From the IMG/VR virus record IMGVR_UViG_3300032240_001991, positions 262,659-326,658 of that record: a stretch of 64,000 nucleotides of DNA; one strand, written 5' to 3'. The position numbers and the translations under genes are program-made. Under the pieces are notes generated by a model. It ran no database searches and had not been told where the DNA came from. It was given only the letters and a program-made list of their open reading frames with translations. Positions within the stretch are counted from its first letter, which is position 1. Every line of letters starts with the position of its first letter. Shown piece by piece: positions 1-64,000 of the stretch.

Positions 1-1127
1 CCACCATTAACAAACGTATCACTTGGAGCAGACTGGCCGTATCCTATGTTAATGCCCTTATTAATTACATTTAATCCAGTAGTTAATATGTTTGTTGCTG
101 TTAGCGATCCTCTAACTAGTACATCAGAAGAAATATCAACAAAACTAGCACTTGGTGCTAATGTTGGCCAAATGTATATAGTAGGAGCAGGTGATCTTGG
201 ATCAGCTTGTAGGGCGGTTATTTCACCTAATCCTGTTTTATGTACGTCTAAAACTAATGGAATGTCGTCAGTTACTGATCTAACTCTTGCTCCTACATTA
301 AAATAATCTCCACCTATAGTATCTGCATTGTCTAGACTTAATTGATAGGCTAGATTAGTTCCATCAAAAATAGTAAGTCCGCTGTCGCTAGCAATTGATA
401 GGCTTCCGTTTGTAGTTTGGAATCCTCCAACAGGACTAACTTGTAAATATACACCGGTAACAGTGGTTACTGCACCAGCAACGGTTGCGGTATTAGCATT
501 ATCTGCATGAGTAGCAGTACCAAAGAACTTAGTTCCAGGTACTAGATTAATACCAGGATATACTGTAGATAAACCACTGTGAGCAACTGAAAATATAGAT
601 GTAGTTGAACTTGCAATAGCTATTCTTGTGTTATTATTATAAAGAACAGGAAAGTTAGCTAATGTTGTATTTGAAAGAACTATACTTTCTTCAAACCATC
701 CATTCTTAACGGAAGATGTAGAAGTTGCTGTAGAAGCAACGGGAACTGAAACAAATGTTAATCCGTCTACTGAAAAGTTTAATTGATTCTTACTACTGTC
801 AATCCATAAATCGCCAATATTAGGCGCAGTAGGTTCGCTAGGTGATACTACTGGGACTCCTACTGGTCTAAAAACATTCTGTAATGTATAAACATACAAT
901 CTTGCATCGTTTCTATTATACCATAATTGTCCAGTCAGAGGTGAACGAGGAGGAATTCCATTTGATGCAAAGTTTTCTAACATCACTACTAGGTTATCGT
1001 TGTAATACTGACCGTAAGAATTATAATTTTTACCAATTAAAGTAACACTAGTCGCAACCTGATCAATTGTTGCATCAGGAAGTGTTAGTAAAACTGTGCC
1101 ATCTGAATTTCTAATAGTGTATGCCAT
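1..1127 (-). CDS. Tail fibre/baseplate-associated structural protein, truncated at the left window edge (missing from the ORF track)
   Basis: Hand translation from ATG at 1127: MAYTIRNSDGTVLLTLPDATIDQVATSVTLIGKNYNSYGQYYNDNLVVMLENFASNGIPPRSPLTGQLWYN... The LENF...P..P..GQ(L/I)WY motif is shared with ORF 1132..1899. It starts 4 nt after that ORF's stop. Confidence 0.8.
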   Translation of the reverse strand, partial: MAYTIRNSDGTVLLTLPDATIDQVATSVTLIGKNYNSYGQYYNDNLVVMLENFASNGIPPRSPLTGQLWYNRNDARLYVYTLQNVFRPVGVPVVSPSEPTAPNIGDLWIDSSKNQLNFSVDGLTFVSVPVASTATSTSSVKNGWFEESIVLSNTTLANFPVLYNNNTRIAIASSTTSIFSVAHSGLSTVYPGINLVPGTKFFGTATHADNANTATVAGAVTTVTGVYLQVSPVGGFQTTNGSLSIASDSGLTIFDGTNLAYQLSLDNADTIGGDYFNVGARVRSVTDDIPLVLDVHKTGLGEITALQADPRSPAPTIYIWPTLAPSASFVDISSDVLVRGSLTATNILTTGLNVINKGINIGYGQSAPSDTFVNG

Positions 1128-1131
1128 ATTT

Positions 1132-1899
1132 TTAATACTTTATAATATATTTTGTTGTAACTACTGTTCCAGTAGTTACTGGTCCAGCTAAATTTGGAAC
1201 CTTAAAATTAGTAGAATCTGTATATCCGTATCTAGTACCAATTACTGCAAATAAATTGTTGTAAGTTGTTCTAGGATATAAAGTTCCATCACACATCAAC
1301 CACCCGGTTGGAGTATAATCCATTGACCATAATGTTATCATACCAGTTTGAACTAAGTACGGAGTCACAGTATCTGCTAAGAAATTTGACTTTGTAATAC
1401 TCTGTAAAATTCCCCCGTCTGAAATAACTAGGTAAGCATTTGAAGTTGCAGTTGTTTTTTCAGGCTGGCCTGTGATTGACGAGCTGGTAAGATCTACGTT
1501 AGCAGGAATAGTCCATGCTGTACCGGTGTAAATTTTAATTTGATTGGTAGTAGTATCAACAAATATATCACCTACTTCAAAGTTAGTAGTAACGCCGGTT
1601 ACTGTTTTATAAACAGAATTAATCTGATTCCAATGAATGCCGTCAAACACCTTAAGCTTATAATGAGTGCTAGAAGAATCGTACCATATCTGTCCTGTTA
1701 TAGGATTGTTTGGAGATGTTGTATTAGAAAAATTTTCTAACATATGTAGAAAATTTTCTGCAATCTTAGGAACATAGTTAGGATCATTTCTCCCAACTAG
1801 AGATAAACTAGTGTCGTTAGTGTTCCCAATAACCTCACGTAAGACAATGTCAGGTAAAGAAGGGTTTGATCTTGGTATATTATAATCAGGCATAATCAA
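1132..1899 (-). CDS. Short tail fibre protein with C-terminal phage tail collar domain
   Basis: C-terminus TGMITLWSMDYTPTGWLMCDGTLYPRTTYNNLFAVIGTRYG...FKVPNL is the typical tail-collar signature. Confidence 0.8.
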   Translation of the reverse strand: MIMPDYNIPRSNPSLPDIVLREVIGNTNDTSLSLVGRNDPNYVPKIAENFLHMLENFSNTTSPNNPITGQIWYDSSSTHYKLKVFDGIHWNQINSVYKTVTGVTTNFEVGDIFVDTTTNQIKIYTGTAWTIPANVDLTSSSITGQPEKTTATSNAYLVISDGGILQSITKSNFLADTVTPYLVQTGMITLWSMDYTPTGWLMCDGTLYPRTTYNNLFAVIGTRYGYTDSTNFKVPNLAGPVTTGTVVTTKYIIKY

Positions 1900-2564
1900 C
1901 TTCCACTAGTTAAGCTTTGAATTCTAATCGTATAATCAATTTGTATTAATCTGTTTAATGCTTTCTGTACAGGATGAAAGATAACGTGCGTTAACAATAA
2001 TCCTGTATTCTCGCCTGCAGGATTATAACTCTTAAGTCCTAATTCATCAAAAACAAAGGTTCCGGATGAATCTGTAACATTAGCATCAAATGCTGGTTGT
2101 CCTTGAGGTTCTCCAAAGTCTAGTAAGCAACTTACTAATAGATCTGAGTAGTATGTGCCAGCTACGTGTCTTACTTCCATAAAATTTCTTGAAGGATCAA
2201 GATCGTAAGGATTATTTGCATCAATAACTTTATAATATGTTTGATTATATAGAGATGCATTACTACCTACATTATTGGGTGTAAGGTATGTAATAATTCC
2301 TGTAGGATCAATTCTACTACCACCGTTGCCAAACGCCATTTCAGAGATAAAATTTTGACCTATATTACCAACTCCGCTTGCTAATGCGATAGAAAAATTT
2401 TCATAATGAATGGCGTTTCTTTTATCTACGTATACTTCTTTGGTTGTTGGATCAAATATTTTAATATGTCCCTGAAGGCGAATAGACCCTGTTTCATTAG
2501 GGTCTTTATTATTTTGACGGTTTTGTGTATTTTCAATCATTTTAGTACTCTTGATATTATCCAT
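1896..2564 (-). CDS. Hypothetical virion/baseplate-associated protein (222 aa)
   Basis: Lies within the baseplate operon, has its own late-promoter box, and is beta-rich (GHIKIFD...DKRNAIHYEN). Confidence 0.6.
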   Translation of the reverse strand: MDNIKSTKMIENTQNRQNNKDPNETGSIRLQGHIKIFDPTTKEVYVDKRNAIHYENFSIALASGVGNIGQNFISEMAFGNGGSRIDPTGIITYLTPNNVGSNASLYNQTYYKVIDANNPYDLDPSRNFMEVRHVAGTYYSDLLVSCLLDFGEPQGQPAFDANVTDSSGTFVFDELGLKSYNPAGENTGLLLTHVIFHPVQKALNRLIQIDYTIRIQSLTSGS

Positions 2565-5500
2565 AGTAATATTTATCCGGTAGCGTTGCCTGTTTATCTC
2601 TCAAGAACTGAGCTATCTTTCCAGTGTCGTCAATTAAAGGAGTATTGTTTAATTCGTAAAAATTTGTACTCGCAATTCTTTGCACTATCTCAATTCTAAC
2701 ACCAGTTGAGGTAGAAAGAGTAGGTAAATTCAACACTAGTGTTGCAGTACTCCATTGTCCTACTGTAACCACATTAGTTAGAGTAAACTGCGGTTCAACC
2801 CATCTTACGCCAGTAAAACTATAGCCGTTGGTAGCTGTAGAGCTTTCTGATTTAGAGGCGGTGTACGACCAAATTTCATTGGTTGAAGTTACAAGATAGG
2901 CAGTTCCAATAACAGTTGTTGGAGGAAGGTCATATTGTGTAGCAACTGTTGATCTGTTTAGTGTATACGCAGGAGTATCATAAGAAACTGTAATATCGTG
3001 TTGATAAAATCCAGTTTTTCTTAGAGGTGTGCCACCGTATAGAACTGTAATTTGATTCGTTGCAGTAACAAATCCCGTAGTTGTATTCAATGATAGTGCA
3101 GAAATAGTATAACTCGTAGCTCCTGTAGCTGTCATTATTGAAGTAACCGTTGTAATTTCTCTAAATGGCGTATGCGATAGATATAGATTTTGGCGTGCTC
3201 CTTGATCTATAACTGAGGTTCCAATCGCATATACTGATTTTGCTCCAGTTCCTAAAGTAGCTCTTGTAAGATTTCCTAATACATTTTCATTAACTGATCT
3301 ATATTCAATACGTTCTCCTCCAATAAAAATTACACCTGGTATTTTAAGTGCTAGGTTTGGCAGTGCTAGTTTTCCAGCATCAGCAACTGTGATTATTTTA
3401 TCTGTTGGATAGAGAGGTTCTGCCAATACTGTTGAGCTATCTTTTGATAATCTTAAGAATTCGGTTCTGTTTAGCATGTCTCTAAACATTCTGTAACCGA
3501 TTGTGTTTCCTACTGACGTATCGTACATGCTCATTATTGTTACTATATCTGAAGGATTGTAAGGGTACGAATCTCTTAAAACTATCGTAACACGGTCAGC
3601 GTCTACATAAAAATCAATACCTTTAACAAGAGGTTTACGGTTTACAGTTACCCAAACATAGTTATTATTAAAAATTGGTCTACTTACTTCGTAACGGCGT
3701 GATCCTCTTCCTTGGAAAGTTTCTAACTCTATTAACGGCTCTTTTTTAATACCATCCTCAACTGTTATGTTGTTAATTGTAATAATTCTCATAATCTTTG
3801 TATAAGTAAAATCTGCCGACGGTCTAACAACAATTGTATTCCTTGATTCATTAAAGTAGTAATCACTAAATTCGTGATTTGTGATTGCTATTACATCATT
3901 AAGCTGTAGCAATCCTACTCTAAATTTAACTTTATTTTCAACAGAGTTAACTACATAATCTGTTAAAGGAATCATGCGTAACCCATTTACATATACATCT
4001 AACGAACTTAAGCCAAACGAGTTAGGCGGATATGAATTATTTGGATCTATTGAAAATTTAAGATCTACACCAGTGAATAAGTGATATGATGTATTAGGTG
4101 GTATTAAGATTCTACTATCAACTTCTACAATAGCTTGCGAATCCGCAGACCAGTTATCGTTTAGAGGATAGAATAAATCCCACTCAACTCTTGCAGGATC
4201 ATTATTAAAAATAGATTGTTCTCTCACAGCACTATACGGTCTGTTTGTTCCAAAGAATACCCACGACTGCAATACATTTGTAATAGCAGGGTTAACTCCG
4301 GTTACAGTTAGCAATCCTTGTCCTAGTGTATATTGAGATGGTAATAGTTCTTGTCCGTTTAGTGTTGCATATATTGTGTTATACTCAGCGTTAACTCCTA
4401 CACTAACACTTATTGTGCTAGTATTTGAAAGTGCGGTATATCCAGAACTGACATAATCGTATCCTCCTACTCCAATAACAGATACTCCTACCAGTCCTGT
4501 TGTTGTTTGGGTTCCTATTACAATAGTACTGTTAACAAGATCAAACTCATAGTCTACACCGGGTACTAATAATTCGTTGTTAAAGGACACAATAGCAGAC
4601 GCAGTTGTTGGCGGTACTGTCAATAATCTCAGTACTGTAGTCTGTGTTGTTTGTGTAATCTCACCAAAAGTTTCAGAAACAACTGGAGCTCCTGTTTGTG
4701 GATCTCGTGCATAAACACTCATACCCAAGCTTTCGTGTATTTCTCCCTTAATCATCTCCTCGGGAGCATGACTAATGTTAGGAGATATAAACCCTTCACC
4801 GTCGACAATTATATCTTCTGGATTTAATCCCGAAGCAAGTGTATAAGCTAAGTCGCCGCCGTCTAATATTGTATCTAAAACTCCAGGGACCATATTAAAT
4901 TCCCAGAATTCAATCAATGTTCCTAGGCCAACAGTACTAATAGTTGAAGTACTAAATGTAACTAGTTGACTAGCTGTGTTAACACTTACTACAGTAACAA
5001 TAGGATCTACAAACTTGTTATAAGGAGTAGACGTACTAACTGTATTAATACGTAATCCTGGGTATATTCCTGCTAAGTTATCTAACATTAATGTATCTGT
5101 ACCTGTAACGGCTACAGAAATTACACTAGCAGTTGTATAATAATACACATCATCGCCGTATAGAGACTGACCAAACGGTGTTAATCCCCAATTTGTACTA
5201 TAATCAAACATTAGCCCTTGTTTCTGTGCAGCTGGATATTCTACACCTGTCATTAATTGTGCAGGATCAACGCCTGGCATATTAATAGAAGGTTGATAAT
5301 AACTATAAATTCTATCAACTGCAGAATATAAGTTAATATTTTTATTATAAGTTATTTGTATAACTTTTCCTTGCGCTGGAGCAGAGGTTAAGACTAAATC
5401 AGAAAATAGTTTTTTATAACTATAACCAAACCCAGATGATGTTTTTCTATAAGTTTCAATATTATAATCAGTAGCTAGAACCCGTACCCCGCCTAATGTT

Positions 5501-8500
5501 ATGTTAATATTAGCCTTTTTATTTTCTGCAGCCCATCCTAATGTAAATCTAAATGTTTCTCCGTCACAGATAAAACTTTCTGTAACAGTAGAAGTATTAA
5601 TTTGCTGATTAGAGCTAATACGATCAAATTTCATTTCAACAGTATTGTTTCTAACTTTACCGTTAATCATAACCGGATAGGCTTTAGCAGTAACTAGTTC
5701 AGTTGAACCCCCGCCTACAATTATAACGCTTGGAGTTTGAAGGTATCCGCTGCCACCATTAGTAACTACAACTCCAGTAACCTTACCGAGAGAAATTCTT
5801 GCTTCTGCTGTTGCACCTGAGCCAGTGTCTCCTAGGGCTGGTATAATCTCTACTGTAGGAACCGAAGTATAACCAGCACCCGGCTTTTCTACAATTATAC
5901 TACCAACAGAGAGTTTGTAGTTGTCTGTCCACGATTTCCAAGGATAGACACCTGATAATTCGTCTCCTGGATTGACTGTTAAAAATTGATCAGTATCTCT
6001 ATCATAGTATGCTGGAGAATCAAAATCAGTAATATAAGAGTTTGAAGGTTCAAGTAAGTTATAGTTAACTTGATAATTTCTTATCTTAGTATGATAAGGT
6101 TTAACTTCTTCTATGTACTGCTCGTAATATTGACTGTTTTGGAATTTAAAAACAGGACGTTGATCTAATGTTCCTGCAAGATTCCTTACATTAATAAACG
6201 CTGTCTTAAATGCCCAATCTACAAATTTCTGTTCACTCATTGCATATCTTACTGCTTTAAAGAATAAGTGATTCCAGTAAACTTTTAAAGAACCTATAAA
6301 AATATCTTCTTTAATTGCCTTTAAGATATTAATTAACTCCATTTCTGGTGTTTGATCGTATAATGTTTGATCGTATGTGAAGTGGTAATCAAAGTTATAC
6401 CAATTGTTAGTTATATTCCATAAGTTATCTTTAAACTTAATAGTTCCGTTTTCATTAACCATTAGATTATATTTGTCAGTGTAGTCTCCTGCTGACGACA
6501 CTTTCTGTAGAATAATGTATCTTCCGTTGCCTTGATTTTTAACTTTAACGTAATCACCGTTATTGACTGTTATCTCGGCTAATTGATAAGTTTCTTCTAC
6601 AGTCTCAGCTAATGGCTTTAGGCTATCAAAGTCTTGACTTACCCAGTTTATGTAATCCCAATACTGAGTAGTGTCAAAGTCTTGCGTAAAGACTTTGACC
6701 CAAGATTTTCCTTGCCATTCGTATTTTGCCCAACGATTGTTACTATTTTCGTCAGTTTTTACAATAACTGTATATGGTCTAACTTTAAGTTCTGGTGCTT
6801 TTAAGTATCCCTTTCCTGAATTTTTAATAGTAGCCGCAGTAACTCGGCCGTATTGATTTATTACTAGATCAATTTCTGCATCTGAAGTATCGTTTACAAC
6901 GGTTACTAGCGGTCCTGCCCATGATGTTGCCGTGCTTCCTGTATAGGTAACAGGCAATAACGGTGCATATCCTGTACCAGAATTAACAATGTTAATTGTT
7001 GTAATAGTACCAGTTGTAGAGCTAATTGAACAAGTTAATTTTGCTTGTACTAGATCAGCTGTTTTAATAGAACTTAAATCTCCGTAGCTATCTACAATTT
7101 GATCATATTCTCTAGAATATACATCAGGAATCTCTCTCTTAGAGTTTAAATTTTTAAAATTTACCTGATCCGTTATCAAATATCCTGCTACTACGCCGTT
7201 AACATAATCAATAACGTTACGTAGAGCTTGGTTTCTATCAACAAACATACCCTGTCTTGGTCTAACTTCAATTCCATACTTTACTCGATTGCTTAAAGAT
7301 GGATCAGGTACTAAGTTACCTAAACTATCTCTTCCTACTAAGCTATCTAATAGCTTTTTATCAAGCATTTCTGTAGGCATGTTGGCAGAATTGCCTTCAC
7401 CTAACAACAGCCATTCTGTATGTCGAGTAACTGAATTGTTTAGAGTATCTTTTGAAATATTAAGATAAATTTGATTTCCAACAAGAGTATTCTTAACATT
7501 AGCAACTGCTATTGCATTTGGTGCTAATATTGAAACAAACTTTGAACCGTAACTAGCAGGATCAAAGATTAAGCTTGCTACGGTACTTGCAGGAATCTTT
7601 CTTCCCTTTGCATTAGGTAACAATACTTTATTTTTTACCCAGTAAAAATATACATTAGTAGCCTGACCAGTTGACGGATTGTAATATTGTTTGATGCTCA
7701 TTACACTATTATCTGGGTACTTAGGTTGTCCGCTAATACCTTTTGATAGCCCGTCAGTAGTATCTGCTAATGCACTCCATTGACTAGGCAAATACTCTGT
7801 TTGTACCCATTCGTAAACATCAATACTTGCACCAGGGAATAGAGTTCCCCAAGAATTCTTTCGATATTCTAAATCGCTCTGTTCATACCAAACATACTTG
7901 ACTGTGGACAGATCCCACCATAATTCTCCAACACGATCTTCAATCCAACTAGTCTTAGTATTAACTACAACTCCTTGAGTTCCAACACTATAAGTTGCAG
8001 GATCAAACGCTGTTTTATATCTAATTTCCTGATCTGCTAATCCTGAAATTTTTCCTTTAACTGGATCAATAATATCGAGATAATCTACAAGTTGTTCAGA
8101 TTCTGTATTAACAGTAACTGATCTTTTGATCTTAGTTAAGTCAATTAAATCTTCTTGCTGTCTAAATATTGACCAACATGTTTGAGAAGCATCAATTACA
8201 TTGTACTGAAAAACTGCACCTAAAGTTACAAAATTATTAGAAATTATCCCCAAAGTATCAGGCGCGCCTATGAAAATATTTCCGTTGTTAACAGCAATAG
8301 ATTTTCCGTAATTATTTCCGCCGTATAACTCTCCGTTAAGGATAGTTAAAGAATTTGCATCAAATAATTCTGTTGCATAAACAAAATATTTGTTTTTTCT
8401 TTCATATGTGTAAACTGTTCCTGAATTATTAATATAATCAGTAAATCTAGTTGATAATCCATCAAACACTGTACCGTCATTAAACGTTAAGGAGTTTTCC

Positions 8501-11500
8501 TGTATACCGCTTAAGGAAATAATAACTTTTTTAGCATCAACAGTTGTTTTTAATTCTGTTCCAAAATTTAAATTGTTATTTTTTAACGGATTATGAATAG
8601 TTTGTACCAATGAATAAGATGTTGCTGTACTTACATATTCGTAAACATAAACACATCCTGGTCCATAGTTATCGTTAATCAAAAACGGCGACGACGCAAA
8701 CAAATATCCACCATCGTCAGACATAGAAACTGATGTACCAAACTGATCACCTATTGTTCCTGTTGGAGGCGTGATAGTCTGTAATAACGAATATGACGAT
8801 GTACCGGTTGAATACTGGTAAATGTAAACAACCCCTGTTCCGGTAGACATTGCAGGATTTGCAATCGCTAAGATAGTACCGTCAATATTTCCTGCTAACG
8901 AGCAGTTAACTGTCGATGTTCCTAAAGATATTGGAGGCATTGGTACCGTAATTGCAGTTGTTGAATTAACTGTTAACGTATAAGGGAACACTACTCCTAA
9001 TGTAGGAGCAGAAACAACCAATGCCTTCCCACCTGTAGTAAATTGTGTTTTAGCTACAAATATATCACTACCGTATCTAGATGCTGTGCTAGTGTTTAAC
9101 ACAGAGAGTGTTTTCTCTTCTCCTGTTGCTGGAATAATAGTTGAAATTTGTACTCTATCTACTGCAGGTGCACCGGCTACAATAACTTGATATTCAGTGT
9201 CGTATGCTAGTCCTTTTCCAAATTCAGTAGGTATAGTGATAACGTCAATTCCAGAAGCCACCATATTAAGTGTGTAACTAGTAATTGGATAATGGGTTCC
9301 GTTAAGTAACCCTAAAACAAATACTCGACCGTGTCCAGAACTTGAGAAATAATCCGGAGCGGATATTATAAGCTTATCTGCATCCTCTTGAGTTGCAATA
9401 TTGTATCCGTATCGTTGACCCGGATGATTTACACCACTAAGTATTTCTGTTGAAGTAGAATAGTTATGATTCTTCTTATATACTGTCCACGGAGACCAAT
9501 CATATGTTGCATCACCGGTATCAGTCCAGATTAGTTCGTTATCTGCAAAATCAATTTGATCCTGTAGTGCAACTGTATCATCAAAAGATTTAACTCTTAC
9601 ACTAATAAATTTGAACAACAATGCCTGTGTAGTTGCCGGCGAAACAGTGGCTAATGTTGAATTCACAGAAAAAGAAGTTAACGAAGGTATTTCAATAATT
9701 TCATATATTCCGTCAGTTCCGTTATCTAAACCATAAACTGAAACAATGTCTCCTACATTTAATTTATGAAAAATATCTGTATAGAAAGTTAATTTAACAG
9801 CAGGGATATCTATGTCTGACCCAATTACTTTAATCTGTTGTTTTGAGTAACGGTAGACGTCCCAATCTCCATTAGGTTTAAATCCTAACCATACAGTGTT
9901 ACCATCTTGCAAGTTTCCTGCATTTGCAACATCAAACAAGCTTTGTTTGTTGTACGCTGTTGCAGTTATGTCATCTGATCTAACATATCCTGCTGTTGGC
10001 AATAATAGATTATTATTTTTATATGTAGACGATGTGTATGTTAAAAATACATTATTAGAAGAATAATCATAATTTTTAATTGTTACATCATTAGGAGTAA
10101 CGTAAGAGATAACATCATTAGCTGTCTTAGGAGCAACATCAACAAACTTAATAATTTGATTATTTTCTATAAAATCAGATTCTCTAAGTGGTAATTCAAT
10201 TTCGTTATAAGAAATAAAATTGCCGTAAGAGCCTACTCTAAATGCCCATTCTTCGTCAAATTCAATTTGACCATTTAAATTATGTATACTTGCTTTAGAT
10301 AGTTTTGATATTGAATTTGCTGTTCCTTTTTCTCTTATAAATCCTTGATAGAATTTATATTGAGCAATAGGATCTACTATAATGTTTGTAAGATAACCTC
10401 TTGGTGTATAACCGGTTAAATGTTGGGCCATTTTTTGTTGGCCAATGTCAAAGTTATCTATATCTAAACTATAAAAATCTTCAAATTGATTAATTTTATA
10501 ATCAAAATTAGGTAACAACTGCGCAATAGGAGAAGACCCTAATAAATTCCATTTTGTGAAATTAAAATTAGATGTTCCTGTAATATTTTCATTTGCAGAA
10601 TAATATTTTCCAGAATATTTTACAACACTAGAAATATCATAATCTTTATTTGCTTGCCAAGCTTCAATAGTTACATCGTCGTAAACAAATCCAGGACTTA
10701 AGAAATCACCATTCCAGTCTCCTGTAATGAATCCTGAAATTTTCATTCTAGCCTGACGATAACCTGTTTGTGTGTCATAGACTACATCTCCAAACATACT
10801 TGAATTTGCCATAACAATTGCATGTTCTTTCTGTATGAGATTTAATCTAGCAAAATATAAACCTGCAGGAGTATCTTCGGCACTTATTTTACAAATGCCA
10901 TTTTCTCTACTTAAACTAAAGTTTTTTGGAGGAAACGGAGTTCCGTTTGCTGTTAATAAACTATAATCGTAAAAACTATTAAGTACATTATCAACAACAG
11001 CATCTGTAAATTTGTATTGTATTTTTCCTGAAAAAGGACTTAGTGTAATTACTGAGCCGTTAGACCAATTTTGAGTAGTCCAATATAAAAATTCTTTTCC
11101 TGAAAAATTCCAATCTAGTACTTGCTCTAAATCTGAATTATATTCGTTAAAAATAAATCCTTGATTAGTTAGATATTTCCCGTATCCAACAATTAAATCG
11201 TAAACTTCTTGTGTTGTTGAATATTGTGTTCCGTAAGGAATAATCGTTTGATTTTGATCAAAATCTTTAGTGATCGATACCGTTGCTCCGCCTATTGTTG
11301 GTAAGTTTGCTAGTTTGATATAAGCAGTAACATCAAAAGAGGACCCAGAATTGGTACTAGTTGCAACAGAATAATAAGAATTTTCATACTTTACATACTG
11401 ACCTGCTTGATAGAATGTATTTTCTGTCCAGGTTAGTACTGGCGGAGATTTTCCTCCTACTGATATAGATGCGTCGTTATTTCTATGTAAAGGAGCATTT

Positions 11501-14500
11501 ATTGTAAAGAATAGATCTTTTTTATCGTAACCCTTAACTAAAAATTTTCCATTTTTCTTTTCAACAATTATACCAGAAATTGAAACAAACTTAACCGGAT
11601 TACTTACATTAAAATGTAAAGCGTAGTCTTCGTTAGGTAGTAAAACTCCTGGACTTACTGTATTTGGGCTAACTGAATCTATAGTAATCTCTAACTTATC
11701 TTTACTTAAAAATCCACCTGCTTTATAAAACAAATTAAAGTTAACTAATGATAAATCTTGTTTCAGTGCTGCTAGATAATCTAAAGACCTCTTTTTACCA
11801 GATTCAATCACCATCACACTATAACCAGATGAAAGAACAGTATTTCCATTACTGTCTATATCACTATTAAGATAAACAATTGAAGGATTTAAAAATAAAC
11901 TATTTTTACCGTACCTGTATTGTCCATCTACATTTTTAACTAGTCTAATAGGGTCAAACATTTTTGCAGCGTACGATGCTGGCTTAGATAGTGCTAAAAT
12001 TATTTGCACTGCATACGGCCATATACTGCTACGTCTCCATGCAGTTTCAGCAGGACCATGATCTCCAAAAGACCAATCTTGATCTGGATTTAATATATTT
12101 TCATTCTCAGCAATACTACCCCAGAATCGTAAGTCAATCAATTGACCACTATCATCAACTGGAATTATTTTACTTAACCCTGTTCTAACATATGTAGGAT
12201 CTACTCCAGCACGTTCTCCGTAACGAATTAGTCCTGCTTCTAAATCTTCCCATAAGTTTAGGTTTCCAGAAGTATAAGGTGCAGGACCATATTCTGATTC
12301 CCACCAAGATGGTTTAATACTAAATCCTAACATTTCCCAAGGATGTGTATTAGGGCGATCAGTATCAAAGTAAAATTTGTAGATACCTCTCCAATTTCCA
12401 GGAACTACAGAATTAAAAAAGTAATCTTGAGTAGATTTATAGTTATAAGTTTTATGGTTGTCTACGTTATAGTCAACATTTGACGAATAATCTATTCCGT
12501 AACTACTGGTCCATTTAATAAAATCTCCTTGTACAATATTATAAATTTTATTATAGGAGTTTTTATTATCTCGAAATACTCCCGGAAGTATGTCATTGAT
12601 ATTAATTAAATCAGGATCATATGTTACTTTTATATTATTGAACACTCTTCTTTCGTATTCTAAAAGTGCTAGGTCTCTAAAATCGTAATTGCCAATTGCG
12701 GCATTTGCAACTGTTGTATATGCCAGCGTAATACTACCATCGTGGCCTTGTATTACCATGTGGGCATTTACTGCATATGATTCGTCTTTATAAATCATAG
12801 GCACATATTTTGGATACAATCCTAATTTGCTAGGAGTTGGCGGAACGTAGGATCCTACGGTGGTAATATAATCAACCACCGTTATTATGTCACCCCGTGT
12901 TAAAGTTGCCGATATTACAACTACAGGGTCTACCAAATCAAAAGAATAATCAACTCCGTATACTAACAATGAACCGTTTAGGTATATCAATACTGATCTA
13001 GTTGAAAGCTGTGTAATATCAAATGTTGAAATTAAAGGATATCTAACATTTCTAGCATCTGTAACTGTGTACTTTCTAGTAACATTATTAGTACCATATC
13101 CTAGCATATCACTTTGAGAATACGGAAACGTGTAATTTTTATTTTTAATAATAGAACTTAACGCTTGATCTAAAACTCCGCTAGGTGATAAAGACGCATC
13201 AGATTGGGTGATAAATTTTATTAAATTTAACTTAAATTGATAATAATCATTTGCAGTACTACGTGTTGCATTAATTAAATTATGTTCAATGTCAGTTATA
13301 AACAGTTGTGCAAACGACATTGGATTATATGATGTAATCATTCGTGTTCCGTATTTTGTAATAAACGGAAGACTCTTTAGATTACTTACACCAGGGAACA
13401 CACCAACAAAATTTGGGTCTCGATTAACCATTGTTTGAACATGATCACTTAATTCACTAAGAGTAAATTGAGAAATTTGTTCGTTCAGCGGATTGTTAGA
13501 TGAATTTAAAGGAAATTCATATATACCGTTTTCGTTTGGTGACGAAGCGGTATAACATTTAATTAAAACATTTGTTACACTAGTAAACGGTGTAACAAAT
13601 TGAACATTTAAATTTGTTTTATCTATGACCAATGTATAATCTACATCTAACATTAACTTTACATTATTAGAAAATACTTCTATAGTTAGATCTGTAATTA
13701 ATGCGGCATTATCAAAAACAGTGATAGGTATTAAATTTCCAGTTGATACAACTTGAAATTGTTGCACCGGCATCTGATACGGCATTCCTTCTTCCCATAC
13801 GTTCTTATAAGAATATCCAGTATCCTTATTAATTCGTAAGAAAGTCTTAGATGTAGAAACATCGGTTACTGTATTAGTACCTAATAGAGAAATATTACTT
13901 GTATTGAAATAATTTTCAAACAAATAGGATCCTTCAATCCCAACATTTTTATAGTTTAACGGAAACCCTAAAACAGGATCAGCTATACCTGTACCTATTG
14001 AATATCCAAATAACTTATTTCCTAAAAAGATTGCATTGTAATAAGTTTTATCGCTATAACTATGTCCAGTTTCATCAAATAGGTCAAAAAGTGGTGCTTG
14101 GTTTAGTACAGTTCTTTGTTGAGAAAGAACCCATTCTAATCCATTAAACCAAAATTCCTTTCCTTGTCCCTTAGTTCCTAATAATATTACTGTACTATTA
14201 CCAAAAATTGGTTCTATTATCTCGGCTAGATTAATCTTTTCAACACCGTTAATTAAGCTTAACCCTACTTGAAATATTTTTCCACGAACTAGTGGATCAG
14301 GGTCTGCATTAAAAATAATGCGTTGGCCAGGTTCTAATGCAACTCCGTCTACAGTATAACTTGTAGAACCTTCAATACTTGAAAATACATCGCTAGTTAC
14401 TTGGTCAATTAAATCAACTGGATCTAAGCTGTTATTTCCAAAATTGTAGAGTTGTATATCTGCTTCAAATTCAACAATAGGACGTCTTGCTCTTAAATTC

Positions 14501-15747
14501 TGTAAAAGTGTAGGAGTAACACCATTTGCCATTGCTGAAATTTCAATAACATCTTGATGGAACCAACGGTTATATCGAGACCAAGGATTAAGATCTTGGG
14601 ATGATCTATTAATAGTTACATACTCAGGATCAATTGGTAGATTTTTAAAACTGTCAAACGGATACTCGTCAAACGGTTCAACGTCAAAATCGTCATCGTA
14701 TATTGTTGCAAGATTTTCTGGAGTTTGTAATTTAGCAAAATCAACTAATTTAATAGCATTGCCTACGCCCTCTACTATAAATTCTTTATTATTATAATAT
14801 TCAGGTGTTACTTGTCCTGCAAATCTAATTTTTAATCCGTTAATAAACTCAATACCGTTAGGGGTATTAGTAGTTGGTGCAGTTTTATACGTAACTTTTC
14901 CTAATATTTCCTGTTCTACGTCAATTGAAGAATTTTCTTCAATGTCTCTAATTAATATAGTTCCTACAACAACATTTTCATTATTACTTGCGTAATATAA
15001 AATTCCCGGTAATGTTTCCGGAACAGAAAAAATTATCTGTCCTTGCTTAATACCGTTATTAAGTATTCCACTAGACTCAGGTAGTGCATCACTATCGCCT
15101 GGTAGATTTGTTGTCTTAATATAAAAATTATGAGAAGAATTTACATTAAAGACATACGTTACACCTTTATATAAAGTTAATAGCGGGTTTTCAGTTACTC
15201 CGTCAGGTGTAAAAATAAAAAAATTCTTATCTGCTGAATCAGTTACATTATATGTACTAACCGTAGATTTTTGTAACCCAGTTACTGTTATTGTTTCTGG
15301 GCCAGTTGTTAGCCAGTAATACTGACTAAAATTTATAAACTTATCCCAGTCAATGTGAGGATTGTAAGAATTAACTTCTGGAGAAAATAGAGAATTTAAA
15401 TTATCCGTTGACCCGCCTTGTACACTTATTTGATTTACTAGATCATCAAGTCCAAGTGCTTTCTTAATTGCACCTGATACCGTTTTAATTGTTAACGCAG
15501 GCTGAAATTGATATTTGTCTCTGAGAGAATTTTTAGTGCTGTTAGCATCGTTTACGTAAACATCTGTTACTGAATTATAAGTAGGTGTTAACTTGCTACC
15601 AACATATCCGCTAACACGATTAAGCACCGGCACTTTATATAATTGATCAATAGTGCTAGATAAAAATTTAGTATTTTTCTTAGTTTGAAAATATGAAGGT
15701 AATAAATTTACCGACTTTCTTTCATTTTTTGAAACGTTATTAGCCAT
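2557..15747 (-). CDS. Giant (4396 aa) baseplate wedge/tail-associated structural protein
   Basis: Single 13.2-kb ORF directly downstream of the gp6-like gene (gp7-like position). Contains FG-GAP-like repeats, (V/I)xxxGxGY..P beta repeats and V..NG......DY modules. Confidence 0.7.
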   Translation of the reverse strand: MANNVSKNERKSVNLLPSYFQTKKNTKFLSSTIDQLYKVPVLNRVSGYVGSKLTPTYNSVTDVYVNDANSTKNSLRDKYQFQPALTIKTVSGAIKKALGLDDLVNQISVQGGSTDNLNSLFSPEVNSYNPHIDWDKFINFSQYYWLTTGPETITVTGLQKSTVSTYNVTDSADKNFFIFTPDGVTENPLLTLYKGVTYVFNVNSSHNFYIKTTNLPGDSDALPESSGILNNGIKQGQIIFSVPETLPGILYYASNNENVVVGTILIRDIEENSSIDVEQEILGKVTYKTAPTTNTPNGIEFINGLKIRFAGQVTPEYYNNKEFIVEGVGNAIKLVDFAKLQTPENLATIYDDDFDVEPFDEYPFDSFKNLPIDPEYVTINRSSQDLNPWSRYNRWFHQDVIEISAMANGVTPTLLQNLRARRPIVEFEADIQLYNFGNNSLDPVDLIDQVTSDVFSSIEGSTSYTVDGVALEPGQRIIFNADPDPLVRGKIFQVGLSLINGVEKINLAEIIEPIFGNSTVILLGTKGQGKEFWFNGLEWVLSQQRTVLNQAPLFDLFDETGHSYSDKTYYNAIFLGNKLFGYSIGTGIADPVLGFPLNYKNVGIEGSYLFENYFNTSNISLLGTNTVTDVSTSKTFLRINKDTGYSYKNVWEEGMPYQMPVQQFQVVSTGNLIPITVFDNAALITDLTIEVFSNNVKLMLDVDYTLVIDKTNLNVQFVTPFTSVTNVLIKCYTASSPNENGIYEFPLNSSNNPLNEQISQFTLSELSDHVQTMVNRDPNFVGVFPGVSNLKSLPFITKYGTRMITSYNPMSFAQLFITDIEHNLINATRSTANDYYQFKLNLIKFITQSDASLSPSGVLDQALSSIIKNKNYTFPYSQSDMLGYGTNNVTRKYTVTDARNVRYPLISTFDITQLSTRSVLIYLNGSLLVYGVDYSFDLVDPVVVISATLTRGDIITVVDYITTVGSYVPPTPSKLGLYPKYVPMIYKDESYAVNAHMVIQGHDGSITLAYTTVANAAIGNYDFRDLALLEYERRVFNNIKVTYDPDLININDILPGVFRDNKNSYNKIYNIVQGDFIKWTSSYGIDYSSNVDYNVDNHKTYNYKSTQDYFFNSVVPGNWRGIYKFYFDTDRPNTHPWEMLGFSIKPSWWESEYGPAPYTSGNLNLWEDLEAGLIRYGERAGVDPTYVRTGLSKIIPVDDSGQLIDLRFWGSIAENENILNPDQDWSFGDHGPAETAWRRSSIWPYAVQIILALSKPASYAAKMFDPIRLVKNVDGQYRYGKNSLFLNPSIVYLNSDIDSNGNTVLSSGYSVMVIESGKKRSLDYLAALKQDLSLVNFNLFYKAGGFLSKDKLEITIDSVSPNTVSPGVLLPNEDYALHFNVSNPVKFVSISGIIVEKKNGKFLVKGYDKKDLFFTINAPLHRNNDASISVGGKSPPVLTWTENTFYQAGQYVKYENSYYSVATSTNSGSSFDVTAYIKLANLPTIGGATVSITKDFDQNQTIIPYGTQYSTTQEVYDLIVGYGKYLTNQGFIFNEYNSDLEQVLDWNFSGKEFLYWTTQNWSNGSVITLSPFSGKIQYKFTDAVVDNVLNSFYDYSLLTANGTPFPPKNFSLSRENGICKISAEDTPAGLYFARLNLIQKEHAIVMANSSMFGDVVYDTQTGYRQARMKISGFITGDWNGDFLSPGFVYDDVTIEAWQANKDYDISSVVKYSGKYYSANENITGTSNFNFTKWNLLGSSPIAQLLPNFDYKINQFEDFYSLDIDNFDIGQQKMAQHLTGYTPRGYLTNIIVDPIAQYKFYQGFIREKGTANSISKLSKASIHNLNGQIEFDEEWAFRVGSYGNFISYNEIELPLRESDFIENNQIIKFVDVAPKTANDVISYVTPNDVTIKNYDYSSNNVFLTYTSSTYKNNNLLLPTAGYVRSDDITATAYNKQSLFDVANAGNLQDGNTVWLGFKPNGDWDVYRYSKQQIKVIGSDIDIPAVKLTFYTDIFHKLNVGDIVSVYGLDNGTDGIYEIIEIPSLTSFSVNSTLATVSPATTQALLFKFISVRVKSFDDTVALQDQIDFADNELIWTDTGDATYDWSPWTVYKKNHNYSTSTEILSGVNHPGQRYGYNIATQEDADKLIISAPDYFSSSGHGRVFVLGLLNGTHYPITSYTLNMVASGIDVITIPTEFGKGLAYDTEYQVIVAGAPAVDRVQISTIIPATGEEKTLSVLNTSTASRYGSDIFVAKTQFTTGGKALVVSAPTLGVVFPYTLTVNSTTAITVPMPPISLGTSTVNCSLAGNIDGTILAIANPAMSTGTGVVYIYQYSTGTSSYSLLQTITPPTGTIGDQFGTSVSMSDDGGYLFASSPFLINDNYGPGCVYVYEYVSTATSYSLVQTIHNPLKNNNLNFGTELKTTVDAKKVIISLSGIQENSLTFNDGTVFDGLSTRFTDYINNSGTVYTYERKNKYFVYATELFDANSLTILNGELYGGNNYGKSIAVNNGNIFIGAPDTLGIISNNFVTLGAVFQYNVIDASQTCWSIFRQQEDLIDLTKIKRSVTVNTESEQLVDYLDIIDPVKGKISGLADQEIRYKTAFDPATYSVGTQGVVVNTKTSWIEDRVGELWWDLSTVKYVWYEQSDLEYRKNSWGTLFPGASIDVYEWVQTEYLPSQWSALADTTDGLSKGISGQPKYPDNSVMSIKQYYNPSTGQATNVYFYWVKNKVLLPNAKGRKIPASTVASLIFDPASYGSKFVSILAPNAIAVANVKNTLVGNQIYLNISKDTLNNSVTRHTEWLLLGEGNSANMPTEMLDKKLLDSLVGRDSLGNLVPDPSLSNRVKYGIEVRPRQGMFVDRNQALRNVIDYVNGVVAGYLITDQVNFKNLNSKREIPDVYSREYDQIVDSYGDLSSIKTADLVQAKLTCSISSTTGTITTINIVNSGTGYAPLLPVTYTGSTATSWAGPLVTVVNDTSDAEIDLVINQYGRVTAATIKNSGKGYLKAPELKVRPYTVIVKTDENSNNRWAKYEWQGKSWVKVFTQDFDTTQYWDYINWVSQDFDSLKPLAETVEETYQLAEITVNNGDYVKVKNQGNGRYIILQKVSSAGDYTDKYNLMVNENGTIKFKDNLWNITNNWYNFDYHFTYDQTLYDQTPEMELINILKAIKEDIFIGSLKVYWNHLFFKAVRYAMSEQKFVDWAFKTAFINVRNLAGTLDQRPVFKFQNSQYYEQYIEEVKPYHTKIRNYQVNYNLLEPSNSYITDFDSPAYYDRDTDQFLTVNPGDELSGVYPWKSWTDNYKLSVGSIIVEKPGAGYTSVPTVEIIPALGDTGSGATAEARISLGKVTGVVVTNGGSGYLQTPSVIIVGGGSTELVTAKAYPVMINGKVRNNTVEMKFDRISSNQQINTSTVTESFICDGETFRFTLGWAAENKKANINITLGGVRVLATDYNIETYRKTSSGFGYSYKKLFSDLVLTSAPAQGKVIQITYNKNINLYSAVDRIYSYYQPSINMPGVDPAQLMTGVEYPAAQKQGLMFDYSTNWGLTPFGQSLYGDDVYYYTTASVISVAVTGTDTLMLDNLAGIYPGLRINTVSTSTPYNKFVDPIVTVVSVNTASQLVTFSTSTISTVGLGTLIEFWEFNMVPGVLDTILDGGDLAYTLASGLNPEDIIVDGEGFISPNISHAPEEMIKGEIHESLGMSVYARDPQTGAPVVSETFGEITQTTQTTVLRLLTVPPTTASAIVSFNNELLVPGVDYEFDLVNSTIVIGTQTTTGLVGVSVIGVGGYDYVSSGYTALSNTSTISVSVGVNAEYNTIYATLNGQELLPSQYTLGQGLLTVTGVNPAITNVLQSWVFFGTNRPYSAVREQSIFNNDPARVEWDLFYPLNDNWSADSQAIVEVDSRILIPPNTSYHLFTGVDLKFSIDPNNSYPPNSFGLSSLDVYVNGLRMIPLTDYVVNSVENKVKFRVGLLQLNDVIAITNHEFSDYYFNESRNTIVVRPSADFTYTKIMRIITINNITVEDGIKKEPLIELETFQGRGSRRYEVSRPIFNNNYVWVTVNRKPLVKGIDFYVDADRVTIVLRDSYPYNPSDIVTIMSMYDTSVGNTIGYRMFRDMLNRTEFLRLSKDSSTVLAEPLYPTDKIITVADAGKLALPNLALKIPGVIFIGGERIEYRSVNENVLGNLTRATLGTGAKSVYAIGTSVIDQGARQNLYLSHTPFREITTVTSIMTATGATSYTISALSLNTTTGFVTATNQITVLYGGTPLRKTGFYQHDITVSYDTPAYTLNRSTVATQYDLPPTTVIGTAYLVTSTNEIWSYTASKSESSTATNGYSFTGVRWVEPQFTLTNVVTVGQWSTATLVLNLPTLSTSTGVRIEIVQRIASTNFYELNNTPLIDDTGKIAQFLRDKQATLPDKYYYG

Positions 15748-15761
15748 TATATCAAATTTCC

Positions 15762-18700
15762 TTAGGAACTAGTTATCAGTGTTGTTACGTTAAGCTCAGT
15801 TGCTGTTAAACTACTGATAATTTGTATATCGTTAACTGTTGTCCCGCTTACAAAGATCTCATTGCTTTGGCAGGTTATCTGAAATAAGCTACCAAAACTG
15901 CTAGTTGAAGACTTAGGAACTATAACGAAGTTAGTTATATCTGGTGTCATTATGTTCATAACATAAGTGGTTAATTCACCAAAGTTAAATGTTTGACCAA
16001 AGTCCCAATTTTCAATTGCAAAAAAATCATTTATTGCAGATAGTATTCTTGTTTGAAGACTGGTTGTGCTCTCGGTACTTGAAGCACTTTGCACTGCTTT
16101 AAATGTTGCTTGTAAAGATGGCACTGCCTGACTTCCAAACAATACTTTGTATCGAGCAGGATGATAGACTATCTCGTCGCTTACGCTCTTTATAGGTTCA
16201 AGAAGTGCAGAATAATTTGCTTCTAAGCTTTCTGATGTTGGCGGAAGAGGTTCAGTCCCTGATCCTGATAGCAACCAAGTTCTGTACTGCGTATCGTATT
16301 CGCTACTAAGCAAGTAAACATCCATAATATTCATTTTACTAGGATCTAAACGGCGTTCATTTCCTGTATTGTGAAGATAATGGAATTTTATTCCTTTTCG
16401 TCCTGATCTTGCATAAAACGAAGGTTGAAGAACAAAAGAATACGTAGATGCTACCCAGCTTTGAACTACGTTGTCTTCATAAAAATAATACAATCTTCCG
16501 TTAATTCTTTCGTTAGTTGTAACCGATGCTGCATTTGGATATGGATAAATTGATCCAGTAAACAAAGTATAACGAAGACCATCTGTTGAGACAACGAAAT
16601 AGACAAATTTATCTTTAAATCCTGTCTGACCGTTAACACTGTCAGGAGCAACAATATTATCAAACATGTCTGGGTCATCAATTTGACCGCTTTGACTATG
16701 GTCGTAAAAACTTACAAGAACTTTCTTAGGTTCAATATACCCGTCAGGTTCAATTACCGCACTGTCAATTTGCCAAGAATAATCAATGCCTAATGCATTT
16801 GAATTAGTAGGATTTTTGTTTATTGAAAGAACATCAACTTTATCTTTAATTACTGTATCAGTAACAAAATCATAATTTTTCTTAGAAGGATCAACAAAAA
16901 ATGCTGTTTGTGCTTGACTTTCAAATAGATATTCAGTAACTCGATAACGTACTGAGTAGTTTTTTCCTGTCCACTGGAATGCAACTAGCCAGCTTGAATC
17001 TAGATTAGTATTTGATACATCTTTCTGATAAGTTAAACTAAATCCGTTAACAAGATCTAAATTTGTATCGGCTATGATATACCAAGATCTAGTATCATTA
17101 GCAAACGCTAATCCAAAATTTCTCTTTGACAAAGCTAAATTGACTATCTCTGTTTCTAAACTATAAGATAAAATATTATCAAAAGGAGGAATAACCTCAT
17201 AAGGAACAGCACCAGATGGTACAGATCCAGATAAAATTACAGGACCGGTTCCGTCACTAAGATTTCCTAGTCCACTATTTGATCCGTCTCCAATTACATT
17301 AACAACCTTTGCCCATATATATTCTACAGTAGTGTCATCTGCGATTGCGGTTAAGCTTCCAGAAGGTGTAAAATATCCTAGCGGGCTAAAGAATTTAACT
17401 AAAGATCCTGGTTCAATGAAAATTAAATTATTGCTGCCAAAAGATCCTACCATTGCGGGATTATTATTAGCGTCAAGAAAATATCCTCTAGTTTGATTTG
17501 TAGTTAAATTTGATTGATTCCACGATAAGCTATATCCGCTTAGATCAATTCTAGGATAATTCTTTTTATCAAGATAGAAGTTCTTTAATCCAGGAGAATT
17601 TATAATAGGTTCTATCTTAGACTTAACTATTGAAAAAATTTCGTTTCTAGTTGTGAAAGAAAATTGAAAATTATATTCATTATTTTCTTTATAAAGTATT
17701 CCGTCACTAGCAAAGATATCTGTTGAGCTATAAGCTCCGCTTACATCACTTAATTCATAATATTTGCTAATGCCGCTGCTAACTCTATTAATACTTTTAA
17801 CTTTAACAATATCAGGACTTACATTAAGAGGAGCTATGTTATAATCTTCCCCTGTTATCATTCTATTCTGTGTATAATATACCTGCGGCGCTTTTAATTT
17901 AATGTCCGCATTTGATTCACTTCCTGTAGAATTAGAAACTGTATACTTAAGGCTAACAATTATTGTTAGAGAGTGCGATTGACCATATTGGTTAACATAC
18001 GGTATTTGAACAGAAATGTTATTCATCTGTTCAGGTTTAATTGAATAAGTTAGTCCATTGCTTTGACGATAGTATAATTTAAATCCACCTTTAGGTAAAT
18101 TTCCAAAACTTCCATCAGCAAAGGAAAGATCTATTTGATCATTTTGCCTTGTTAGTACTGCATAGAAGTTTCTTTCATCAGCATTGATACTATTATAAAT
18201 TACATTGTTGCCAGTTACTGCAGAAACTTTGGTCCATAGTGTTTGAGGAGTTAGGCCATCTTGACTTAACTGCCATAGCCAAACGTCAGTATTGTTAACA
18301 CCGTTGACATTTACGCCAACTAATTCATTTGGTACTGGACTTGATATATTAAAATTAGAGCTAGACATTGAGCCTTGCTTAAAGTGTACGAAAAATCCTG
18401 TGTTTGAACTGCCACTTCCTTGATTATCATTTTGGAATATAATTCCAAATTGGTTCTTTGGCTTAGGTGCTTCTTCGTAAACATAGCTTTCGCCTGCAAA
18501 TGTAGAGGAAACTAATTCAAAAGCCATTTGCGTACCAGAAATGTTTTTACTAAAGGTGTAAATTGGAATATCGTTATTACTAGAGTTAAGTTTGTAAGAG
18601 TCCGTAACTATCCCATTTATAACAGTAGATGCTACAGGCTTACCAAATTGTGCAGGCTGTGCTATTGCAGCGTTCATTACAGATATAAATTGTTGATACC

Positions 18701-19151
18701 AATTATCGTTAGATGGATCGTTCCACCCAATGATACTGTTTGCAAGATTGATACCGTTAGAATCGATAACACTTTCAGTTGTTGAAACGGATGTAATTTT
18801 TAAAAATCCGCTAGCAGGAATGTTACGCTTAGGATTATAACTTATGAGCTGTGCTAATCTTAATATACTATCTCTATTTTCAGCAGTTTCAAGAAAGTTA
18901 TTTCTAGCATTTAAATCTATACGAAAACTAAGATTTTGACCTAAGAATGCAATTAGGTCTACTAATGCAATAAACTCGCTGCTATCAATATAATCGTTAA
19001 ACTCTTCAGGATAATTCTCTCTAAGATACGTAATCATAGTACGACGCAGAGTATCAAAGTCATAACTCTTAAAGTCTGCGTTCTTAAAACTTTGATAAAT
19101 CTTAGTCCAGTCTTCTGAAACTAACAGCTGATTTGTTGTTGATGGTATCAT
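15762..19151 (-). CDS. gp6: Baseplate wedge subunit, T4 gp6-like
   Basis: N-terminus DFKSYDFDTLRRTMITYLR...FNDYIDSSEFIALVDLIAFLGQNLSFRIDLNARNNFLETA, plus ESNADIKLKAPQVYYTQNRMITGEDY; follows the gp25-like gene. Confidence 0.85.
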   Translation of the reverse strand: MIPSTTNQLLVSEDWTKIYQSFKNADFKSYDFDTLRRTMITYLRENYPEEFNDYIDSSEFIALVDLIAFLGQNLSFRIDLNARNNFLETAENRDSILRLAQLISYNPKRNIPASGFLKITSVSTTESVIDSNGINLANSIIGWNDPSNDNWYQQFISVMNAAIAQPAQFGKPVASTVINGIVTDSYKLNSSNNDIPIYTFSKNISGTQMAFELVSSTFAGESYVYEEAPKPKNQFGIIFQNDNQGSGSSNTGFFVHFKQGSMSSSNFNISSPVPNELVGVNVNGVNNTDVWLWQLSQDGLTPQTLWTKVSAVTGNNVIYNSINADERNFYAVLTRQNDQIDLSFADGSFGNLPKGGFKLYYRQSNGLTYSIKPEQMNNISVQIPYVNQYGQSHSLTIIVSLKYTVSNSTGSESNADIKLKAPQVYYTQNRMITGEDYNIAPLNVSPDIVKVKSINRVSSGISKYYELSDVSGAYSSTDIFASDGILYKENNEYNFQFSFTTRNEIFSIVKSKIEPIINSPGLKNFYLDKKNYPRIDLSGYSLSWNQSNLTTNQTRGYFLDANNNPAMVGSFGSNNLIFIEPGSLVKFFSPLGYFTPSGSLTAIADDTTVEYIWAKVVNVIGDGSNSGLGNLSDGTGPVILSGSVPSGAVPYEVIPPFDNILSYSLETEIVNLALSKRNFGLAFANDTRSWYIIADTNLDLVNGFSLTYQKDVSNTNLDSSWLVAFQWTGKNYSVRYRVTEYLFESQAQTAFFVDPSKKNYDFVTDTVIKDKVDVLSINKNPTNSNALGIDYSWQIDSAVIEPDGYIEPKKVLVSFYDHSQSGQIDDPDMFDNIVAPDSVNGQTGFKDKFVYFVVSTDGLRYTLFTGSIYPYPNAASVTTNERINGRLYYFYEDNVVQSWVASTYSFVLQPSFYARSGRKGIKFHYLHNTGNERRLDPSKMNIMDVYLLSSEYDTQYRTWLLSGSGTEPLPPTSESLEANYSALLEPIKSVSDEIVYHPARYKVLFGSQAVPSLQATFKAVQSASSTESTTSLQTRILSAINDFFAIENWDFGQTFNFGELTTYVMNIMTPDITNFVIVPKSSTSSFGSLFQITCQSNEIFVSGTTVNDIQIISSLTATELNVTTLITSS

Positions 19152-19205
19152 AACTCAAATGTTCTCAATGATACCGTTATTTATTGGTTTTAATATATTG
19201 GTATT

Positions 19206-19646
19206 TTATTGAGGTACCAATCCAATCTCTTTATCAAAAGCCAATCTCATAGCAATAGTTTGATCAGAACCAATAACCTGTAGCGTTAACTCTAAAAGCA
19301 TGCCGTATTCTTGCTCATCAATAAGAATTTGTATAGGTATTACCCTAGGGTCTGACCTGCATATTCTATTAATATCGTCTGCTATAGCCTGTTTTACATC
19401 TTCAGTAAAAGGTTCAAAAATTAAAGACCAAATAATAGTACCATATTTTGGCAGCATTACCCGCTCACCTTGTTTAGTATTGAACTGATTTAGGAAGTCC
19501 TGTTTTACTAACTCAAAATCATAAAGTGAAGTAGACCCTAATGCGCCTACATTAATAGAGCTATATCCTTTGTAAAACTGACTTTCTTGCTTAGTATAGC
19601 TTGTATTATACTGGGCAGGATTTAATTCAATATTTTTATATGGCAT
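19206..19646 (-). CDS. gp25: Baseplate wedge subunit, gp25-like
   Basis: LVKQDFLNQFNTKQGERVMLPKYGTIIWSLIFEP...DPRV is the GPW/gp25 family signature. Confidence 0.85.
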   Translation of the reverse strand: MPYKNIELNPAQYNTSYTKQESQFYKGYSSINVGALGSTSLYDFELVKQDFLNQFNTKQGERVMLPKYGTIIWSLIFEPFTEDVKQAIADDINRICRSDPRVIPIQILIDEQEYGMLLELTLQVIGSDQTIAMRLAFDKEIGLVPQ

Positions 19647-19653
19647 AAAGTAT

Positions 19654-21183
19654 TTATTTGCTGGCTGGATTAGCTGTAGGCTGCGTTATATCGGTTGCTG
19701 CAGGAGCAAATTTTTGAGGGTCAATATTTTCATGCTGATCCCACGGTTCATGTGTTGGCACTCGTTGAAGAATAGTACTAATTCCGTCAGACTTATAAAA
19801 TTTACCATTAGTCCAACCAGCATCAACTGTTCTATTTGGTACAGTAAACAAGATTAACGGATCTGGCTGAGTCGCTATTTCTGCTGCTGTAGCTGCTTCT
19901 GCAGAAGGCCCATTAAAATGTATTTTTGCTGCCGTTGCAATTAAACTGCCAACGGAGCCTAAATGTGTAGAACCACCTGTGCTTATTCTTACATGACTTT
20001 CGCCCGAGAGATCCATACCCGCACCTGCAGTTTCTGAGATCCCTTTAGTAACAGATAGATTGTAATCTTCGCCTACTGCTAATTTTAATGTTTTTCCTAC
20101 AGTTTCATCCTTAGTATTAGTAACTAATATTTTAGCAGAATCTCCTACAATTAAATTATAATTTCCTGTAATGTTTGTTTCCATCTTTCCGCTAGCACGA
20201 AAATTAATATTTCTTCCTGCTTCAATATTAACATCTCTATCTGCCCTAAAATTAAAATCTGTTTCTGTGTGAATGCTTACGCTATCATGTGCAAAAATAT
20301 CTATCTTGCCATTTGATGTTAATTCTATCCATGCAGTTCCTTGGCTATTAGCGATATAAATTAAATCACTACTATTATGTAATAATATCTGGTGTCCGGT
20401 TCGTGTTCTAATACGAACTAATTCATTTTGTCCAGATTCGTCACCATCGTCCATTACAAATTGAGAACCGCCTAATCTACTAACAGGAGTAATAACTTTA
20501 TTTTTATATCCAATTGCGGCTTTTTTTCCGTTAGGATTAATAGGCCCAGGAGTGCTAATGCCAAAGACTTTGCTTGGTACTTCTCTTCTTGCAGAACTTG
20601 ACGTTACTCCTCGGATATTATCAAGTAATAGGCCCTGGGCCAACAATCTATCAGCAAAAGGATGAACAGGTTTTTTTTGAGAATTAGGACTTAATAAATC
20701 TTTTGCATTTCTTTTAAGAAATTCTGCTACAGGAAGATTTTTAGTACCATATTTTAATTCTTCTTCAGGCGTCAAATGAGAATTCTGACTAGCTGCTAGC
20801 CCGGGAATCATGTGATTTTGGAACTGATCTGGAAGACAACCTATCCAATAACCTAGAGGATGTCCTTCAATGAACATTACTAAAACTTTAGTTCCTACGT
20901 CAGGAGGTACCATCCAGAACCCATAGCTCTTTTGTACATCATTAAACTTTGTAGGATCAGTTCCTTCAAAATCTACGTTTGTAACTCCATAAAAAGGACT
21001 TACGTATTGAACAGGGAAAACTTCGTTTTCTAAGTTTGCATTATTAGTAAAGCCTCTTTCAATTGCAACTTCAACAGCTCCCATATACGTAGGATCTTTT
21101 AAATTTGTAATTCTGCCAATATAGGTACCGGGTTTTGGTGTCCCTCCTCTAAATTGACTTCTAGTTCGTTGTTGTATTGGCAT
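19654..21183 (-). CDS. gp5: Baseplate central spike, gp5/VgrG-like, no lysozyme domain
   Basis: OB-fold N-terminus (YIGRITNLKDPTYMGAVEV...GFWMVPPDVGTKVLVMF), beta-helix region (RIRTRTGHQILLHN...WIELTSNGKIDIF) and C-terminal VPTHEPW. Confidence 0.75.
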   Translation of the reverse strand: MPIQQRTRSQFRGGTPKPGTYIGRITNLKDPTYMGAVEVAIERGFTNNANLENEVFPVQYVSPFYGVTNVDFEGTDPTKFNDVQKSYGFWMVPPDVGTKVLVMFIEGHPLGYWIGCLPDQFQNHMIPGLAASQNSHLTPEEELKYGTKNLPVAEFLKRNAKDLLSPNSQKKPVHPFADRLLAQGLLLDNIRGVTSSSARREVPSKVFGISTPGPINPNGKKAAIGYKNKVITPVSRLGGSQFVMDDGDESGQNELVRIRTRTGHQILLHNSSDLIYIANSQGTAWIELTSNGKIDIFAHDSVSIHTETDFNFRADRDVNIEAGRNINFRASGKMETNITGNYNLIVGDSAKILVTNTKDETVGKTLKLAVGEDYNLSVTKGISETAGAGMDLSGESHVRISTGGSTHLGSVGSLIATAAKIHFNGPSAEAATAAEIATQPDPLILFTVPNRTVDAGWTNGKFYKSDGISTILQRVPTHEPWDQHENIDPQKFAPAATDITQPTANPASK

Positions 21184-21184
21184 A

Positions 21185-24100
21185 TTATCCCGACAAATTG
21201 CTTTGAATTAAGGTTTTTAAAGGACTAAAGGCTGCATTACTGGCGCTTCCGTATTTACTAACTACCGACGATGCTACACTTGATACGTTAGGAACCCCAG
21301 AAGGAACAAACGAGCTAATATTATTTAAACTCGCTTCTATGCTAGGTGCCGAATTAGTTAACTTACCTAATCCAGCTTGTAAAGTAACAGCTTTGTCTGC
21401 AAGAGATGCTGCTCCAAGTGTAGAGTTTTTTACTAATGAAGGAACAGGCTGATTTTTTAATAAATCAGTAACTCCAGGAATAAGAGAAGCACCAGGAAGA
21501 TTATCTAGTTTTCCGCCTCTATCTACAATATACTTAATGTCCTTAAGGTTAAACGCAGGAGCAGGTGCTGTTGCATCTGGTTGTGTAGCCGGAATATTAG
21601 GTAAATTAGCTGTTGGTATGTTATTGAAAATAAGACCTTTATCAATTGCAGCTCCAAGATTAACATCGCTTGGTAAAGACTTAGCTGCGGAAGAAATTTG
21701 ATTAACAATACTTGCCTGTAAATTTGGGCTTAACCCAGCTAAACTACTAGGTGTAATACCTAATTGTGCTGCTAACGCCGCATCTTGTCCGTTTATTCCG
21801 TCTAATTTAGAAGCAGCTTGCGAAACTAACCCTGCAGCACTTTGCCCAAGGCTTCCTACTGCTGCAATTGCACTTTTTCCTAATGTCTCTACTGTTCCAT
21901 TGCCTGTAGCTAGTAATGAACTTCCTAAATTTGTAGGAGTAATTTTGCTTAATCCAACTGAATTAGCAGTTGCAGCAAGTTGATTAACTGATCCGCCCGC
22001 ACTGTTAATATTGGTAGAAAACGTTGATAATCCAGAATTTGTTAATCTTAAGGCTGAAGAGACATTAGTTAACCCTTGTGATATAGGGCCAGAACCTTGA
22101 CTTATAAAAGAACCCAATGCACTAGTTGCACCTGCTGCTAAACTTGCAACTGAATTTACAAGAGATCCAATTGCCGTTCGGCCAGGAAATGACCCAGCTA
22201 ACCCTCCTAAATTCCCTGGAATTAAATTTGACAATTGATTAGGTAATCCTGTAAGTGGTAGCCCTGCAGCAATCTGCGATATTAAATTATCAGCTGACGG
22301 TGTTACGGTTGACACTGGAGGAGTCGGCGTTGGAGTTGATGCCTTTAATGGATCAGGAACCGATCCAACTAGGGATATAGGTTTCTTTGTTGGTTCTTGA
22401 TTAGTATCCTCAAGCTGGTAAGGCATTCTAATTAGTTGTAATGTTTGTAGGAACTCTCCGTTTCTAAATTCGCTCTTTAAACTTATAACTCTAAATACTC
22501 CGCTGTACAAAGCAGACCTGTTATCAAAGTAAGCAAACCCTGTATCAGCATCAATATCTATAGGATTCCTAAACATAATTAAAATATGTATATCTCCCAT
22601 ATATGCATTAGCCTCGCCCTCTCCTGCGCTGCCATCAGGATTTGTTACTAGTTTTTGATTTCCTACTCCGTTAGTAACTAGGTAAAAGGGATCTCCAACA
22701 ATTTGTAGTTCTGCTTGGCACTGATCAACATTTTCAAGTATTGCTTGATGCATGCCTTTAGCTAAATCAGCATAAGGATCTACCTGCGGGAATGTAGCGT
22801 TTTGATTTCCACTTTGTATTGGTGTACTTCTCAAAGCTGAAGCAGTAACTGGCGCATTGCCCATAGCACTATTATTAGGAGAACCTTCTGGCATAGATGC
22901 TTTAGAAGGATCTGTAGATTGAAGAGAATTTTCAGTTGCAGGCATACTAGGCTTGTTTCCCATAGCTCTAGGAATAGCCTGAAAGAATAATGTATTAAAT
23001 TTTAAATTAAAGTTTCTAATGTCAACGTTTTGACCTGTATAAAAATAATTATATTCTCTAAGAACTGCTTGTTTGATGTTAGAAGTATCAACTACATCAG
23101 CAGGTCTTGGTTGAATTCTAGTATAATGCAGATCGTATTCTATAACCACATATCGATAATGTAGGCAATCATGATTTCTTTTCTTATCAAAGATTCCTCT
23201 TTTTGTAATTTCGGCATGTACCATAAAATACTTAACCATGCCAGTATTAGGATCAATCCTAGATGCAAAATTGTTTAATATTTCTTTAGTGTAACTACTA
23301 TCTCTAATAATTGAAGTAATACAATCATATATATCTGCACTCTTAGCAAATTGTATTACAGGCTTTGTAGGATCAAGCCTTACTACTTCTCCCTGCTCTG
23401 ATTCTGGATTAGGAAATGCATAGACACTATTACTTTTTAACAATTCAGCTACCGTTGCATTTGCTATTTTGTTTTTATTATATCCATCTTTATTAGTTAG
23501 ATACTCAGGATCAATACCTGTATCTGATCTTGTTGGAAAAACAATTTCGTAAGTATCGTACTTGTTTCTATCTTCTGAATTTCCTTCAGTCCCTATATCT
23601 GATTGAATTGTCTGATTTACACCATCAATAAAATTTATTAAAATTTCTCCTACGCTACTGCCGGAAGTTTTAATATCATGATCTAAAATAGCAGGAGATC
23701 CCATAGCCTTTTCATTAAAAGGAACGCATTTACATCTGTACCTTGCACCAGATTCCGTTACATCAATATCAAGACCAGTAAATCCCATTACAAAGAATCT
23801 AGTAGAATTTGGAACTCTTTCTGCGTCTACGAGATCATCGCTATCCTTGTATCCAATAAATTCCATTTTAAGAAGATAAGGACAATTTATGTAACTATCA
23901 TGTCCGGCAGCAACTGCGGACACCTGCAGTGCTTCGATAAATCCAGTCATACTGTATGGTTCAAAAACGTCAAATTCAATTTTAGTAGCAATACTCATGC
24001 TAGTTACTTCACCGCCACCAATTAAGGTTTCAAGGTGAACATTGTCAATAAAAAAATCAAATCTTCCGGGGCTTTGAGCATTGAATCCGTCAACAAGCGC

Positions 24101-24454
24101 CTGAACATCTTGGGGTTGCATTAATCCGGTATCAGGATTAGCAGAAGTGACCGGTGTTCCTTGCTGAGGAGGCGCTCCCAAATCAGTTGGTGTCTGCATT
24201 CCAGACGAGCCTTTTCCTCCTGACTTTGCAATAACAAAATAATCTTGATTAACAGTATATGTACTAGGATCTTCTAATGCTCTACTTTTTAAAGATGCCA
24301 ATGTAAAAATATAATTGTATGATCGATAAGCGTTTAAGGGATTTTTAGCATTGCTTCTAACTATTCCAGGCATCTTTGTTGTATTGTCAGCCTGCTTCGC
24401 TGGAGTTTTATTTTCAACTGTGGTTGAATTTGTTGTTTGCGAAACGTCGGCCAT
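21185..24454 (-). CDS. Probable baseplate hub protein (gp27-like) with Ser/Ala/Gly-rich C-terminal extension
   Basis: Position between the gp53-like and gp5-like genes. Motifs NPLNAYRSYNYIFTL, LQIVGDPFYL and YSGVFRVISLKSEFRNGEFLQTLQL. Confidence 0.55.
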   Translation of the reverse strand: MADVSQTTNSTTVENKTPAKQADNTTKMPGIVRSNAKNPLNAYRSYNYIFTLASLKSRALEDPSTYTVNQDYFVIAKSGGKGSSGMQTPTDLGAPPQQGTPVTSANPDTGLMQPQDVQALVDGFNAQSPGRFDFFIDNVHLETLIGGGEVTSMSIATKIEFDVFEPYSMTGFIEALQVSAVAAGHDSYINCPYLLKMEFIGYKDSDDLVDAERVPNSTRFFVMGFTGLDIDVTESGARYRCKCVPFNEKAMGSPAILDHDIKTSGSSVGEILINFIDGVNQTIQSDIGTEGNSEDRNKYDTYEIVFPTRSDTGIDPEYLTNKDGYNKNKIANATVAELLKSNSVYAFPNPESEQGEVVRLDPTKPVIQFAKSADIYDCITSIIRDSSYTKEILNNFASRIDPNTGMVKYFMVHAEITKRGIFDKKRNHDCLHYRYVVIEYDLHYTRIQPRPADVVDTSNIKQAVLREYNYFYTGQNVDIRNFNLKFNTLFFQAIPRAMGNKPSMPATENSLQSTDPSKASMPEGSPNNSAMGNAPVTASALRSTPIQSGNQNATFPQVDPYADLAKGMHQAILENVDQCQAELQIVGDPFYLVTNGVGNQKLVTNPDGSAGEGEANAYMGDIHILIMFRNPIDIDADTGFAYFDNRSALYSGVFRVISLKSEFRNGEFLQTLQLIRMPYQLEDTNQEPTKKPISLVGSVPDPLKASTPTPTPPVSTVTPSADNLISQIAAGLPLTGLPNQLSNLIPGNLGGLAGSFPGRTAIGSLVNSVASLAAGATSALGSFISQGSGPISQGLTNVSSALRLTNSGLSTFSTNINSAGGSVNQLAATANSVGLSKITPTNLGSSLLATGNGTVETLGKSAIAAVGSLGQSAAGLVSQAASKLDGINGQDAALAAQLGITPSSLAGLSPNLQASIVNQISSAAKSLPSDVNLGAAIDKGLIFNNIPTANLPNIPATQPDATAPAPAFNLKDIKYIVDRGGKLDNLPGASLIPGVTDLLKNQPVPSLVKNSTLGAASLADKAVTLQAGLGKLTNSAPSIEASLNNISSFVPSGVPNVSSVASSVVSKYGSASNAAFSPLKTLIQSNLSG

Positions 24455-24455
24455 G

Positions 24456-24758
24456 TTAGGTTCCTAAGACTGACTTTAACGTAGCCATCTGTGGCAAATA
24501 AATTTCTTGCCCTGCATATAGGTCATAGACTGGATCTTTTATTACATCTTTATTTCTAACAGCAAATACCCACCAAAGATTTACGTCGCCGTATAAATCA
24601 TAAGCTAGTAAATCAGGTCTATTAGAATATTGACTAGTAACTGTAAATTTAACATCGTTAGTGACATTTGGAATATTTCTAAAATTGATAAGGTCTAGAT
24701 AAGAACCAACAACAGGAGTTGTGTAATACGGACTAGTCTTTGCATAGTTATTTGCCAT
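24456..24758 (-). CDS. gp53: Baseplate wedge protein, gp53-like (LysM/tail-X type)
   Basis: RPDLLAYDLYGDVNLWWVFAVRN...IYLP motif. The likely start is ATG 24758, which overlaps the upstream stop (TAATG), not 24797. Confidence 0.75.
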   Translation of the reverse strand: MANNYAKTSPYYTTPVVGSYLDLINFRNIPNVTNDVKFTVTSQYSNRPDLLAYDLYGDVNLWWVFAVRNKDVIKDPVYDLYAGQEIYLPQMATLKSVLGT

Positions 24759-26014
24759 TATAGATATCCTTGCTCTCTTTGTCCACCAATTAACCATCCG
24801 GTAGTTGTTGCTTTTAGCATTTCATTTCTGCTGTAAATTGGAATTAAATTCAATGTGATTGATGTAACGATTGGAACCGATGTTAATCCATATCCCCAAT
24901 CTTTTTCTAACGTAAAATAGTCAACTGCGTCTGGGTATTCCATTTTAAAACTTTTAACAGCTACGGGTGCTCCGTCAAGTTGATAGTCGCCGTAGGCGAA
25001 TAATCTGCATACTGGGGGAGGACTTCCTGCGTTTGGATCATCTCCAAACGGCATTTTTGTTAATGCTCTGCATAAATGTTGTACCGCTAATAGTACCGCA
25101 GCATCAAAAGAATTCTGCACGGTAAATTTTCCCGTTAGTGAGATTTCTCCTACTGCACTATTTTTATAAAAGTACTGAGTATAATTAGAATGAATTGCAT
25201 TATTTGCTTGGTAACTTGCAGAATGCTCAATGCTAATAGATGGAGTGTAAGGAAAAATAATGCCACCGTTTAACGATAATATCCCGCGGGTAGTATTTTT
25301 ACCTGCAGGAGGTCCGCTAGCAGGCCCAACAAGATATGACGGAGGTACAATTAATCTCACACGGTTATCGCCGTTTTTAAATTTTGCAAAAGCTGGAGTA
25401 ACATTTGCAGGATTGGCACTAGGTTTGGCATCAGCTGGAATCTTTGTTGCTGTTACCTTTACTTCTTCTATTGTACCCCCTCCTACAATATTTTGCGGAT
25501 TGGACATTTTAGCTGCTGACGCAGCACCGGATGCACTAGGGTTAGTAGTTGAAGTGCCTGTTGATGCATACGTAGTTGTTTTTTGTGTACCGGATGCACT
25601 TGTAGTATTTGTTGTACCGTTGGAACTTACTTGCGTTGAAGATCCTGCAGGCGGAGTTGCAGATGCTGCTTGAGTTGCAGCGGCTTTAGCATCGTTTAAC
25701 GCTGTTTGGGCTGTCCTAACTTTATATTGTGCATCTTGAACTGCGTTCAGTGCATCTTCCGCAGCTTTAGCTAAAGGAACAAACGCTGCTTCAGCCTGTT
25801 TTCTTGCATTTGTTGCTGCGGTAACCTGAGCCTCTGTTCCGGTTCCATTATTAAATGCTGCAATAGCAGCGTCTTCCGCATCGCTAGCTGCAAGAGCAGC
25901 GGCTTTTGCTTTATCTCTCGCTGCGTTGGCTGACGCAGAGGTGCTCTGTGCAGCAGTTAATGCTGATTGTGCAGCAGTTAATGCTGATTGTGCAGTATCT
26001 ATAGATGACGCCAT
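24758..26014 (-). CDS. Tail tube initiator/baseplate protein (gp48/gp54-like) with Ala-rich N-terminal extension
   Basis: GGIIFPYTPSISIEHSASY...HSNY...FYKNS...ISLTGKFTVQN...GSPPPVCRLFAYG is typical of tube-initiator-type proteins. Likely start ATG 26014, after an AAGGAT SD and a GTAAATA box. Confidence 0.6.
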   Translation of the reverse strand: MASSIDTAQSALTAAQSALTAAQSTSASANAARDKAKAAALAASDAEDAAIAAFNNGTGTEAQVTAATNARKQAEAAFVPLAKAAEDALNAVQDAQYKVRTAQTALNDAKAAATQAASATPPAGSSTQVSSNGTTNTTSASGTQKTTTYASTGTSTTNPSASGAASAAKMSNPQNIVGGGTIEEVKVTATKIPADAKPSANPANVTPAFAKFKNGDNRVRLIVPPSYLVGPASGPPAGKNTTRGILSLNGGIIFPYTPSISIEHSASYQANNAIHSNYTQYFYKNSAVGEISLTGKFTVQNSFDAAVLLAVQHLCRALTKMPFGDDPNAGSPPPVCRLFAYGDYQLDGAPVAVKSFKMEYPDAVDYFTLEKDWGYGLTSVPIVTSITLNLIPIYSRNEMLKATTTGWLIGGQREQGYL

Positions 26015-26033
26015 ACTAATAATCCTTATGTCA

Positions 26034-26040
26034 TATTTAC
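26034..26040 (-). promoter_or_regulatory. Late promoter box GTAAATA driving the leftward baseplate operon
   Basis: Matches the recurrent NTAAATA motif (T4 late consensus TATAAATA) and lies 19 nt upstream of ATG 26014. Confidence 0.65.
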
Positions 26041-26067
26041 CTAATAAATAATCTACGCAGATAATGG

Positions 26068-26096
26068 TTGACACATTGTTGTGTTTTTGCTACACT
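26068..26096 (+). promoter_or_regulatory. Host sigma70-type promoter for the gp55-like gene
   Basis: TTGACA (26068-26073), a 17-nt spacer, then TACACT (26091-26096); AGGAG SD at 26105. Confidence 0.75.
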
Positions 26097-26109
26097 ACTA
26101 TGATAGGAG

Positions 26110-27027
26110 ATGTTTATAAGAATGACAACAGTAACAACATCAGGAAAAAAAGTAAAATACTTAAACAATAGAGATTTATTAGCAGAGATACATAAAAGCA
26201 AATGTAGTTTTTCTAGTTTTACCAAACCAGAATATAACCAATACGATGTTATTTTAACTGACCTAGATAAAATAAACATTAGAACTATTGCAGATGCCAA
26301 AAGAAATCGTGCTAAAAGAATTGGATTAGAAACATTTAATGCCGCAAGAGCAGCAGGCGATAAAAAAATTAAACTAATAGAGTGTACTCCAGACTACACT
26401 GAAATTAAAAAAGGTGACATTGTCATTAGGATAATGACCTTTGATCATATTCCGCTTGCACCGGGCAGAAAAAAGACTACTAAAACTCGAGCAGATTCCC
26501 ACGAAAAAATTAATTTTCCTCCGTTCCAACATTGGAAGTTTAACGAAGCTGGAGAACTAGAATGCGTAGGCAAAAGTCACTGGAAAGGTGGTTTAGAAAA
26601 AGGCAAGTTTAGCAAAGATCACGGACGGATTACTGAAGAACTTGGCAAGATGTTTATTAAATTAAGTGAACGCTACGCACAGCGCAGTAACTGGCGCGGC
26701 TATACATATGTTGACGAAATGCGGGGGCAGGCTATATTACAGTTAAGTCAAATCGGATTGCAATTTGACGAGTCAAAATCAGAAAACCCGTTTGCTTATT
26801 ATACTGCCGCAGTAACTAATTCTTTTACTAGAATTTTAAACTTAGAAAAGAAAAGCCAAAACATTCGTGACGATCTACTTGAAGTGCACGGACTAACGCC
26901 TAGCCTAACTCGTCAATCTAAGGACGAATTTGCAGACGAAGTTGCCAAGCAAGCAGAAATCTATAAAAATACTAGATTACCAAAGAGTCAAGATACTGAC
27001 TTTTTTGAAGAAGAAAGCGACGAATAA
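26110..27027 (+). CDS. gp55: Late-transcription sigma factor, T4 gp55-like, with N-terminal extension
   Basis: YLNNRDLLAEI...ITEELGKMFIKLSERYAQRSNWRGYTYVDEMRGQAILQLSQIGLQFDESKSENPFAYYT; immediately upstream of gp47/gp46 as in T4. Confidence 0.85.
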   Translation: MFIRMTTVTTSGKKVKYLNNRDLLAEIHKSKCSFSSFTKPEYNQYDVILTDLDKINIRTIADAKRNRAKRIGLETFNAARAAGDKKIKLIECTPDYTEIKKGDIVIRIMTFDHIPLAPGRKKTTKTRADSHEKINFPPFQHWKFNEAGELECVGKSHWKGGLEKGKFSKDHGRITEELGKMFIKLSERYAQRSNWRGYTYVDEMRGQAILQLSQIGLQFDESKSENPFAYYTAAVTNSFTRILNLEKKSQNIRDDLLEVHGLTPSLTRQSKDEFADEVAKQAEIYKNTRLPKSQDTDFFEEESDE

Positions 27028-27029
27028 AC

Positions 27030-27059
27030 TTGATTTAGTTTTAGCTTTTCTGCTAAAAT
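27030..27059 (+). promoter_or_regulatory. Sigma70-type promoter with extended -10, upstream of gp47
   Basis: TTGATT (27030-27035), an 18-nt spacer, then TG-C-TAAAAT (27051-27059); AGGAG SD before ATG 27083. Confidence 0.55.
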
Positions 27060-27082
27060 TACGTCTAGGAGAATAACGTCTT

Positions 27083-28096
27083 ATGGGATTATTCAAAAAA
27101 ATTGCAGCATTTACTGATCTTCATGTTGGCCTTAAGAGCAACAGTTTAGTTCATTTAAAAGACTGCGAAGAGTTTGTTGATTGGTTTATAGCCAAAGCTA
27201 AGGAAGAAAACTGTGATACAGGAATCTTCCTTGGTGATTGGCATCATCATCGCAATGCCATTAATCTAATGACCCTTGATACCAGCATTAGGTGTTTGGA
27301 GAAATTAGGTCAGGCGTTTGACCAATTCTTTTGGTTTCCAGGAAACCACGATCTATTCTATAAGGATAAACGTGAAATCCATAGCTCGGCCTTTGGGCGA
27401 CATATCCCAGGAGTAACAGTTGTTGAATCCCCTACAACCATCGATAACGTAACACTTGTACCTTGGTTAATTGGTGAAGAATGGAAGACTGTTAGTTCTT
27501 TTAAAAGCAAATATGTATTTGGTCATTTTGAACTACCGCTATTTTACATGAACGCTATGGTTCAGATGCCTGATCATGGAGAACTGCAAATATCACATTT
27601 TAATACCCCCGACTATGTATTCTCTGGTCATTTTCATAAAAGGCAACACCAAGGAAAGATTTGGTATATTGGTAATGCGTTTCCTCACAACTATGCAGAT
27701 GCATGGGATGACGACAGAGGAATGATGACCCTTGAATGGGGCGGCAAACCTGTGTTTCACAACTGGGAAAATTGTCCTAAATTTAGAACAATTAAGCTTA
27801 GTAAGCTGATTGATGGTAAAGATGAAATTATGAAATCTAAGATGTATCTTAGAGTCAATCTAGACATCGATGTTACCTATGAAGAAGCTAACTTCCTTAA
27901 AGAAACATTTTTAAGTGAATACGATATTCGTGAAATTAGCATGATACAAGATAAAACAAATATTGACCTTGCTATTGATGCAGCGATTGATACAAAATTT
28001 GAAAGTGTTGATCAGATTGTTACTGAAGAATTGTTAAACATTAAAAGCGAACAGTTTGATCAAAAAATTCTACTAGACATTTATCACAACCTATGA
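27083..28096 (+). CDS. gp47: Recombination endonuclease subunit (Mre11/SbcD-like), gp47
   Basis: Metallophosphoesterase motifs DLH, GDWHH, GNHD and GHFH. Confidence 0.92.
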   Translation: MGLFKKIAAFTDLHVGLKSNSLVHLKDCEEFVDWFIAKAKEENCDTGIFLGDWHHHRNAINLMTLDTSIRCLEKLGQAFDQFFWFPGNHDLFYKDKREIHSSAFGRHIPGVTVVESPTTIDNVTLVPWLIGEEWKTVSSFKSKYVFGHFELPLFYMNAMVQMPDHGELQISHFNTPDYVFSGHFHKRQHQGKIWYIGNAFPHNYADAWDDDRGMMTLEWGGKPVFHNWENCPKFRTIKLSKLIDGKDEIMKSKMYLRVNLDIDVTYEEANFLKETFLSEYDIREISMIQDKTNIDLAIDAAIDTKFESVDQIVTEELLNIKSEQFDQKILLDIYHNL

Positions 28097-29883
28097 TGTT
28101 TAAAATTAAAAATATTACTGTGAAAAATTTTATGAGCGTGGGCAATCAAACCCAAGCCGTTGATTTTGATCGAGAGCATCTCACGCTAGTACTAGGTGAA
28201 AATTTAGACTTAGGGGGCGACGACTCTGGTTCTCGAAACGGAACTGGAAAAACTACCATTATCAATTCATTGAGTTATGCTCTATACGGACAGGCACTAA
28301 CAAATATTAGAAAAGAAAATCTTATCAATAAAATTAATGGTAAGAACATGTTGGTTACTGTTGAATTTGAAAAGGACGGTATTAAGTATCGTATTGAGAG
28401 AGGACGCAAACCTAATGTTCTAAGACTCTTTATTAACGACAAAGAGCAGGAGTCAGCTGGAATTGATGACGATGCTCAGGGCGATAGTAGAGAGACACAG
28501 AAATTTATCGACCAATGTTTAGGTATGAGCCACACTATGTTTAAACATCTAGTGGCATTAAACACCTATACCGAACCTTTCCTTAGTATGAAAGCTGCCG
28601 ATCAACGAGAAGTCATTGAACAACTTCTTGGCATTACTATGCTAAGTGAAAAGGCAGAAGCATTGAAGTTGCAGGCTAAAGAAGTACGTGACACTATTCA
28701 GATTGAACAAATTAAAATTGAAACTACTAAAAGTGCCAACGAAAGCGTACAAAAAAGTATAGACTCGTTAGTAATTAAGAGTAAGGCATGGGATTCAAAG
28801 AAAGAAACAGATCTAGAAAATCTAGCTAAAGCTATTGCTACCCTTGAATCCGTTGATATTGCAGAAGAAATTAATAAGCATGCTGCACTTAAGATTTGGG
28901 AAGAAAAGAATTCTCAATTAAATGATCTTAAGAGACAACGTGCGACTTATCAAACAGCACACGGTCAAGCTGAAAAAAATGTCAAACGGTATCAACGAGA
29001 TTCTGCGGCATTGGGAGACAAAAAATGTCCTCAGTGCGAACAAAACTTGCAAGACCATACTCACCAAAATCTGATTGCAGATGCTGCTCGTAATCTCAAA
29101 GATTCTAGCGAGTACCTAGATTCTATAAACAAGAATTTAGAAACAATTGAAAATAAAATTAAAGACATTAATAACATCGGCCATAGGCCAATTACATTTT
29201 ATGACTCAGAAGCTGATGCTCTTAATCATAAAAATCAATTAGATAATTTAGAAAAAGCATTAGAAGCTAAAGCTAACGAATCTAATCCTTATCAAGAACA
29301 AATCGAAGAGCTACAAAAAACAGCTATTCAAGAAATTAATTGGGATACAATTAACTCATTGACTAAGGTTAAAGACCATCAAGAATTTTTATTGAAACTT
29401 CTTACTAATAAAGAAAGTTTTATTCGTAAAAAAATTATTGATCAAAATCTTAATTACTTAAACAAACGATTGAGTTACTACATTGATGTGCTAGGATTAC
29501 CTCACTTAGTTGTTTTTCAAAATGATCTTAATGTAGAGATTACAAATTTTGGGCAAGATTTGGATTTTGATAATCTATCTCGAGGAGAAAGAAATCGGCT
29601 TATACTAGGGATGAGTTTTGCTTTCCGCGATGTATGGGAAAATCTTTACCAAAATATTAATTTACTTTTTATTGACGAATTAATTGACTCTGGAATGGAC
29701 AGCGCAGGCGTTGAAGCAGGACTAGGTGTTTTGAAAAAAATTGCCCGTGAAAGAAATAAGAATATATATCTTATATCCCATAAAGAAGAATTAATTGGTA
29801 GAGTTAACAAGGTGCTTAGGGTTATTAAAGAATCCGGATTTACTTCGTATTCAAATTCTGCCGAGTATATAGAGACGCAATGA
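28093..29883 (+). CDS. gp46: Recombination endonuclease ATPase subunit (Rad50/SbcC-like), gp46
   Basis: Walker A NGTGKTT, zinc hook CPQC, signature LSRGE, Walker B LFIDE and H-loop ISH. Confidence 0.93.
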   Translation: MMFKIKNITVKNFMSVGNQTQAVDFDREHLTLVLGENLDLGGDDSGSRNGTGKTTIINSLSYALYGQALTNIRKENLINKINGKNMLVTVEFEKDGIKYRIERGRKPNVLRLFINDKEQESAGIDDDAQGDSRETQKFIDQCLGMSHTMFKHLVALNTYTEPFLSMKAADQREVIEQLLGITMLSEKAEALKLQAKEVRDTIQIEQIKIETTKSANESVQKSIDSLVIKSKAWDSKKETDLENLAKAIATLESVDIAEEINKHAALKIWEEKNSQLNDLKRQRATYQTAHGQAEKNVKRYQRDSAALGDKKCPQCEQNLQDHTHQNLIADAARNLKDSSEYLDSINKNLETIENKIKDINNIGHRPITFYDSEADALNHKNQLDNLEKALEAKANESNPYQEQIEELQKTAIQEINWDTINSLTKVKDHQEFLLKLLTNKESFIRKKIIDQNLNYLNKRLSYYIDVLGLPHLVVFQNDLNVEITNFGQDLDFDNLSRGERNRLILGMSFAFRDVWENLYQNINLLFIDELIDSGMDSAGVEAGLGVLKKIARERNKNIYLISHKEELIGRVNKVLRVIKESGFTSYSNSAEYIETQ

Positions 29884-30134
29884 TAAACAAGTACAAAGAG
29901 CTACATGAACAATTACTAGACTTATTAGTAGAGTATCATAATGCTCATGTTAGATTTTTAGATAGACAGAATAGTTATAATTGCAGCCACTTGATTCCTA
30001 TAACAAAAAAAATAGGAAGACTTGTTAAAGAAATGAGAAAACATAATTTTGAGCTACGGCAAAGTTTATTAGCAGAAAAACGTAGTAGAATATCAAAACA
30101 AAAGGAAAAAAAGAAAAATGTCAAACACACTTGA
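29880..30134 (+). CDS. Small basic helical hypothetical protein
   Basis: Overlaps the gp46 stop; Lys/Arg-rich C-terminus. Confidence 0.55.
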   Translation: MINKYKELHEQLLDLLVEYHNAHVRFLDRQNSYNCSHLIPITKKIGRLVKEMRKHNFELRQSLLAEKRSRISKQKEKKKNVKHT

Positions 30135-30315
30135 AAATTTAAAACAGGCACTTGAATCAGCTCTAGCAGAAGATGCTAAGTTTTCTGGCGGCAATAATGC
30201 AGCAGGAACACGAGCTCGTAAAGCGTTGGCAGAAGTTGGTAAATTAGTTAAGGCACGCCGTAATGAAATTACCGCAGAAAAGAACGCTCGAAAGGATGCT
30301 AAGGCAACAAAGTAA
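30118..30315 (+). CDS. Histone H1-like nucleoid protein (Hc1-like)
   Basis: GNNAAGTRARKAL matches the recalled Hc1-family core GNKAAGTRARK; 65 aa and basic. Confidence 0.7.
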   Translation: MSNTLENLKQALESALAEDAKFSGGNNAAGTRARKALAEVGKLVKARRNEITAEKNARKDAKATK

Positions 30316-30316
30316 G

Positions 30317-30742
30317 TTGACCTGGCTGTATCAAGGCAAAGAAGTTACAGAACTTCCTGAGGATTGTGTTGGATTTATCTATTTGATTACTAATACAATC
30401 TCAGGAAGGATGTATGTTGGAAAAAAATTAGCAAAATTCTCAAAAACAAAATACAAAACAGTAAAACTTAAAAACGGCAACAAGAAAAGAAAGAAAATTA
30501 AAAGCAAAATAGAATCAGACTGGCAAACTTATTATGGCTCCTCAGACGAATTAAACGAAGACATTAAACAACTAGGCAACGAACATTTTAAACGCGAAAT
30601 ACTATACTACTGCACAAGTAAGGCACAAACTTCATATCTTGAAGCAAAAGAACAATTTGACAGGCGTGTTTTAGAAACAAATCAATACTATAACGGACAT
30701 ATACGTGTTCGTGTCCATGGCTCACACATAATCAAAAAATAA
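30317..30742 (+). CDS. GIY-YIG family nuclease
   Basis: GFIYLITNTISGRMYVGKK...YYGSS...REIL...LE...YYN. Likely start TTG 30317 (MTWLYQG), just after the Hc1-like stop; the track start 30263 lies inside the upstream gene. Confidence 0.75.
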   Translation: MTWLYQGKEVTELPEDCVGFIYLITNTISGRMYVGKKLAKFSKTKYKTVKLKNGNKKRKKIKSKIESDWQTYYGSSDELNEDIKQLGNEHFKREILYYCTSKAQTSYLEAKEQFDRRVLETNQYYNGHIRVRVHGSHIIKK

Positions 30743-30764
30743 CATCAAGGCACATTAAACAGCA

Positions 30765-31175
30765 CTAAAGGTTGACGGGCCAGTTATAATACCGTTGTGG
30801 AAAAAGCGGGGAGTAACCGCACACGTAACACGTTGAGCCGCTTTGCTGCATGCAAAGATAGGATTGGCGTAGGATGAATGCTGTCATTCGTAAAACACTG
30901 CTCTAAAACACCTTGGGGATCAGGAACGAGCCCAGGGCATTATACATATATAATGTGTCGCAGTAGGTAAGGAAAAGTGCAGAGTCCTTAGAGCTACAGT
31001 GTATAAACACCTACTTCCACGTCTTGGCTAGTGAAACTCACATGAAAACCGTCCAAGAATAGACAGGAACCAGTAAAAAGGTTCCGTCTGACCAGCTCAA
31101 TCTACATGAATATCTTAAAAAGAAAACTGCTTCGAGCTGATAAGCGAAGAAGCAGGTGAGCGTTAGCTCACCTTT
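30765..31175 (+). ncRNA. Candidate large structured non-coding RNA, family unassigned
   Basis: No credible ORF, GC-richer than the flanks, and at least 10 complementary stems visible by eye. The strand is inferred from the flanking transcription. Confidence 0.6.
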
Positions 31176-31176
31176 C
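31154..31176 (+). terminator. Hairpin, probable terminator or 3' end of the ncRNA
   Basis: AGGTGAGC-GTTA-GCTCACCT perfect 8-bp stem followed by a short T run. Confidence 0.5.
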
Positions 31177-31178
31177 AG

Positions 31179-31186
31179 TATAAATA
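31179..31186 (+). promoter_or_regulatory. T4-type late promoter TATAAATA
   Basis: Exact T4 late consensus, 26 nt upstream of ATG 31213. Confidence 0.75.
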
Positions 31187-31212
31187 AAACATACTATTAG
31201 GATTTTATAGTC

Positions 31213-32073
31213 ATGCGTATTACCCAATTGCTTAATGAAGAAGAATTAGATGAAATAGGAATGAAAAGTATTGGCTCAGCTGCTGCTAAATTAGGCAGAG
31301 GTGCAGCCCTTGGAGTTGGAGCAGTAGCAGGTGGACTAAGAGGCATGGCTACCGCAGCTAAACAAGGGTATGATGTTGGCAAAGCTGCAACTGGACAAGG
31401 ACGATTACCAGCAGCAGGAACAACATGGGGATTTGGGAATCAATACGTAGGACCAGCAGGCGCACAGGCACCAAGCGGAGGTGGAGCTGCACAGCCAGCA
31501 GGTGGCCAAGCACCTAATTTACAAGATCAAATTAAAGATAAACAAAAGCAGAGAGACGCAATTGATCAAGAAATTCAACAGTTAAGATCTCAAATGTCTG
31601 CTGCTCCGCAAGGACCTTCGGGCACTACAGGTACCACTGGACCATCAAGTACTACAAATGCGCCAACCGGACCATCAAGTACTCCTAATGCACCAAATAC
31701 ACCGCCAGCACCTAATGCGCCAAATACACCGCCAGCACCTAATGCACCAAATGCTCCAAAACCACCAAAGACTCCAAAACCTAAAGCACCGCCAGCACCT
31801 AATGCGCCAAATACACCGCCAGCACCTAATGCACCAAATGCTCCAAAACCACCAAAGACTCCAAAACCTAAAGCACCGCCAGCACCTAATGCGCCAAATA
31901 CACCACCGGCACCAAAACCACCAAAGACTCCAAAGACTCCGCAGCCTAATCTCAATGTACAGCCTGGCGGAAAGAATGCGCCACTGGCACCAAATGCGCC
32001 AAAGACTCCGGGAACCTCTACAGCTGAGAGCTTTGATCGTTTATTAGATTTGGTTAAGAAATTACAACGTTAA
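31213..32073 (+). CDS. Low-complexity Pro/Ala-rich protein, possible internal head protein
   Basis: N-terminus MRITQLLNEEELDE resembles a capsid-targeting/cleavage leader; contains PPAPNAPN/PKPPKTP repeats and follows a late promoter. Confidence 0.65.
   Translation: MRITQLLNEEELDEIGMKSIGSAAAKLGRGAALGVGAVAGGLRGMATAAKQGYDVGKAATGQGRLPAAGTTWGFGNQYVGPAGAQAPSGGGAAQPAGGQAPNLQDQIKDKQKQRDAIDQEIQQLRSQMSAAPQGPSGTTGTTGPSSTTNAPTGPSSTPNAPNTPPAPNAPNTPPAPNAPNAPKPPKTPKPKAPPAPNAPNTPPAPNAPNAPKPPKTPKPKAPPAPNAPNTPPAPKPPKTPKTPQPNLNVQPGGKNAPLAPNAPKTPGTSTAESFDRLLDLVKKLQR
31702..31910 (+). repeat. 87-bp tandem repeat (2 full copies plus a partial third), with nested 27-bp subrepeats
   Basis: Units start at 31702, 31789 and 31876 and encode PPAPNAPNTPPAPNAPNAPKPPKTPKPKA. 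Confidence 0.9.
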
Positions 32074-32306
32074 AAGTATGGTAATCCGGACTTATTAGTT
32101 GTTTCAAGATTTTCTTCAATGATCTTGGAGATTATTTCTCTGCTTTCGTAATCAAGCTGAAAGGCTTCATCAAAAGTCAAAGATCCTCGCATATGCCAGC
32201 ACATTCTAAACAGTGCTTTCTTTAAATCTTTGCTTTCGTTTTCTAGGCCCTTAACGAGGTCTTCAATTTCAGGTATGGTTAGAGTTAAGAGCCTTGCCCG
32301 AAAAAA
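32070..32306 (-). CDS. Unannotated gp51-like ORF, probably expressed by -1 frameshift from the gp26-like gene
   Basis: Hand translation: FFRARLLTLTIPEIEDLVKGLENESKDLKKALFRMCWHMRGSLTFDEAFQLDYESREIISKIIEENLETTNKSGLPYF*. There is no ATG/GTG/TTG until MCWH, and the frame opens just before the T TTT TTC site. Confidence 0.75.
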   Translation of the reverse strand, partial: FFRARLLTLTIPEIEDLVKGLENESKDLKKALFRMCWHMRGSLTFDEAFQLDYESREIISKIIEENLETTNKSGLPYF

Positions 32307-33172
32307 TCTGAATTATCAAAGCTAATTGGCAACTCATAAGTTTCAGGAGCACCTAACGCAATAAGGTCAGGGGTAGATTTTATCAATAACGGTTTTAGAT
32401 CGTTAGTCTTCTTAAGTTCTGTGATACGTTCTTGTACTTTCTGAAATACATCTTTATCAGCATTTTGAACAAACTCTTTAATAAACTCAGAATCTTCTAC
32501 TACTGTTTCAGGTGTCTGTACAGCATAAATGCTGTCTGCAACTAGTTCTACAGTGATATCAGTCATTTTATTAAAGCTTTGATTAAAGATTTCTAGTTTA
32601 CGTTCGTCACTTAATGCTTCATCGTTAACAGCCTGCATTAATCTTTGTGTTTCAAAAGTTTTTAAACTGGTTAAAGATAGATGTCTGTAAGTTAGTGGCC
32701 TAATAAAACAAGACAGCTGATCATTAATTACAACTTTTTCGTCCCAACGTGTATTATTTGATAGCTGATCTAAAATTAGTCTTAAGTCAACAATATGTGT
32801 TACTTGTTCTGTTGTATTAGGAACAGTATGTGTAACATCCATTTTTTCGCCGTAAGTAGCAATTCTAATAGCAGCTAAGATAGAGTCAAGATCAATGTTA
32901 GGTGTTTTCCATGCATCTTTAATTGCAGGAATGCAGCTCTGAATTACGTCAACAACTGCTTGACCATTGAGTAAAGCGTCTGGGGTTTTAAATGCTAATT
33001 CGTCTTTAGCAGTCATAGAGTAAACAGCCAATTCACCGTTGGCTGGCCATTCAATACTACCTTTTTCCCAATAGGCTCCATTACTTGGCAAGCGAACATA
33101 AATCTTAGCCTGCCTCATAAAACTAGTTAACGGGTTTGGTTTCTTAAATGTTGACTGCTGAAAATTACTCAC
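32285..33172 (-). CDS. gp26: Baseplate hub/tail assembly chaperone, T4 gp26-like
   Basis: NPLTSFMRQAKIYVRLPSNG...VYSMTAKDELAFKTPDALLNGQAVVDVIQSC...IDLDSILAAIRIATYGE. Likely start GTG 33172, 6 nt after a GGAG SD. Confidence 0.75.
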   Translation of the reverse strand: MSNFQQSTFKKPNPLTSFMRQAKIYVRLPSNGAYWEKGSIEWPANGELAVYSMTAKDELAFKTPDALLNGQAVVDVIQSCIPAIKDAWKTPNIDLDSILAAIRIATYGEKMDVTHTVPNTTEQVTHIVDLRLILDQLSNNTRWDEKVVINDQLSCFIRPLTYRHLSLTSLKTFETQRLMQAVNDEALSDERKLEIFNQSFNKMTDITVELVADSIYAVQTPETVVEDSEFIKEFVQNADKDVFQKVQERITELKKTNDLKPLLIKSTPDLIALGAPETYELPISFDNSDFFGQGS

Positions 33173-33182
33173 ATGTAACTCC

Positions 33183-33226
33183 AATAAATATGGTTAATAA
33201 ATACTATTACTAACTTGGGTATTTAT
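33183..33226. promoter_or_regulatory. Face-to-face late promoter boxes
   Basis: AATAAATA 33183-33190 (+), ATAAATA 33197-33203 (+) and ATAAATA 33220-33226 (-). Confidence 0.6.
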
Positions 33227-33254
33227 CTAGGTATAAAATGGCGAAAATTATAAT

Positions 33255-35897
33255 ATGAACGGCGCATCTGAGGCATTATTAGAAGAAATTTTAAGAGCTA
33301 ATCAAGCCCAGGCGGCAGCCCTTAACAGACTAGCCAGTGGAGGTGGCGGAAGTGGAGGTGGCGGAGGAGCCGCAGCAGCTAACAAAGGCCTTCAAAGTTT
33401 AGGCGAAAGCTCCTTATCAGCAGTAGCGTCTTTGAATCCTCTACGTGCAGGACTAAGTGCAGTAGCACTTGGAGTAAATGCAGCCAGTAAAGCTATAGGT
33501 GTTATGGCCGGAGCTACGGTTGGCGTTACATCAATATTAATTGAGTTTGGTAAAGCAGCAGCTAACGGTAAAGCCAGCATTTCTCAAGTTACAGGTGTAT
33601 TAAGTGGATTACCGGGTCCATTTGGAATGATTGCAAGGGCAGCAACATTTGCTGCTCAGGTATTAGATACTAATGTTGCTACTCAACAAAAACTAGCAGC
33701 ATCAGGAGCAAGTTTTGGCGGCAGTCTAACCCAGATGAGAGACGCTGCTGCAAGAAGTTATCTAAGCTTAGATGAATTTGCAGGAGTGGTTGCTAAAAAT
33801 GGCGATGTATTCCGCACTATGGGCGGTGATGTTCAAAGCGGTGTAAATCAATTTACTGCAATACAAGGCAAGTTAATGAGAGGTGAATATGCTAATAATC
33901 TAGCAACACTAGGTTATAGTATGAAAGACGCCGCAGATTTGACTGCTAGCTACATGCGTGCCCAGGGTAGCATGAATAAACAAGGGTTACAAGATACTAA
34001 TAAAGTTGCAGCAGGTGTTGCCCAGTATGCTCAAGAACTAAGCATGTTAAGTAGATTAACAGGTGAAAGTAGAGAAGCTCTGCAAAAGAAACTAGACGAA
34101 GAAAATCAAGAAGCACAATGGCAAGCTATGCTAGCTACTATGAGTCCTGAAAAAGCAGAGAAAATGAGACAAGGCATGCAGTTAGCCATGGCACAGGGAG
34201 GTAAAGGTGCAGTAGATGCCTTTAAGTCTATGGCTATGGGTTTGCCTCCAATGACTGAAGGTGCTAGATTGTATACTGCTACGCAGCAAGCTGGTGTAAA
34301 AACACTAGAAAAATATAATCAAAATGCAAATAATGCATCTCTTAGTACAGCACAAGCTGCGGCATTAAACAGAAAAGCATTAGCTGAACAGATAGCAACT
34401 GGTGCAAAAGATCAACAGAAGCTGCAAACAGTGTTAAGAGCTAGTGCGATGTCAGGCGGAGAATTAGCAAAGGTATTTGCTGACACCACTAAACTACAGA
34501 CTTCATTTATGAAAGACGGTAAAATGATGTCAGAGAAGGAAATTGAAGCTCAACTAGCTAAAATGGAAGCTGATTCAAAAAAATCAGACAGCGAAGCGTC
34601 CAATGCACAAGATATGCAAAAAGCTACAATGGATTTAACTAATACCATTCTTGCTAAAATGATGCCGGCATTTAACTTCCTTTTAAACATTACTATGAAG
34701 ACAGCAATGTTCCTTGGTACGTTATTTGATCCTATTATGAGTTTTGGAACTGACTTACTTAATAAAGTAATCATGCCTGCCTTTACAGAAATATTTGGAG
34801 CAATAGATCCCTCTGAAATAATGAAACCGTTTAAAGATTTTTTCAAAGGTCTAGTAGGCGGAGGAGGAATTGACTTCAAGGCCATTAAAGATACGCTAGT
34901 TACTATTCTTAAACCTATTGTTGCGTTCGGAAAAGAGTTGATGTCGGCGATTAACTTTGAAGCAATTGGAAATTCGTTTCGAACTGTGTTTAGTAGTATC
35001 GGTAGATTGTTTACTTCTCTTTCAAATGTATTTTCAAAAGTATTTGGTAGCACAGGAGGAGGAGAAGGATTTGCTACTAAGTTAGGTAATGCGGTTACAA
35101 CATTTTTTACAACACTAGGTGACATTGTTGGTGGAATAATTGACATTGTTACTTGGATTGTTGATAGTCCAGTTGGTACCTTTTTAATGACGACATTAAA
35201 AGCTGTGTTTGGATTTTTTATAGAAAGAATAGAGCAACTAGTTTCGTTTATTAGTGGTGTAGTTGATATAGTAAAAGGTATTGTTAAGTTTGTTAGCGGA
35301 GACTTTACAGGTGCATGGGAGAATATTAAAGGCGGATTAGGAAAAATAGTTACTTCTATTAAGAACTTTTTTGTCTCACTTGGTAAATTAATTTCAACAG
35401 TTTTTTCTGGTGGTTGGGAATTAATTAAAGGAGCCTTTATGGGTATACTAACATCCTTTATTGACGGCGTTAAGTCTATTGGAAAAGGAATTTGGAATTG
35501 GGTTACTGGTAAAAAAGAAGAAACGAAACCACCTGCTCCAACACCTGCTCCTGCTCCAACACCTGCCAAAGCTGCTCCTGCTAGAGCGGTTACTGCTCAA
35601 CCAACTCCACCTGCTACCACACCCCCTGCTACGCCAGCGGATCAAAAAGCTAAGGAAGATAGACAGGCTCAGGCACAGCAGCAAGCTGCTACTACAGCAG
35701 CAAAAGAGCAAGCAAAAGAACAAAAACAAGCCCAGGAGTCAAAACCAAAGACTCCGGATGAAATTATGCAAACTGAGTTAGGTACGTTAAATAAGAATAT
35801 GGCTGCGTTACTTACATACGCTAGAGATACTCTAGGAGCTACAAGAGATAACGTTAGTGCAATTAAAGCATTGAATAGAAATCTTTACCCGAGTTAA
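33255..35897 (+). CDS. Tape-measure-like protein (gp29-like position)
   Basis: 880 aa, Ala/Gly-rich and helical, with aromatic-spaced amphipathic repeats (FKDFFKGL, FSKVFG, WENIKGG); adjacent to the gp26/gp51-like chaperone. Confidence 0.7.
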   Translation: MNGASEALLEEILRANQAQAAALNRLASGGGGSGGGGGAAAANKGLQSLGESSLSAVASLNPLRAGLSAVALGVNAASKAIGVMAGATVGVTSILIEFGKAAANGKASISQVTGVLSGLPGPFGMIARAATFAAQVLDTNVATQQKLAASGASFGGSLTQMRDAAARSYLSLDEFAGVVAKNGDVFRTMGGDVQSGVNQFTAIQGKLMRGEYANNLATLGYSMKDAADLTASYMRAQGSMNKQGLQDTNKVAAGVAQYAQELSMLSRLTGESREALQKKLDEENQEAQWQAMLATMSPEKAEKMRQGMQLAMAQGGKGAVDAFKSMAMGLPPMTEGARLYTATQQAGVKTLEKYNQNANNASLSTAQAAALNRKALAEQIATGAKDQQKLQTVLRASAMSGGELAKVFADTTKLQTSFMKDGKMMSEKEIEAQLAKMEADSKKSDSEASNAQDMQKATMDLTNTILAKMMPAFNFLLNITMKTAMFLGTLFDPIMSFGTDLLNKVIMPAFTEIFGAIDPSEIMKPFKDFFKGLVGGGGIDFKAIKDTLVTILKPIVAFGKELMSAINFEAIGNSFRTVFSSIGRLFTSLSNVFSKVFGSTGGGEGFATKLGNAVTTFFTTLGDIVGGIIDIVTWIVDSPVGTFLMTTLKAVFGFFIERIEQLVSFISGVVDIVKGIVKFVSGDFTGAWENIKGGLGKIVTSIKNFFVSLGKLISTVFSGGWELIKGAFMGILTSFIDGVKSIGKGIWNWVTGKKEETKPPAPTPAPAPTPAKAAPARAVTAQPTPPATTPPATPADQKAKEDRQAQAQQQAATTAAKEQAKEQKQAQESKPKTPDEIMQTELGTLNKNMAALLTYARDTLGATRDNVSAIKALNRNLYPS

Positions 35898-35903
35898 TAA
35901 CAT

Positions 35904-37634
35904 ATGAGCTGGAAACGTCATTTTACCCCCGTTACATCAGGATCAATGAGTCCACTGAGTACTTCTGGTCGAACAAATCCTACCAGAACAAACTACTCGT
36001 CGTACTTGCCTGATGTTTATAGCGGACATCCTAACCGTTTAGAACGATATGCGCAGTACGATACTATGGACATGGATCCTGAAGTTAATGCTGCCTTTGA
36101 TATTCTTGCAGAATTTTGCACACAAACTAACGAAGAAAACGGAACACCGTTTCAGGTCTTTTTTAAAGAACAAGCAACTGCAACTGAAGTTAAAATTATC
36201 AAAAAGTACATGCAGCAATGGACCAAATTAAACAAGTTTGGTAATAGAATTTTTAAAATTATTCGCAACACATTTAAGTACGGTGACTGTTTCTTTATCC
36301 GTGATCCTGAAACACAATCTTGGTTTTATATTGATCCAAGTAAGGTTGACAAAATTATTGTTAACGAAAGTGAAGGCAAAGCGCCAGAGCAATATGTTAT
36401 ACGTGACATGAATGTTAATTTTCAAAACTTAACAGTTACGCAAATTAATCCAAGTAATCAAAATACTACTCCTGGCGGTACAACATATGTTACAGGTGGA
36501 GTACATCAGCGAGGTATGGTAGGTGCATATCCGCAGAGTTCTAGCAGCAGATTTACAATCAATCAGAACCAATGGGCTATTGATGCAAAACATGTTATTC
36601 ATCTAAGCCTAAGCGAAGGATTAGATAATAACTTTCCGTTTGGCAACAGCTTAATGGAAACAATTTTTAAAGTTTATAAACAGAAAGAATTACTTGAAGA
36701 TGCTATCATTATCTATCGTGTACAACGTGCACCTGAGCGTCGTGTATTTTATATTGACGTAGGTAACATGCCTAGTCATCTAGCAATGAGCTTTGTTGAG
36801 CGTGTTAAGAATGAAGTAAATCAACGTCGTATTCCTAGTGTTACCGGCGGTGGCCAAAGTGTTATTGATTCGGGATACAATCCGTTAAGCATTAACGAAG
36901 ATTACTTCTTTCCACAAACTAGCGAAGGACGAGGTAGCAAAGTAGAAATATTACCGGGTGGCACTAACTTAGGTGAGATTAGCGACTTGTTATTCTTTAC
37001 ACAAAAGTTAATGCGTGCGTTGCGTATTCCTAGCAGCTACTTACCAACAGGTGTAGATGATAGCCAAGCAGTGTTTAGTGACGGTAAAGTTGGTACAGCG
37101 TATATTCAAGAATTAAGATTTAACAACTATTGCGAACGTCTACAAAGCTTATTAAATGATCAATTTGATAGTGAATTTAAGTTATATCTTTATAGCAAGG
37201 GTATTAACATAGATCCTAATTTATTTGATGTTAGATTTAATCCACCTCAAAACTTTGCTTCTCATAGACAAGCAGAAATGGATTCTGCACGAGTTTCAAC
37301 ATATAGTGCTGTTGCTGAAATACCGTATCTCAGCAAAAGATTTGCATTAAAGCGTTTCTTAGGATTAACAGCAGAAGAGATTGCAGAAAATGAATCATTA
37401 TGGCGAGAAGAAAACGTTGATAGTGACAGTGCAGGTAGCTCAAGTGCTCAATCAGATATGAGAACTATGGGCATAACTTCAGCCGGATTAGGCGCAGATG
37501 CAAATACATTAGGTCAGGCAGACTTAGGATCAGAAGAAATGCAAGGAGCCGGAGCTGTACCAGGTGCGCCTCCACCAGCTGCACCCGGTAGCGCGCCTGC
37601 AGCACCTGGGGGCAGTGCTCCTACTCCGGTATAA
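35904..37634 (+). CDS. gp20: Portal vertex protein
   Basis: LEDAIIIYRVQRAPERRVFYIDVGNMP...EDYFFPQ...GRGSKVEILPGGTNLGEISD...ALRIPSSYL. Confidence 0.95.
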   Translation: MSWKRHFTPVTSGSMSPLSTSGRTNPTRTNYSSYLPDVYSGHPNRLERYAQYDTMDMDPEVNAAFDILAEFCTQTNEENGTPFQVFFKEQATATEVKIIKKYMQQWTKLNKFGNRIFKIIRNTFKYGDCFFIRDPETQSWFYIDPSKVDKIIVNESEGKAPEQYVIRDMNVNFQNLTVTQINPSNQNTTPGGTTYVTGGVHQRGMVGAYPQSSSSRFTINQNQWAIDAKHVIHLSLSEGLDNNFPFGNSLMETIFKVYKQKELLEDAIIIYRVQRAPERRVFYIDVGNMPSHLAMSFVERVKNEVNQRRIPSVTGGGQSVIDSGYNPLSINEDYFFPQTSEGRGSKVEILPGGTNLGEISDLLFFTQKLMRALRIPSSYLPTGVDDSQAVFSDGKVGTAYIQELRFNNYCERLQSLLNDQFDSEFKLYLYSKGINIDPNLFDVRFNPPQNFASHRQAEMDSARVSTYSAVAEIPYLSKRFALKRFLGLTAEEIAENESLWREENVDSDSAGSSSAQSDMRTMGITSAGLGADANTLGQADLGSEEMQGAGAVPGAPPPAAPGSAPAAPGGSAPTPV

Positions 37635-37650
37635 TTGAATAAATAACTTT

Positions 37651-37902
37651 ATGTTACTAAACGAATTCATTTATTTTAACGACAACGAACGGGAGATGCC
37701 TGATAAAAATCGTTATGATCCCAAGCATGACACTGGTGTTATTAAAATGAGTGATCTGCGTAAAAGCAGACTAACGCTGCGTATGCTCAATGACCTACGA
37801 AAATCAAGTGAAGCTCACGAAAGAGAAAAGAAAGAAGATCTAGAGTTAGTTAGACAGATGTATGCAGCACCAAAACCTGAAGTTGGACCTGGGCTAATTT
37901 AA
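37651..37902 (+). CDS. Small head-associated hypothetical protein
   Basis: Lies between portal and core genes; N-terminus MLLNEF; directly preceded by a late box. Confidence 0.6.
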   Translation: MLLNEFIYFNDNEREMPDKNRYDPKHDTGVIKMSDLRKSRLTLRMLNDLRKSSEAHEREKKEDLELVRQMYAAPKPEVGPGLI

Positions 37903-38033
37903 GGTTTTTGAAAAATTATCTAATCTAAGGCCAAAACGGCTCGTTTTTGGCCTATTTCGCATAAGTATTCCACAATGGTTGTAAATAATAGTACAGCCTT
38001 GCCAAGTTTTAAAAAAAATAAGGAGAACCCGCA

Positions 38034-39029
38034 ATGTCTAACAAGTTTGAAAAACTACTAGACTATTTGGTAAACGAAGAAATGGAAAAAGCTAATGAAC
38101 TTTTCCACGAAATCGTTGTAGAAAAGTCTAGAACAATTTACGAAACTCTAATTGCTGAAGAAGCAGAAGATGAAGAAATGGATGAATCTAAAATGTGCTC
38201 ATCTTGCCACAAGGCACCATGTGAGTGCGATGAATCTGTAGAAGAAGATTCAGAAGAAGAAGATGAATCCGTAGAAGAAGGAGTTTACGACGAAGAAGAA
38301 AGCATGATGGAAATTGGAGGAGATTCTTCCGATGACTTCGTTGACAGCGTTGTTGATCGCGGTGCTATGGATTCCGACGGTGCTATGGATGCTGGCCAAC
38401 GTATGGGTGGCGGCATGGACGGCATGGATTCTGATGACGAAGAACCAGCTACAAAAGACGACATTCAGCGAGTTGAAGATGCTCTAGAGCAACTAACTGC
38501 AGAATTTGAAGCTCTATTAGCTGATAAAACTGAAGATGACTCAGAATTTGACGACGAAGATGACATGGACATGGACATGGACTTTGACAGCGAAGACGAC
38601 GGCGAAGAAGACAGCGAAGAAGACGATGAAGAAGACGCTGACGAATTTGACGACGAGGAAGATGCTGACGAATCATTTGTTCGTGAATATCGCGAAGTTG
38701 TTGCAAAAGGCACCTATGACAAGTTTGGAAAGAACTCAGAAGACAGTGTTAACGCTAAGAGTGCAGTAAATGCTAACCCAAGCGATCGTCCAGTAACCAA
38801 AGCAAATGCTAAAAACATTGCTCAGAGTAATGGCGGCGAAGGCAAAATGGACGGCACAAAGACCAATATGGGCGCAAATGCTAAGAGTCTAGCAGGTAGT
38901 GTTAAAGGCAAGTTTACCGACGGCAGCACATTAAATGTTGACGGTAAGCAGACTAAGGGCTACGACAAGAGCACTAAGAAGCCATCAAAGGAATCAAACG
39001 TTAATACTAAAGACGTTCTTCCTAAGTAA
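38034..39029 (+). CDS. Acidic prohead core protein (gp67/gp68-like position)
   Basis: Extremely Asp/Glu-rich; lies between portal and prohead protease; AAGGAG SD and GTAAATA box at 37981. Confidence 0.65.
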   Translation: MSNKFEKLLDYLVNEEMEKANELFHEIVVEKSRTIYETLIAEEAEDEEMDESKMCSSCHKAPCECDESVEEDSEEEDESVEEGVYDEEESMMEIGGDSSDDFVDSVVDRGAMDSDGAMDAGQRMGGGMDGMDSDDEEPATKDDIQRVEDALEQLTAEFEALLADKTEDDSEFDDEDDMDMDMDFDSEDDGEEDSEEDDEEDADEFDDEEDADESFVREYREVVAKGTYDKFGKNSEDSVNAKSAVNANPSDRPVTKANAKNIAQSNGGEGKMDGTKTNMGANAKSLAGSVKGKFTDGSTLNVDGKQTKGYDKSTKKPSKESNVNTKDVLPK

Positions 39030-39038
39030 GGAACAGGG

Positions 39039-39671
39039 ATGAAAAACTTATCATATCTAAGAGAACACCTAAGCTTTGATCAAGCCCAAGTTGTTCTTGA
39101 ATCAGACGATAAAGAAGGCAAGAGCCTTTATCTTAAAGGTATTGCCATTCAAGGCGGTATTCGCAACGCTAATCAGCGGGTTTATCCAGTTGGTGAAATC
39201 GCTAATGCTGTCAAGACTCTTAATGATCAAATACAAAACGGGTATTCTGTGCTAGGAGAAGTTGATCATCCCGATGACCTAAAAGTAAATTTAGACCGTG
39301 TTAGTCACATGATCACAAACATGTGGATGGACGGTCCTAACGGATATGGGAAGATGAAAATTCTTCCCACTCCAATGGGTAATTTAATTCGTACAATGCT
39401 CGAATCAGGTGTGAAGCTCGGAGTTAGTAGTCGTGGTAGCGGAAACGTTGACGACCGTACAGGCCAAGTAGCTGACTTTGAGATTATTACAGTTGATATC
39501 GTTGCCCAACCTAGTGCACCAGGAGCTTATCCTACACCAGTCTACGAACACCTAATGAACGCAAGAGGTGGTAATAGAGCGGTTAGGGTGGCGCATGAGG
39601 TTAAACAAGATCCTAAAGCACAGCAGTACTTAAAAGAGTCGCTGCTGAAAATAATATCCGGTTTGAAATAA
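39039..39671 (+). CDS. gp21: Prohead protease
   Basis: NANQRVYP, LGEVDHP, LGVSSRGSG and DIVAQPSAPGA. Confidence 0.93.
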   Translation: MKNLSYLREHLSFDQAQVVLESDDKEGKSLYLKGIAIQGGIRNANQRVYPVGEIANAVKTLNDQIQNGYSVLGEVDHPDDLKVNLDRVSHMITNMWMDGPNGYGKMKILPTPMGNLIRTMLESGVKLGVSSRGSGNVDDRTGQVADFEIITVDIVAQPSAPGAYPTPVYEHLMNARGGNRAVRVAHEVKQDPKAQQYLKESLLKIISGLK

Positions 39672-39684
39672 CCGTAAGGAGATA

Positions 39685-40785
39685 GTGATGTTGGACGCAT
39701 TCAAACAATTAGTAGAATCAGGCGTGATGACAGAAGAGACAAAATCAGTTGTTGAAGCTGCATTTGCTGCTAAGATTCAAGAGAATCGCGACCAAATCAC
39801 CGCTGAACTTCGTGAAGAATTCGCTCAAAAGTACAGTCATGACAAGACTGTAATGGTTGAAGCAATTGACAAGATGTTAAGCGAGCGATTGGCCGCAGAA
39901 ATGGCTGAGCTTGCAGAAGATAAGAATGCACTAGTTGAGGCTCGTGTTGCTTATCAGCAAAAAATGAAGGGTGACGCTAAGGTATTAGAGTCATTCATCG
40001 TTGGCCAGCTAGCAAAAGAAATGGTTGAATTCCAGAGCGATCGTAAGAAAGTTTCTGAAAATTTTTCCAAGTTAGAAAAATTCGTTGTTCATGCATTGGC
40101 AAAAGAGATTTCAGAATTTGCTACAGATAAAAAAGATCTAGCAGAAACTAAAGTTAAACTCGTAAGAGAAGCCAGAGCAAAGTTTGACGAAATAAAGACA
40201 GAGTTTATTAAGCGTAGTGCAAAGGTAGTTGAGAACGCAGTTACTAAGAAATTAACATCAGAAATCAAGCAATTGAAAGAAGATATTGATAGTGCTCGTA
40301 GCAACGACTTTGGACGTCGTTTATTTGAAGCATTTGCCCAAGAGTATTCTAATTCTTACCTAAACGAGAAGTCCGAAACAAGTAAATTGTTAAAGATTAT
40401 TGAAAAGAAAGAACTAGAATTGCACGAAGCAAAAACAGCTATAGAAGAAAAGCAGCGTATCGTTGAGTCCCGCGAGAAAGAAATCCGTATCGCTAAGGAC
40501 ACAGCCGAGAGAAGAGCTATTCTAGGCGAAATGTTGGCTCCGTTAGGTGCTGACAAAAGAGAATTAATGCGCAGTTTACTTGAGAATGTACACACAAACA
40601 AGTTAGCTGTTGCATTTGACAAATACCTACCCGCAGTGATGGAAGGCGAGACAAAGAAAGTGGCGAAAGCTACTTTGACGGAATCGACTGCTGTAACAGG
40701 CGATCGTGAAGTGAAGGCTGCTCAGCCACAACAGGTAGGCTCAGATAACATTTTAGAAATCCGCAAGTTAGCGGGTCTAAAATAA
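39685..40785 (+). CDS. gp22: Prohead core scaffold protein
   Basis: Coiled-coil, Glu/Lys-rich, FGRRLFEAF motif; sits between gp21 and gp23. Confidence 0.85.
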   Translation: MMLDAFKQLVESGVMTEETKSVVEAAFAAKIQENRDQITAELREEFAQKYSHDKTVMVEAIDKMLSERLAAEMAELAEDKNALVEARVAYQQKMKGDAKVLESFIVGQLAKEMVEFQSDRKKVSENFSKLEKFVVHALAKEISEFATDKKDLAETKVKLVREARAKFDEIKTEFIKRSAKVVENAVTKKLTSEIKQLKEDIDSARSNDFGRRLFEAFAQEYSNSYLNEKSETSKLLKIIEKKELELHEAKTAIEEKQRIVESREKEIRIAKDTAERRAILGEMLAPLGADKRELMRSLLENVHTNKLAVAFDKYLPAVMEGETKKVAKATLTESTAVTGDREVKAAQPQQVGSDNILEIRKLAGLK

Positions 40786-40809
40786 TTTTTACTATTCAAG
40801 GAGACATTA

Positions 40810-41985
40810 ATGTCACAGTTATTAAATGAAAGATGGTCCGAGACAAAGGAAGCTCTGCTTGAAGGCCTATCGGGTAATCGCCGCGCTTCAATGCAGGTTT
40901 GCTTAGAAAATACACGCCGTCACTTGGCAGAAGCCGCAACAAGCGGTGCAACTAGCGCAGGCAACGTTGCAACACTTAACCGTGTAATTCTTCCAGTAAT
41001 TAGACGTGTTATGCCAACAGTTATTGCTAATGAAATCATTGGCGTTCAGCCAATGACCGGTCCTGTTGGTCAGATCCACACTCTACGTGTTCGTTACGCA
41101 GACAGTGGAGACGGAGTAGTAGCAGGTGAAGAAGCACTAAGCCCATTCAAGATTGCTGCTGCTTATTCTGGTAACAATGTGGATTCAAATCCAAAGGCTG
41201 CTTCAACAAGCAACTTAGAAGGTGTACCAGGTAAGAGAATGAGCATCCAGATCCTCAAAGCTCCAGTAGAAGCTAAGAGCCGCAAGCTATCAGCTCGTTG
41301 GACATTTGAGGCTGCACAGGATGCACAGGCTCAGCAGGGCATTGACATCGAAGCAGAAATCATGGCAGCACTAGCTCAGGAAATCACAGTTGAAATTGAC
41401 CAAGAAATCCTAGCTTCACTACGTGGTCTAGCTTCAGTAGAAGAAACATATGACCAGGCACTAGTTTCTGGTACAGCAACATTCGTCGGTGACGAACATG
41501 CTGCACTAGCAATTCAGATCAACCGCGTCAGCAACCTAATTGCACAGCGTACACGTCGTGGCGCAGGCAACTGGGCTGTAGTTTCTAACCAGGCTCTAAC
41601 AATTCTTCAGAGCGCAACAACAAGTGCATTCGCACGTACCACAGAAGGTACATTTGAAGCACCAACAAACACTAAGTTCGTTGGTACACTAAACGGCGCT
41701 ATGAAGATCTATGTTGACAGCTACAAGGCTGATACAGACAACAACAACCAGGTTCTAATTGGATATAAGGGTGGAAGCGAAGCTGATGCACCAGCATTCT
41801 ACTGCCCATACATCCCGCTAATGAGCTCAGGTGTTGTACTAGATCCAACCACATTCGAGCCAGTCGTAGGCTTCCTAACACGCTACGGTTATGTTGAACT
41901 CAGCAACACCGCAAGCAGCTTAGGTAACGCTGCCGACTACCTCGGTAAGGTTGCAATCAACAACGCAACAGTAAGCTTCAAGTAA
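40810..41985 (+). CDS. gp23: Major capsid protein
   Basis: RRVMPTVIANEIIGVQPMTGPVGQIHTLR, SRKLSARWTFEAAQD, FYCPYIPL and GFLTRYG. Confidence 0.96.
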   Translation: MSQLLNERWSETKEALLEGLSGNRRASMQVCLENTRRHLAEAATSGATSAGNVATLNRVILPVIRRVMPTVIANEIIGVQPMTGPVGQIHTLRVRYADSGDGVVAGEEALSPFKIAAAYSGNNVDSNPKAASTSNLEGVPGKRMSIQILKAPVEAKSRKLSARWTFEAAQDAQAQQGIDIEAEIMAALAQEITVEIDQEILASLRGLASVEETYDQALVSGTATFVGDEHAALAIQINRVSNLIAQRTRRGAGNWAVVSNQALTILQSATTSAFARTTEGTFEAPTNTKFVGTLNGAMKIYVDSYKADTDNNNQVLIGYKGGSEADAPAFYCPYIPLMSSGVVLDPTTFEPVVGFLTRYGYVELSNTASSLGNAADYLGKVAINNATVSFK

Positions 41986-42011
41986 TAGAATTACTTGCAA
42001 TAGCATACAGG

Positions 42012-42040
42012 AAACCCGCCGCAAGGCGGGTTTTCTTTTG
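42012..42040 (+). terminator. Rho-independent terminator after the major capsid gene
   Basis: AAACCCGCC-GCAA-GGCGGGTTT followed by TCTTTT. Confidence 0.9.
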
Positions 42041-42056
42041 TCCAAATAAATAGTTA

Positions 42057-42278
42057 ATGCGAATTAACGAGATATTAAACGAATTAGGTGTTGGAGGAGG
42101 CAGGTCTTTTAAAGGCAGTCCTTGTACCAAAGATTGTTCAGGACATTCAGCCGGATATACCTGGGCTAAAAAGAAAGGCGTTAAAAATAGAAATCAATGT
42201 CCTGTTAAACCATCACATCAAAGTTTTTCAAACGGTTGCAGAATCGCAGGCGATGAAGAAAGCGAAGACACAGAATAA
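42057..42278 (+). CDS. Small Cys-rich protein, possible head-packaged protein
   Basis: MRINEILNE leader, then CTKDCSGHSAGYTWA...C...C; late box 4 nt upstream. Confidence 0.6.
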   Translation: MRINEILNELGVGGGRSFKGSPCTKDCSGHSAGYTWAKKKGVKNRNQCPVKPSHQSFSNGCRIAGDEESEDTE

Positions 42279-42361
42279 ATAGCTTGTCAGCCTACATAGG
42301 GTAGGTTTATGCAGAACCTAACTGCGTATCGACATAGAACGTCAACATAAGGAGAAAACAA

Positions 42362-43048
42362 ATGGGACGTCCAATTAAGAAGAAATATTTTGGATTTGGA
42401 AATCCAGACGGTGTAGGTGGAGAAGCGTTTGCATCTCTCGTTGTAACTAACACCGCAACAAACGCAGGATACAGTACAACTACAGCAGTTACATGGGTTG
42501 CATCAAGCCCGCAGTTAGTAGGAGGCACTCCTGCTGCTGGTACCGCTGCTGTTTCTTTTGTTACTGGTCAAGGCCGTATACAATCCTTAGGCATCACTAC
42601 TGCGGGTACAGGTTATACCAGCACCGCTAGTGTAACACTAACTTTTACACCTGCTCGAGTAGGCGGCACTGCTGCAACATTTGTACTAAACTTATCATCT
42701 GCTGTAACAAATACTATAGCTGCAAATGCATGGGTTCCAGTATCAGGAACTCAGTCATTAATAGCAGAGATTTTAAAGCAGAAAGCTTCACATCGTTATC
42801 GTGTAGCAACTTCAGAAGGTACTGGAGTTTGCCAACTAGTTGCTAGAGCGCCGGCAGCTGGCGGCGAAATGACGATTATTGCAACTGATAGTGCAAGTAA
42901 TCAATACTATGTTACTAAATTAACTGCACGCAAGGCTGTAGTTTATCAGAAGTCAGGTTCAGGATATCAGTTTACAAACGGTACTGAAGTAGGCTGGAAC
43001 TTAACCGCAGCACAAGCTAACGTCTCAGTTCTAGTAGCATCTAACTAA
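42362..43048 (+). CDS. Virion structural protein (head decoration/fibre-like)
   Basis: Thr/Ala/Gly-rich beta composition, ITTAGTGYT motif, strong AAGGAG SD, and a terminator downstream. Confidence 0.55.
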   Translation: MGRPIKKKYFGFGNPDGVGGEAFASLVVTNTATNAGYSTTTAVTWVASSPQLVGGTPAAGTAAVSFVTGQGRIQSLGITTAGTGYTSTASVTLTFTPARVGGTAATFVLNLSSAVTNTIAANAWVPVSGTQSLIAEILKQKASHRYRVATSEGTGVCQLVARAPAAGGEMTIIATDSASNQYYVTKLTARKAVVYQKSGSGYQFTNGTEVGWNLTAAQANVSVLVASN

Positions 43049-43067
43049 GATTAATATCTTAGAAAAG

Positions 43068-43094
43068 ATAGCCGCTTTGGCGGCTATTTTTTTG
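43068..43094 (+). terminator. Rho-independent terminator
   Basis: ATAGCCGC-TTTG-GCGGCTAT followed by a T run. Confidence 0.85.
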
Positions 43095-43108
43095 GTTAAA
43101 TAATCTAT

Positions 43109-43624
43109 ATGGCTACTGACTGGTTTTATTGTAACAACGTAACTCAAACCTATGAGGTTATTGAACATATACCTTGGGTTGATACTGATGATTATTTTCC
43201 TATAAAACATGCTAACGGAATGTTTTTAAGTTTATCTGCACCTTTACTGCATATAGCTAATTCTGTAGTTAATGACGTAAAAATGAAAACATATTTTTTA
43301 AATCTTTCAGATTTTCAAATTAAAGGACTCCCTGATATTATCTCAGGAGTTGAAGTTGAGATTAATATGAACAGGGGCGGACGAATTACAGACGAAACAA
43401 TACAGCTTATGTACAATGGAGCGTTTATTGGCGAAAATCGAGCTAACTTTGATTTATCTCCTGATAAACTTTATGGCAGTAACACTGACCTTTGGGGCAC
43501 AGTGTTAACTTCTGCAATTTTATCAAGTAGCACCTTTGGAATAGGGGTCAGATTTCAAAGCCATCCAAGCTGGCCTCATAGTGAATATCCTAGAATTGAT
43601 TACATCAGGATAAGAGTTCACTAA
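43109..43624 (+). CDS. Hypothetical late protein (171 aa)
   Basis: Full ORF with a TTAAATA box 6 nt upstream; beta-rich. Confidence 0.6.
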   Translation: MATDWFYCNNVTQTYEVIEHIPWVDTDDYFPIKHANGMFLSLSAPLLHIANSVVNDVKMKTYFLNLSDFQIKGLPDIISGVEVEINMNRGGRITDETIQLMYNGAFIGENRANFDLSPDKLYGSNTDLWGTVLTSAILSSSTFGIGVRFQSHPSWPHSEYPRIDYIRIRVH

Positions 43625-43652
43625 TAAAATAAATACAAGAAAGGAAACTTCG

Positions 43653-44660
43653 ATGGCCACAGATGTCTTAAAAGTACCGGGAGATTATAAAGTTATCGCT
43701 AAAAATGGCGATATTATCTTTGATCTTTACGGAACAACTACCGGTACTGTAAGAATCTACGGTAACTTAGATATATTTGGCACATCTACGTATGTGGTTA
43801 GTACAAACACTTTTATTACAGATAAAATAATTGTACTTAACTATCAAGAAAATTCTAATCCACCTGAGCCTACAGGTAACGTTGGCGGTATATTAATTGA
43901 CTCGTTCTCTGGTAATCCAAATGAATATGCGTCAATATTGTTTAACTATGATTCGGCGTGGAGTAACGGTCTAATATCAAGAGACGGTGTATTTGAATTT
44001 AAAGTAGGTAACACCGGTTCGTCAATTTTAACAAATGCTATCAGAATTGATCCAGGAACTGCTTTAGTTAATAGTGCTAACACTACTACACTGAATTTCC
44101 TTGGTGCAGAAAATCCAAACTCTGTGTTAAGCGTAAGCGGAACATACAATTACGAAATTAATGTTATTGACGATGACGATATTCCTAATAAGAAATATGT
44201 AGACGATCGCATTTATACCGGAACAGTATTTGCTCAAAAATTGCAGGTTGGAAATTCATTTATTGAAATAAATGATAATAGTGTAGTAGGACCTTTTTAC
44301 AATTCTACAGACAGAATTATTGCAGCACTTAGTAATCAAGAAGTGTTTAGATTAGAAGGATCAACTGCTAGAATTCAAGGATTGATGATAAACAACACTA
44401 CAGTAGAAATAAACACTTTTACTACAACTGCTACAAGCATTGCACTACAACCTCTTCCAGGCGGAAAGATTGTAATGAATGGTGCACTAACTTTAGTTAA
44501 TCAATCAACTTCAACTTTTGCTGCTGTGTCTAATCAAACGACTCTTTATTATTCAGAACCCATAGGTGGCGGAGGCACTGGCCTACATTTTGTAAATAGC
44601 AGTGTATCGGACGAATTAGTTAGCCGTAGAAAAGCAATCATTTACGGTATTATATTTTAA
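43653..44660 (+). CDS. Virion fibre/collar-associated structural protein
   Basis: Late box and AAGGA SD; DDDIPNKKYVDD fibre-type motif. Confidence 0.55.
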   Translation: MATDVLKVPGDYKVIAKNGDIIFDLYGTTTGTVRIYGNLDIFGTSTYVVSTNTFITDKIIVLNYQENSNPPEPTGNVGGILIDSFSGNPNEYASILFNYDSAWSNGLISRDGVFEFKVGNTGSSILTNAIRIDPGTALVNSANTTTLNFLGAENPNSVLSVSGTYNYEINVIDDDDIPNKKYVDDRIYTGTVFAQKLQVGNSFIEINDNSVVGPFYNSTDRIIAALSNQEVFRLEGSTARIQGLMINNTTVEINTFTTTATSIALQPLPGGKIVMNGALTLVNQSTSTFAAVSNQTTLYYSEPIGGGGTGLHFVNSSVSDELVSRRKAIIYGIIF

Positions 44661-44671
44661 GGTTTAAAAAA

Positions 44672-44989
44672 ATGGCACTATCAAACAAATATGTAAAAGC
44701 TGGAACAATTACACCAATATTCACTGCAACTGGCGAAGTAGCAGTGACTAATATGTTTTTCTGTAATAATTCAGCAACCGTTGACACAGAATTAGACATT
44801 TATTTTACACCAATTGCAAAGTCTGCAGGCACTGCAACTATAGTTATTAAATCGTTATCATTGCCTGCAACAGAAACGTTTGTATTTGATGCAGAAAAGT
44901 TAATTTTAGCTAACGGAGACGAAATTGGTGCAAAGGCAACTGTAGATAGTATTGTTGTTGCAACTGTGAGCTCGGTACAAACAGGATGA
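44672..44989 (+). CDS. Small beta-rich virion protein, probable paralog of 53491..53874
   Basis: Co-transcribed in the fibre cluster; shows a similar pattern to the 127-aa ORF. Confidence 0.55.
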   Translation: MALSNKYVKAGTITPIFTATGEVAVTNMFFCNNSATVDTELDIYFTPIAKSAGTATIVIKSLSLPATETFVFDAEKLILANGDEIGAKATVDSIVVATVSSVQTG

Positions 44990-45816
44990 AATATATAAAG
45001 AAACTTGCTCTTTATACTAAGAGCCCAATGAACGATAGATTATCTGTTTTAGACGATAATCGAATTGTTACGACTAGTAAAACTACAATGCAACTTCCTG
45101 CTGGAGTTAAGACAGATCGTCCTTCTACAGATTTGTTAACGACAGGCACCATTAGGTACAATTATTCTCTTAGAGAGTTTGAAGTTTATAATCCTGAGCC
45201 ATATAATACAGGTGCAAGTAACACTAAATGGGAAATTATAAGAACAGTTCGACAAGCAACAATTACTCGTCAAACATTAGGCTACGGTACATATGAAGAC
45301 ACTATTTTTGGACCGTTAGCTTACAACGTTGATGTTAATAAACCACAAAATGTTTTTGTATTTGTAGAAAATGTATATCAACTTCCAGTTACTGACTACA
45401 CGCTGATACAAGATCCTGCAAGTTCAACTTCAACCGTGGCACTAACAACTAGTAGTGGTGTTACAACTCTTTATCTTAACACATTAACTAACGTTGATGT
45501 TGGCATTGACGGACACTGGAGAACAATCAGTGCGCCAAGTGGAATACAAGTTGGCACAACCGTTACCAATGTTTCAAATGTGTGGAATAATATTTTTTAC
45601 GGATATCCTATAGAAATAAGCTTACCAACCACTGGATCAATAGGACAAGGAACCATAGTGTCTTTTGATTACCAAGCTGGCGTGTATATTCAATTTACAC
45701 CTGGTGGATTAGGTGCTCCTTTCATGAAACCAGTAACAGCATTGCTTGGATTTGATGGTTATTTCCCTGCCGGTCCTTACGGTACATCTTGGGAAGTTGA
45801 CGGTAATACACCCTAA
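44986..45816 (+). CDS. Virion structural protein
   Basis: Motifs MQLPAG...RPS...GTIRYN...FEVY and VFVFVENVYQLP..DY. Confidence 0.55.
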   Translation: MKYIKKLALYTKSPMNDRLSVLDDNRIVTTSKTTMQLPAGVKTDRPSTDLLTTGTIRYNYSLREFEVYNPEPYNTGASNTKWEIIRTVRQATITRQTLGYGTYEDTIFGPLAYNVDVNKPQNVFVFVENVYQLPVTDYTLIQDPASSTSTVALTTSSGVTTLYLNTLTNVDVGIDGHWRTISAPSGIQVGTTVTNVSNVWNNIFYGYPIEISLPTTGSIGQGTIVSFDYQAGVYIQFTPGGLGAPFMKPVTALLGFDGYFPAGPYGTSWEVDGNTP

Positions 45817-45853
45817 CTGATCTCTTTACTCAAACAGTAATAAATAGTATCGA

Positions 45854-45934
45854 TACTGAAGAAATTCAGTAGGAACATACTGTGGTAAACCCGCAATGTA
45901 AGGTGGTTGCCCGTGTAACACGGTGTATGAGGAG
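45854..45934 (+). promoter_or_regulatory. Candidate structured 5' leader RNA
   Basis: GAAA-capped hairpin and a multibranch fold abutting the GAGGAG SD; late box at 45839-45846. Confidence 0.45.
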
Positions 45935-45939
45935 TGTCA

Positions 45940-48900
45940 ATGGCCATCGGTCGAATCTCAGGTCCGCTATTAGCTAAAAATCTTTTAAGAGATGGCATAG
46001 ACCTTGCATTTGAAACAGATTTATTATACTTAGATGTAGCCAATGGGCGCATCGGTGTAAGAAAAAATAATCCTTCGTACGAACTTGATGTTAACGGTAC
46101 TATCAATGCTAAAAATTTAAGAGTAGTATATACCGGACCAGGCAGCGGGAAAGCAACGCTTGGCAAGTTAGAAATTACATCAGGCACTATTACTACTACA
46201 GTTGGCCCAATAAACATTCAACCAAGTGGTAATGAAACGATCAATCTTGTTGGCGACACAACTGTTACCGGAAATCTTCACGCTACTGGAAATATAACAG
46301 CTGATGGTAATATTACTTTAGGAAATAATACCGCAACTGACGTTGTTATATTTGAATCTGAAATTGGATCCTCTTTAATACCGGCAGCAGATCAACAATA
46401 TTCGTTAGGTAGTCAAGAACGTGCATGGCTTGATGCCTATGTGTCAACATTAGTTGCAAATCAACTTTCAAGCACCAGCACATTAAACATTAACTCTGGT
46501 GCCAATCTTGTACAGATTAATTCAGACCTTAAGGTAAATGGACAAAATCCCTTAGGCACCGCTCCAGTTATCACTAATGTCTTGTTTGTTACAATGGACG
46601 GTAATGACACTAATGATGGACGAGCAGCTGACGCAAGTCGTGCCTGTAAAACAATTTCAGGAGCAATACGTAGTCCTTATTATCGACCAGGTACTTTAAT
46701 TAAAGTATATAGCGGACATTATTTAGAGAATAATCCGTTATTATTACAACCAAATACAGCAGTTGTAGGAGACGATCTAAGAACAACATCTATTGAACCA
46801 ATTAATAAGACACAGGACTTATTCCATGTTCAAAGCGGTTGCTATATTGCGCAAGTGCAATTTTATAATGGACGCAGCGGATTATTACCCGGACCATATG
46901 TTAACGGTACTAATAGAGGTGCATATTGCACAGCATTTCCTCCACAAGTAGGAGGAAATAAGATTGACGTTTATCAATCACCTTACATACAGAACTGTAC
47001 TAATCAAAGCGGTCCGTGGTTAGTTGACGGAACAATGTTTGTACCTAACCAAACGGTACAAATTCCTCAAGCAGTTGGTACAACAGTATTTGACTCTAAC
47101 ACAACTACCATTGTTGTTACAATAACAACAGGCACAGTTGTTCCGGGGTTACATGTTATTAGCGGACCCCAAGACGTAGGATTTACTAATGCGAGAACAT
47201 TATTATTGTCAAATCTTGCATTTATACAAGACCAAACTGTTGCTTGGGTAAATCATCAGGTAAAAACTAGTAGCACAGTTTACATACCTCAGCTAGCTAC
47301 CACAACAAATTTTACAAATTTTACATACGATCAAGCTAAATGTTATCGCGATGTAGGATTAATTTTACAAAATGTAGCCTACGACGCAACTTTTGGCGGA
47401 AACGAAAAAGCCGTTGAAGCTGGGTTAGCTTATTGGAACGGCGTTATTAACTTAATTGAAGGGCAGCAAGGACAAACTACTGCGGCAATTAATTACATCA
47501 ATACATTAAGTCAAGCAATTATCACAAATACTACTGTAACAAATCTATACAGTTCATCAACTGCACAGATTATTAATACAGCGTTAGTGAACGGTGTTAT
47601 TGCTAGCGAAGAAATTACTAGCGCAATTGGCACTATAATTACAATTATCAATGACGGACCTATTGCCGCACCGCCTATCTTTATAAGCTGCGGACCTGAA
47701 ACGCCGTTAGTTAGCGCAGAACTATTATTACAACAAAATCGTAAATTCTTGCAAGGCGAAGTTACTGCCTATGTAGATGCAACCTATCCAACATTTGAAT
47801 ACAAGAAAGATTATTGCTATCGTGATGTTGGATTGATTGTTGATGCAGTAGCTCAAGACATTATTGTAGGCGGCAACACAAAATCTATTGAAGCAGCATT
47901 AAGTTATTATACAGGCGGTAAAGGTGATAGCAGCGTAGCTGAAACAGCAATAGTCAACAACTTTAATTTAATTAAAAATATTATACAAAATGGTCCATCA
48001 GTAGCTCCAGATCCTGTAAGCGGTCCTAATTTAGGGACAGGATTTTCTAACGCACAGGATATATTACTTGCTAATATCTTCTTTGTGCAAACAGAAGTTA
48101 GCGCATATGTAAGAAGCTTATTTGACAACACATTTAGATTAACACAATTACAACAAAATTTATGCTACAGAGACATTGGCACTATACTTACTGCAATTGC
48201 TGAAGATACAGCAGCTGGCGGTAATGTTAATACTGTTTACGCAGGATTACAATATTTTAATGGTTCTGTAAGTGTGCTACCAGGCAATCAAACAGAAAAA
48301 ACAATTCTCACTTTAAACTATATGCAACAGCTCTGTGTTAATATTATTAAAAATATTCAAAACACAGGGCTGTATCAAGTTTTAATTCCGCAGGTATTTG
48401 GAGATTATACCGGTACTGATCAAGCTAACGCAGTTAACGCTAATATTGAATTGATCACTGACATTATAACATTGGGACCAACCGTTGTTACATCGTTGTA
48501 CCCAATCTCTCAATCGATGACAACTGATGTTAGAAACATAAATGCATTTAATTTATTAACAGCAAACAAATCTTTTCTTGCTGCAGAATTAACCGGTTGG
48601 GTTGACACTACTTTTTCAAAAGGTTTTAATTATAATACAGCAACTTGCTATAGAGATACTGGGTTAATTGTTGACAGTTTAGCTTGGGACTTGTTACAAC
48701 AAGACACTAGTCAATCAATCTTCTCAGGACTTCAATACTATAATAAATCAGGATACACTGGTTCAATTAATAAAGAATTGACAACAACTACCGCAGCTAT
48801 TAACTATGCTAAAGAATTAGCAATGAAGGTAGTTGTCAACAGTACAGTAACTAATTTACAAACAGCAACTCTACAGGTATTTAATTTAGTTAATCCTGGA

Positions 48901-51900
48901 TCGCCGGTAACAACTGGTACTGTTGGAACACTGTTCAATACTGTTACTAACATATTAGTAAATGGCACTGCTGGAGTTACTAATCAAATCATACCTAACA
49001 ATACAGCATCTGTTGTAACCGGTATTGTTAATGCTTACAATTTATTACAGGCTAATAAATCCTTTATAGAAGACGAAGTTATTGCTTATGTAGACTTGAC
49101 TACTGGCGGATTTAGTTATGATCAACCTAAGTGTTATAGAGATGTTGGGTTAATTGTTGATAGTTTAGCAGAAGACTTGTTATTCAACGGAAGTAGTCAG
49201 AGTAATTTTTCTGGATTACAATATTGGGCACAAGGATCTACAAGTATCCCAGGAGAACTTAATACAACAACTGCGGCAATTAGTTACGTAAGAGACCTTG
49301 CAGTAAAAGTTGTTGTTGGTGATACAAGTGGCACAAGATATCAAAACTCAGTTCTTCAAATCACTAGCAGTACTGTTGCTACAGTAGCAGAACAACAGAA
49401 GGTCTATGACGAATTTAATCTAATACTTGATATTATACTTAATGGCACTAGTGGAGTTACTGACAAAATTATACCAAACGGAGTCACAATTAGTAGTGAT
49501 CCAAGCATACAGGCGGCATATTTCTTATTAGAAGCTAATAAATCATATCTGCAGGCAGAAGCAATCGCTTATGTTACTGCTATTAAGACACAGGGATTCT
49601 TCTATGACGTTAATAAATGTTATAGAGATGTTGGATACATGGTTGACAGTGTATCATTTGATATGTTATATGGCGGTAATCGACAAGCAATACAATCTGG
49701 TGTATATTACTACGGATTTGACAGTGCTACGACTAATGTTCCAAATGAACAGACACAGGTTGTTGCAGCATACGAATACATTAAAACGCTTTCAAGTTAT
49801 ATAATTAAAGGGCAAAGACTTCCGTCTCAGTATCAATATTCTGTAATACAAGTAATACCTACATTAGTTGGTAGTAATGCAGACGTTGCTGCGGTAAATT
49901 CTAACGTTGATTTAATAGTTAACATTATTAATACCGGAACTAGCGCAGCATTAGCACCAACTCCAATTAGTTTAACATCTACATCAACTCAGGCAACTAT
50001 TAACGCGGTTAATGCTCTTGTAGTAAATCGACAATTTATACAGGCTGAAGTAGTTGCTTATATTAATAGTACCTTTTCACCAGGGTTTATCTATGATAGA
50101 ACCAAGTGTCGCAGAGATGTTGGGTACATTATTGACGGTGTCAGCTTTGACTTATTGCATGGCGGAAATCGACAAAGTGTACAGAGCGGAGTATATTATT
50201 ACGGATTTGATTCAAATTCTAGTGTAATTACCTATGAATTGGCTCAAATTACCGCCGCTTATAACCGAATTAAGGAGATTTCTAGTAAGATTATTAAAGG
50301 ACTGCCTGTTACTCCTACTTTAGGTAATAACGTTACACAAGTTACAGGAAGTAGTTCAGCTACAGATACCGAAGTTGCATATATCGCTAGTGAAATTAAT
50401 ATTATCAATGATATTATTAATAATGGCCCTAGCACCGGTTACCCAAAGACACCGATTAAGTTAACTTCAACAAGCACACAAGCAGTTATTGATGCACATA
50501 CATACTTACTAGCTAACCGTACATTTATTCAAACTGAGCTAATTGCTTATATAAATTACTGGTTTGCACAGGCAGGAACAACTTCTACAACTTCAACATT
50601 TGTTTACGACAAAATTAAATGTCAGCGAGATACAGAATTAATTGTAGACAGTGTAGCATTAGATTTACTATACGAAGGTAATACACAAAGTACCTTTGCT
50701 GGATTGCAATACTGGTCGCAAGGAACAACCAATATTCCAAGCGAACAAACTACAACAACTAATGCCATTGCCTACGCGCAGTCTCTAGTAGATACTCTAA
50801 TTTCTCCGTACACTACTTCCACCAGTGTTGACGAGAATTTTAATTTAATCATTAACATAATTAATTCTGGAACATCTTTAGTAACTGATTTAATTGTTCC
50901 AAACAGCTTACCTTCAACTAATACTGGAACAGTGGCTGCATATAATATAATACAGTCAAATAAAGCATCAATACAACAACAAACAGTAGACTGGGTCAAT
51001 ACAAATAATCCAGGGTTTGTTTATAGCACATCAACATGTTATAGAGACGTTGGATATATTTTAGACTGTGTCAGCTTTGACTTGCTACATGGCGGAAATC
51101 GACAAAGTATTCAAGCAGGTACGTACTATTACGGATATAGCACTACACAGACAAATATTGTAAACGAAATACCTCAGGTAATAGGGGCATACAATCAATT
51201 AAAATATTTGATTAACGAAGTTCTTGCAAATCGTGCGTTAACTAAAACATATCAAGTAGTATATCCTCAGGTATTAATTCCTGCTTATATGGGAACTGCT
51301 AGCGTTATCAAGGGAGAAGAAGTAATTACAGCTGATGCAATTACCTATCTCAACAGTATTAGTCTAAATGTAATTAGTAATACTCCGGTTCCTGTAAGAC
51401 GAGGTCCTGTAGCACAAACATTTAATACATCGTTAGACGGCGGACAGCATGCCGGCACTGCGGTGACAAGAAATTATACTATCATCTCAGACGTAATTAA
51501 GAAAGGCCCTAATGCAGCTCCAGTACCGTTCACTGGTTCAGGATTATTTGCAACTACAGGTGTAAGTAGCGATGACGTTCGCCGTAGTCCTACTATTTTA
51601 TCAATTGTTACACAAACAGGAAATACTTACACATTAGAATTATCTGAGCCAACTGTAGGAGATAGTCAAGGCGGTACATTATACTTTGGTAATACATTAG
51701 TATTTCCTGCAACAGACGAACAAGTTGAAGAAGCAAGTCTAAAGTATACCGGCAATGCAACTACATGGAACACACGTAAAGTAGATCCTATTGGTGCTAT
51801 GGGAGGAAGCTTAGTTGACGGAAGCGTCGTTAGCGATCGAAGCCCAATTCAATCCTTCGTTTACGATGCGTTTACCCAAGTATCGCAAGGTGGCAGAGGT

Positions 51901-53481
51901 GTTCACGTTACTAATAATGGCTACGCGCAGTTAGTATCTGTGTTTACAATTTTCTGTAGTGTAGGCGTTCAGGTAGATAACGGAGGTATTGCTAGTATTG
52001 TAAACAGTAACGCAAACTTTGGCGATATCTGCTTGTTATCAAACGGCTTTGGTAAGAAAGAATTTAGCGGAACCGTATATAATCCGCCATATCCGTCATA
52101 TCTACCAAATGGCGAATACTACCCATTTGGTTATTATCCGCAAAAAGGACAGGTTGAGGTTTATATTCCAGACACATCCTATCGTCCACACATTGCACTA
52201 ATTATGGAAGTTGAACCTCCAACTACCTACATTGACTATTCTGGAAATGTTGTTACTTATAAAAACGATCAAGGATATCCAGGATTTTTAAATGCAACGC
52301 CAAGCGTTGCATTTCTAACTACCGGCAGTATTACTATTAACGACATTGACACAAATGGTATAGCGGTAGGCAATTCTGTTTACATTAGAGATCAATACGG
52401 TAATACTGGAACCACAGTTAATAGTGTATTCACTCCGTATGTATACCCAGATACAATAGTAACTGATGTAAGTTATCGAACAGTTACGCTTAATCAAGCG
52501 TTAGGAGCAGGAGGAGCAGATCCAAGCAATACTGCACAATCAATTAATGCAGACTACTTTAATGTCTATTTCTGCGGCAATGCATACTATACAGTTTTAA
52601 GTAGTACAGTTAACGATAGTTTTGGAAAACCATTAGGAACTAACATTTTATCTTCAACAAATGTAACGACCACTGGAACAGATCAAATATTACCAGAAAT
52701 AGCAAGTTTACAATTAATTAATACTACACTAGCTGGTTATATGACGGATGCAAGCGTTAATGCATCAGCTATAAACTTTGTTAATAACTGCATTAATAAT
52801 ATTATCATACCTATAATTACTGCAACAAATGTTACTGTAGCAGAAACTCTGTTTACTCCTATTAAGAGTGCAATACCTCCTGCTGGTGCTAGCCTTGCAA
52901 TTAGTGTCATTAATAATAATGTTGAAAATGTTGTAACTACTGTTACTAATTTTATTGCTACAACGTATCCTACTTTATATAACGACACTAGATTTAATTT
53001 AGAAAAGTGTAAGAGAGACGTACGATTAACATTAAAACAACTTACGTTTGAACTAGAAGCAGGTGGAAATTATTACAGTATCTATACCGGTTTAAGTTAT
53101 TGGTATCGTGCAGGCACACACCATATTATTAATATAGAAGAAAATGTAACAAATACTGCACTTTTTCCAGACGGAGCTACGGTTAACTTTTATCAAAGAA
53201 GTTATATGAGTGCTTCTGGTTATGTATTTGAATATGTAGGTGCAGGAGTAACATACAGTGCGTTGCCTCAGAGAGGTGTAAAAGACCCTGTACAAGGCAA
53301 GGAAGTAGTTCAAGTAAATAATGGTAAGGTGTTCTTTACTTCTACAGACCAAAACGGAGACTTCAGAATTGGTCCAGAACTAGTTATCGCTCAAGCTACA
53401 GGTGTATTGAGCGGTAGAACATTTACTAAGAGTTTATTTGCTAACATGACACCGTTTATTTTAGCAATTGAAGCCGGTTAA
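45940..53481 (+). CDS. Giant virion appendage protein: beta-helix-like tailspike domain with 10 inserted CxRD helical repeats
   Basis: LFVTMDGNDTNDG...CKTISGA...IKVYSGHYLE...VGDDLRTT beta-helix entry motif, followed by repeats of consensus F.YD..KCYRDVG.IVD.V..D...GGN..S...G..YY. Likely start ATG 45940 after GAGGAG. Confidence 0.7.
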   Translation: MAIGRISGPLLAKNLLRDGIDLAFETDLLYLDVANGRIGVRKNNPSYELDVNGTINAKNLRVVYTGPGSGKATLGKLEITSGTITTTVGPINIQPSGNETINLVGDTTVTGNLHATGNITADGNITLGNNTATDVVIFESEIGSSLIPAADQQYSLGSQERAWLDAYVSTLVANQLSSTSTLNINSGANLVQINSDLKVNGQNPLGTAPVITNVLFVTMDGNDTNDGRAADASRACKTISGAIRSPYYRPGTLIKVYSGHYLENNPLLLQPNTAVVGDDLRTTSIEPINKTQDLFHVQSGCYIAQVQFYNGRSGLLPGPYVNGTNRGAYCTAFPPQVGGNKIDVYQSPYIQNCTNQSGPWLVDGTMFVPNQTVQIPQAVGTTVFDSNTTTIVVTITTGTVVPGLHVISGPQDVGFTNARTLLLSNLAFIQDQTVAWVNHQVKTSSTVYIPQLATTTNFTNFTYDQAKCYRDVGLILQNVAYDATFGGNEKAVEAGLAYWNGVINLIEGQQGQTTAAINYINTLSQAIITNTTVTNLYSSSTAQIINTALVNGVIASEEITSAIGTIITIINDGPIAAPPIFISCGPETPLVSAELLLQQNRKFLQGEVTAYVDATYPTFEYKKDYCYRDVGLIVDAVAQDIIVGGNTKSIEAALSYYTGGKGDSSVAETAIVNNFNLIKNIIQNGPSVAPDPVSGPNLGTGFSNAQDILLANIFFVQTEVSAYVRSLFDNTFRLTQLQQNLCYRDIGTILTAIAEDTAAGGNVNTVYAGLQYFNGSVSVLPGNQTEKTILTLNYMQQLCVNIIKNIQNTGLYQVLIPQVFGDYTGTDQANAVNANIELITDIITLGPTVVTSLYPISQSMTTDVRNINAFNLLTANKSFLAAELTGWVDTTFSKGFNYNTATCYRDTGLIVDSLAWDLLQQDTSQSIFSGLQYYNKSGYTGSINKELTTTTAAINYAKELAMKVVVNSTVTNLQTATLQVFNLVNPGSPVTTGTVGTLFNTVTNILVNGTAGVTNQIIPNNTASVVTGIVNAYNLLQANKSFIEDEVIAYVDLTTGGFSYDQPKCYRDVGLIVDSLAEDLLFNGSSQSNFSGLQYWAQGSTSIPGELNTTTAAISYVRDLAVKVVVGDTSGTRYQNSVLQITSSTVATVAEQQKVYDEFNLILDIILNGTSGVTDKIIPNGVTISSDPSIQAAYFLLEANKSYLQAEAIAYVTAIKTQGFFYDVNKCYRDVGYMVDSVSFDMLYGGNRQAIQSGVYYYGFDSATTNVPNEQTQVVAAYEYIKTLSSYIIKGQRLPSQYQYSVIQVIPTLVGSNADVAAVNSNVDLIVNIINTGTSAALAPTPISLTSTSTQATINAVNALVVNRQFIQAEVVAYINSTFSPGFIYDRTKCRRDVGYIIDGVSFDLLHGGNRQSVQSGVYYYGFDSNSSVITYELAQITAAYNRIKEISSKIIKGLPVTPTLGNNVTQVTGSSSATDTEVAYIASEINIINDIINNGPSTGYPKTPIKLTSTSTQAVIDAHTYLLANRTFIQTELIAYINYWFAQAGTTSTTSTFVYDKIKCQRDTELIVDSVALDLLYEGNTQSTFAGLQYWSQGTTNIPSEQTTTTNAIAYAQSLVDTLISPYTTSTSVDENFNLIINIINSGTSLVTDLIVPNSLPSTNTGTVAAYNIIQSNKASIQQQTVDWVNTNNPGFVYSTSTCYRDVGYILDCVSFDLLHGGNRQSIQAGTYYYGYSTTQTNIVNEIPQVIGAYNQLKYLINEVLANRALTKTYQVVYPQVLIPAYMGTASVIKGEEVITADAITYLNSISLNVISNTPVPVRRGPVAQTFNTSLDGGQHAGTAVTRNYTIISDVIKKGPNAAPVPFTGSGLFATTGVSSDDVRRSPTILSIVTQTGNTYTLELSEPTVGDSQGGTLYFGNTLVFPATDEQVEEASLKYTGNATTWNTRKVDPIGAMGGSLVDGSVVSDRSPIQSFVYDAFTQVSQGGRGVHVTNNGYAQLVSVFTIFCSVGVQVDNGGIASIVNSNANFGDICLLSNGFGKKEFSGTVYNPPYPSYLPNGEYYPFGYYPQKGQVEVYIPDTSYRPHIALIMEVEPPTTYIDYSGNVVTYKNDQGYPGFLNATPSVAFLTTGSITINDIDTNGIAVGNSVYIRDQYGNTGTTVNSVFTPYVYPDTIVTDVSYRTVTLNQALGAGGADPSNTAQSINADYFNVYFCGNAYYTVLSSTVNDSFGKPLGTNILSSTNVTTTGTDQILPEIASLQLINTTLAGYMTDASVNASAINFVNNCINNIIIPIITATNVTVAETLFTPIKSAIPPAGASLAISVINNNVENVVTTVTNFIATTYPTLYNDTRFNLEKCKRDVRLTLKQLTFELEAGGNYYSIYTGLSYWYRAGTHHIINIEENVTNTALFPDGATVNFYQRSYMSASGYVFEYVGAGVTYSALPQRGVKDPVQGKEVVQVNNGKVFFTSTDQNGDFRIGPELVIAQATGVLSGRTFTKSLFANMTPFILAIEAG

Positions 53482-53490
53482 GGAAAAATT

Positions 53491-53874
53491 ATGGCACAGT
53501 TACCATTAAACACGTTTAAAACAAAAACAGCAATTTTAACAACAAATACTACGGCAACAATATATACCGCACCTATTGGTGTAACTTCTATTATTTTGAT
53601 GACACAAGTATCTAATCTTGATACTGTGCCGCATGCAGTGTCTTTTTCTCATCATAGAAATCTTCCTATTCTTCCTAATGCTCAAGGAACAGGCGGTCAG
53701 CCGGCAAACGTTACTACAGAATTAGTAAAGGGATACTTAGTTCCTTCAAACGATGCAGCTAGTATGACCACAGGCAAAATGATTATTGAACAATTAGACA
53801 GTATATATTGCTATGCAGATGCAGAAGGTGTTTGTAAAATTACGTTAAGCGTACTGGAGACTGCGAATGCCTAA
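53491..53874 (+). CDS. Small beta-rich virion protein, probable paralog of 44672..44989
   Basis: AAGGA SD; motifs TIYTAP..VTSIIL...VSN and GKMIIE..DSI. Confidence 0.55.
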
Positions 53875-56800
53875 TCTTATTAGTGGTCGCGTACTGGTTA
53901 CCCCTGGTAATCTTTTAGATCCAAACCGTAACCAGTTTTTAAATTTAACTAATGCACAACCAGCATTAGGCCCTTCGCCTACCACTAGCACCGGTTATAC
54001 TTTAATTACATTTAATACTGGAACTATCTATTCAAATAGTTTAGGTAATTTAGCATTTACTGCTGGATTAATTACTCCAAATATTTCTAGTATTAACACT
54101 ATAACATTACAGGTAACAAGCTCAGGCACTATTCAGCTATTATCAGGAAATGTAAATGTAAGCAAAGGAATGACCTTCCTTAATACTTCTACTGGGTTTA
54201 TTAATCTAGGAGGAAGAGATAGCAAAAGAATTCCTAACTATTATGAAGGTACGACGCCTCCAACTGGAACATATTTTTGGGAAGGCGACCAATGGTACGA
54301 TCCTGTAACTGATGTTTTGTATGAATGGATCCTTGATGATAACGGCCAACGATGGGTTGACGTTACTGGACCATTCTTTAGTACTACAATTGCTGTTGCT
54401 GGATTTGTTGGCAGTTACGGAGCAGTTGGTTACACTGGTAGTAAAGGTGATCAAGGAATTCCTGGAACGCCTGGTATACCGGGAGGTTACTCAGGCAGTA
54501 AGGGAGATACAGGACAATTAGGTTATGTAGGTAGCCAAGGCCTGCCAGGAGATGTAGGATATAAAGGTAGTGTTGGTTATACTGGGTCAGCTAGTACAAC
54601 ATTAGGATATACAGGGTCAACCGGATATACCGGTTCAGCTAGTTCTGCAGCAGGATATACTGGCTCGGCTAGCACAACTGTTGGATATAGTGGTAGCCGA
54701 GGTTATACAGGCAGTGTTGGTTACTGGGGTAGTAGGGGCGACACTGGTTATTGGGGCAGCGAAGGTAGCTTAGGGTATACAGGAAGTCGAGGATATACAG
54801 GCAGTCAAGGACTATCTGGGTATTACGGATCTAAGGGTGATATAGGATTTACTGGTAGTTTAGGTTACTGGGGCAGTATTGGGTATGTAGGTAGTAAAGG
54901 ATTTACTGGATCTAAAGGCGACACAGGATTTACCGGTAGCTTGGGTTATTGGGGCAGTATTGGTTACTACGGATCTACAGGATACAATGGCAGTAACGGA
55001 TTTAACGGATCTAAAGGCGACACAGGATTTACCGGCAGCTTGGGTTATTGGGGCAGTATTGGTTACGTAGGCAGTAAAGGATACTCTGGTTCTAAAGGCG
55101 ATACAGGATTTACTGGCAGTATAGGATTTATTGGTAGCCTTGGCTACTACGGCAGTGTTGGATACTACGGCAGTGTTGGATATACTGGTTCCGCCAGTAC
55201 TGCGCTAGGATATACTGGTTCTTATGGATACTACGGAAGTGTTGGGTATATAGGATCAGCAAGCGTTATTCCTGGTTATACTGGTAGTCGAGGATCGGGA
55301 TTTACTGGTTCTGCAAGTACCTTACTAGGATATACTGGATCAATTGGTTATTACGGTAGTGTTGGATACACTGGTTCTGCAAGCACCGCAGCAGGATATG
55401 CAGGAAGTGTTGGATATGTTGGTAGTGTTGGAGCTGGTTATACTGGTTCTGCAAGTACCGTAGCAGGTTATGCAGGAAGTGTTGGATATATAGGTAGTTC
55501 CGGAACTGGATACACTGGTTCTGCAAGTACCGTAGCAGGTTATGCAGGAAGTGTTGGATATATAGGTAGTTCCGGAACTGGATACACTGGTTCAGCGAGT
55601 ACTACGATAGGATACTCTGGTAGTTTAGGGTATACCGGAAGCATTGGATTTACTGGATCTTCTGGATATGTAGGAAGTAGAGGATATTACGGTTCTGTTG
55701 GCTTTACAGGATCGTTAGGGTATTACGGTTCTATTGGATATGTTGGATCCTCTGGGTACACCGGTTCAGCTAGTACGCAAATAGGATATACCGGATCGCT
55801 TGGTTATTTTGGTAGCCAAGGAAGAGATGGCCCATTAGGTCCTCTAGGTCCAATTGGATACATAGGATCCAATGGTAGTGTAGGAACATTGGGTCCACTT
55901 GGTCCTCTTGGTCCTCTTGGTCCAATAGGTTATATTGGTAGCCAAGGAAGAGACGGTCCGTTAGGTCCATTAGGTCCAATTGGATTTACAGGATCTAATG
56001 GTAGTGTAGGAACATTGGGTCCTCTTGGTCCTCTTGGTCCTCTTGGTCCAATAGGTTATATTGGTAGTCAAGGAAGAGACGGTCCGTTAGGTCCATTAGG
56101 TCCAATTGGATACATAGGATCCAATGGTAGTGTAGGAACATTGGGTCCTCTTGGTCCTCTTGGCCCTCTTGGTCCAATAGGTTATATTGGTAGCCAAGGA
56201 AGAGACGGTCCGTTAGGTCCAATTGGACCAATTGGATATATTGGCTCAGGCGGAAGTTTAGGCAGTCAAGGTCCACTTGGTCCATTGGGTCCATTAGGTC
56301 CATTAGGTCCAATAGGTTATTTTGGTAGTCAAGGAAGAGACGGTCCACTAGGTCCAATTGGATATAGTGGCTCAGGCGGAAGTTTAGGCAGTCAAGGTCC
56401 GCTTGGTCCACTTGGTCCACTTGGTCCAATAGGTCCTCAGGGTGTTCAAGGTCCACTTGGTCCAATAGGTTTTACAGGATCTAACGGTAGTGTTGGAACA
56501 CTAGGCCCATTAGGTCCGCTTGGTCCACTAGGCCCAATTGGCTTTATTGGTAGTCAAGGCAGAGATGGCCCGTTAGGTCCAATAGGTTACATTGGGTCTG
56601 GCGGAACGTTAGGTAATCAAGGACCTCTTGGTCCATTAGGTCCATTAGGTCCATTAGGACCAATAGGTCCTCAGGGCGGCCAAGGTCCACTTGGTCCATT
56701 AGGTCCATTAGGTCCACTTGGCCCAATAGGTTTTACAGGATCTAACGGTACTGTAGGAACATTAGGCCCATTAGGCCCATTAGGCCCATTAGGTCCACTT

Positions 56801-57940
56801 GGCCCAATAGGACCACAAGGAAGGGACGGCCCATTAGGTCCAATAGGATTTATTGGTAGCCAAGGTATTGGTCCAATTGGATTTATTGGTAGCCATGGAC
56901 CAGTTGGTCCACTAGGTCCGCAAGGTACTCAAGGCCCACTTGGTCCGTTAGGCCCAATAGGATTTATTGGTAGTCAGGGCGATTTAGGATTTATTGGATC
57001 TGCAAGCAATATTAGAGGTTATACAGGTTCTGGTTCGCAAGGTAATCTAGGTCCGTTAGGCCCATTAGGCCCAATTGGTCCTCAAGGTACCCAAGGTCCG
57101 TTAGGTCCTCAAGGTACCCAAGGTCCGTTAGGTACTCAAGGTCCGTTAGGTCCAATAGGATTTATTGGTAGTGCAGGCGGATATACCGGAAGTCAGGGTC
57201 CAATTGGACCTCAAGGTACTCAAGGTCCGTTAGGTCCAATAGGATTTATTGGTAGTGCAGGCGGATATACCGGAAGTCAGGGTCCGATTGGACCTCAAGG
57301 TAATTTTGGTCCGTTAGGCCCATTAGGCCCATTAGGTCCAATTGGACCTCAGGGTAATTTAGGTCCAATAGGACCTCAGGGTAATTTAGGTCCATTAGGT
57401 CCAATTGGAATTGACGGACCATTAGGTCCAATAGGACCAGCGGGCCCAGGAACTAGCATTAATGCTTCTTTTTCAACAGTATCAACACCAAACTGGTCTT
57501 CACCAAATTACATTGTTGGTGTAACAGCAGCGGGCGGTGCAACTCCTTATATAGTATCGTCTCTTACACCGATATATTTCACTCCGTCAACTGGAGTGTT
57601 GGCCGCTCCAGTTCTTAATGCGACTTCCGACATTAACAAGAAAACTAATATTATTCAAATTGATGACGGGTTAGAAATCGTTGGGCAATTAACAGGAGTT
57701 AGATTTACGTGGAAAGACAACAAAATGCCTAGTGCTGGATTAATTGCTCAAGAAGTAGAACAAGTGATGCCTGAATTAGTACACGAAAATGATGGCGTTA
57801 AATCATTAAACTATAACGGTATTATTGGTGCTCTTGTAGAAGCTGTTAAGAATTTAACATCAAAGATCACTTTGCTTGAGGAAAAAACCATTAAAGAATT
57901 AAAAGATGAAATTGAAAGTCTCAAAGGAGTAAACAACTAA
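53867..57940 (+). CDS. Collagen-like tail fibre with C-terminal intramolecular chaperone (peptidase S74-like)
   Basis: About 1000 aa of Gly-X-Y. C-terminus [10 protein letters not shown]...[10 protein letters not shown]...[16 protein letters not shown]...[18 protein letters not shown]. Confidence 0.85.
54401..57450 (+). repeat. Coding tandem repeats (9-, 18- and 72-bp units) of the collagen-like domain
   Basis: Runs of ggtccatta-type units; exact 72-bp duplication at 55442/55514. Confidence 0.9.
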
Positions 57941-58761
57941 TGTCATTTCCAATTAGTCCTTATGACGGTCAATTAACAACCCAAAATGGTATAATTTATA
58001 CATATTCTACATCAACTAACAGCTGGAGAAGAAATTTTAATAATGTTTTAGACCAATTAGTAATTGGCGGAACATATCAATCTACGGCCACAAATAATGG
58101 TGCGTTAATTGTTTTTGGTGGAGCAGGTATTGGAAAAAATCTAAATGTAGGAGGAAATTTAGATGTAAAAGGAACGGTCAACGCAGTTGGCACCGTTTAT
58201 CTTAATCCAGATGGAGGCGATGTTTTCATAGAACCGTCTTTAAATGGAACAGTTATTATCTATCCTAATACAGAAGGCAACATGGATAACGTAACCATTG
58301 GAGAAAATCTTCCAAGACCTGGTTATTTTACTGTTCTCGAAGCTTTAAATACTGCAAACAGCAATTCTACCTCTTCAGGCGCTTTAGTTGTATCAGGCGG
58401 AGCAGGAATAGGTAAAGATTTATATGTTGGCGGCACAATATTTGCACGGAATTTTGCTCCGGTTGGCACAATATGGTATTATACTAGTACAAATTACACC
58501 GCAGTATCGGGCGATCGTCTATTATTAGATACTGCTCTAAATACTTTAACTGTTTATCTCCCTCCTAGCCCAACAATTGGCGACATTGTAGAATTTATAG
58601 ATTTCTCAGGAACCTTCTCTAACAATAATGCAACGTTTGATCGTAATGGACAAAAAATTATGGGGGTTGCTGACAATTTAATACTAGACTTAAATTACGC
58701 TGCAAATACACTGATTTATTCAGGAACAATACAGGGATGGAAAATAGGAGTTATATTCTAA
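57940..58761 (+). CDS. Tail fibre-associated protein
   Basis: [12 protein letters not shown]-terminus, GALIVFGGAGIGKNL repeats, and C-terminal YTAVSGDRLLLDT...LPPSPTIGDIVEFID module. Confidence 0.65.
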   Translation: MSFPISPYDGQLTTQNGIIYTYSTSTNSWRRNFNNVLDQLVIGGTYQSTATNNGALIVFGGAGIGKNLNVGGNLDVKGTVNAVGTVYLNPDGGDVFIEPSLNGTVIIYPNTEGNMDNVTIGENLPRPGYFTVLEALNTANSNSTSSGALVVSGGAGIGKDLYVGGTIFARNFAPVGTIWYYTSTNYTAVSGDRLLLDTALNTLTVYLPPSPTIGDIVEFIDFSGTFSNNNATFDRNGQKIMGVADNLILDLNYAANTLIYSGTIQGWKIGVIF

Positions 58762-58762
58762 A

Positions 58763-60370
58763 ATGACTGCATATAGTTCGTTTAAACCAGGTGGCGTATC
58801 GTCGCTTACAGCAGGAACAGGTACTAGTGTTAATACTTCAACAGGAGCAGTAACTGTATGGGTTAGCGGACAATTTACCTCAACTTTTACTATCGCTAAT
58901 AACACTACAGCAACTAGCACAAACACTGGTGCATTAGTTGTTTATGGCGGAGTAGGGATAGGTAAAGATTTATATATTGGTGGAAACGCATATGCTAACG
59001 GAGCCGCCGTTGTTACTAGTGCTACTATCAATCAGTATGCAAGCCAGATTACTATATTTGCAGGAACAGATACTGCAATTAATACAACAACTGGAGCAAT
59101 CACTGTTTGGAATACATCAACTCTACAAAGTGTAACTAATAGAGGTGCTGCAACAACAAATATTATTAGTATTACAAATGCTACACAATCTTTTTCTACA
59201 ATTACAGGTGCTCTTACAATTTCAGGAGGTGTTGGAATTGGAAAAGATTTATATGTAGGAGGAAACGCATACATTGGTGGCGCAATTGCAATTACAACAG
59301 CGACCATTGCTCAGTATGCAGCAGGTGCAAATATATTTGTGGCAGGAACAGATACTGCTATCAGTACAGTCTCAAATGTTGTCAATATTTGGAATACGTC
59401 AACCTTAGCGTCAGTAACTGCTCGAGGTTCAACTACTCCTAGTCAAATTTCTGTAACAAATACAACAAGTTCTGTATCAACTACTACTGGGGCTGTTGTT
59501 ATATCAGGGGGTTTAGGCGTAGGCGAAGCAATTAATGCATCTTTAATTTACGAAAACGGAGCAAGAGTTGTAACTACCGCAACCGCACAGCAGTTTGGTG
59601 TTAGTTATATTGCTGCGGGCACCGATATTTTTGTTAATACAAATACAGGTGTAGTAACAGTTAGCGACATATCAACCCTACAAAGTGTAACCACTAGGGG
59701 CGCATCGTCAAATAAAATAATTACTTTAAGTAATCTTACTGAAAGTACAGGTACTATTTCTGGAGCATTAGTAGTATCAGGCGGAGTTGGTATTGGTAAG
59801 AATTTAACTGTAGGAGGAAAAGTAACCGCAGCAATAGTAACTGCTACTACAGTTAATGCTACAGAAGCATTTATTAATAATTTAAGTGTAATAACGGTTG
59901 ACTCAGCAGGAACAATAAATGCTGCTCAAATTAACGGATATTCTATCACTTCAAGTTATCTAACGGTAAACACTGCTACATTCTTAAGTGCGGCAACCTT
60001 CTTAGGACCTATTTCTTTCCAACAAACAACGTTAGATACGTATGTTACTACAGTTACAACTACTGCAACTGTGTTAGTTGGCAACTTCTCTATTCAACAA
60101 TACAGAAGCTGCAAAGCAATGATTCAAATTGAAGACCCGGGTGTAAACTACCAGATGTTAGAAATTGTAATGATTTTTGACCAAAGCGGAGCAATTTATA
60201 AGAGTGAATACGGTATTATTAGTACTAATCCTCAAGAATCTGGCTCTTTTAGTGCAGATTACAGTAGCCCTTACATAAGATTATTCTTTACAGCATTTAC
60301 ACCATCTACAAAAACTATTACAGTTACTAAGACTAGTATACCAAGGCGCGATTTTACGGGCGTTATCTAA
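58763..60370 (+). CDS. Fibre protein with TGAL.V.GGVGIGK repeats
   Basis: Repeated WNTSTLQSVTxRG and TGALVVxGGVGIGKDLY modules. Confidence 0.7.
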   Translation: MTAYSSFKPGGVSSLTAGTGTSVNTSTGAVTVWVSGQFTSTFTIANNTTATSTNTGALVVYGGVGIGKDLYIGGNAYANGAAVVTSATINQYASQITIFAGTDTAINTTTGAITVWNTSTLQSVTNRGAATTNIISITNATQSFSTITGALTISGGVGIGKDLYVGGNAYIGGAIAITTATIAQYAAGANIFVAGTDTAISTVSNVVNIWNTSTLASVTARGSTTPSQISVTNTTSSVSTTTGAVVISGGLGVGEAINASLIYENGARVVTTATAQQFGVSYIAAGTDIFVNTNTGVVTVSDISTLQSVTTRGASSNKIITLSNLTESTGTISGALVVSGGVGIGKNLTVGGKVTAAIVTATTVNATEAFINNLSVITVDSAGTINAAQINGYSITSSYLTVNTATFLSAATFLGPISFQQTTLDTYVTTVTTTATVLVGNFSIQQYRSCKAMIQIEDPGVNYQMLEIVMIFDQSGAIYKSEYGIISTNPQESGSFSADYSSPYIRLFFTAFTPSTKTITVTKTSIPRRDFTGVI

Positions 60371-60397
60371 ATAAATATTGGAAATTGAGAACAAATA

Positions 60398-62725
60398 ATG
60401 ACAACTAATTACAATTTTGTCGTACGAAATGGGCTAGTTGTCCGCGGAACAGACGTCTCAACTTCAACAACAACTGGTGCTGTTATTGTAGCTGGAGGGG
60501 TTGGCGTTGGCGGTTCTTTATATGCGACTCAAATATATGAAGGCACTGCTCGGGTCTTAACCACTGCAACCCTTGGTAGTTTTGGTGTTTCTGCTATATA
60601 TGCAGGAACCGGAACTGCTATTAGTACTTCCACTGGTGCGGTTACTATTTGGGCAACTGGCGGTGGCGGTGGCGGTTCGCAAACACTGCAACAAGTTACT
60701 GATCTTGGATCAACTACTACAAATGCCTTAACTATCACCAACAACACTCAAAGTACAGGAACAGCAACCGGTGCATTAAAAATTGTAGGTGGCGTTGGAA
60801 TTGGTGGTAATCTATATGTAGGAAATTCTGCATACGTAGGCGGGTCGGCCGTAATTACTACTGCAACCTTAAACACTTATGTTGTTCAGACTTCTATATT
60901 AGCAGGAACAGATACTGCGGTTAGTACTACAACTGGTGTTGTATCTATTTGGAATACTTCTACATTACAGAGTATTACAAATCGAGGTTCAATTACTACT
61001 AACGATATTAAGATTTCTAGTACAACGGCTGCTACTTCTACAAATACAGGAGCATTACAAGTTGTTGGCGGAGTTGGTATTGGCGGCGGCCTATATGCAG
61101 GACAAGATTCTTATATAAAAGGAGCATTAGTTTTAACCAGTGCTACTGTTAATTCATATGTAGCACCGTCAACTGCTATTTTTGCAGGCACCGATACCGC
61201 AGTTAGCACATCAACCGGCAATGTTTATATATGGAATACTTCTACATTACAAAGTGTTACTGCTAGGGGTTCAACAACCTCATACGCAATTTCAATAACT
61301 AATCCAACTTCTTCAATATCTACAACAACTGGCGCATTAACTGTGTTAGGGGGAGTAGGGGTTGGAGGAAATTTATATGCATCCGCTCTTTATGACAACG
61401 GAGCTAGGGCATTAACTACTGCTTCTATTAGTATTTTTGGTGTTACGTCGCTTACTGCCGGAACTGGAACAGCAGTTAGCAGTTCAACAGGCGCTATCAC
61501 TATATGGAGCTCAGACGATCTACAAACAATAACAGATCGCGGATCCTCAACTACAAATGCAGTTAGTATACTGAATACTATATCGAGCACTAATACTGAT
61601 ACAGATCAGGCTTTACTAGTTTCAGGAGGCATCGGTGCAAACATAATAGTAGCGTCAAAATTCTTGCAAGACGGTACCGAGCTAGTAAAATCAGTAACAC
61701 CTGCTGAGGGAATTGGCATTGGAATTGCAAATCTATATAGTGCAGGTCCAGATGTTACATTTGATATTCTTAATTTTGGTGTTACTAGTATAGAAAGTGG
61801 ATCCGAATCTCTGATTATCAGTGCTAATACTGGCTCGGTAGTTATTAGCCTTAGTACGTCAACAACTGCTACATACGCATCTTTCAAAATTACAGGAACA
61901 GAAGATAGCATTAGTACCAATACTGGTGCGTTGCAGGTAGTTGGTGGCGTAGGTATAGGTAAGTCCATTACTGTTGGTAATACTGCATCTGTGCGTGGAA
62001 CTTTTTATAGAACTGGAAATATTACAGCACCAGATTGGCAAAGTGCCGGTATCGCATTAGTTAGCTCAACCGCTACCTATACAGCAACTGCACTTACGGG
62101 ATTACAAGGTCTAATTTCCGTCAACGCATTTGGCGTGCCAACACTGGCTTCTACTCAAACACCAATATATTCTGATGCTGCAACAGTTTATATAGCAGGA
62201 GCTCCATCTCAAGGGGCGGGTGTAACTATTACTAATCCGTGGAGCTTATACGTAGCTAGCGGAAGCGTAAAAATTGCTGGAAATGCAGCTAGCGTTTCGC
62301 CTACTACAGGCGCATTTCAAGTCGCTGGCGGAGTTGGAATTGGTGGAGATCTAAATGTTTCTGGTTCTGGCTCGTTTAATACTACAGGAGTAACCATTGG
62401 ACCGTCGTTAGTTAGCGGTTATACTAGTGGTGTAATTTCTTCTGGAGGGTCAAGAAGCTTAGATTCCTTTTCAACTAGCACCTATAGAACTGCTAGATAC
62501 ACAGTGCAAATAGTTGACGGAACTAGAGTGCATGTTGCTGAAATGACATTATTTCATGATAACACCGCAGTTTATAAAAACGAATACGGCATTACTACTA
62601 ATAACGGTGAATTAGGAACATTTGATGCAACAATAGGAGGAGGAAGTGTTGTTCTAACATTTACTCCTAATTATACTCCTTCTGCAATGACAATTAAAGC
62701 AACTAGAACAGCAATAACGTCTTAA
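60398..62725 (+). CDS. Fibre protein with TGAL.V.GGVGIG repeats
   Basis: Same modules as 58763..60370 and a related C-terminal domain (YRTARYTVQI...E....D.......EYG). Confidence 0.7.
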   Translation: MTTNYNFVVRNGLVVRGTDVSTSTTTGAVIVAGGVGVGGSLYATQIYEGTARVLTTATLGSFGVSAIYAGTGTAISTSTGAVTIWATGGGGGGSQTLQQVTDLGSTTTNALTITNNTQSTGTATGALKIVGGVGIGGNLYVGNSAYVGGSAVITTATLNTYVVQTSILAGTDTAVSTTTGVVSIWNTSTLQSITNRGSITTNDIKISSTTAATSTNTGALQVVGGVGIGGGLYAGQDSYIKGALVLTSATVNSYVAPSTAIFAGTDTAVSTSTGNVYIWNTSTLQSVTARGSTTSYAISITNPTSSISTTTGALTVLGGVGVGGNLYASALYDNGARALTTASISIFGVTSLTAGTGTAVSSSTGAITIWSSDDLQTITDRGSSTTNAVSILNTISSTNTDTDQALLVSGGIGANIIVASKFLQDGTELVKSVTPAEGIGIGIANLYSAGPDVTFDILNFGVTSIESGSESLIISANTGSVVISLSTSTTATYASFKITGTEDSISTNTGALQVVGGVGIGKSITVGNTASVRGTFYRTGNITAPDWQSAGIALVSSTATYTATALTGLQGLISVNAFGVPTLASTQTPIYSDAATVYIAGAPSQGAGVTITNPWSLYVASGSVKIAGNAASVSPTTGAFQVAGGVGIGGDLNVSGSGSFNTTGVTIGPSLVSGYTSGVISSGGSRSLDSFSTSTYRTARYTVQIVDGTRVHVAEMTLFHDNTAVYKNEYGITTNNGELGTFDATIGGGSVVLTFTPNYTPSAMTIKATRTAITS

Positions 62726-62808
62726 TTTTTGAACTGACTCTTATCTTTCTACTTCGATAAATATTAGAATGTAACACGCCGTTACGTGGATAGGGAAACG
62801 AATGGCAC

Positions 62809-64000
62809 ATGGCGAATAGTAATGATTTTATAGTCAGTAATGGCCTCGTGGTTAAAACCACAGCCACCATACAGTCGCAGACTTCTGCAACTAGTACCAC
62901 CACGGGAGCATTAATTGTTAGCGGCGGCGTTGGTATTGGTAAAAATTTATATGTTAACGGGCATATAGTTCTTAACGGAATAGATGTAGGATACGGATTC
63001 ACCGGCAGTTTAGGATTAGGTCCAATAGGATTTATTGGTAGCGCAGGCGGGTATTCCGGAAGTCAGGGAAACCAAGGACCATTAGGCCCACTTGGTTATA
63101 CAGGGTCGGGAGCTGTAGGCGGCCAAGGTAGTGTAGGAACGTTAGGTCCACTTGGACCAATAGGATTTATTGGTAGCCAGGGTAGCCAAGGCCCACTTGG
63201 ACCAATAGGATTTATCGGTAGCCAGGGCGGGCAAGGAAATCAAGGCCCATTAGGACCAATAGGATTTATTGGTAGCCAAGGCGGGCAAGGAAATCAAGGC
63301 CCACTAGGACCAATAGGATTTATTGGTAGTCAGGGCAGAGACGGACCATTAGGTCCATTAGGTCCGTTAGGCCCAATAGGATTTTCAGGTAGTCAAGGCA
63401 TATTAGGTCCATTAGGTCCATTAGGTCCGTTAGGTCCAATAGGCTATACTGGGTCAAATGGTAGTGTTGGAACCTTAGGTCCATTAGGTCCACTAGGCCC
63501 AATTGGCTTTATTGGTAGTCAAGGCAGAGACGGACCGTTAGGTCCATTAGGGCCAATAGGACCGCAAGGTGTCCAGGGCCCACTTGGTCCAATAGGATTT
63601 ATTGGTAGCCAAGGCAATTCTGGTCCGTTAGGTCCGTTGGGTCCCTTAGGCCCAATAGGATTTATTGGTAGCCAAGGTGTACAAGGTCCCCTAGGCCCAA
63701 TAGGATTTATTGGTAGCCAAGGAGCACAAGGCCCAATAGGATTTATTGGTAGCCAAGGTAATTCTGGTCCATTAGGTCCTTTAGGTCCTCTAGGTTATGT
63801 TGGTAGCCAAGGTATTGGTCCAATAGGATTTATCGGTAGTCAAGGCAATTCTGGTCCGTTAGGTCCGTTAGGTCCGTTAGGTTATACTGGTAGTTTAGGA
63901 AATCAAGGTCCGTTAGGTCCAATAGGATTTTCAGGTAGTCAAGGTGTACAAGGTCCATTAGGTCCAATAGGATTTATTGGTAGTCAAGGTGTACAAGGTC
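62809..64000 (+). CDS. Second collagen-like fibre protein, truncated at the right edge (missing from the ORF track)
   Basis: Hand translation: MANSNDFIVSNGLVVKTTATIQSQTSATSTTTGALIVSGGVGIGKNLYVNG..., then GPI/GFI/GSQ triplets to the window end. Confidence 0.85.
   Translation, partial: MANSNDFIVSNGLVVKTTATIQSQTSATSTTTGALIVSGGVGIGKNLYVNGHIVLNGIDVGYGFTGSLGLGPIGFIGSAGGYSGSQGNQGPLGPLGYTGSGAVGGQGSVGTLGPLGPIGFIGSQGSQGPLGPIGFIGSQGGQGNQGPLGPIGFIGSQGGQGNQGPLGPIGFIGSQGRDGPLGPLGPLGPIGFSGSQGILGPLGPLGPLGPIGYTGSNGSVGTLGPLGPLGPIGFIGSQGRDGPLGPLGPIGPQGVQGPLGPIGFIGSQGNSGPLGPLGPLGPIGFIGSQGVQGPLGPIGFIGSQGAQGPIGFIGSQGNSGPLGPLGPLGYVGSQGIGPIGFIGSQGNSGPLGPLGPLGYTGSLGNQGPLGPIGFSGSQGVQGPLGPIGFIGSQGVQG

What the first reader, a model, noticed from the sequence alone, without database searches (positions are those of the whole stretch)
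2564..43111. Late promoter box placed 4-6 nt before start codons: probable leaderless late mRNAs
Seen: NTAAATA occurs upstream of about 15 structural genes. In five cases it ends only 4-6 nt before the ATG with no SD in between: 2570-2576(-) to ATG 2564, 19651-19657(-) to 19646, 37639-37645 to 37651, 42046-42052 to 42057, and 43096-43102 to 43109. Other genes (31213, 38034, 42362, 43653, 45940, 60398, 62809) have longer leaders, most with an SD. Established: T4 gp55 promoters are a lone TATAAATA box with initiation a few nt downstream. Inference: transcription starts at or next to the A of ATG, so the phage uses two translation-initiation modes, perhaps to tune stoichiometry.
Basis: partly seen in the sequence, partly recalled or inferred. 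Interest (0 to 1): 0.6.

Follow-up and report, generated by a model that had tools for sequence, protein, structure and literature searches.

The report
Late promoters fused to start codons
In this uncultured jumbo phage about one gene in ten has the T4-type late promoter box placed so that transcription should begin on the A of the ATG, which predicts late messages with no leader and no ribosome-binding site; many relatives keep this layout, but no RNA data yet prove it.

Summary
All five sites are as described. TAAATA is four-fold depleted in the window yet is the most enriched hexamer upstream of gene starts in the whole 326.7-kb genome.

Box-to-start distances are bimodal. 35 genes have the box 4-8 nt before the ATG (peak 5) and none has a Shine-Dalgarno (SD). 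58 genes have it 13-35 nt away, and 62% of those have an SD.

In T4 the box spans -13 to -6, so a 5-nt spacer puts the A of ATG exactly at +1. A gp55 homologue lies in the window.

Orthologous genes in dozens of uncultured relatives keep box, 4-5 nt and ATG while the flanks diverge. Some sites have a terminator immediately upstream of the box.

T4, KVP40, three cyanophages and the cultured Rak2-like phages lack the close spacing; Pelagibacter phage HTVC008M has it.

ATAAATA as a late promoter is already published for CBB and GAP32. The fusion to start codons is not, as far as I could find.

No transcript 5' ends are available, so leaderless initiation remains an inference. The stoichiometry idea is not supported.

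The parts
26110..27027 (+). gp55-like late sigma factor gene (305 aa)
   Evidence: phrog_12791 'sigma factor for late transcription', E 4e-88. Matches T4 gene 55 with E 2.8e-7 and 35% identity over residues 157-249. No Pfam hit.
2562..2575 (-). Box TAAATA (2575-2570), 5 nt, ATG (2564) of a 222-aa protein (phrog_11259). The box lies inside the 3' end of the 4396-aa upstream gene.
   Evidence: Of 73 unique orthologous sites, 34 keep the close box without SD and 31 have the box 15-22 nt upstream, often with AGGA.
19644..19656 (-). Box TAAATA (19656-19651), 4 nt, ATG (19646) of the gp25-like baseplate wedge protein. The TAA of the box is the stop codon of the upstream gene.
   Evidence: PF04965. 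Of 47 unique orthologous sites, 31 have the close box and 14 have an SD with no box.
37640..37653 (+). Box, 5 nt, ATG of an 83-aa protein (phrog_13986) just after the portal gene
   Evidence: 45 of 46 unique orthologous sites (39-68% aa identity) keep the box 4-7 nt before the ATG, 35 of them at 5 nt.
42009..42040 (+). Intrinsic terminator-like hairpin plus U-run ending the capsid operon, immediately before the box at 42047
   Evidence: Fold energy -22.4 kcal/mol, z -5.0. The hairpin is also present in 2 of 2 orthologous loci.
42047..42059 (+). Box, 4 nt, ATG of a 73-aa protein
43062..43094 (+). Intrinsic terminator-like hairpin plus T-run immediately before the box at 43097
   Evidence: Fold energy -19.2 kcal/mol, z -4.6. 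Nine of the ten orthologous loci listed show a hairpin of different stem sequence plus a T-run, then (G)GTAAATA, 4-5 nt and ATG.
43097..43111 (+). Box, 6 nt, ATG of a 171-aa protein
   Evidence: 19 of 20 unique orthologous sites are close-box without SD.
37982..38036 (+). Box with a 46-nt leader carrying AAGGAG before the 331-aa gene that opens the capsid operon. The conserved element ACAGCCTTGCC (37993-38003) starts 5 nt after the box.
   Evidence: In 39 of 46 unique orthologous leaders the element follows a box, at 4-7 nt in 33 of them. Three listed at 13 nt have a second box 4-6 nt before the element.
42276..42364 (+). Box 42276-42281 (overlapping the stop of the 73-aa gene), followed by a structured 5' leader (Rfam RF02980, 42290-42364) and AAGGAG before ATG 42362
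   Evidence: 58.7 bits, gathering 49.9. 13 of 14 orthologous leaders have a box 71-91 nt before the ATG.
43630..43655 (+). Box with a 17-nt gap and a weak SD (AGGA) before ATG 43653
33185..33225 (.). Divergent intergenic region with boxes in both directions: 33185 and 33198 on (+) for gene 33255, and 33225-33220 on (-) for the gene starting at 33172/33184
19178..19183 (-). Box 26 nt before ATG 19151 (1129-aa gene)
31181..31186 (+). The only full TATAAATA in the window (31179-31186), 26 nt before ATG 31213
45841..45846 (+). Box 93 nt before ATG 45940 (2513-aa gene, SD AGGAG)
60368..60377 (+). Two overlapping boxes 20 and 24 nt before ATG 60398
62758..62763 (+). Box 45 nt before ATG 62809

Best explanation
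(A/N)TAAATA is the late promoter of this Rak2-like jumbo myovirus. It is read by host RNA polymerase carrying the phage's gp55-like sigma factor (window 26110-27027).

If T4 geometry holds (box at -13 to -6), transcription begins on the sixth base after the box. About 58 genes then have a short leader of roughly 8-30 nt that carries an SD. About 35 genes (9% of the genome, five of them in the window) have the ATG placed 4-8 nt after the box, most often 5. The transcript then begins on, or 1-3 nt before, the A of AUG.

Such mRNAs have no SD and would be translated by the leaderless route, in which the ribosome recognises a 5'-terminal AUG.

Shown here: the motif, its distribution, the two spacing classes, SD exclusivity, conservation, and the gp55 homologue. 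Inferred: the exact start site and the translation mode.
For: 1. Promoter identity.
- TAAATA is the top hexamer upstream of starts, at 15.5-fold.
- It is strongly selected against inside genes on both strands: sense 64 against 188 expected, antisense 54 against 272. That fits a DNA-level signal, not an RNA-level one.
- Functional copies prefer A at the two positions before the box, whereas the other copies prefer T.
- A gp55 homologue is encoded.
- The same motif was proposed as the late promoter in the relatives CBB and GAP32 (PMC5259590).
- The genes behind it are typical late functions: head-tail adaptor, tail-tube-like, large terminase, endolysin, gp25-like wedge and virion proteins.

2. 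Geometry.
- The first base of the T4 box is -13, so the box ends at -6 and +1 is the sixth base after it (PMC2988020).
- The spacing peak here is 5 nt.
- Position -1 is a pyrimidine in 28 of 35 close-box genes against 174 of 327 others (p 0.002). It is T in 104 of 131 unique orthologous sites. This fits the usual pyrimidine(-1)/purine(+1) start preference.
- Two independent leader elements begin at the same distance from a box. ACAGCCTTGCC starts 4-7 nt after the box in 33 of 39 orthologous leaders. RF02980 starts 9 nt after the box at 42281.

3. No alternative route for ribosomes or transcripts.
- 0 of 35 close-box genes have an SD, against 62% of far-box genes and 46% of all genes. 34 of 35 start with ATG.
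- Terminator hairpins sit directly upstream of the boxes at 42047 and 43097.
- Seven close-box genes elsewhere in the genome face a divergent neighbour across gaps of only 33-170 nt.

4. Conservation.
- Orthologous sites keep box, 4-5 nt and ATG while flanks and spacers vary: 45 of 46, 19 of 20, 31 of 47 and 34 of 73 unique sites.
- Where the close box is lost, an SD appears instead.
- Between this genome and a 328-kb relative (median protein identity 63%), the class is retained in 14 of 21 close-box orthologue pairs (odds ratio 80, p 8e-13).
- Five related contigs each show about four-fold more N4-6 than N10-12 spacings.
- Codons 2-4 vary synonymously (ATG CCN TAY AAR in the wedge gene), so translation does start at that ATG.
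Against: - No transcript 5' end has been seen. The only public runs holding this DNA are metagenomic DNA from one study.
- No homologue of the T4 co-activator gp33 or clamp gp45 was found on the contig. The sigma is 120 aa longer than gp55, so start-site geometry could differ from T4.
- Sites with a 4-nt spacer need initiation one base closer to the box than in T4.
- Some close boxes overlap the stop codon or 3' end of the upstream gene (19646, 2564). No terminator-like fold precedes the box at 37640 and the 2564 and 19646 boxes overlap the upstream gene, so read-through transcripts and translational coupling could contribute there.
- The host is unknown, so its capacity for leaderless translation is unknown.
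Confidence: 0.72

Rival explanations
1. The boxes are late promoters, but the proteins are made mainly from longer read-through transcripts. Initiation would be SD-independent: termination-reinitiation after the upstream gene, or A/U-rich S1-type loading. The 5'-AUG transcripts would be minor by-products.
For: At 19646 the TAA of the box is the upstream stop codon. At 2564 the genes overlap by 8 nt. At 37651 the portal stop is 16 nt upstream, no terminator intervenes, and many orthologues use the box's TAA as the portal stop.
Against: 25 of the 35 close boxes are fully intergenic and only 4 overlap a stop codon. Terminators precede the boxes at 42047 and 43097, and do so in orthologues too. 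Seven sites have a divergent upstream neighbour. Coupling would not need a specific hexamer at a fixed 4-6 nt, nor a T at -1.
Confidence: 0.13
2. Next to start codons, TAAATA acts in the RNA rather than as a promoter. It would be an operator for a RegA-like translational repressor, or a translation enhancer at a fixed distance from the AUG.
For: A fixed distance to the AUG is what an operator overlapping the initiation region would show. The motif is A/U-rich.
Against: The same hexamer, with the same flanking preference, sits 13-90 nt upstream of SD-led genes and directly after terminators. It is depleted even more on the antisense strand of genes, which an RNA signal would not explain. It matches the T4 late box, and a gp55 homologue is present.
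Confidence: 0.06
3. The ATGs next to the boxes are not the real starts. Transcription begins at or after them, and translation starts at a downstream codon.
For: With sigma-70-like geometry (start 7 nt after the hexamer), 4-5-nt spacers would cut into the ATG.
Against: tblastn alignments to orthologues begin at residue 1 (47 of 50 for the 83-aa gene). The ATG is invariant and codons 2-4 change synonymously in the wedge gene.
Confidence: 0.03
4. Chance co-occurrence in AT-rich intergenic DNA.
For: The genome is 62% A+T, and both motifs are short.
Against: N5 occurs 18 times against 3.7 (Poisson 8e-8). Nine control AT-rich hexamers show no peak. The pattern is replicated in five relatives and at orthologous sites.
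Confidence: 0.01

Closest known systems
Phage T4 late promoters (TATAAATA at -13 to -6, read by gp55 with gp33 and the gp45 clamp)
   Same: A lone A/T box with no -35 element. A gp55-family sigma is encoded. The box sits upstream of virion, packaging and lysis genes. The core TAAATA is identical.
   Different: Only the last six bases are fixed here; the full octamer occurs once in 64 kb. No gp33 or gp45 homologue was found. In T4 itself the close spacing is not enriched, with N4-6 = 12 against N10-12 = 13.
Putative ATAAATA late promoter of Rak2-like jumbo phages CBB and GAP32 (Buttimer et al. 2017, PMC5259590)
   Same: Same phage supergroup (major capsid protein 68% identical), same motif, and the same position before structural genes.
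   Different: In CBB, 121Q, XaC1, the PA5oct-like MIJ3 and Vibrio phage 2.275.O the box lies about 25-55 nt upstream with a strong SD between it and the ATG. The close spacing is not enriched there. The paper does not mention leaderless mRNAs.
Leaderless mRNAs such as lambda cI from PRM (general knowledge, not tested here); ribosome recognition of a 5'-terminal AUG (Brock et al. 2008, cited in PMC5312081)
   Same: The predicted transcript starts at the A of AUG, has no SD, and the start codon is ATG (34 of 35).
   Different: Here it would be a programmed class of about 35 late genes driven by a phage sigma factor, not single regulatory genes. It is unproven at the RNA level.
Pelagibacter myophage HTVC008M
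   Same: The same TAAATA-N5-ATG arrangement: N5 = 14 against about 3 per spacing, and about 10 called genes.
   Different: It is a distant T4-like lineage of 147 kb with a SAR11 host. I did not look for papers on it; none of my leaderless or late-promoter searches returned one.

Membership tests
T4-type late promoter system | A gp55-family sigma factor is encoded by the phage | tested here: met
   Window 26110-27027: phrog_12791, E 4e-88. tblastn hit to T4 gene 55, E 2.8e-7.
T4-type late promoter system | A single -10-like A/T box matching TATAAATA, with no conserved -35 element | tested here: met
   The core TAAATA is fixed and A is preferred at the two positions before it. The 12 positions upstream show no conservation. 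The first two positions of the T4 octamer are relaxed.
T4-type late promoter system | The box precedes late (virion, packaging, lysis) genes | tested here: met
   Portal-adjacent gene, capsid operon, wedge, adaptor, tail-tube-like, large terminase and endolysin.
T4-type late promoter system | Initiation about 6 nt downstream of the box | not testable with these tools
   No RNA run holds this DNA. Indirect support comes from the spacing peak at 5 nt, T at -1, and leader elements starting 4-7 nt after boxes.
T4-type late promoter system | gp33 co-activator and gp45 sliding clamp | tested here: inconclusive
   No hit with Syn9 gp33 or Pfam PF02916 on the contig. gp33 is small and divergent, the PF02916 search passed the cut-off in none of its 14 control genomes, and the contig's CheckV completeness is listed as 36. 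The CBB authors also found neither.
Leaderless mRNA | Transcript 5' end at, or within a few nt of, the start codon | not testable with these tools
   No RNA data.
Leaderless mRNA | No Shine-Dalgarno sequence, and an AUG start | tested here: met
   0 of 35 have an SD and 34 of 35 start with ATG.
Leaderless mRNA | The ORF is really translated from that AUG | tested here: met
   Orthologue alignments start at residue 1. Codons 2-4 vary synonymously. No proteomic evidence.

The most novel reading that the evidence does not exclude
The box-ATG fusion is a transcription-coupled translational gate. ORFs without an SD would be translated only from transcripts that the phage late sigma starts on their AUG, so copies of the same ORF on read-through early or middle transcripts stay silent. 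Orthologous genes toggle between this mode and a short SD leader. The mode has arisen in at least two T4-like lineages: a freshwater jumbo-phage clade and the SAR11 myophage HTVC008M.
Probability: 0.3. Interest if true: 0.75.

Novelty: new variant of a known kind. Interest (0 to 1): 0.6.

Why it matters
T4-type late transcription is a textbook system, and its mRNAs are thought of as SD-led. This would add a whole class of late genes expressed as leaderless mRNAs, including large terminase, a tail-tube-like protein, endolysin and baseplate parts. That would tie translation of those genes directly to use of the late promoter.

It also gives a simple sequence rule, TAAATA-N4-6-ATG without an SD. 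The rule improves start-codon and promoter annotation in a large group of uncultured jumbo phages. The claim can be tested with a purified sigma factor, or in the cultured HTVC008M-Pelagibacter pair.

Tried and rejected
- **Megablast against phages.** The capsid region gave no match. Identity of the phage came from protein searches.
- **Pfam.** No family for the sigma or for four of the five close-box proteins.
- **gp33 and gp45.** Searches of the contig were empty.
- **Is the close spacing a general T4-like or Rak2-like trait?** Rejected. T4, KVP40, S-PM2, Syn9, P-SSM2, CBB, 121Q, XaC1, MIJ3 and Vibrio phage 2.275.O show no excess.
- **Chance, mis-called starts, and stop-codon overlap as general explanations.** Considered and rejected.
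- **Stoichiometry tuning.** Not supported by which genes fall in each class.
- **Literature.** Searches for leaderless late mRNAs in T4-like or jumbo phages found nothing relevant. The PA5oct omics paper reports only sigma-70-like promoters. The phiKZ dRNA-seq study found no leaderless transcripts.

My gene calls come from a simple home-made caller, with Shine-Dalgarno (SD) scored by a motif list. The counts of 35 and 58 genes are therefore approximate.
Full report
**What the window is.**
The window is the last 64 kb of a single 326,658-bp contig. Its proteins identify a T4-related jumbo myovirus of the Rak2/CBB/GAP32/121Q/PA5oct supergroup.
- There is a gp23-type major capsid protein, 68-71% identical to Vibrio phage 2.275.O, GAP32 and CBB.
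- There is also a gp20-type portal, a gp21-type protease and a baseplate hub.
- At 26110-27027 lies a 305-aa 'sigma factor for late transcription'. It matches T4 gene 55 itself, with E 2.8e-7.
- No near-identical GenBank phage was returned.
- Only metagenomic DNA runs of one study hold the sequence.
- An Rfam hit to the 'freshwater-2' RNA hints at a freshwater origin.

**Checking the observation.**
The hexamer TAAATA occurs 31 times in the window against 119 expected, and the T4 octamer TATAAATA once against 10.8. About 20 of the 31 copies lie within 100 nt upstream of about 16 same-strand starts. The motif is therefore rare overall but concentrated before genes.

**Genome-wide picture.**
I called about 390 genes with a simple codon-usage caller that did not use the motif.
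- TAAATA is the single most enriched hexamer in the 45 nt before starts. 93 of its 252 copies lie there, a 15.5-fold excess that ranks above the SD hexamer AAGGAG.
- Inside coding sequence it is depleted on both strands relative to codon-shuffled genes: sense 64 against 188, antisense 54 against 272. This is what selection against spurious promoters predicts. An RNA-level signal would not predict it.
- Copies in front of genes prefer A at the two positions before the hexamer, whereas the remaining copies prefer T.

**Two spacing classes.**
The distance from the end of the box to the start codon is bimodal.
- 35 genes have 3-8 nt (4 nt in 8 genes, 5 nt in 12, 6 nt in 5, 7 nt in 4, 8 nt in 6).
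- The first gene set has no gene at 9-12 nt.
- 58 genes have 13-35 nt.
- None of the 35 close-box genes has an SD (AGGA or better, 3-12 nt from the start). 62% of the far-box genes and 46% of all genes do.
- Without using gene calls, TAAATA-N5-ATG occurs 18 times against a background of 3.7 per spacing (Poisson 8e-8). Nine other AT-rich hexamers, including TATAAT, show no such peak.
- 34 of 35 close-box genes start with ATG.
- The close-box genes include a head-tail adaptor, a tail-tube-like protein, the large terminase, an endolysin, virion proteins and the gp25-like wedge protein. These are classical late functions.

**Geometry.**
The review of T4 late transcription numbers the first base of TATAAATA as -13 (PMC2988020). 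The box therefore ends at -6, and +1 is the sixth base after it. A 5-nt spacer, the modal value here, puts the A of ATG exactly at +1.
- The base before the ATG is a pyrimidine in 28 of 35 close-box genes against 174 of 327 other genes (p 0.002). This matches the usual pyrimidine(-1)/purine(+1) start preference of bacterial RNA polymerase (general knowledge).
- Two unrelated leader elements start at the same distance from a box. The conserved sequence ACAGCCTTGCC in the leader of the capsid-operon gene at 38034 begins 5 nt after the box in the window. It begins 4-7 nt after a box in 33 of 39 unique orthologous leaders.
- The Rfam family RF02980 begins 9 nt after the box at 42276-42281.

**Context that excludes long leaders.**
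- The boxes at 42047 and 43097 are immediately preceded by strong hairpins followed by U-runs (-22.4 and -19.2 kcal/mol, z about -5).
- Elsewhere in the genome, seven close-box genes face a divergently transcribed neighbour across gaps of only 33-170 nt. Others follow terminator-like hairpins or tRNA-like 3' ends.

**Comparative evidence.**
IMG/VR holds many relatives, with capsid protein identity of 75-95%.
- For the 83-aa gene after the portal (37651), 45 of 46 unique orthologous sites keep TAAATA 4-7 nt before the ATG, 35 of them at exactly 5 nt. These proteins are 39-68% identical. The upstream portal codons and the spacer itself are unconserved.
- For 43109, 19 of 20 unique sites are close-box. 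Nine of the ten orthologous loci listed show a hairpin of different stem sequence, then a T-run, box, 4-5 nt and ATG.
- For the wedge gene (19646), 31 of 47 unique sites have the close box, and 14 have an AGGAG-type SD with no box. The two modes are alternatives.
- For 2564, 34 of 73 sites are close-box and 31 carry the box 15-22 nt upstream, often with AGGA.
- Pooled over 131 unique orthologous close-box sites, the spacing is 4 nt (44), 5 nt (72), 6 nt (11) or 7 nt (4). The base at -1 is T in 104.
- Codons 2-4 of the wedge gene vary synonymously (ATG CCN TAY AAR), so the ATG is a real start.
- SD-led genes (capsid, scaffold-like, 38034, 42362) keep AAGGAG or GAGG in all relatives, so the host clearly uses SD.
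- A 328-kb relative shares 242 reciprocal-best orthologues with this genome, at a median identity of 63%. The promoter class is retained there: close-close 14 of 21, odds ratio 80, p 8e-13.
- Five related contigs each show about four times more TAAATA-N4-6-ATG than N10-12.

**Where the arrangement is absent, and where else it occurs.**
- Vibrio phage 2.275.O, CBB, 121Q, XaC1 and the PA5oct-like MIJ3 have TAAATA boxes before structural genes, but 25-55 nt upstream and with strong SDs. None shows an excess of close spacings.
- T4, KVP40, S-PM2, Syn9 and P-SSM2 show none either.
- Pelagibacter myophage HTVC008M does show it: N5 = 14 against about 3, with about ten called genes, typically TAAATA-GTANT-ATG.

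**Literature.**
ATAAATA was already proposed as the late promoter of CBB (35 sites) and GAP32, and was compared to T4 (PMC5259590). I found no paper describing late promoters abutting start codons, or leaderless late mRNAs, in T4-like or Rak2-like phages. phiKZ dRNA-seq found no leaderless phage transcripts. The library is not exhaustive.

**Interpretation.**
The most economical reading is that the box is the gp55-type late promoter. In about 9% of genes the start codon has been placed at the transcription start, giving leaderless or 1-3-nt-leader late mRNAs. Other late genes carry minimal SD leaders.

The main weakness is the complete lack of RNA 5' end data. Lesser ones are:
- no gp33 or gp45 homologue was found;
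- the 4-nt sites need initiation one base closer to the box than in T4;
- a few sites could also use translational coupling.

Proteins expected (from general knowledge) at very different copy numbers share the close-box class, while the capsid protein is SD-led. A more attractive but untested idea is that SD-less ORFs are translated only from transcripts started by the late sigma.

**Verdict.**
- The promoter motif itself is known for the family. Its fusion to start codons appears to be a new variant worth an experimental test.

Noticed in passing
window 42290-42364 (+): Rfam RF02980 'freshwater-2' cis-regulatory RNA (58.7 bits, gathering 49.9). It sits between a late box (42276-42281) and the AAGGAG/ATG of a 228-aa gene of unknown function. 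The leader is conserved, with varying stems, in 14 related phage loci, and 13 of them have a box 71-91 nt before the ATG. This places the orphan motif in late 5' UTRs of jumbo phages.
   Followed up: partly
window 37993-38003 (+): The conserved element ACAGCCTTGCC starts 5 nt after the box at 37982-37987, in the leader of the first capsid-operon gene. It is present 4-7 nt after a box in 33 of 39 orthologous leaders. It is possibly the conserved 5' end of the transcript; its function is unknown.
   Followed up: partly
Pelagibacter phage HTVC008M, NC_020484 (L257-L264): This cultured SAR11 myophage shows the same TAAATA-N5-ATG class (14 against about 3 per spacing), often as TAAATA-GTANT-ATG and in some cases after terminator-like hairpins.
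   Followed up: partly
window 2557-15747 (-), 45940-53481 (+), 53867-57940 (+): Very large ORFs of 4396, 2513 and 1357 aa in the structural region. They were not characterised.
   Followed up: no
whole contig G000:C1: ACGCGT is almost absent: 2 copies counted over both strands, against 15 expected from a Markov-4 model and 83 from base composition. This suggests avoidance of a restriction site. Many TCGGA/TCCGA-containing hexamers are also strongly under-represented.
   Followed up: no
G000:C1 about 193,500-193,580 and 198,190-198,270 (outside the window): Two close-box genes lie directly after sequences that look like tRNA 3' ends (T-arm plus CCA). Late boxes therefore also follow the tRNA cluster. 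Not checked with ARAGORN.
   Followed up: no
G000:C1 50400(-), 51102, 105714, 122452(-), 198275; window 42057: Several close-box ORFs begin with ATG CGN (Met-Arg), three of them ATGCGTAT. They may be paralogues, or this may be a preferred initial transcribed sequence.
   Followed up: no
whole contig: The CheckV completeness shown for this 326.7-kb contig is 36, while its 328-kb relative is rated 92. The estimate looks inconsistent and weakens any 'gene absent' claim.
   Followed up: no

What the first reader, a model, noticed from the sequence alone, without database searches (positions are those of the whole stretch)
32070..32330. Programmed -1 ribosomal frameshift fusing the gp26-like chaperone to a hidden gp51-like ORF
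Seen (minus strand): the gp26-like gene ends GAT TTT TTC GGG CAA GGC TCT TAA, containing the X XXY YYZ heptamer T TTT TTC (32306-32300) five codons before the stop. The -1 frame is closed by TAG, TGA and TAA just upstream, opens two codons before the heptamer, and runs to TAA at 32070 (FFRARLLTLTIPEIEDL...MCWHMRG...SGLPYF). It has no standard start codon for over 30 codons. Established: lambda G/GT, P2 and Mu tail-assembly chaperones are made by this kind of frameshift next to the tape-measure gene, whereas T4 encodes gp26 and gp51 separately. Inference: this jumbo phage makes a G/GT-type pair, which suggests gp26/gp51 are evolutionary counterparts of G/T.
Basis: partly seen in the sequence, partly recalled or inferred. 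Interest (0 to 1): 0.8.

Follow-up and report, generated by a model that had tools for sequence, protein, structure and literature searches.

The report
Conserved -1 frameshift in jumbo-phage gp26 gene
A tail-baseplate assembly gene (T4 gp26 family) of this jumbo phage and all 165 relatives examined carries a slippery U UUU UUC site, in most with a covarying RNA stem behind it, that very probably makes ribosomes slip back one base and add a 76-residue helical tail, giving a short and a long protein from one gene; the added part is not gp51-like.

Summary
The minus-strand gp26-like gene (PF12322) ends GAT TTT TTC GGG CAA GGC TCT TAA. The -1 frame opens two codons before T TTT TTC (32306-32300) and runs to TAA at 32070, with no ATG/GTG/TTG before 32204.

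Comparative data strongly support a programmed -1 ribosomal frameshift:
- All 165 related loci, from metagenomes and cultured Rak2-like jumbo phages (RaK2, 121Q, GAP32, PA5oct, XacN1, Atu_ph07), keep the heptamer in the same frame.
- The preceding codon varies over 8 codons but always ends in T.
- The second ORF is always in the -1 frame, and its peptide (FFRxRLL...WYMRG...) is conserved from the heptamer on.
- 32 of 87 sequence clusters have no start codon near the junction.
- An 11-bp stem starts 5 nt after the heptamer and covaries.
- In a sister lineage the extension is fused in frame to a gp26-like gene. That gene follows a second, short gp26-like paralog whose slippery codons have decayed.

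Not supported: the extension is not gp51-like, and no homology to lambda G/T was found. The G/GT analogy is functional inference only. I found no published report. Verdict: a new member of a known kind, real and conserved. No protein evidence exists.

The parts
32285..33172 (-). gp26-like gene, 0 frame. It gives the short product of 295 aa from GTG 33172 (299 aa if TTG 33184 is used). Stop TAA at 32287-32285.
   Evidence: ORF list; PF12322 T4_baseplate E 1.7e-10 and phrog_150 'baseplate hub' E 1e-12; GGAG 6 nt before GTG 33172 read; AlphaFold model pLDDT 91.6.
32300..32306 (-). Slippery heptamer U UUU UUC (X XXY YYZ), codons GA[U UUU UUC].
   Evidence: Conserved in 164/165 related loci, with U UUU UUU in XacN1. 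The third base of the preceding codon is T in 87/87 clusters across 8 different codons, against a background P(T) of 0.57. U_UU.U_UU.C is an efficient -1 motif in E. coli (PMC4066793).
32295..32299 (-). 5-nt spacer (GGGCA) between the heptamer and the stem.
   Evidence: Spacers of 5-6 nt are the commonest among relatives.
32284..32294 (-). 5' arm of the predicted stimulatory stem (AGGCUCUUAAC). It contains the 0-frame stop codon.
   Evidence: It pairs with 32255-32245 over 11 bp. 0 of 200 codon shuffles reach that score. The helix is also in the MFE fold. Covariation is shown.
32245..32255 (-). 3' arm of the stem (GUUAAGGGCCU), after a 28-nt loop.
   Evidence: Relatives with the same register show compensatory pairs (L160 AGGAUUUUAAC/GUUAAAAUCCU; L114 AGGAUCUUAAC/GUUAAGAUCCU).
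32070..32306 (-). -1 frame ORF. After the slip, 76 new residues (RARLLTLTIPEIEDL...WHMRG...SGLPYF) are added, giving a predicted long product of 367 aa. Stop TAA at 32072-32070.
   Evidence: Homologs at the same place and in the same frame in 158/158 loci. The profile finds 498 representatives. The model is a 3-4 helix domain with pLDDT 87.8. There is no canonical start before ATG 32204.
33255..35897 (+). Divergent neighbour: tape-measure-like protein (880 aa).
   Evidence: phrog_58, phrog_4200 and phrog_1535 'tail length tape measure protein'. The homologous neighbour in RaK2 is annotated as similar to a tape measure protein. The equivalents in CBB and PA5oct are detected in virions.

Best explanation
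The gp26-like gene is decoded in two ways. Most ribosomes read GAU UUU UUC GGG CAA GGC UCU UAA and release a 295-aa protein. A fraction pause on U UUU UUC with tRNA-Phe in the P and A sites, held by an 11-bp stem-loop that begins 5 nt downstream. Both tRNAs slip back one base (UUU UUC to UUU UUU), and reading continues in the -1 frame for 76 more codons. This gives a 367-aa protein in which a small helical domain is attached to the C-terminus of gp26. The ratio of the two forms would be fixed by the slip frequency, which is unknown.

Shown here: the sequence signals, their conservation, the covarying stem, and the in-frame fusion in relatives. Inferred: that the slip happens and how often it happens.

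Function is inference, with about 0.35 confidence. T4 gp26 is listed as a hub assembly chaperone, and this gene abuts the tape-measure gene. The pair may therefore act like lambda G/GT: a common core acts on the hub or tape-measure complex, and a minority long form carries an extra domain that recruits another partner.
For: 1. The heptamer sits in the same register in 165/165 loci.
2. Selection acts on synonymous sites. The preceding codon is AAT 45, GAT 17, ACT 10, AGT 8, CAT 3, GCT 2, CGT 1 and TAT 1, so it always ends in T. The naive product of background probabilities is about 1e-23, but lineages are not independent. Phe-Phe is TTT TTC in 86 of 87 clusters here (TTT TTT in one, XacN1), against 20% elsewhere in the same loci.
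3. The second ORF is in the -1 frame in 158/158 loci. That frame is open for 3 or fewer codons upstream of the heptamer in 66/87 clusters and for none in 12/87. Its peptide is conserved from residue 1 (FFR.RLL).
4. There is no ATG, GTG or TTG near the junction in 32/87 clusters, including the window. Codon 4 of the -1 frame is ATA 23, ATG 22, GCG 9, GCA 8 and so on, so it is not a conserved start.
5. A helix starts 5-6 nt after the heptamer and beats at least 190 of 200 codon shuffles in 53/87 clusters. Compensatory changes occur: 32 double-sided cells, reached by 0 of 500 shuffles, with 89% of cells paired against 28-61% when the partner is slid. The window's own register gives 80% paired and 6 double-sided cells.
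6. About 22 representative proteins of 319-351 aa carry the same domain fused in frame to a gp26-like protein. In the three contig groups that include the whole upstream gene, that gene is a full-length short gp26-like paralog; in two further groups only an upstream fragment with a similar C-terminal tail is present. The slippery codons of these upstream genes are mostly lost (GAC TTC TTT, AAC TTC TTG, AAC TTT TTA).
7. T4 gp26 also ends ..EFFELL, but with GAG TTC TTT and no extension.
8. U_UU.U_UU.C is shift-prone in E. coli (PMC4066793).
Against: - No protein or ribosome-profiling evidence exists for the trans-frame product. No RNA run holding the locus was found.
- The whole 107-nt region does not fold more stably than shuffles (z -0.45).
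- One marine subclade (L123-L158) shows no comparable helix. The enterobacterial members have only 7-9 bp helices that do not beat shuffles.
- 22/87 clusters have an ATG overlapping the 0-frame TGA (ATGA), so coupled re-initiation is possible there.
- The groups used for covariation counts were chosen by helix register, which inflates the percentage paired.
- For the functional reading: neither part resembles known tail assembly chaperones, and the gene order differs from G/GT.
Confidence: 0.85

Rival explanations
1. There are two separate proteins. The small ORF is translated on its own by termination-reinitiation or translational coupling at the end of the gp26-like gene, and no fusion is made.
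For: In Atu_ph07, Phosso and 22/87 clusters an ATG in the -1 frame overlaps the 0-frame TGA (ATGA). Several GenBank records annotate a separate small ORF.
Against: The window and 32/87 clusters have no ATG, GTG or TTG there. Codon 4 is as often ATA, GCN or CTA as ATG. No SD-like motif can precede it, because the upstream bases are the T-run. Arg3, upstream of that ATG, is nearly invariant. This model does not explain the heptamer, its synonymous conservation or the stem. Natural in-frame fusions exist.
Confidence: 0.08
2. Transcriptional slippage: RNA polymerase adds a U in the T6 run, so a fraction of mRNAs encode the fusion in frame.
For: A homopolymer run is present. The result, a long and a short form, would be the same.
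Against: The run is exactly 6 T followed by C in 164/165 loci. From my own knowledge, known bacterial slippage sites use runs of about 8 or more, and selection for slippage should lengthen the run. The covarying stem at a 5-6 nt spacing is the hallmark of a ribosomal stimulator.
Confidence: 0.05
3. It is an artefact or decay: a sequencing indel in the T-run of a single fused gene, or a pseudogene.
For: Homopolymer runs are error-prone. In-frame fused versions exist in other phages.
Against: The same T6 and the same frame relation occur in 165 independently assembled loci, including finished genomes of cultured phages. An independent Logan assembly is identical over the site. The in-frame fusions have a different junction (single Phe, TTC AGA) and sit beside a second paralog.
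Confidence: 0.02

Closest known systems
Lambda G/GT (also P2 E/E+E' and Mu gp41/42) tail assembly chaperone frameshift
   Same: A -1 slip on an X XXY YYZ heptamer near the 3' end of a tail-morphogenesis gene beside the tape-measure gene. It yields a major short form and a C-terminally extended form that share the N-terminal core.
   Different: No sequence or fold similarity was found to known chaperones. The gene is divergent from the tape-measure gene instead of lying between the tube and tape-measure genes. The heptamer is U UUU UUC rather than G GGA AAG. The short form is large (295 aa) and the extension small (76 aa). Partner binding is untested.
T4 gp26 / gp26' (baseplate hub assembly protein, PF12322)
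   Same: The 0-frame protein is a family member. It shares the C-terminal ..FF motif, and most relatives share the CxxC...CxxC pattern. It is divergent from the hub/tape-measure gene cluster. T4 gene 26 also gives two nested products (the 26' CDS is annotated).
   Different: T4 makes its second product from an internal in-frame start, not by frameshifting. T4 has GAG TTC TTT, no -1 extension, and gene 25 follows. No homolog of the extension is present in T4. The window's protein has lost all four Cys.
IS3/IS1-family and dnaX -1 frameshift signals
   Same: The same architecture: heptamer, short spacer and downstream stem-loop. U_UU.U_UU.C is one of the heptamers used by IS elements (PMC4066793).
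   Different: The gene context and product differ. No upstream SD-like stimulator was seen here. No Rfam family matches.
Two-gene relatives found here (contigs L170, L171, L176): a short gp26-like paralog plus a long gp26-like protein with the extension in frame
   Same: The same two domains and the same short/long pair of products.
   Different: The pair is encoded by two adjacent genes without recoding. On the tree both paralog clades nest within the frameshifting clade, so this state looks derived (the root rests on the long T4 branch).

Membership tests
Programmed -1 ribosomal frameshift site | An X XXY YYZ heptamer in the 0 frame that allows both tRNAs to re-pair | tested here: met
   GA[U UUU UUC] at 32306-32300; present in 165/165 relatives; the motif is shift-prone in E. 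coli.
Programmed -1 ribosomal frameshift site | A conserved coding ORF in the -1 frame that overlaps the site and lacks its own initiation signal | tested here: met
   158/158 loci are in the -1 frame. The profile gives E-values to 1e-31. There is no start in the window or in 32/87 clusters.
Programmed -1 ribosomal frameshift site | A downstream RNA structure 5-9 nt after the heptamer, supported by covariation | tested here: met
   An 11-bp stem after a 5-nt spacer, reached by 0/200 shuffles; compensatory changes. It is not seen in one subclade, and the whole-region z-score is unremarkable.
Programmed -1 ribosomal frameshift site | The trans-frame protein is observed | not testable with these tools
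   No RNA or proteome data for this locus. Natural in-frame fusions in relatives are indirect support.
Lambda G/GT-type tail assembly chaperone | Sequence or fold homology to G/T-family chaperones | tested here: not met
   No TAC family in Pfam or PHROGs. No PDB sequence or fold match. One weak Atlas row with Caudo_TAP (TM 0.50 over 52 residues) is not meaningful.
Lambda G/GT-type tail assembly chaperone | The gene lies directly upstream of, and is co-oriented with, the tape-measure gene | tested here: not met
   It is adjacent but divergent (32285-33172 on the minus strand, 33255-35897 on the plus strand). The arrangement is the same in PA5oct, 121Q, GAP32, RaK2 and CBB.
Lambda G/GT-type tail assembly chaperone | Short and long forms bind the tape measure and tube proteins and are absent from virions | not testable with these tools
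   There are only hints. The CBB virion MS table lists the tape-measure-like CBB_251 but not 250. The PA5oct record flags only the neighbour as found by MS. RefSeq nevertheless calls CBB gp250 a 'structural protein'.
T4 gp26 family (PF12322 T4_baseplate) | A Pfam match above the gathering score | tested here: met
   41.4 bits against a cut-off of 24.5, E 1.7e-10; confirmed in the genome search.
T4 gp26 family (PF12322 T4_baseplate) | Two CxxC-type Cys pairs (putative zinc ribbon), as in T4 gp26 and most relatives | tested here: not met
   The window has VPNT.. and TPDL..APET where Atu_ph07 and Phosso have CPKC and CP.E.C and T4 has C.C..CPEC. This is a loss within the family and does not exclude membership.
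T4 gp51 (hub assembly catalyst) | Detectable homology of the -1 ORF to gp51 | tested here: not met
   hhalign probability 5%; nothing in the T4 genome at E<=10.

The most novel reading that the evidence does not exclude
T4-type (gp26-bearing) contractile-tail phages have their own, independently evolved counterpart of the lambda G/GT system. gp26 would be the tail or hub assembly chaperone that handles the tape-measure/hub complex. In the large Rak2-like jumbo-phage clade its action would need a fixed minority of a long isoform made by -1 frameshifting, and one lineage later replaced this with a duplicated gene pair. That would extend the tail-chaperone frameshift rule to the one major myovirus group thought to lack it, and would give gp26 a defined role.
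Probability: 0.3. Interest if true: 0.8.

Novelty: new member of a known kind. Interest (0 to 1): 0.62.

Why it matters
1. Annotation. The extension is missing (PA5oct, RaK2) or annotated as a truncated orphan ORF (121Q, GAP32, CBB, XacN1, Vibrio phage, Phosso, Atu_ph07) in published jumbo-phage genomes. Hundreds of metagenomic gene calls are wrong in the same way.

2. Biology. T4 gp26 has been an ill-defined hub 'chaperone or component' for decades (PMC3004832). A conserved short/long pair, made by recoding in one lineage and by two genes in another, says that both forms are needed. It also gives a direct experimental handle in cultivable E. coli, Klebsiella and Pseudomonas phages.

3. Recoding. 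It adds a large, deeply conserved family to the bacterial -1 frameshift catalogue. The 3' arm of its stem-loop has moved between clades while the 5' arm stayed, which is a useful natural series for studying stimulators.

4. Evolution. If gp26 does act on the tape measure, this is a convergent solution to the problem that G/GT solves.

Tried and rejected
- Family searches: Pfam and PHROGs gave no family for the -1 ORF.
- gp51 homology was rejected. Homology of the extension to the C-terminal part of T4 gp26 was also rejected (hhalign probability 0.6%). BLASTP of T4 gp26 against the window protein is insignificant, although both match PF12322.
- Structure searches: PDB sequence profiles, Foldseek PDB, VIA-align wide (only generic helical-hairpin matches with Z<=8), BFVD and the ESM Atlas gave no informative relatives. 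The fold of neither part is placed.
- Rfam has no family here.
- Nucleotide search of the phage collection found nothing, so protein-level searches were needed.
- The single-sequence MFE is not significant.
- Promoter and terminator scans showed nothing above the shuffled expectation.
- Read laying returned only assembled contigs, so read-level heterogeneity of the T-run could not be judged. No RNA run holds the locus.
- Literature searches found no report of this frameshift. The library lacks most subscription journals, so prior description cannot be excluded.
Full report
OBSERVATION

On the minus strand an ORF runs from 33184 to 32285. Its likely start is GTG 33172, six bases after GGAG. It ends AAT TCA GAT TTT TTC GGG CAA GGC TCT TAA. 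The heptamer T TTT TTC occupies 32306-32300 in X XXY YYZ register. Translation of the -1 frame gives AN*L**FRFFRARLLTLTIPEIEDL...MCWHMRG...SGLPYF*. That frame is therefore shut by TAG, TGA and TAA just upstream, opens two codons before the heptamer, and closes at TAA 32072-32070. Its first ATG, GTG or TTG is ATG 32204, deep inside what turns out to be a conserved domain.

IDENTITY OF THE GENES

- The 0-frame protein matches PF12322 (T4_baseplate, the gp26 family) at E 1.7e-10, above the curated cut-off. It also matches phrog_150 'baseplate hub'.
- The divergent neighbour at 33255-35897 matches three tape-measure PHROGs. The next gene is a T4-type portal.
- The window is the last 64 kb of a 326,658-bp IMG/VR virus record. 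That record holds only one PF12322 gene and one copy of the -1 domain.
- The -1 ORF matches no Pfam or PHROG family.

RELATIVES

tblastn of the 78-residue -1 peptide hit only Agrobacterium phage Atu_ph07 and Sinorhizobium phage Phosso, directly after their gp26-like genes. Both have CA T TTT TTC in the same frame, one codon before the stop.

Scans of IMG/VR with alignments of either part returned 357 and 162 relatives, of which 160 loci were kept. tblastn of the gp26-like protein against GenBank phages found 94 records. These were Rak2-like and related jumbo phages: RaK2, K64-1, 121Q, PBECO4, GAP32, CBB, PA5oct, XacN1 and a Vibrio phage.

In all six that I opened, the heptamer and a 72-81-residue -1 ORF beginning FF(R/Q/Y) are present. 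XacN1 has T TTT TTT. The ORF is unannotated in PA5oct and RaK2. Elsewhere it is annotated only from an internal ATG.

STATISTICS

- 164 of 165 loci have T TTT TTC in frame within the last 20 codons, and one has T TTT TTT.
- The second ORF is in the -1 frame in 158 of 158 loci that carry both parts.
- After clustering at 80% identity there are 87 clusters. The codon before the Phe pair is AAT 45, GAT 17, ACT 10, AGT 8, CAT 3, GCT 2, CGT 1 and TAT 1. That is eight codons for eight amino acids, always ending in T.
- In long ORFs of the same loci the same amino acids end in T only 57% of the time. Phe-Phe is TTT TTC in only 20% of cases. The naive product of probabilities (about 1e-23) overstates significance, because lineages are related. 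Even so, the many amino-acid replacements with T retained show selection on the nucleotide.
- The 0-frame stop follows 1-10 codons later, and the 0-frame tail is not conserved.
- The -1 frame is open for three or fewer codons upstream of the heptamer in 66/87 clusters and for none in 12/87. This pins entry into the frame to the heptamer.
- 32/87 clusters, including the window, have no ATG, GTG or TTG from the upstream -1 stop to 12 codons past the heptamer.
- Where an ATG exists it is codon 4 (22/87). That position is equally often ATA (23), or GCN, CTA or GTA. The frequent TTG is the Leu of the conserved RLL motif and has no SD-like sequence before it.
- The -1 peptide is conserved from its first residues: F1 and F2 are invariant, and R3, L7, M39 and R56 are nearly so.

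RNA STRUCTURE

In the window, AGGCUCUUAAC (32294-32284, which includes the 0-frame UAA) begins 5 nt after the heptamer. It pairs over 11 bp with GUUAAGGGCCU (32255-32245), leaving a 28-nt loop. The helix appears in the MFE fold, and no codon shuffle out of 200 equals it.

Across 87 clusters the best helix anchored 2-8 nt after the heptamer averages a score of 22.6 against 13.9 in shuffles. In 53 clusters at most 10 of 200 shuffles reach the observed score.

The 5' arm is nearly fixed, because it also encodes R-L-L. The 3' arm lies in different places in different clades: ending at +61 in the window's group, about +80-83 in the largest group, and +43-45 in a third. Within each register the pairs covary:

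| Group | Sequences | Cells paired | With partner slid | Double-sided changes | Shuffles reaching this |
|---|---|---|---|---|---|
| Largest group | 37 | 89% | 28-61% | 32 cells over 5 pairs | 0/500 |
| Window's group | 9 | 80% | 23-53% | 6 cells | 1/500 |

Examples from the window's register are AGGAUUUUAAC/GUUAAAAUCCU and AGGAUCUUAAC/GUUAAGAUCCU.

There are four caveats:
- The groups were chosen by register, which favours pairing.
- The fold energy of the whole region is ordinary (z -0.45).
- A marine subclade (L123-L158) shows no such helix.
- The enterobacterial phages show only weak helices.

ROSETTA-STONE EVIDENCE

An exhaustive profile search with the -1 domain found 498 representatives. 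Most are short orphan ORF calls. About 22 are proteins of 319-351 aa with the domain at the C-terminus. Their sequences are gp26-like proteins (CxxC...CxxC) running straight into ..F-R-x-(R/K)-(I/L)-(L/I)...W(Y/F)MRG.. with a single Phe.

Contigs from five independent groups show this long gene. In the three groups whose contigs include the whole upstream gene (L170, L171, L176), it is immediately preceded by a second, short PF12322 gene of 294-300 aa that resembles the window's 0-frame protein. In L178 and L179 only an upstream fragment with a similar C-terminal tail is present.

The long genes have no slippery site (AGT TTC AGA, ACA TTC AGA, ATG TTC CGG). The upstream genes end ..NFF or ..NFL with these codons:
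- GAC TTC TTT
- AAC TTC TTG
- AAC TTT TTA
- GAT TTT TTA
- AAT TTT TTC in one case, where the -1 frame closes at once

So where no extension lies in the -1 frame, the heptamer is not maintained. T4 behaves the same way: gp26 ends ..KEFFELL* with GAG TTC TTT, and gene 25 follows. These are natural negative controls.

A maximum-likelihood tree places both the short (100/100) and the long (94/96) paralog clades inside the frameshifting environmental clade (97/99), with the cultured Rak2-like phages outside it. This suggests that frameshifting is ancestral and the two-gene state derived. The root depends on the very long T4 branch, so this order of events is tentative.

MECHANISM

The data fit a canonical tandem -1 slip of tRNA-Phe on U UUU UUC, stimulated by a downstream stem-loop. 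In E. coli, H_HH.U_UU.Y heptamers are among the most efficient, and U_UU.U_UU.C is used by IS elements (PMC4066793).

The predicted products are 295 aa (short) and 291+76 = 367 aa (long). The efficiency is unknown.

The rivals are weaker:
- Independent initiation fails for the window and a third of the clusters. It also explains neither the heptamer nor the stem.
- Transcriptional slippage would favour longer runs and needs no stem.
- Assembly error is excluded by 165 concordant loci and an identical Logan contig.

WHAT THE PARTS ARE

AlphaFold models are confident: gp26-like pLDDT 91.6 and pTM 0.85, extension pLDDT 87.8 with three to four helices. Neither finds a meaningful relative in PDB, BFVD or the ESM Atlas.

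The extension is not gp51-like. In T4, gp51 is encoded on the other strand, ahead of gp27. No G/T-type chaperone similarity was found for either part.

T4 gp26 is listed as a hub assembly chaperone, with conflicting evidence that it is also a hub component (PMC3004832). In CBB the virion MS table lists the tape-measure-like neighbour but not the gp26-like protein. In PA5oct only the neighbour carries the MS flag.

The G/GT-like reading rests on analogy, gene neighbourhood and the short/long pair. In that reading a chaperone core is joined by a minority long form with an extra binding domain. I give it about 0.3-0.35.

NOVELTY AND VERDICT

Ten full-text searches found no description of this site. 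Public annotations miss it. The mechanism is a known kind. The gene family, the clade-wide conservation, the migrating 3' arm and the replacement by a gene pair are new.

The frameshift is very probably real (0.85). 'gp51-like' and 'evolutionary counterpart of G/T' are not supported.

Noticed in passing
window 31213-32073 (+), repeats about 31650-31950: The convergent neighbour is a 286-aa ORF. Its C-terminal half is made of tandem Pro/Ala/Asn/Lys-rich repeats (PNAPNTPPAPNAPNAPKPPKTPKPKAP...). Its stop overlaps the end of the -1 ORF by 4 nt. The only family match is insignificant (phrog_5105, E 0.074).
   Followed up: no
window 32285-33172 (-), residues about 118-122 and 266-275: The window's gp26-like protein has lost all four Cys of the two CxxC-type pairs that T4 gp26, Atu_ph07, Phosso and most relatives keep. 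The short paralogs of the two-gene clade are likewise Cys-less, while the long in-frame paralogs keep them.
   Followed up: partly
L123-L158 (marine IMG/VR contigs), junction region: A subclade keeps the heptamer and the -1 ORF, but no helix after the heptamer beats shuffles. It has a conserved ..CUGACAAUGGGG.. stretch instead. It may use a different stimulator or none.
   Followed up: no
G000 (own record), whole: The window belongs to a 326,658-bp linear IMG/VR virus record that CheckV rates only 36% complete. Either the phage is far larger than its Rak2-like relatives (about 285-490 kb) or the estimate is off.
   Followed up: no
L169 1803-1805 (T4 gene 26/25 junction): In T4 the ATG of gene 25 overlaps the stop of gene 26 (TAATG). 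Gene 25 therefore lies in the -1 frame relative to gene 26, as the extension does here. It has its own start, is unrelated in sequence, and has no slippery site.
   Followed up: partly
L163 2349-2573 (PA5oct), L166 2361-2726 (RaK2): The GenBank and RefSeq records leave the -1 ORF region unannotated. Other records (121Q, GAP32, CBB, XacN1, Vibrio 2.275.O, Atu_ph07, Phosso) annotate only a truncated small ORF from an internal or overlapping ATG.
   Followed up: yes
L170 1296-1333: Between the short and long gp26-like paralogs lies GGTATATAAATG, which resembles the T4 late-promoter core TATAAATA (from my own knowledge). The long paralog may therefore have its own late promoter.
   Followed up: no
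window 35600-35897 (+), C-terminal part of the tape-measure-like protein: A Pro/Ala/Thr-rich low-complexity stretch (PPAPTPAPAPTPAKAAPARAVTAQPTPPATTPPATP) is followed by a Gln/Ala/Lys-rich segment. This is unusual for a tape measure and recalls the repeats in the ORF at 31213-32073.
   Followed up: no

Follow-up and report, generated by a model that had tools for sequence, protein, structure and literature searches.

Has the protein fold that carries pigment in the photosynthetic antenna become a repeated building block of a phage fibre, and would it still hold a pigment there? This question is raised by P0001, an open reading frame of 2,515 aa on the plus strand (45934..53481) of the window, by which we mean the whole 64,000-nucleotide stretch of viral DNA that was analyzed. 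The original prediction placed ten in-frame cysteine codons of a CxRD motif in this region and likened the repeats around them to the chromophore-binding helices of phycobiliproteins (PBPs), inserted as tandem domains into a beta-helix appendage. A regex scan of this one frame recovered all ten codons, with exactly ten matches to C.RD against 0.02 expected from protein composition, and the first copy reads as predicted. The motif cysteines fall at aa 470, 628, 744, 905, 1067, 1229, 1392, 1563, 1702 and 2359; the resulting spacings of 158, 116, 161, 162, 162, 163, 171 and 139 aa agree with the predicted range of 116-171 aa, and the last copy stands apart at a distance of 657 aa.

Architecture of the repeat array

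Every CxRD of P0001 lies within a helical domain of ~160 aa, in which a conserved helix precedes the motif by ~30-40 aa and the motif itself is embedded in the consensus Y-D-x-x-K-C-x-R-D-x-G-x-I-x-D-x-x-x-x-D-L-L-x-G-G-N. Each domain starts ~45-57 aa ahead of its Cys, and the array spans ~47170-51525; its start had first been put at 47341, and the domain boundaries move it to ~47170. In total the protein comprises nine tandem domains, two of them shortened (copies 2 and 8), followed by an additional half copy and, set apart toward the C-terminus, a partial tenth copy:

45934..53481, plus strand: P0001, giant predicted virion fibre/appendage protein with the array (PHROG tail-fibre/structural families, gene context)
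46552..47064, plus strand: conserved core, N-terminal half, aa 207-377 (matches SynMITS9220M01_093 and B23 gp322)
47170..47679, plus strand: PBP-like domain 1, Cys codon 47341 (HMM, i-E 2e-47)
47698..48021, plus strand: PBP-like domain 2, shortened, without the helix G region, Cys codon 47815 (HMM)
48028..48519, plus strand: PBP-like domain 3, Cys codon 48163 (HMM)
48511..49008, plus strand: PBP-like domain 4, Cys codon 48646 (HMM)
49000..49488, plus strand: PBP-like domain 5, Cys codon 49132, part of the three-domain model (HMM)
49486..49977, plus strand: PBP-like domain 6, Cys codon 49618, the modelled copy (AF2 model)
49975..50460, plus strand: PBP-like domain 7, Cys codon 50107, C-R-R-D (HMM)
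50464..50913, plus strand: PBP-like domain 8, shortened in the G-H loop, Cys codon 50620, C-Q-R-D (HMM)
50908..51300, plus strand: PBP-like domain 9, Cys codon 51037 (HMM)
51292..51525, plus strand: extra half domain, helices G-H only, no Cys motif (HMM positions 81-160, i-E 8e-14)
51844..52098, plus strand: conserved core, C-terminal half, aa 1971-2055 (contiguous with the N-terminal half in repeat-free homologues)
52885..53163, plus strand: PBP-like domain 10, partial (helices B-E-F), Cys codon 53008, C-K-R-D (HMM positions 11-99, i-E 3e-15)
53128..53478, plus strand: conserved C-terminal domain, aa 2399-2515 (common to cyanophage fibre proteins)

Amino-acid identity among the copies is only 17-52% and no tandem repeat was found at the DNA level in the array region, which together rule out a recent duplication or an assembly artefact and mark the copies as old duplications kept by selection. 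A near-identity search of phage records with the DNA of the P0001 region gave no match, and an ESM Atlas feature search with one repeat returned low-score, unrelated clusters only.

A fibre protein with an inserted module

The phage is an uncultured jumbo myovirus of the Rak2-like kind, and P0001 is predicted to form a fibre or baseplate appendage of its virion. The P0001 gene has head genes (portal, prohead protease, major capsid) on one side and genes for collagen-like fibres on the other, with baseplate gp25/gp53-like genes also among its neighbors, and the protein matches the tail-fibre/structural families phrog_5342, 4527 and 701, the tail-fibre matches reaching E 1e-98; homologues are labelled "virion structural protein" or "tail fiber" in database records. 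Residues 207-377 match aa 695-849 of SynMITS9220M01_093 and aa 54-189 of B23 gp322. In SynMITS9220M01_093, which is free of repeats, the equivalents of aa 207-377 and 1973-2048 are contiguous, and the predicted insertion is thereby borne out: nine and a half tandem domains are inserted into the conserved core, with the partial tenth near the C-terminus. The C-terminal domain is 47-51% identical to the C-termini of SynMITS9220M01_093 and B23 gp322 and matches phrog_3442 and phrog_17885. The N-terminal half of the core looks beta-helix-like by eye; this half has no PDB or Pfam sequence match, and since searches of PDB sequences with the non-repeat flanks (aa 1-420 and 1866-2515) found nothing, the term beta-helix describes a sequence impression only.

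The repeats are phycobiliprotein homologues

The domains of P0001 are homologues of the globin-like PBP core (helices A, B, E, F, G and H). Pfam PF00502 scored 30.2 bits against the whole protein (E 5e-7; gathering threshold 22.2), with stretches in domain 1 (aa 463-534, profile positions 69-140) and domain 9 (profile positions 31-138). Repeat profiles searched against the PDB matched PBPs almost exclusively: all 44 matches of a ten-repeat profile were PBPs, the best being CpcA (E 5e-4, chain residues 37-150), and with a 129-sequence profile 11 chains of phycocyanin alpha fell below E 1e-3, the best at E 1.4e-4. The PBP likeness first proposed from the motif therefore holds in profile searches, with one revision. 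The comparison had been made with phycocyanin beta, and the best sequence match is phycocyanin alpha, to which the domains are nearest in sequence; the best NCBIfam match is likewise phycocyanin alpha (E 1e-5), and NCBIfam CpeA matches domain 10 (aa 2322-2379, profile positions 40-102). Equivalog-level similarity is not reached (TIGR01338, 25.6 bits against a cutoff of 269; NF058506, 15.9 against 225). In the HMMER alignment the motif Cys falls on the chromophore-binding alpha Cys84, and Cys84, Arg86 and Asp87 of helix E are present in 10/10 copies.

The predicted fold agrees with the sequence. An AF2 model of domain 6 (pLDDT 95.4, pTM 0.90) has six helices, and the top 50 Foldseek matches to it are all PBPs. 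Superposed on PBP beta chains with VIA, the model gave Z 17.1 and an rmsd of 2.0 A over 132 residues, its residues 1-149 aligning with PBP residues 30-177, and a wide structure search independent of Foldseek ranked PBPs 1-8 (Z 12-16), followed by the bilin-binding domain of photocobilin (Z 11.4), sensor globins (Z 8-11) and haemoglobins (Z 6-7). The globin-like fold foreseen for the repeats is thus what the models predict, and P0001 has no GAF, PAS or PHY match in Pfam or NCBIfam; the fold is globin-like, not GAF.

The original prediction had allowed for convergence. A resemblance by chance or convergence, without common ancestry, would accord with the modest single-sequence E-values (1e-4 to 1e-7) and with the scores of lone repeats against PF00502, which stay under the domain threshold (19.8 and 17.2 bits). 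Against it, database matches are almost only PBPs, and the fold, the helix register that places the Cys in helix E, and several motifs (helix B A..L..N, KCxRDxGY, GG[NT] and AGL) all coincide, which makes convergence very unlikely. Profile matches, Foldseek, structural superposition and the wide search together effectively refute it, and we find it scarcely credible.

The phage domain is nonetheless a modified PBP. It shares the globin-like helical core and the K-C-x-R-D-x-G-Y register of PBP alpha subunits (CpcA/RpcA; PF00502, TIGR01338; Z 13-17), but it has no X-Y hairpin, a B-E loop 7-10 residues shorter than the PBP counterpart, and a long G-H loop that resembles beta subunits; it also stands in tandem within a predicted virion protein, rather than forming a free antenna subunit of ~160 aa. 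The alignment begins at PBP residue ~28-30 and the repeat unit starts at helix A/B. The X-Y helical hairpin of PBPs mediates the alpha-beta monomer and (alpha-beta)3 discs (PMC4553884), and the P0001 domain, missing it, is therefore without the alpha-beta pairing surface. A three-domain model (pTM 0.66) is consistent with beads on a string, and a one-repeat homotrimer prediction returned a score of 0.00, which is no answer and evidence neither way.

Distribution among cyanophages

The PBP-like domain family is large, comprising 1,446 cluster representatives, and a single protein carries from 2 to about 35-40 copies. All 329 records of cultured phages that contain the domain belong to cyanophages, and their hosts are picocyanobacteria throughout, in keeping with the phototroph hosts that a PBP-like domain had suggested; among cultured phages, the domain is confined to cyanomyoviruses. 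Four domain-carrying MAG contigs were binned with heterotrophs, which is probably mis-binning. The same domain family is found in giant fibre/baseplate proteins of T4-like cyanophages, namely S-PM2 p091 (T4-GC 830) and the P-HM2 proteins gp7 PHM2_086 and PHM2_096. These share the N-core and C-terminal domains with P0001, which differs from them in array position and copy number and in lying in a Rak2-like jumbo backbone rather than in Kyanoviridae. With its position differing among homologous proteins and its copy number varying, the array module is mobile. The phage backbone of the window is of the Rak2/GAP32 type, whose cultured relatives infect Proteobacteria; the fibre homologies suggest a cyanobacterium as the host of this phage. 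We found no description of these cyanophage proteins as PBP-like in the searchable literature.

Conservation and remodelling of the putative chromophore site

Conservation was counted in 151 divergent proteins with 1,512 domains among them, of which 93.5% retain the complete CxRD; taken singly, the Cys is retained in 95.4%, the Arg in 96% and the Asp in 98%. The ancestral chromophore-site residues, (Lys)-Cys84-x-Arg86-Asp87, are under strong purifying selection. Exactly one Cys is present in 80% of the domains, and a disulfide within the domain is rejected as the explanation on that ground. In the 70 copies that have no Cys, Arg drops from 98 to 47%, Asp from 100 to 66%, Tyr75 from 100 to 69% and Thr92 from 91 to 52%, while no change is seen at Asp59, Asn18 or the GGN turn; the site formed by Cys, Arg, Asp, Tyr75 and Thr92 thus decays as a unit, in a manner that general divergence does not account for. 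By the alignment of the ten-repeat profile to PDB chains, Thr92 and Tyr75 map to the walls that helices G and F, respectively, contribute to the alpha-84 pocket. The pocket has also been remodelled relative to PBPs, since the invariant Asp59 and Tyr75 of the phage domains are not PBP features.

One candidate function for such an array is purely structural, with the PBP fold exapted as a stable helical spacer that gives fibres length or stiffness and binds no ligand, and CxRD serving folding, packing or interdomain contacts. The wide range of copy number, the variable array position among homologues, the loss of the X-Y hairpin, the shortened B-E loop, the new invariant residues Asp59 and Tyr75 and the bead-like three-domain model all fit an apo module of this kind. 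It leaves unexplained, however, why 95% of copies that are ~20-30% identical keep a lone Cys and two bilin-contact residues, and why the loss of Cys takes Arg, Asp, Tyr75 and Thr92 with it while structural positions stay. We regard a purely structural role as possible, if on the unlikely side.

The site may instead have been repurposed, for metal coordination (Cys/Asp/Asp/Tyr), for a host surface ligand, or for a covalent cross-link within or between subunits, such as one between Cys and the conserved loop residue Gln122 that would harden the fibre. Metals and cross-links are common stabilizers of phage fibres, the domains carry an invariant acidic/polar cluster foreign to PBPs (Asp54, Asp59, Tyr75, Asn18, Gln122), and a variant with C-x-D-D exists in the PHM2_096 subfamily of P-HM2, in which the propionate-binding Arg is lost. 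On this account, however, a new function must have arisen with all three ancestral bilin-contact residues retained, and we know of no precedent for a repurposed bilin pocket in a PBP/globin-like fold. Asp59 and Asn18, moreover, do not co-vary with Cys and are therefore not obviously in its site. We consider repurposing distinctly unlikely.

A possible bilin-bearing fibre

The best explanation of the observations, to which we assign as a whole a probability of roughly 40%, is that the array consists of host-derived PBP domains that hold a bilin in the Cys84 pocket. The domain would have been captured from a PBP gene of a cyanobacterial host and then multiplied to serve as a rod or spacer within fibres, with the canonical Cys84 pocket still holding a ligand. 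Tetrapyrrole binding had been raised in the original prediction as no more than a possibility. The most economical ligand would be a bilin (PEB, PCB or PUB) joined to the Cys by a thioether bond during infection, whether through host Cys84 lyases or by autocatalysis, and a fibre loaded in this way would be pigmented. Points against this reading are the shortened B-E loop and remodelled pocket, the loss of the propionate-binding Arg in the PHM2_096 subfamily, and the Proteobacteria hosts of cultured Rak2/GAP32-type relatives. We know of no report of pigmented cyanophage particles, though the expected absorbance would be very small.

Known proteins offer partial precedents for a bilin-loaded fibre domain. 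The PBP domain of ApcE, like smURFP, places the PBP fold inside a larger multidomain protein or outside the antenna (Z 13-14), and ApcE attaches its bilin autocatalytically, with no lyase, a precedent for lyase-independent loading; it differs from the phage domain in the position of the Cys, in a loop insertion, and in being a single-copy cellular domain for energy transfer. Photocobilin (PDB 8j2w, 8j2y), the next-best structural match after PBPs, uses a globin/PBP-like bilin-binding domain for photoreception, not light harvesting, but has no detected sequence similarity to the phage domain and is a bacterial, cytoplasmic protein coupled to a B12 domain.

In favor of a bilin, the synthesis and lyase genes ho1, pcyA, pebS and cpeT occur almost only in myocyanophages, the one exception noted in a review being pebS in a podovirus (PMC10452541). 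P-SSM2 has heme oxygenase (ho1) and a bilin reductase-type gene, yet no PBP-like domain; phage bilin genes are therefore not solely for this domain, and the notion that they exist to load it is weakened. The tail-fibre cluster that follows immediately downstream of cpeT in P-HM2 consists of genes without the domain, an arrangement that we do not count as evidence.

Clear ancestry in a host protein would also suit mimicry, in which the domains act as decoys that imitate host PBPs and bind lyases, linkers, NblA or proteases during infection. The domains are, however, embedded in giant late structural proteins beside head and fibre genes, they are missing the X-Y hairpin and the PBP assembly surfaces, and arrays of 10-40 copies would be needless for such a role, which makes mimicry highly improbable.

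Light-dependent adsorption

A more speculative extension of the bilin-bearing fibre is that light absorption by the bilin would change fibre conformation and gate adsorption. Light-dependent adsorption of cyanophages works by a mechanism that does not depend on photosynthesis, and a proposal in the literature attributes it to light-sensitive tail fibres (PMC6628666). For adsorption, red safelight is reportedly ineffective. The domain is present in S-PM2 and P-HM2 (5 copies each), both of which need light to adsorb, and no copy occurs anywhere in the genomes of P-SSM2 and P-SSP7, both of which adsorb in the dark; this concordance covers four phages only, which are not phylogenetically independent. 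Bilin-loaded PBP-like domains might then serve as a virion-borne photoreceptor in which light switches the fibre conformation and licenses adsorption, an idea that we hold to be improbable at present. If true, it would explain why S-PM2 and P-HM1/P-HM2 require light, but not photosynthesis, to adsorb, and it would supply the bilin and lyase genes of phages with an acceptor that is itself encoded by the phage. No earlier case would then be known of a virus particle with its own light sensor.

Significance

To our knowledge, the only PBPs on record are antenna subunits for photosynthesis, from cyanobacteria, red algae and cryptophytes, together with a few engineered derivatives. Here the PBP fold, with its pigment-attachment residues intact, is a mobile and heavily amplified building block of fibres; a host photosynthesis gene appears to have become virus structure rather than an auxiliary metabolic gene. 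Cultured cyanophages with the domain number in the hundreds and metagenomic protein clusters with it about 1,400, and we found no paper that describes it. Two questions become experimentally accessible, namely what causes the strict light-dependence of adsorption in some cyanophages, and whether the phages encode an acceptor for their own bilin synthesis and the lyase-like CpeT; the domain bears on the light-sensitive tail fibres that were proposed without a candidate (PMC6628666). If a bilin is bound autocatalytically, the family would in addition offer a large natural collection of scaffolds for small fluorescent proteins. Phage particles with the domain may carry pigment and possibly sense light.

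A tandem array within a fibre protein

The whole repeat region lies within a single ORF, P0001 (45934-53481, + strand), which encodes a 2,515-aa fibre or appendage protein. The original prediction had placed ten C-x-R-D motifs in this protein, and a regex scan finds exactly ten, at the predicted Cys codons, against a chance expectation of 0.02 from the protein's composition. Alignment of the ten copies puts the motif at the centre of a ~160-aa repeat, which we refer to as the phycobiliprotein (PBP)-like domain; copy borders were set with a profile that combines 129 diverse copies:

47170-51300, + strand: nine tandem PBP-like copies
51292-51525, + strand: extra half copy, helix G-H
52885-53163, + strand: separate partial tenth copy

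Copies 2 and 8 are shortened. Amino-acid identity among the copies is 17-52%, no DNA-level tandem repeat was found across the array, and the array is old and kept by selection. Searching with the 129-copy profile revealed no PBP-like domain in any other ORF of the window, among them a 4,396-aa ORF (2557-15747, - strand) which adjoins baseplate genes and has an identically sized counterpart on another contig.

Homology to phycobiliproteins

Pfam PF00502 (Phycobilisome protein) matches the whole of P0001 with E 5e-7; its 30.2 bits exceed the gathering score of 22.2, and the match runs through copies 1 and 9. Single copies by themselves fall below threshold. When the ten-copy profile was compared with all PDB sequences, each of the 44 matches at E<10 was a PBP, led by CpcA (E 5e-4, chain residues 37-150), and the 129-copy profile matched 11 phycocyanin alpha chains below 1e-3 (best E 1.4e-4). 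Among NCBIfam families, P0001 came closest to phycocyanin alpha (E 1e-5), and its tenth copy to CpeA; each match lies far under its equivalog cutoff. These profile alignments place the repeat Cys onto the chromophore-binding Cys84, and helix B, the K-C-x-R-D-x-G-Y run, the GG[NT] turn and the AGL motif also coincide with those of PBPs.

An AlphaFold2 model computed on the 129-copy alignment has six helices (pLDDT 95.4, pTM 0.90), and the Foldseek search that had been proposed as a check of the fold returned PBPs as all of its top 50 PDB matches. VIA-align superposes the model on a PBP with Z 17.1 and an rmsd of 2.0 A over 132 residues, with model residues 1-149 aligned to PBP residues 30-177; this stretch is the globin-like core and lacks the X-Y hairpin. 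A search independent of Foldseek ranked PBPs 1-8 (Z 12.3-15.6), followed by the photocobilin bilin-binding domain (Z 11.4), sensor globins (Z 8-11) and haemoglobins (Z 6-7); AlphaFold DB clusters gave weaker matches only, to globin sensors. In a three-domain model (pLDDT 86.8, pTM 0.66) the domains are confident and their mutual arrangement is less certain. From the profile and structural matches, we regard PBP homology as established, with a probability of about 95% on sequence and modelling, and the sequence affinity of the repeats as established to be alpha-type. A merely convergent resemblance is not a serious option given this evidence.

Insertion and mobility of the array

P0001 has matches among the PHROG tail-fibre and structural families, and its neighbourhood encodes a T4-type portal, prohead protease, major capsid, gp25/gp53/gp5-like baseplate parts, a tail-collar protein and collagen-like fibres. 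In SynMITS9220M01_093, a cyanophage homologue without the PBP-like domain, the counterparts of P0001 aa 207-377 and 1973-2048 lie directly side by side. So do these two core parts in gp322 of Synechococcus phage B23 (2842-7335 of comparison record L009), where a PBP-like array follows both. Because of this contiguity, P0001 aa ~378-1970 is an insertion in a conserved core. Together with the PF00502 and PDB profiles and the model structure, the contiguous core in homologues supports the proposal that tandem PBP-like domains were inserted in a fibre protein. Since the array lies after the core in B23 gp322 and inside it in P0001, it behaves as a mobile cassette, and the PBP-like array is accordingly classed as a mobile module.

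Conserved site residues and a putative ligand

In PBPs the chromophore is attached by a thioether to Cys84; Asp87 makes hydrogen bonds to the central pyrrole nitrogens, and the propionates are bound by Arg86, joined in alpha subunits by Lys83. The CxRD motif is complete in 93.5% of 1,512 copies drawn from 151 divergent proteins; taken singly, Cys is present in 95.4% of them, Arg in 96% and Asp in 98%. Exactly one Cys occurs in 80% of the copies, so that an intradomain disulfide cannot account for Cys conservation. Where the Cys is missing (70 copies, which are not independent of one another), Arg falls from 98 to 47%, Asp from 100 to 66%, Tyr75 from 100 to 69%, Thr92 from 91 to 52% and Ala71 from 67 to 33%. 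Asp59, the GGN turn, Asn18 and Ala55 keep their conservation in these copies, so the loss is confined to one set of residues and does not reflect general divergence. HMMER alignment to CpcA places Thr92 at the Trp-Tyr position where helix G begins, and Tyr75 in helix F right after AGL; both positions are walls of the alpha-84 pocket.

Conservation statistics give good support to the retention of a functional ligand site. On the most economical reading, the canonical pocket would still hold a ligand, for which a bilin is the obvious choice; we give the bilin somewhat less than even odds. Against it count a B-E loop shorter than that of PBPs, the new invariant residues Asp59 and Tyr75, and the subfamily of P-HM2 PHM2_096 (32380-43425 of record L007), in which three copies read C-x-D-D, with Cys and Asp kept and the propionate-binding Arg replaced by Asp.

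Distribution of the domain

An exhaustive profile search over 1.84 billion representative proteins (cut-off E<=1e-3) matched 1,446, including 617 at E<=1e-30. Most are giant, up to 6,382 aa, with up to 40 matched stretches each; our own domain count in the best 150 of the 1,446 gave a maximum of 35 copies per protein. P0161, a syntenic orthologue of P0001 on 248-570 kb contigs, has 21 copies. With P0001 as tblastn query, 329 of 50,697 cultured-phage records match. Every one of them belongs to a phage of Synechococcus or Prochlorococcus or is a marine single-virus genome, and the annotations of the genes hit read tail fibre, short tail fibre, baseplate wedge or structural protein. BFVD structural matches are of the same protein kinds, including S-PM2 Q5GQW5.

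Scanning 185,579 species genomes for the motif turned up such giant proteins only on four short MAG contigs (L001-L004) binned to the heterotrophs Sphingobacteriaceae, Crocinitomicaceae and Gammaproteobacteria, with 3-8 PBP-like copies. Their neighbours are phage-fibre genes, one of which, on L002, resembles cyanophage and pelagiphage Mosig fibres. They are likely mis-binned phage contigs; a non-cyanobacterial host range for these carriers is conceivable. In the openly searchable full-text literature, we found no description of PBP-like domains in phage structural proteins, and the sole existing trace found was the label "PF00502 (faint)", assigned automatically in a precomputed gene table.

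Light-dependent adsorption and phage bilin genes

Some cyanophages need light for adsorption, and dim red light is without effect (PMC6628666). We screened the phages used in that study plus S-PM2 (n=4) for the domain.

Adsorption and PBP-like domains in four cyanophages
S-PM2: adsorption light-dependent; p091 with five CxRD copies
P-HM2: no dark adsorption; two CxRD in gp7 and three C-x-D-D in fibre PHM2_096 (first 96 kb of the 184-kb genome)
P-SSM2: dark adsorption; no PBP-like domain in the whole 252-kb genome
P-SSP7: dark adsorption; no PBP-like domain

Domain presence is concordant with light-dependent adsorption in 4/4 phages, a tiny sample confounded by phylogeny, and we treat it as a lead only. 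That a domain-bound bilin gates adsorption by light is speculative and, in our estimate, improbable. The genes ho1, pcyA, pebS and cpeT are almost confined to myocyanophages, the exception being pebS in one podovirus (PMC10452541); myocyanophages are also the group carrying the PBP-like domain. P-SSM2 lacks the domain yet encodes a heme oxygenase and carries a bilin-reductase-type gene, so such genes cannot exist for the domain alone. Directly upstream of tail-fibre clusters lie cpeT in P-HM2 (L006, 19862-28591) and the heme oxygenase in P-SSM2 (L017, 16709-34595); the adjoining fibre genes are without the PBP-like domain.

Phage backbone and host

A metagenomic contig of 326,658 bp ends with the window, its final 64 kb. 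Three of its structural genes are closest to Rak2/GAP32/PA5oct-type jumbo phages:

35904-37634: portal, ~50% identity
40810-41985: major capsid, 68-71% identity
15762-19151: baseplate wedge, 37% identity

The backbone is accordingly assigned, by sequence similarity, to a Rak2/GAP32/PA5oct-like jumbo myovirus and not to a classical cyanomyovirus. A SegE-type GIY-YIG homing endonuclease gene (30263-30742, + strand) lies between Mre11/Rad50-like genes and the structural block, and composition around it is unusual (30001-32000; GC 0.42, AT skew +0.32). Collagen-like fibre genes occupy 53867-57940 and 62809-63999 (+ strand), the latter with a Pfam Collagen match; the C-terminal domain of the former is a widespread fibre-tip module. 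GC is raised (0.44-0.45) at ~54-58 kb, with strong GC skew (+0.28 at 54-56 kb).

The C-terminal tip (~130 aa) of a 775-aa ORF (60398-62725, + strand) matches cyanophage tail fibres only, in 7/7 records (the S-TIM5 group and S-SRM01), and is likely a receptor-binding tip. It offers a hint of a cyanobacterial host that is independent of P0001. From fibre genes only, namely the relatives of P0001 and this tip, we infer a cyanobacterial host, and the phage may represent a jumbo cyanophage from a lineage in which every cultured member infects Proteobacteria.
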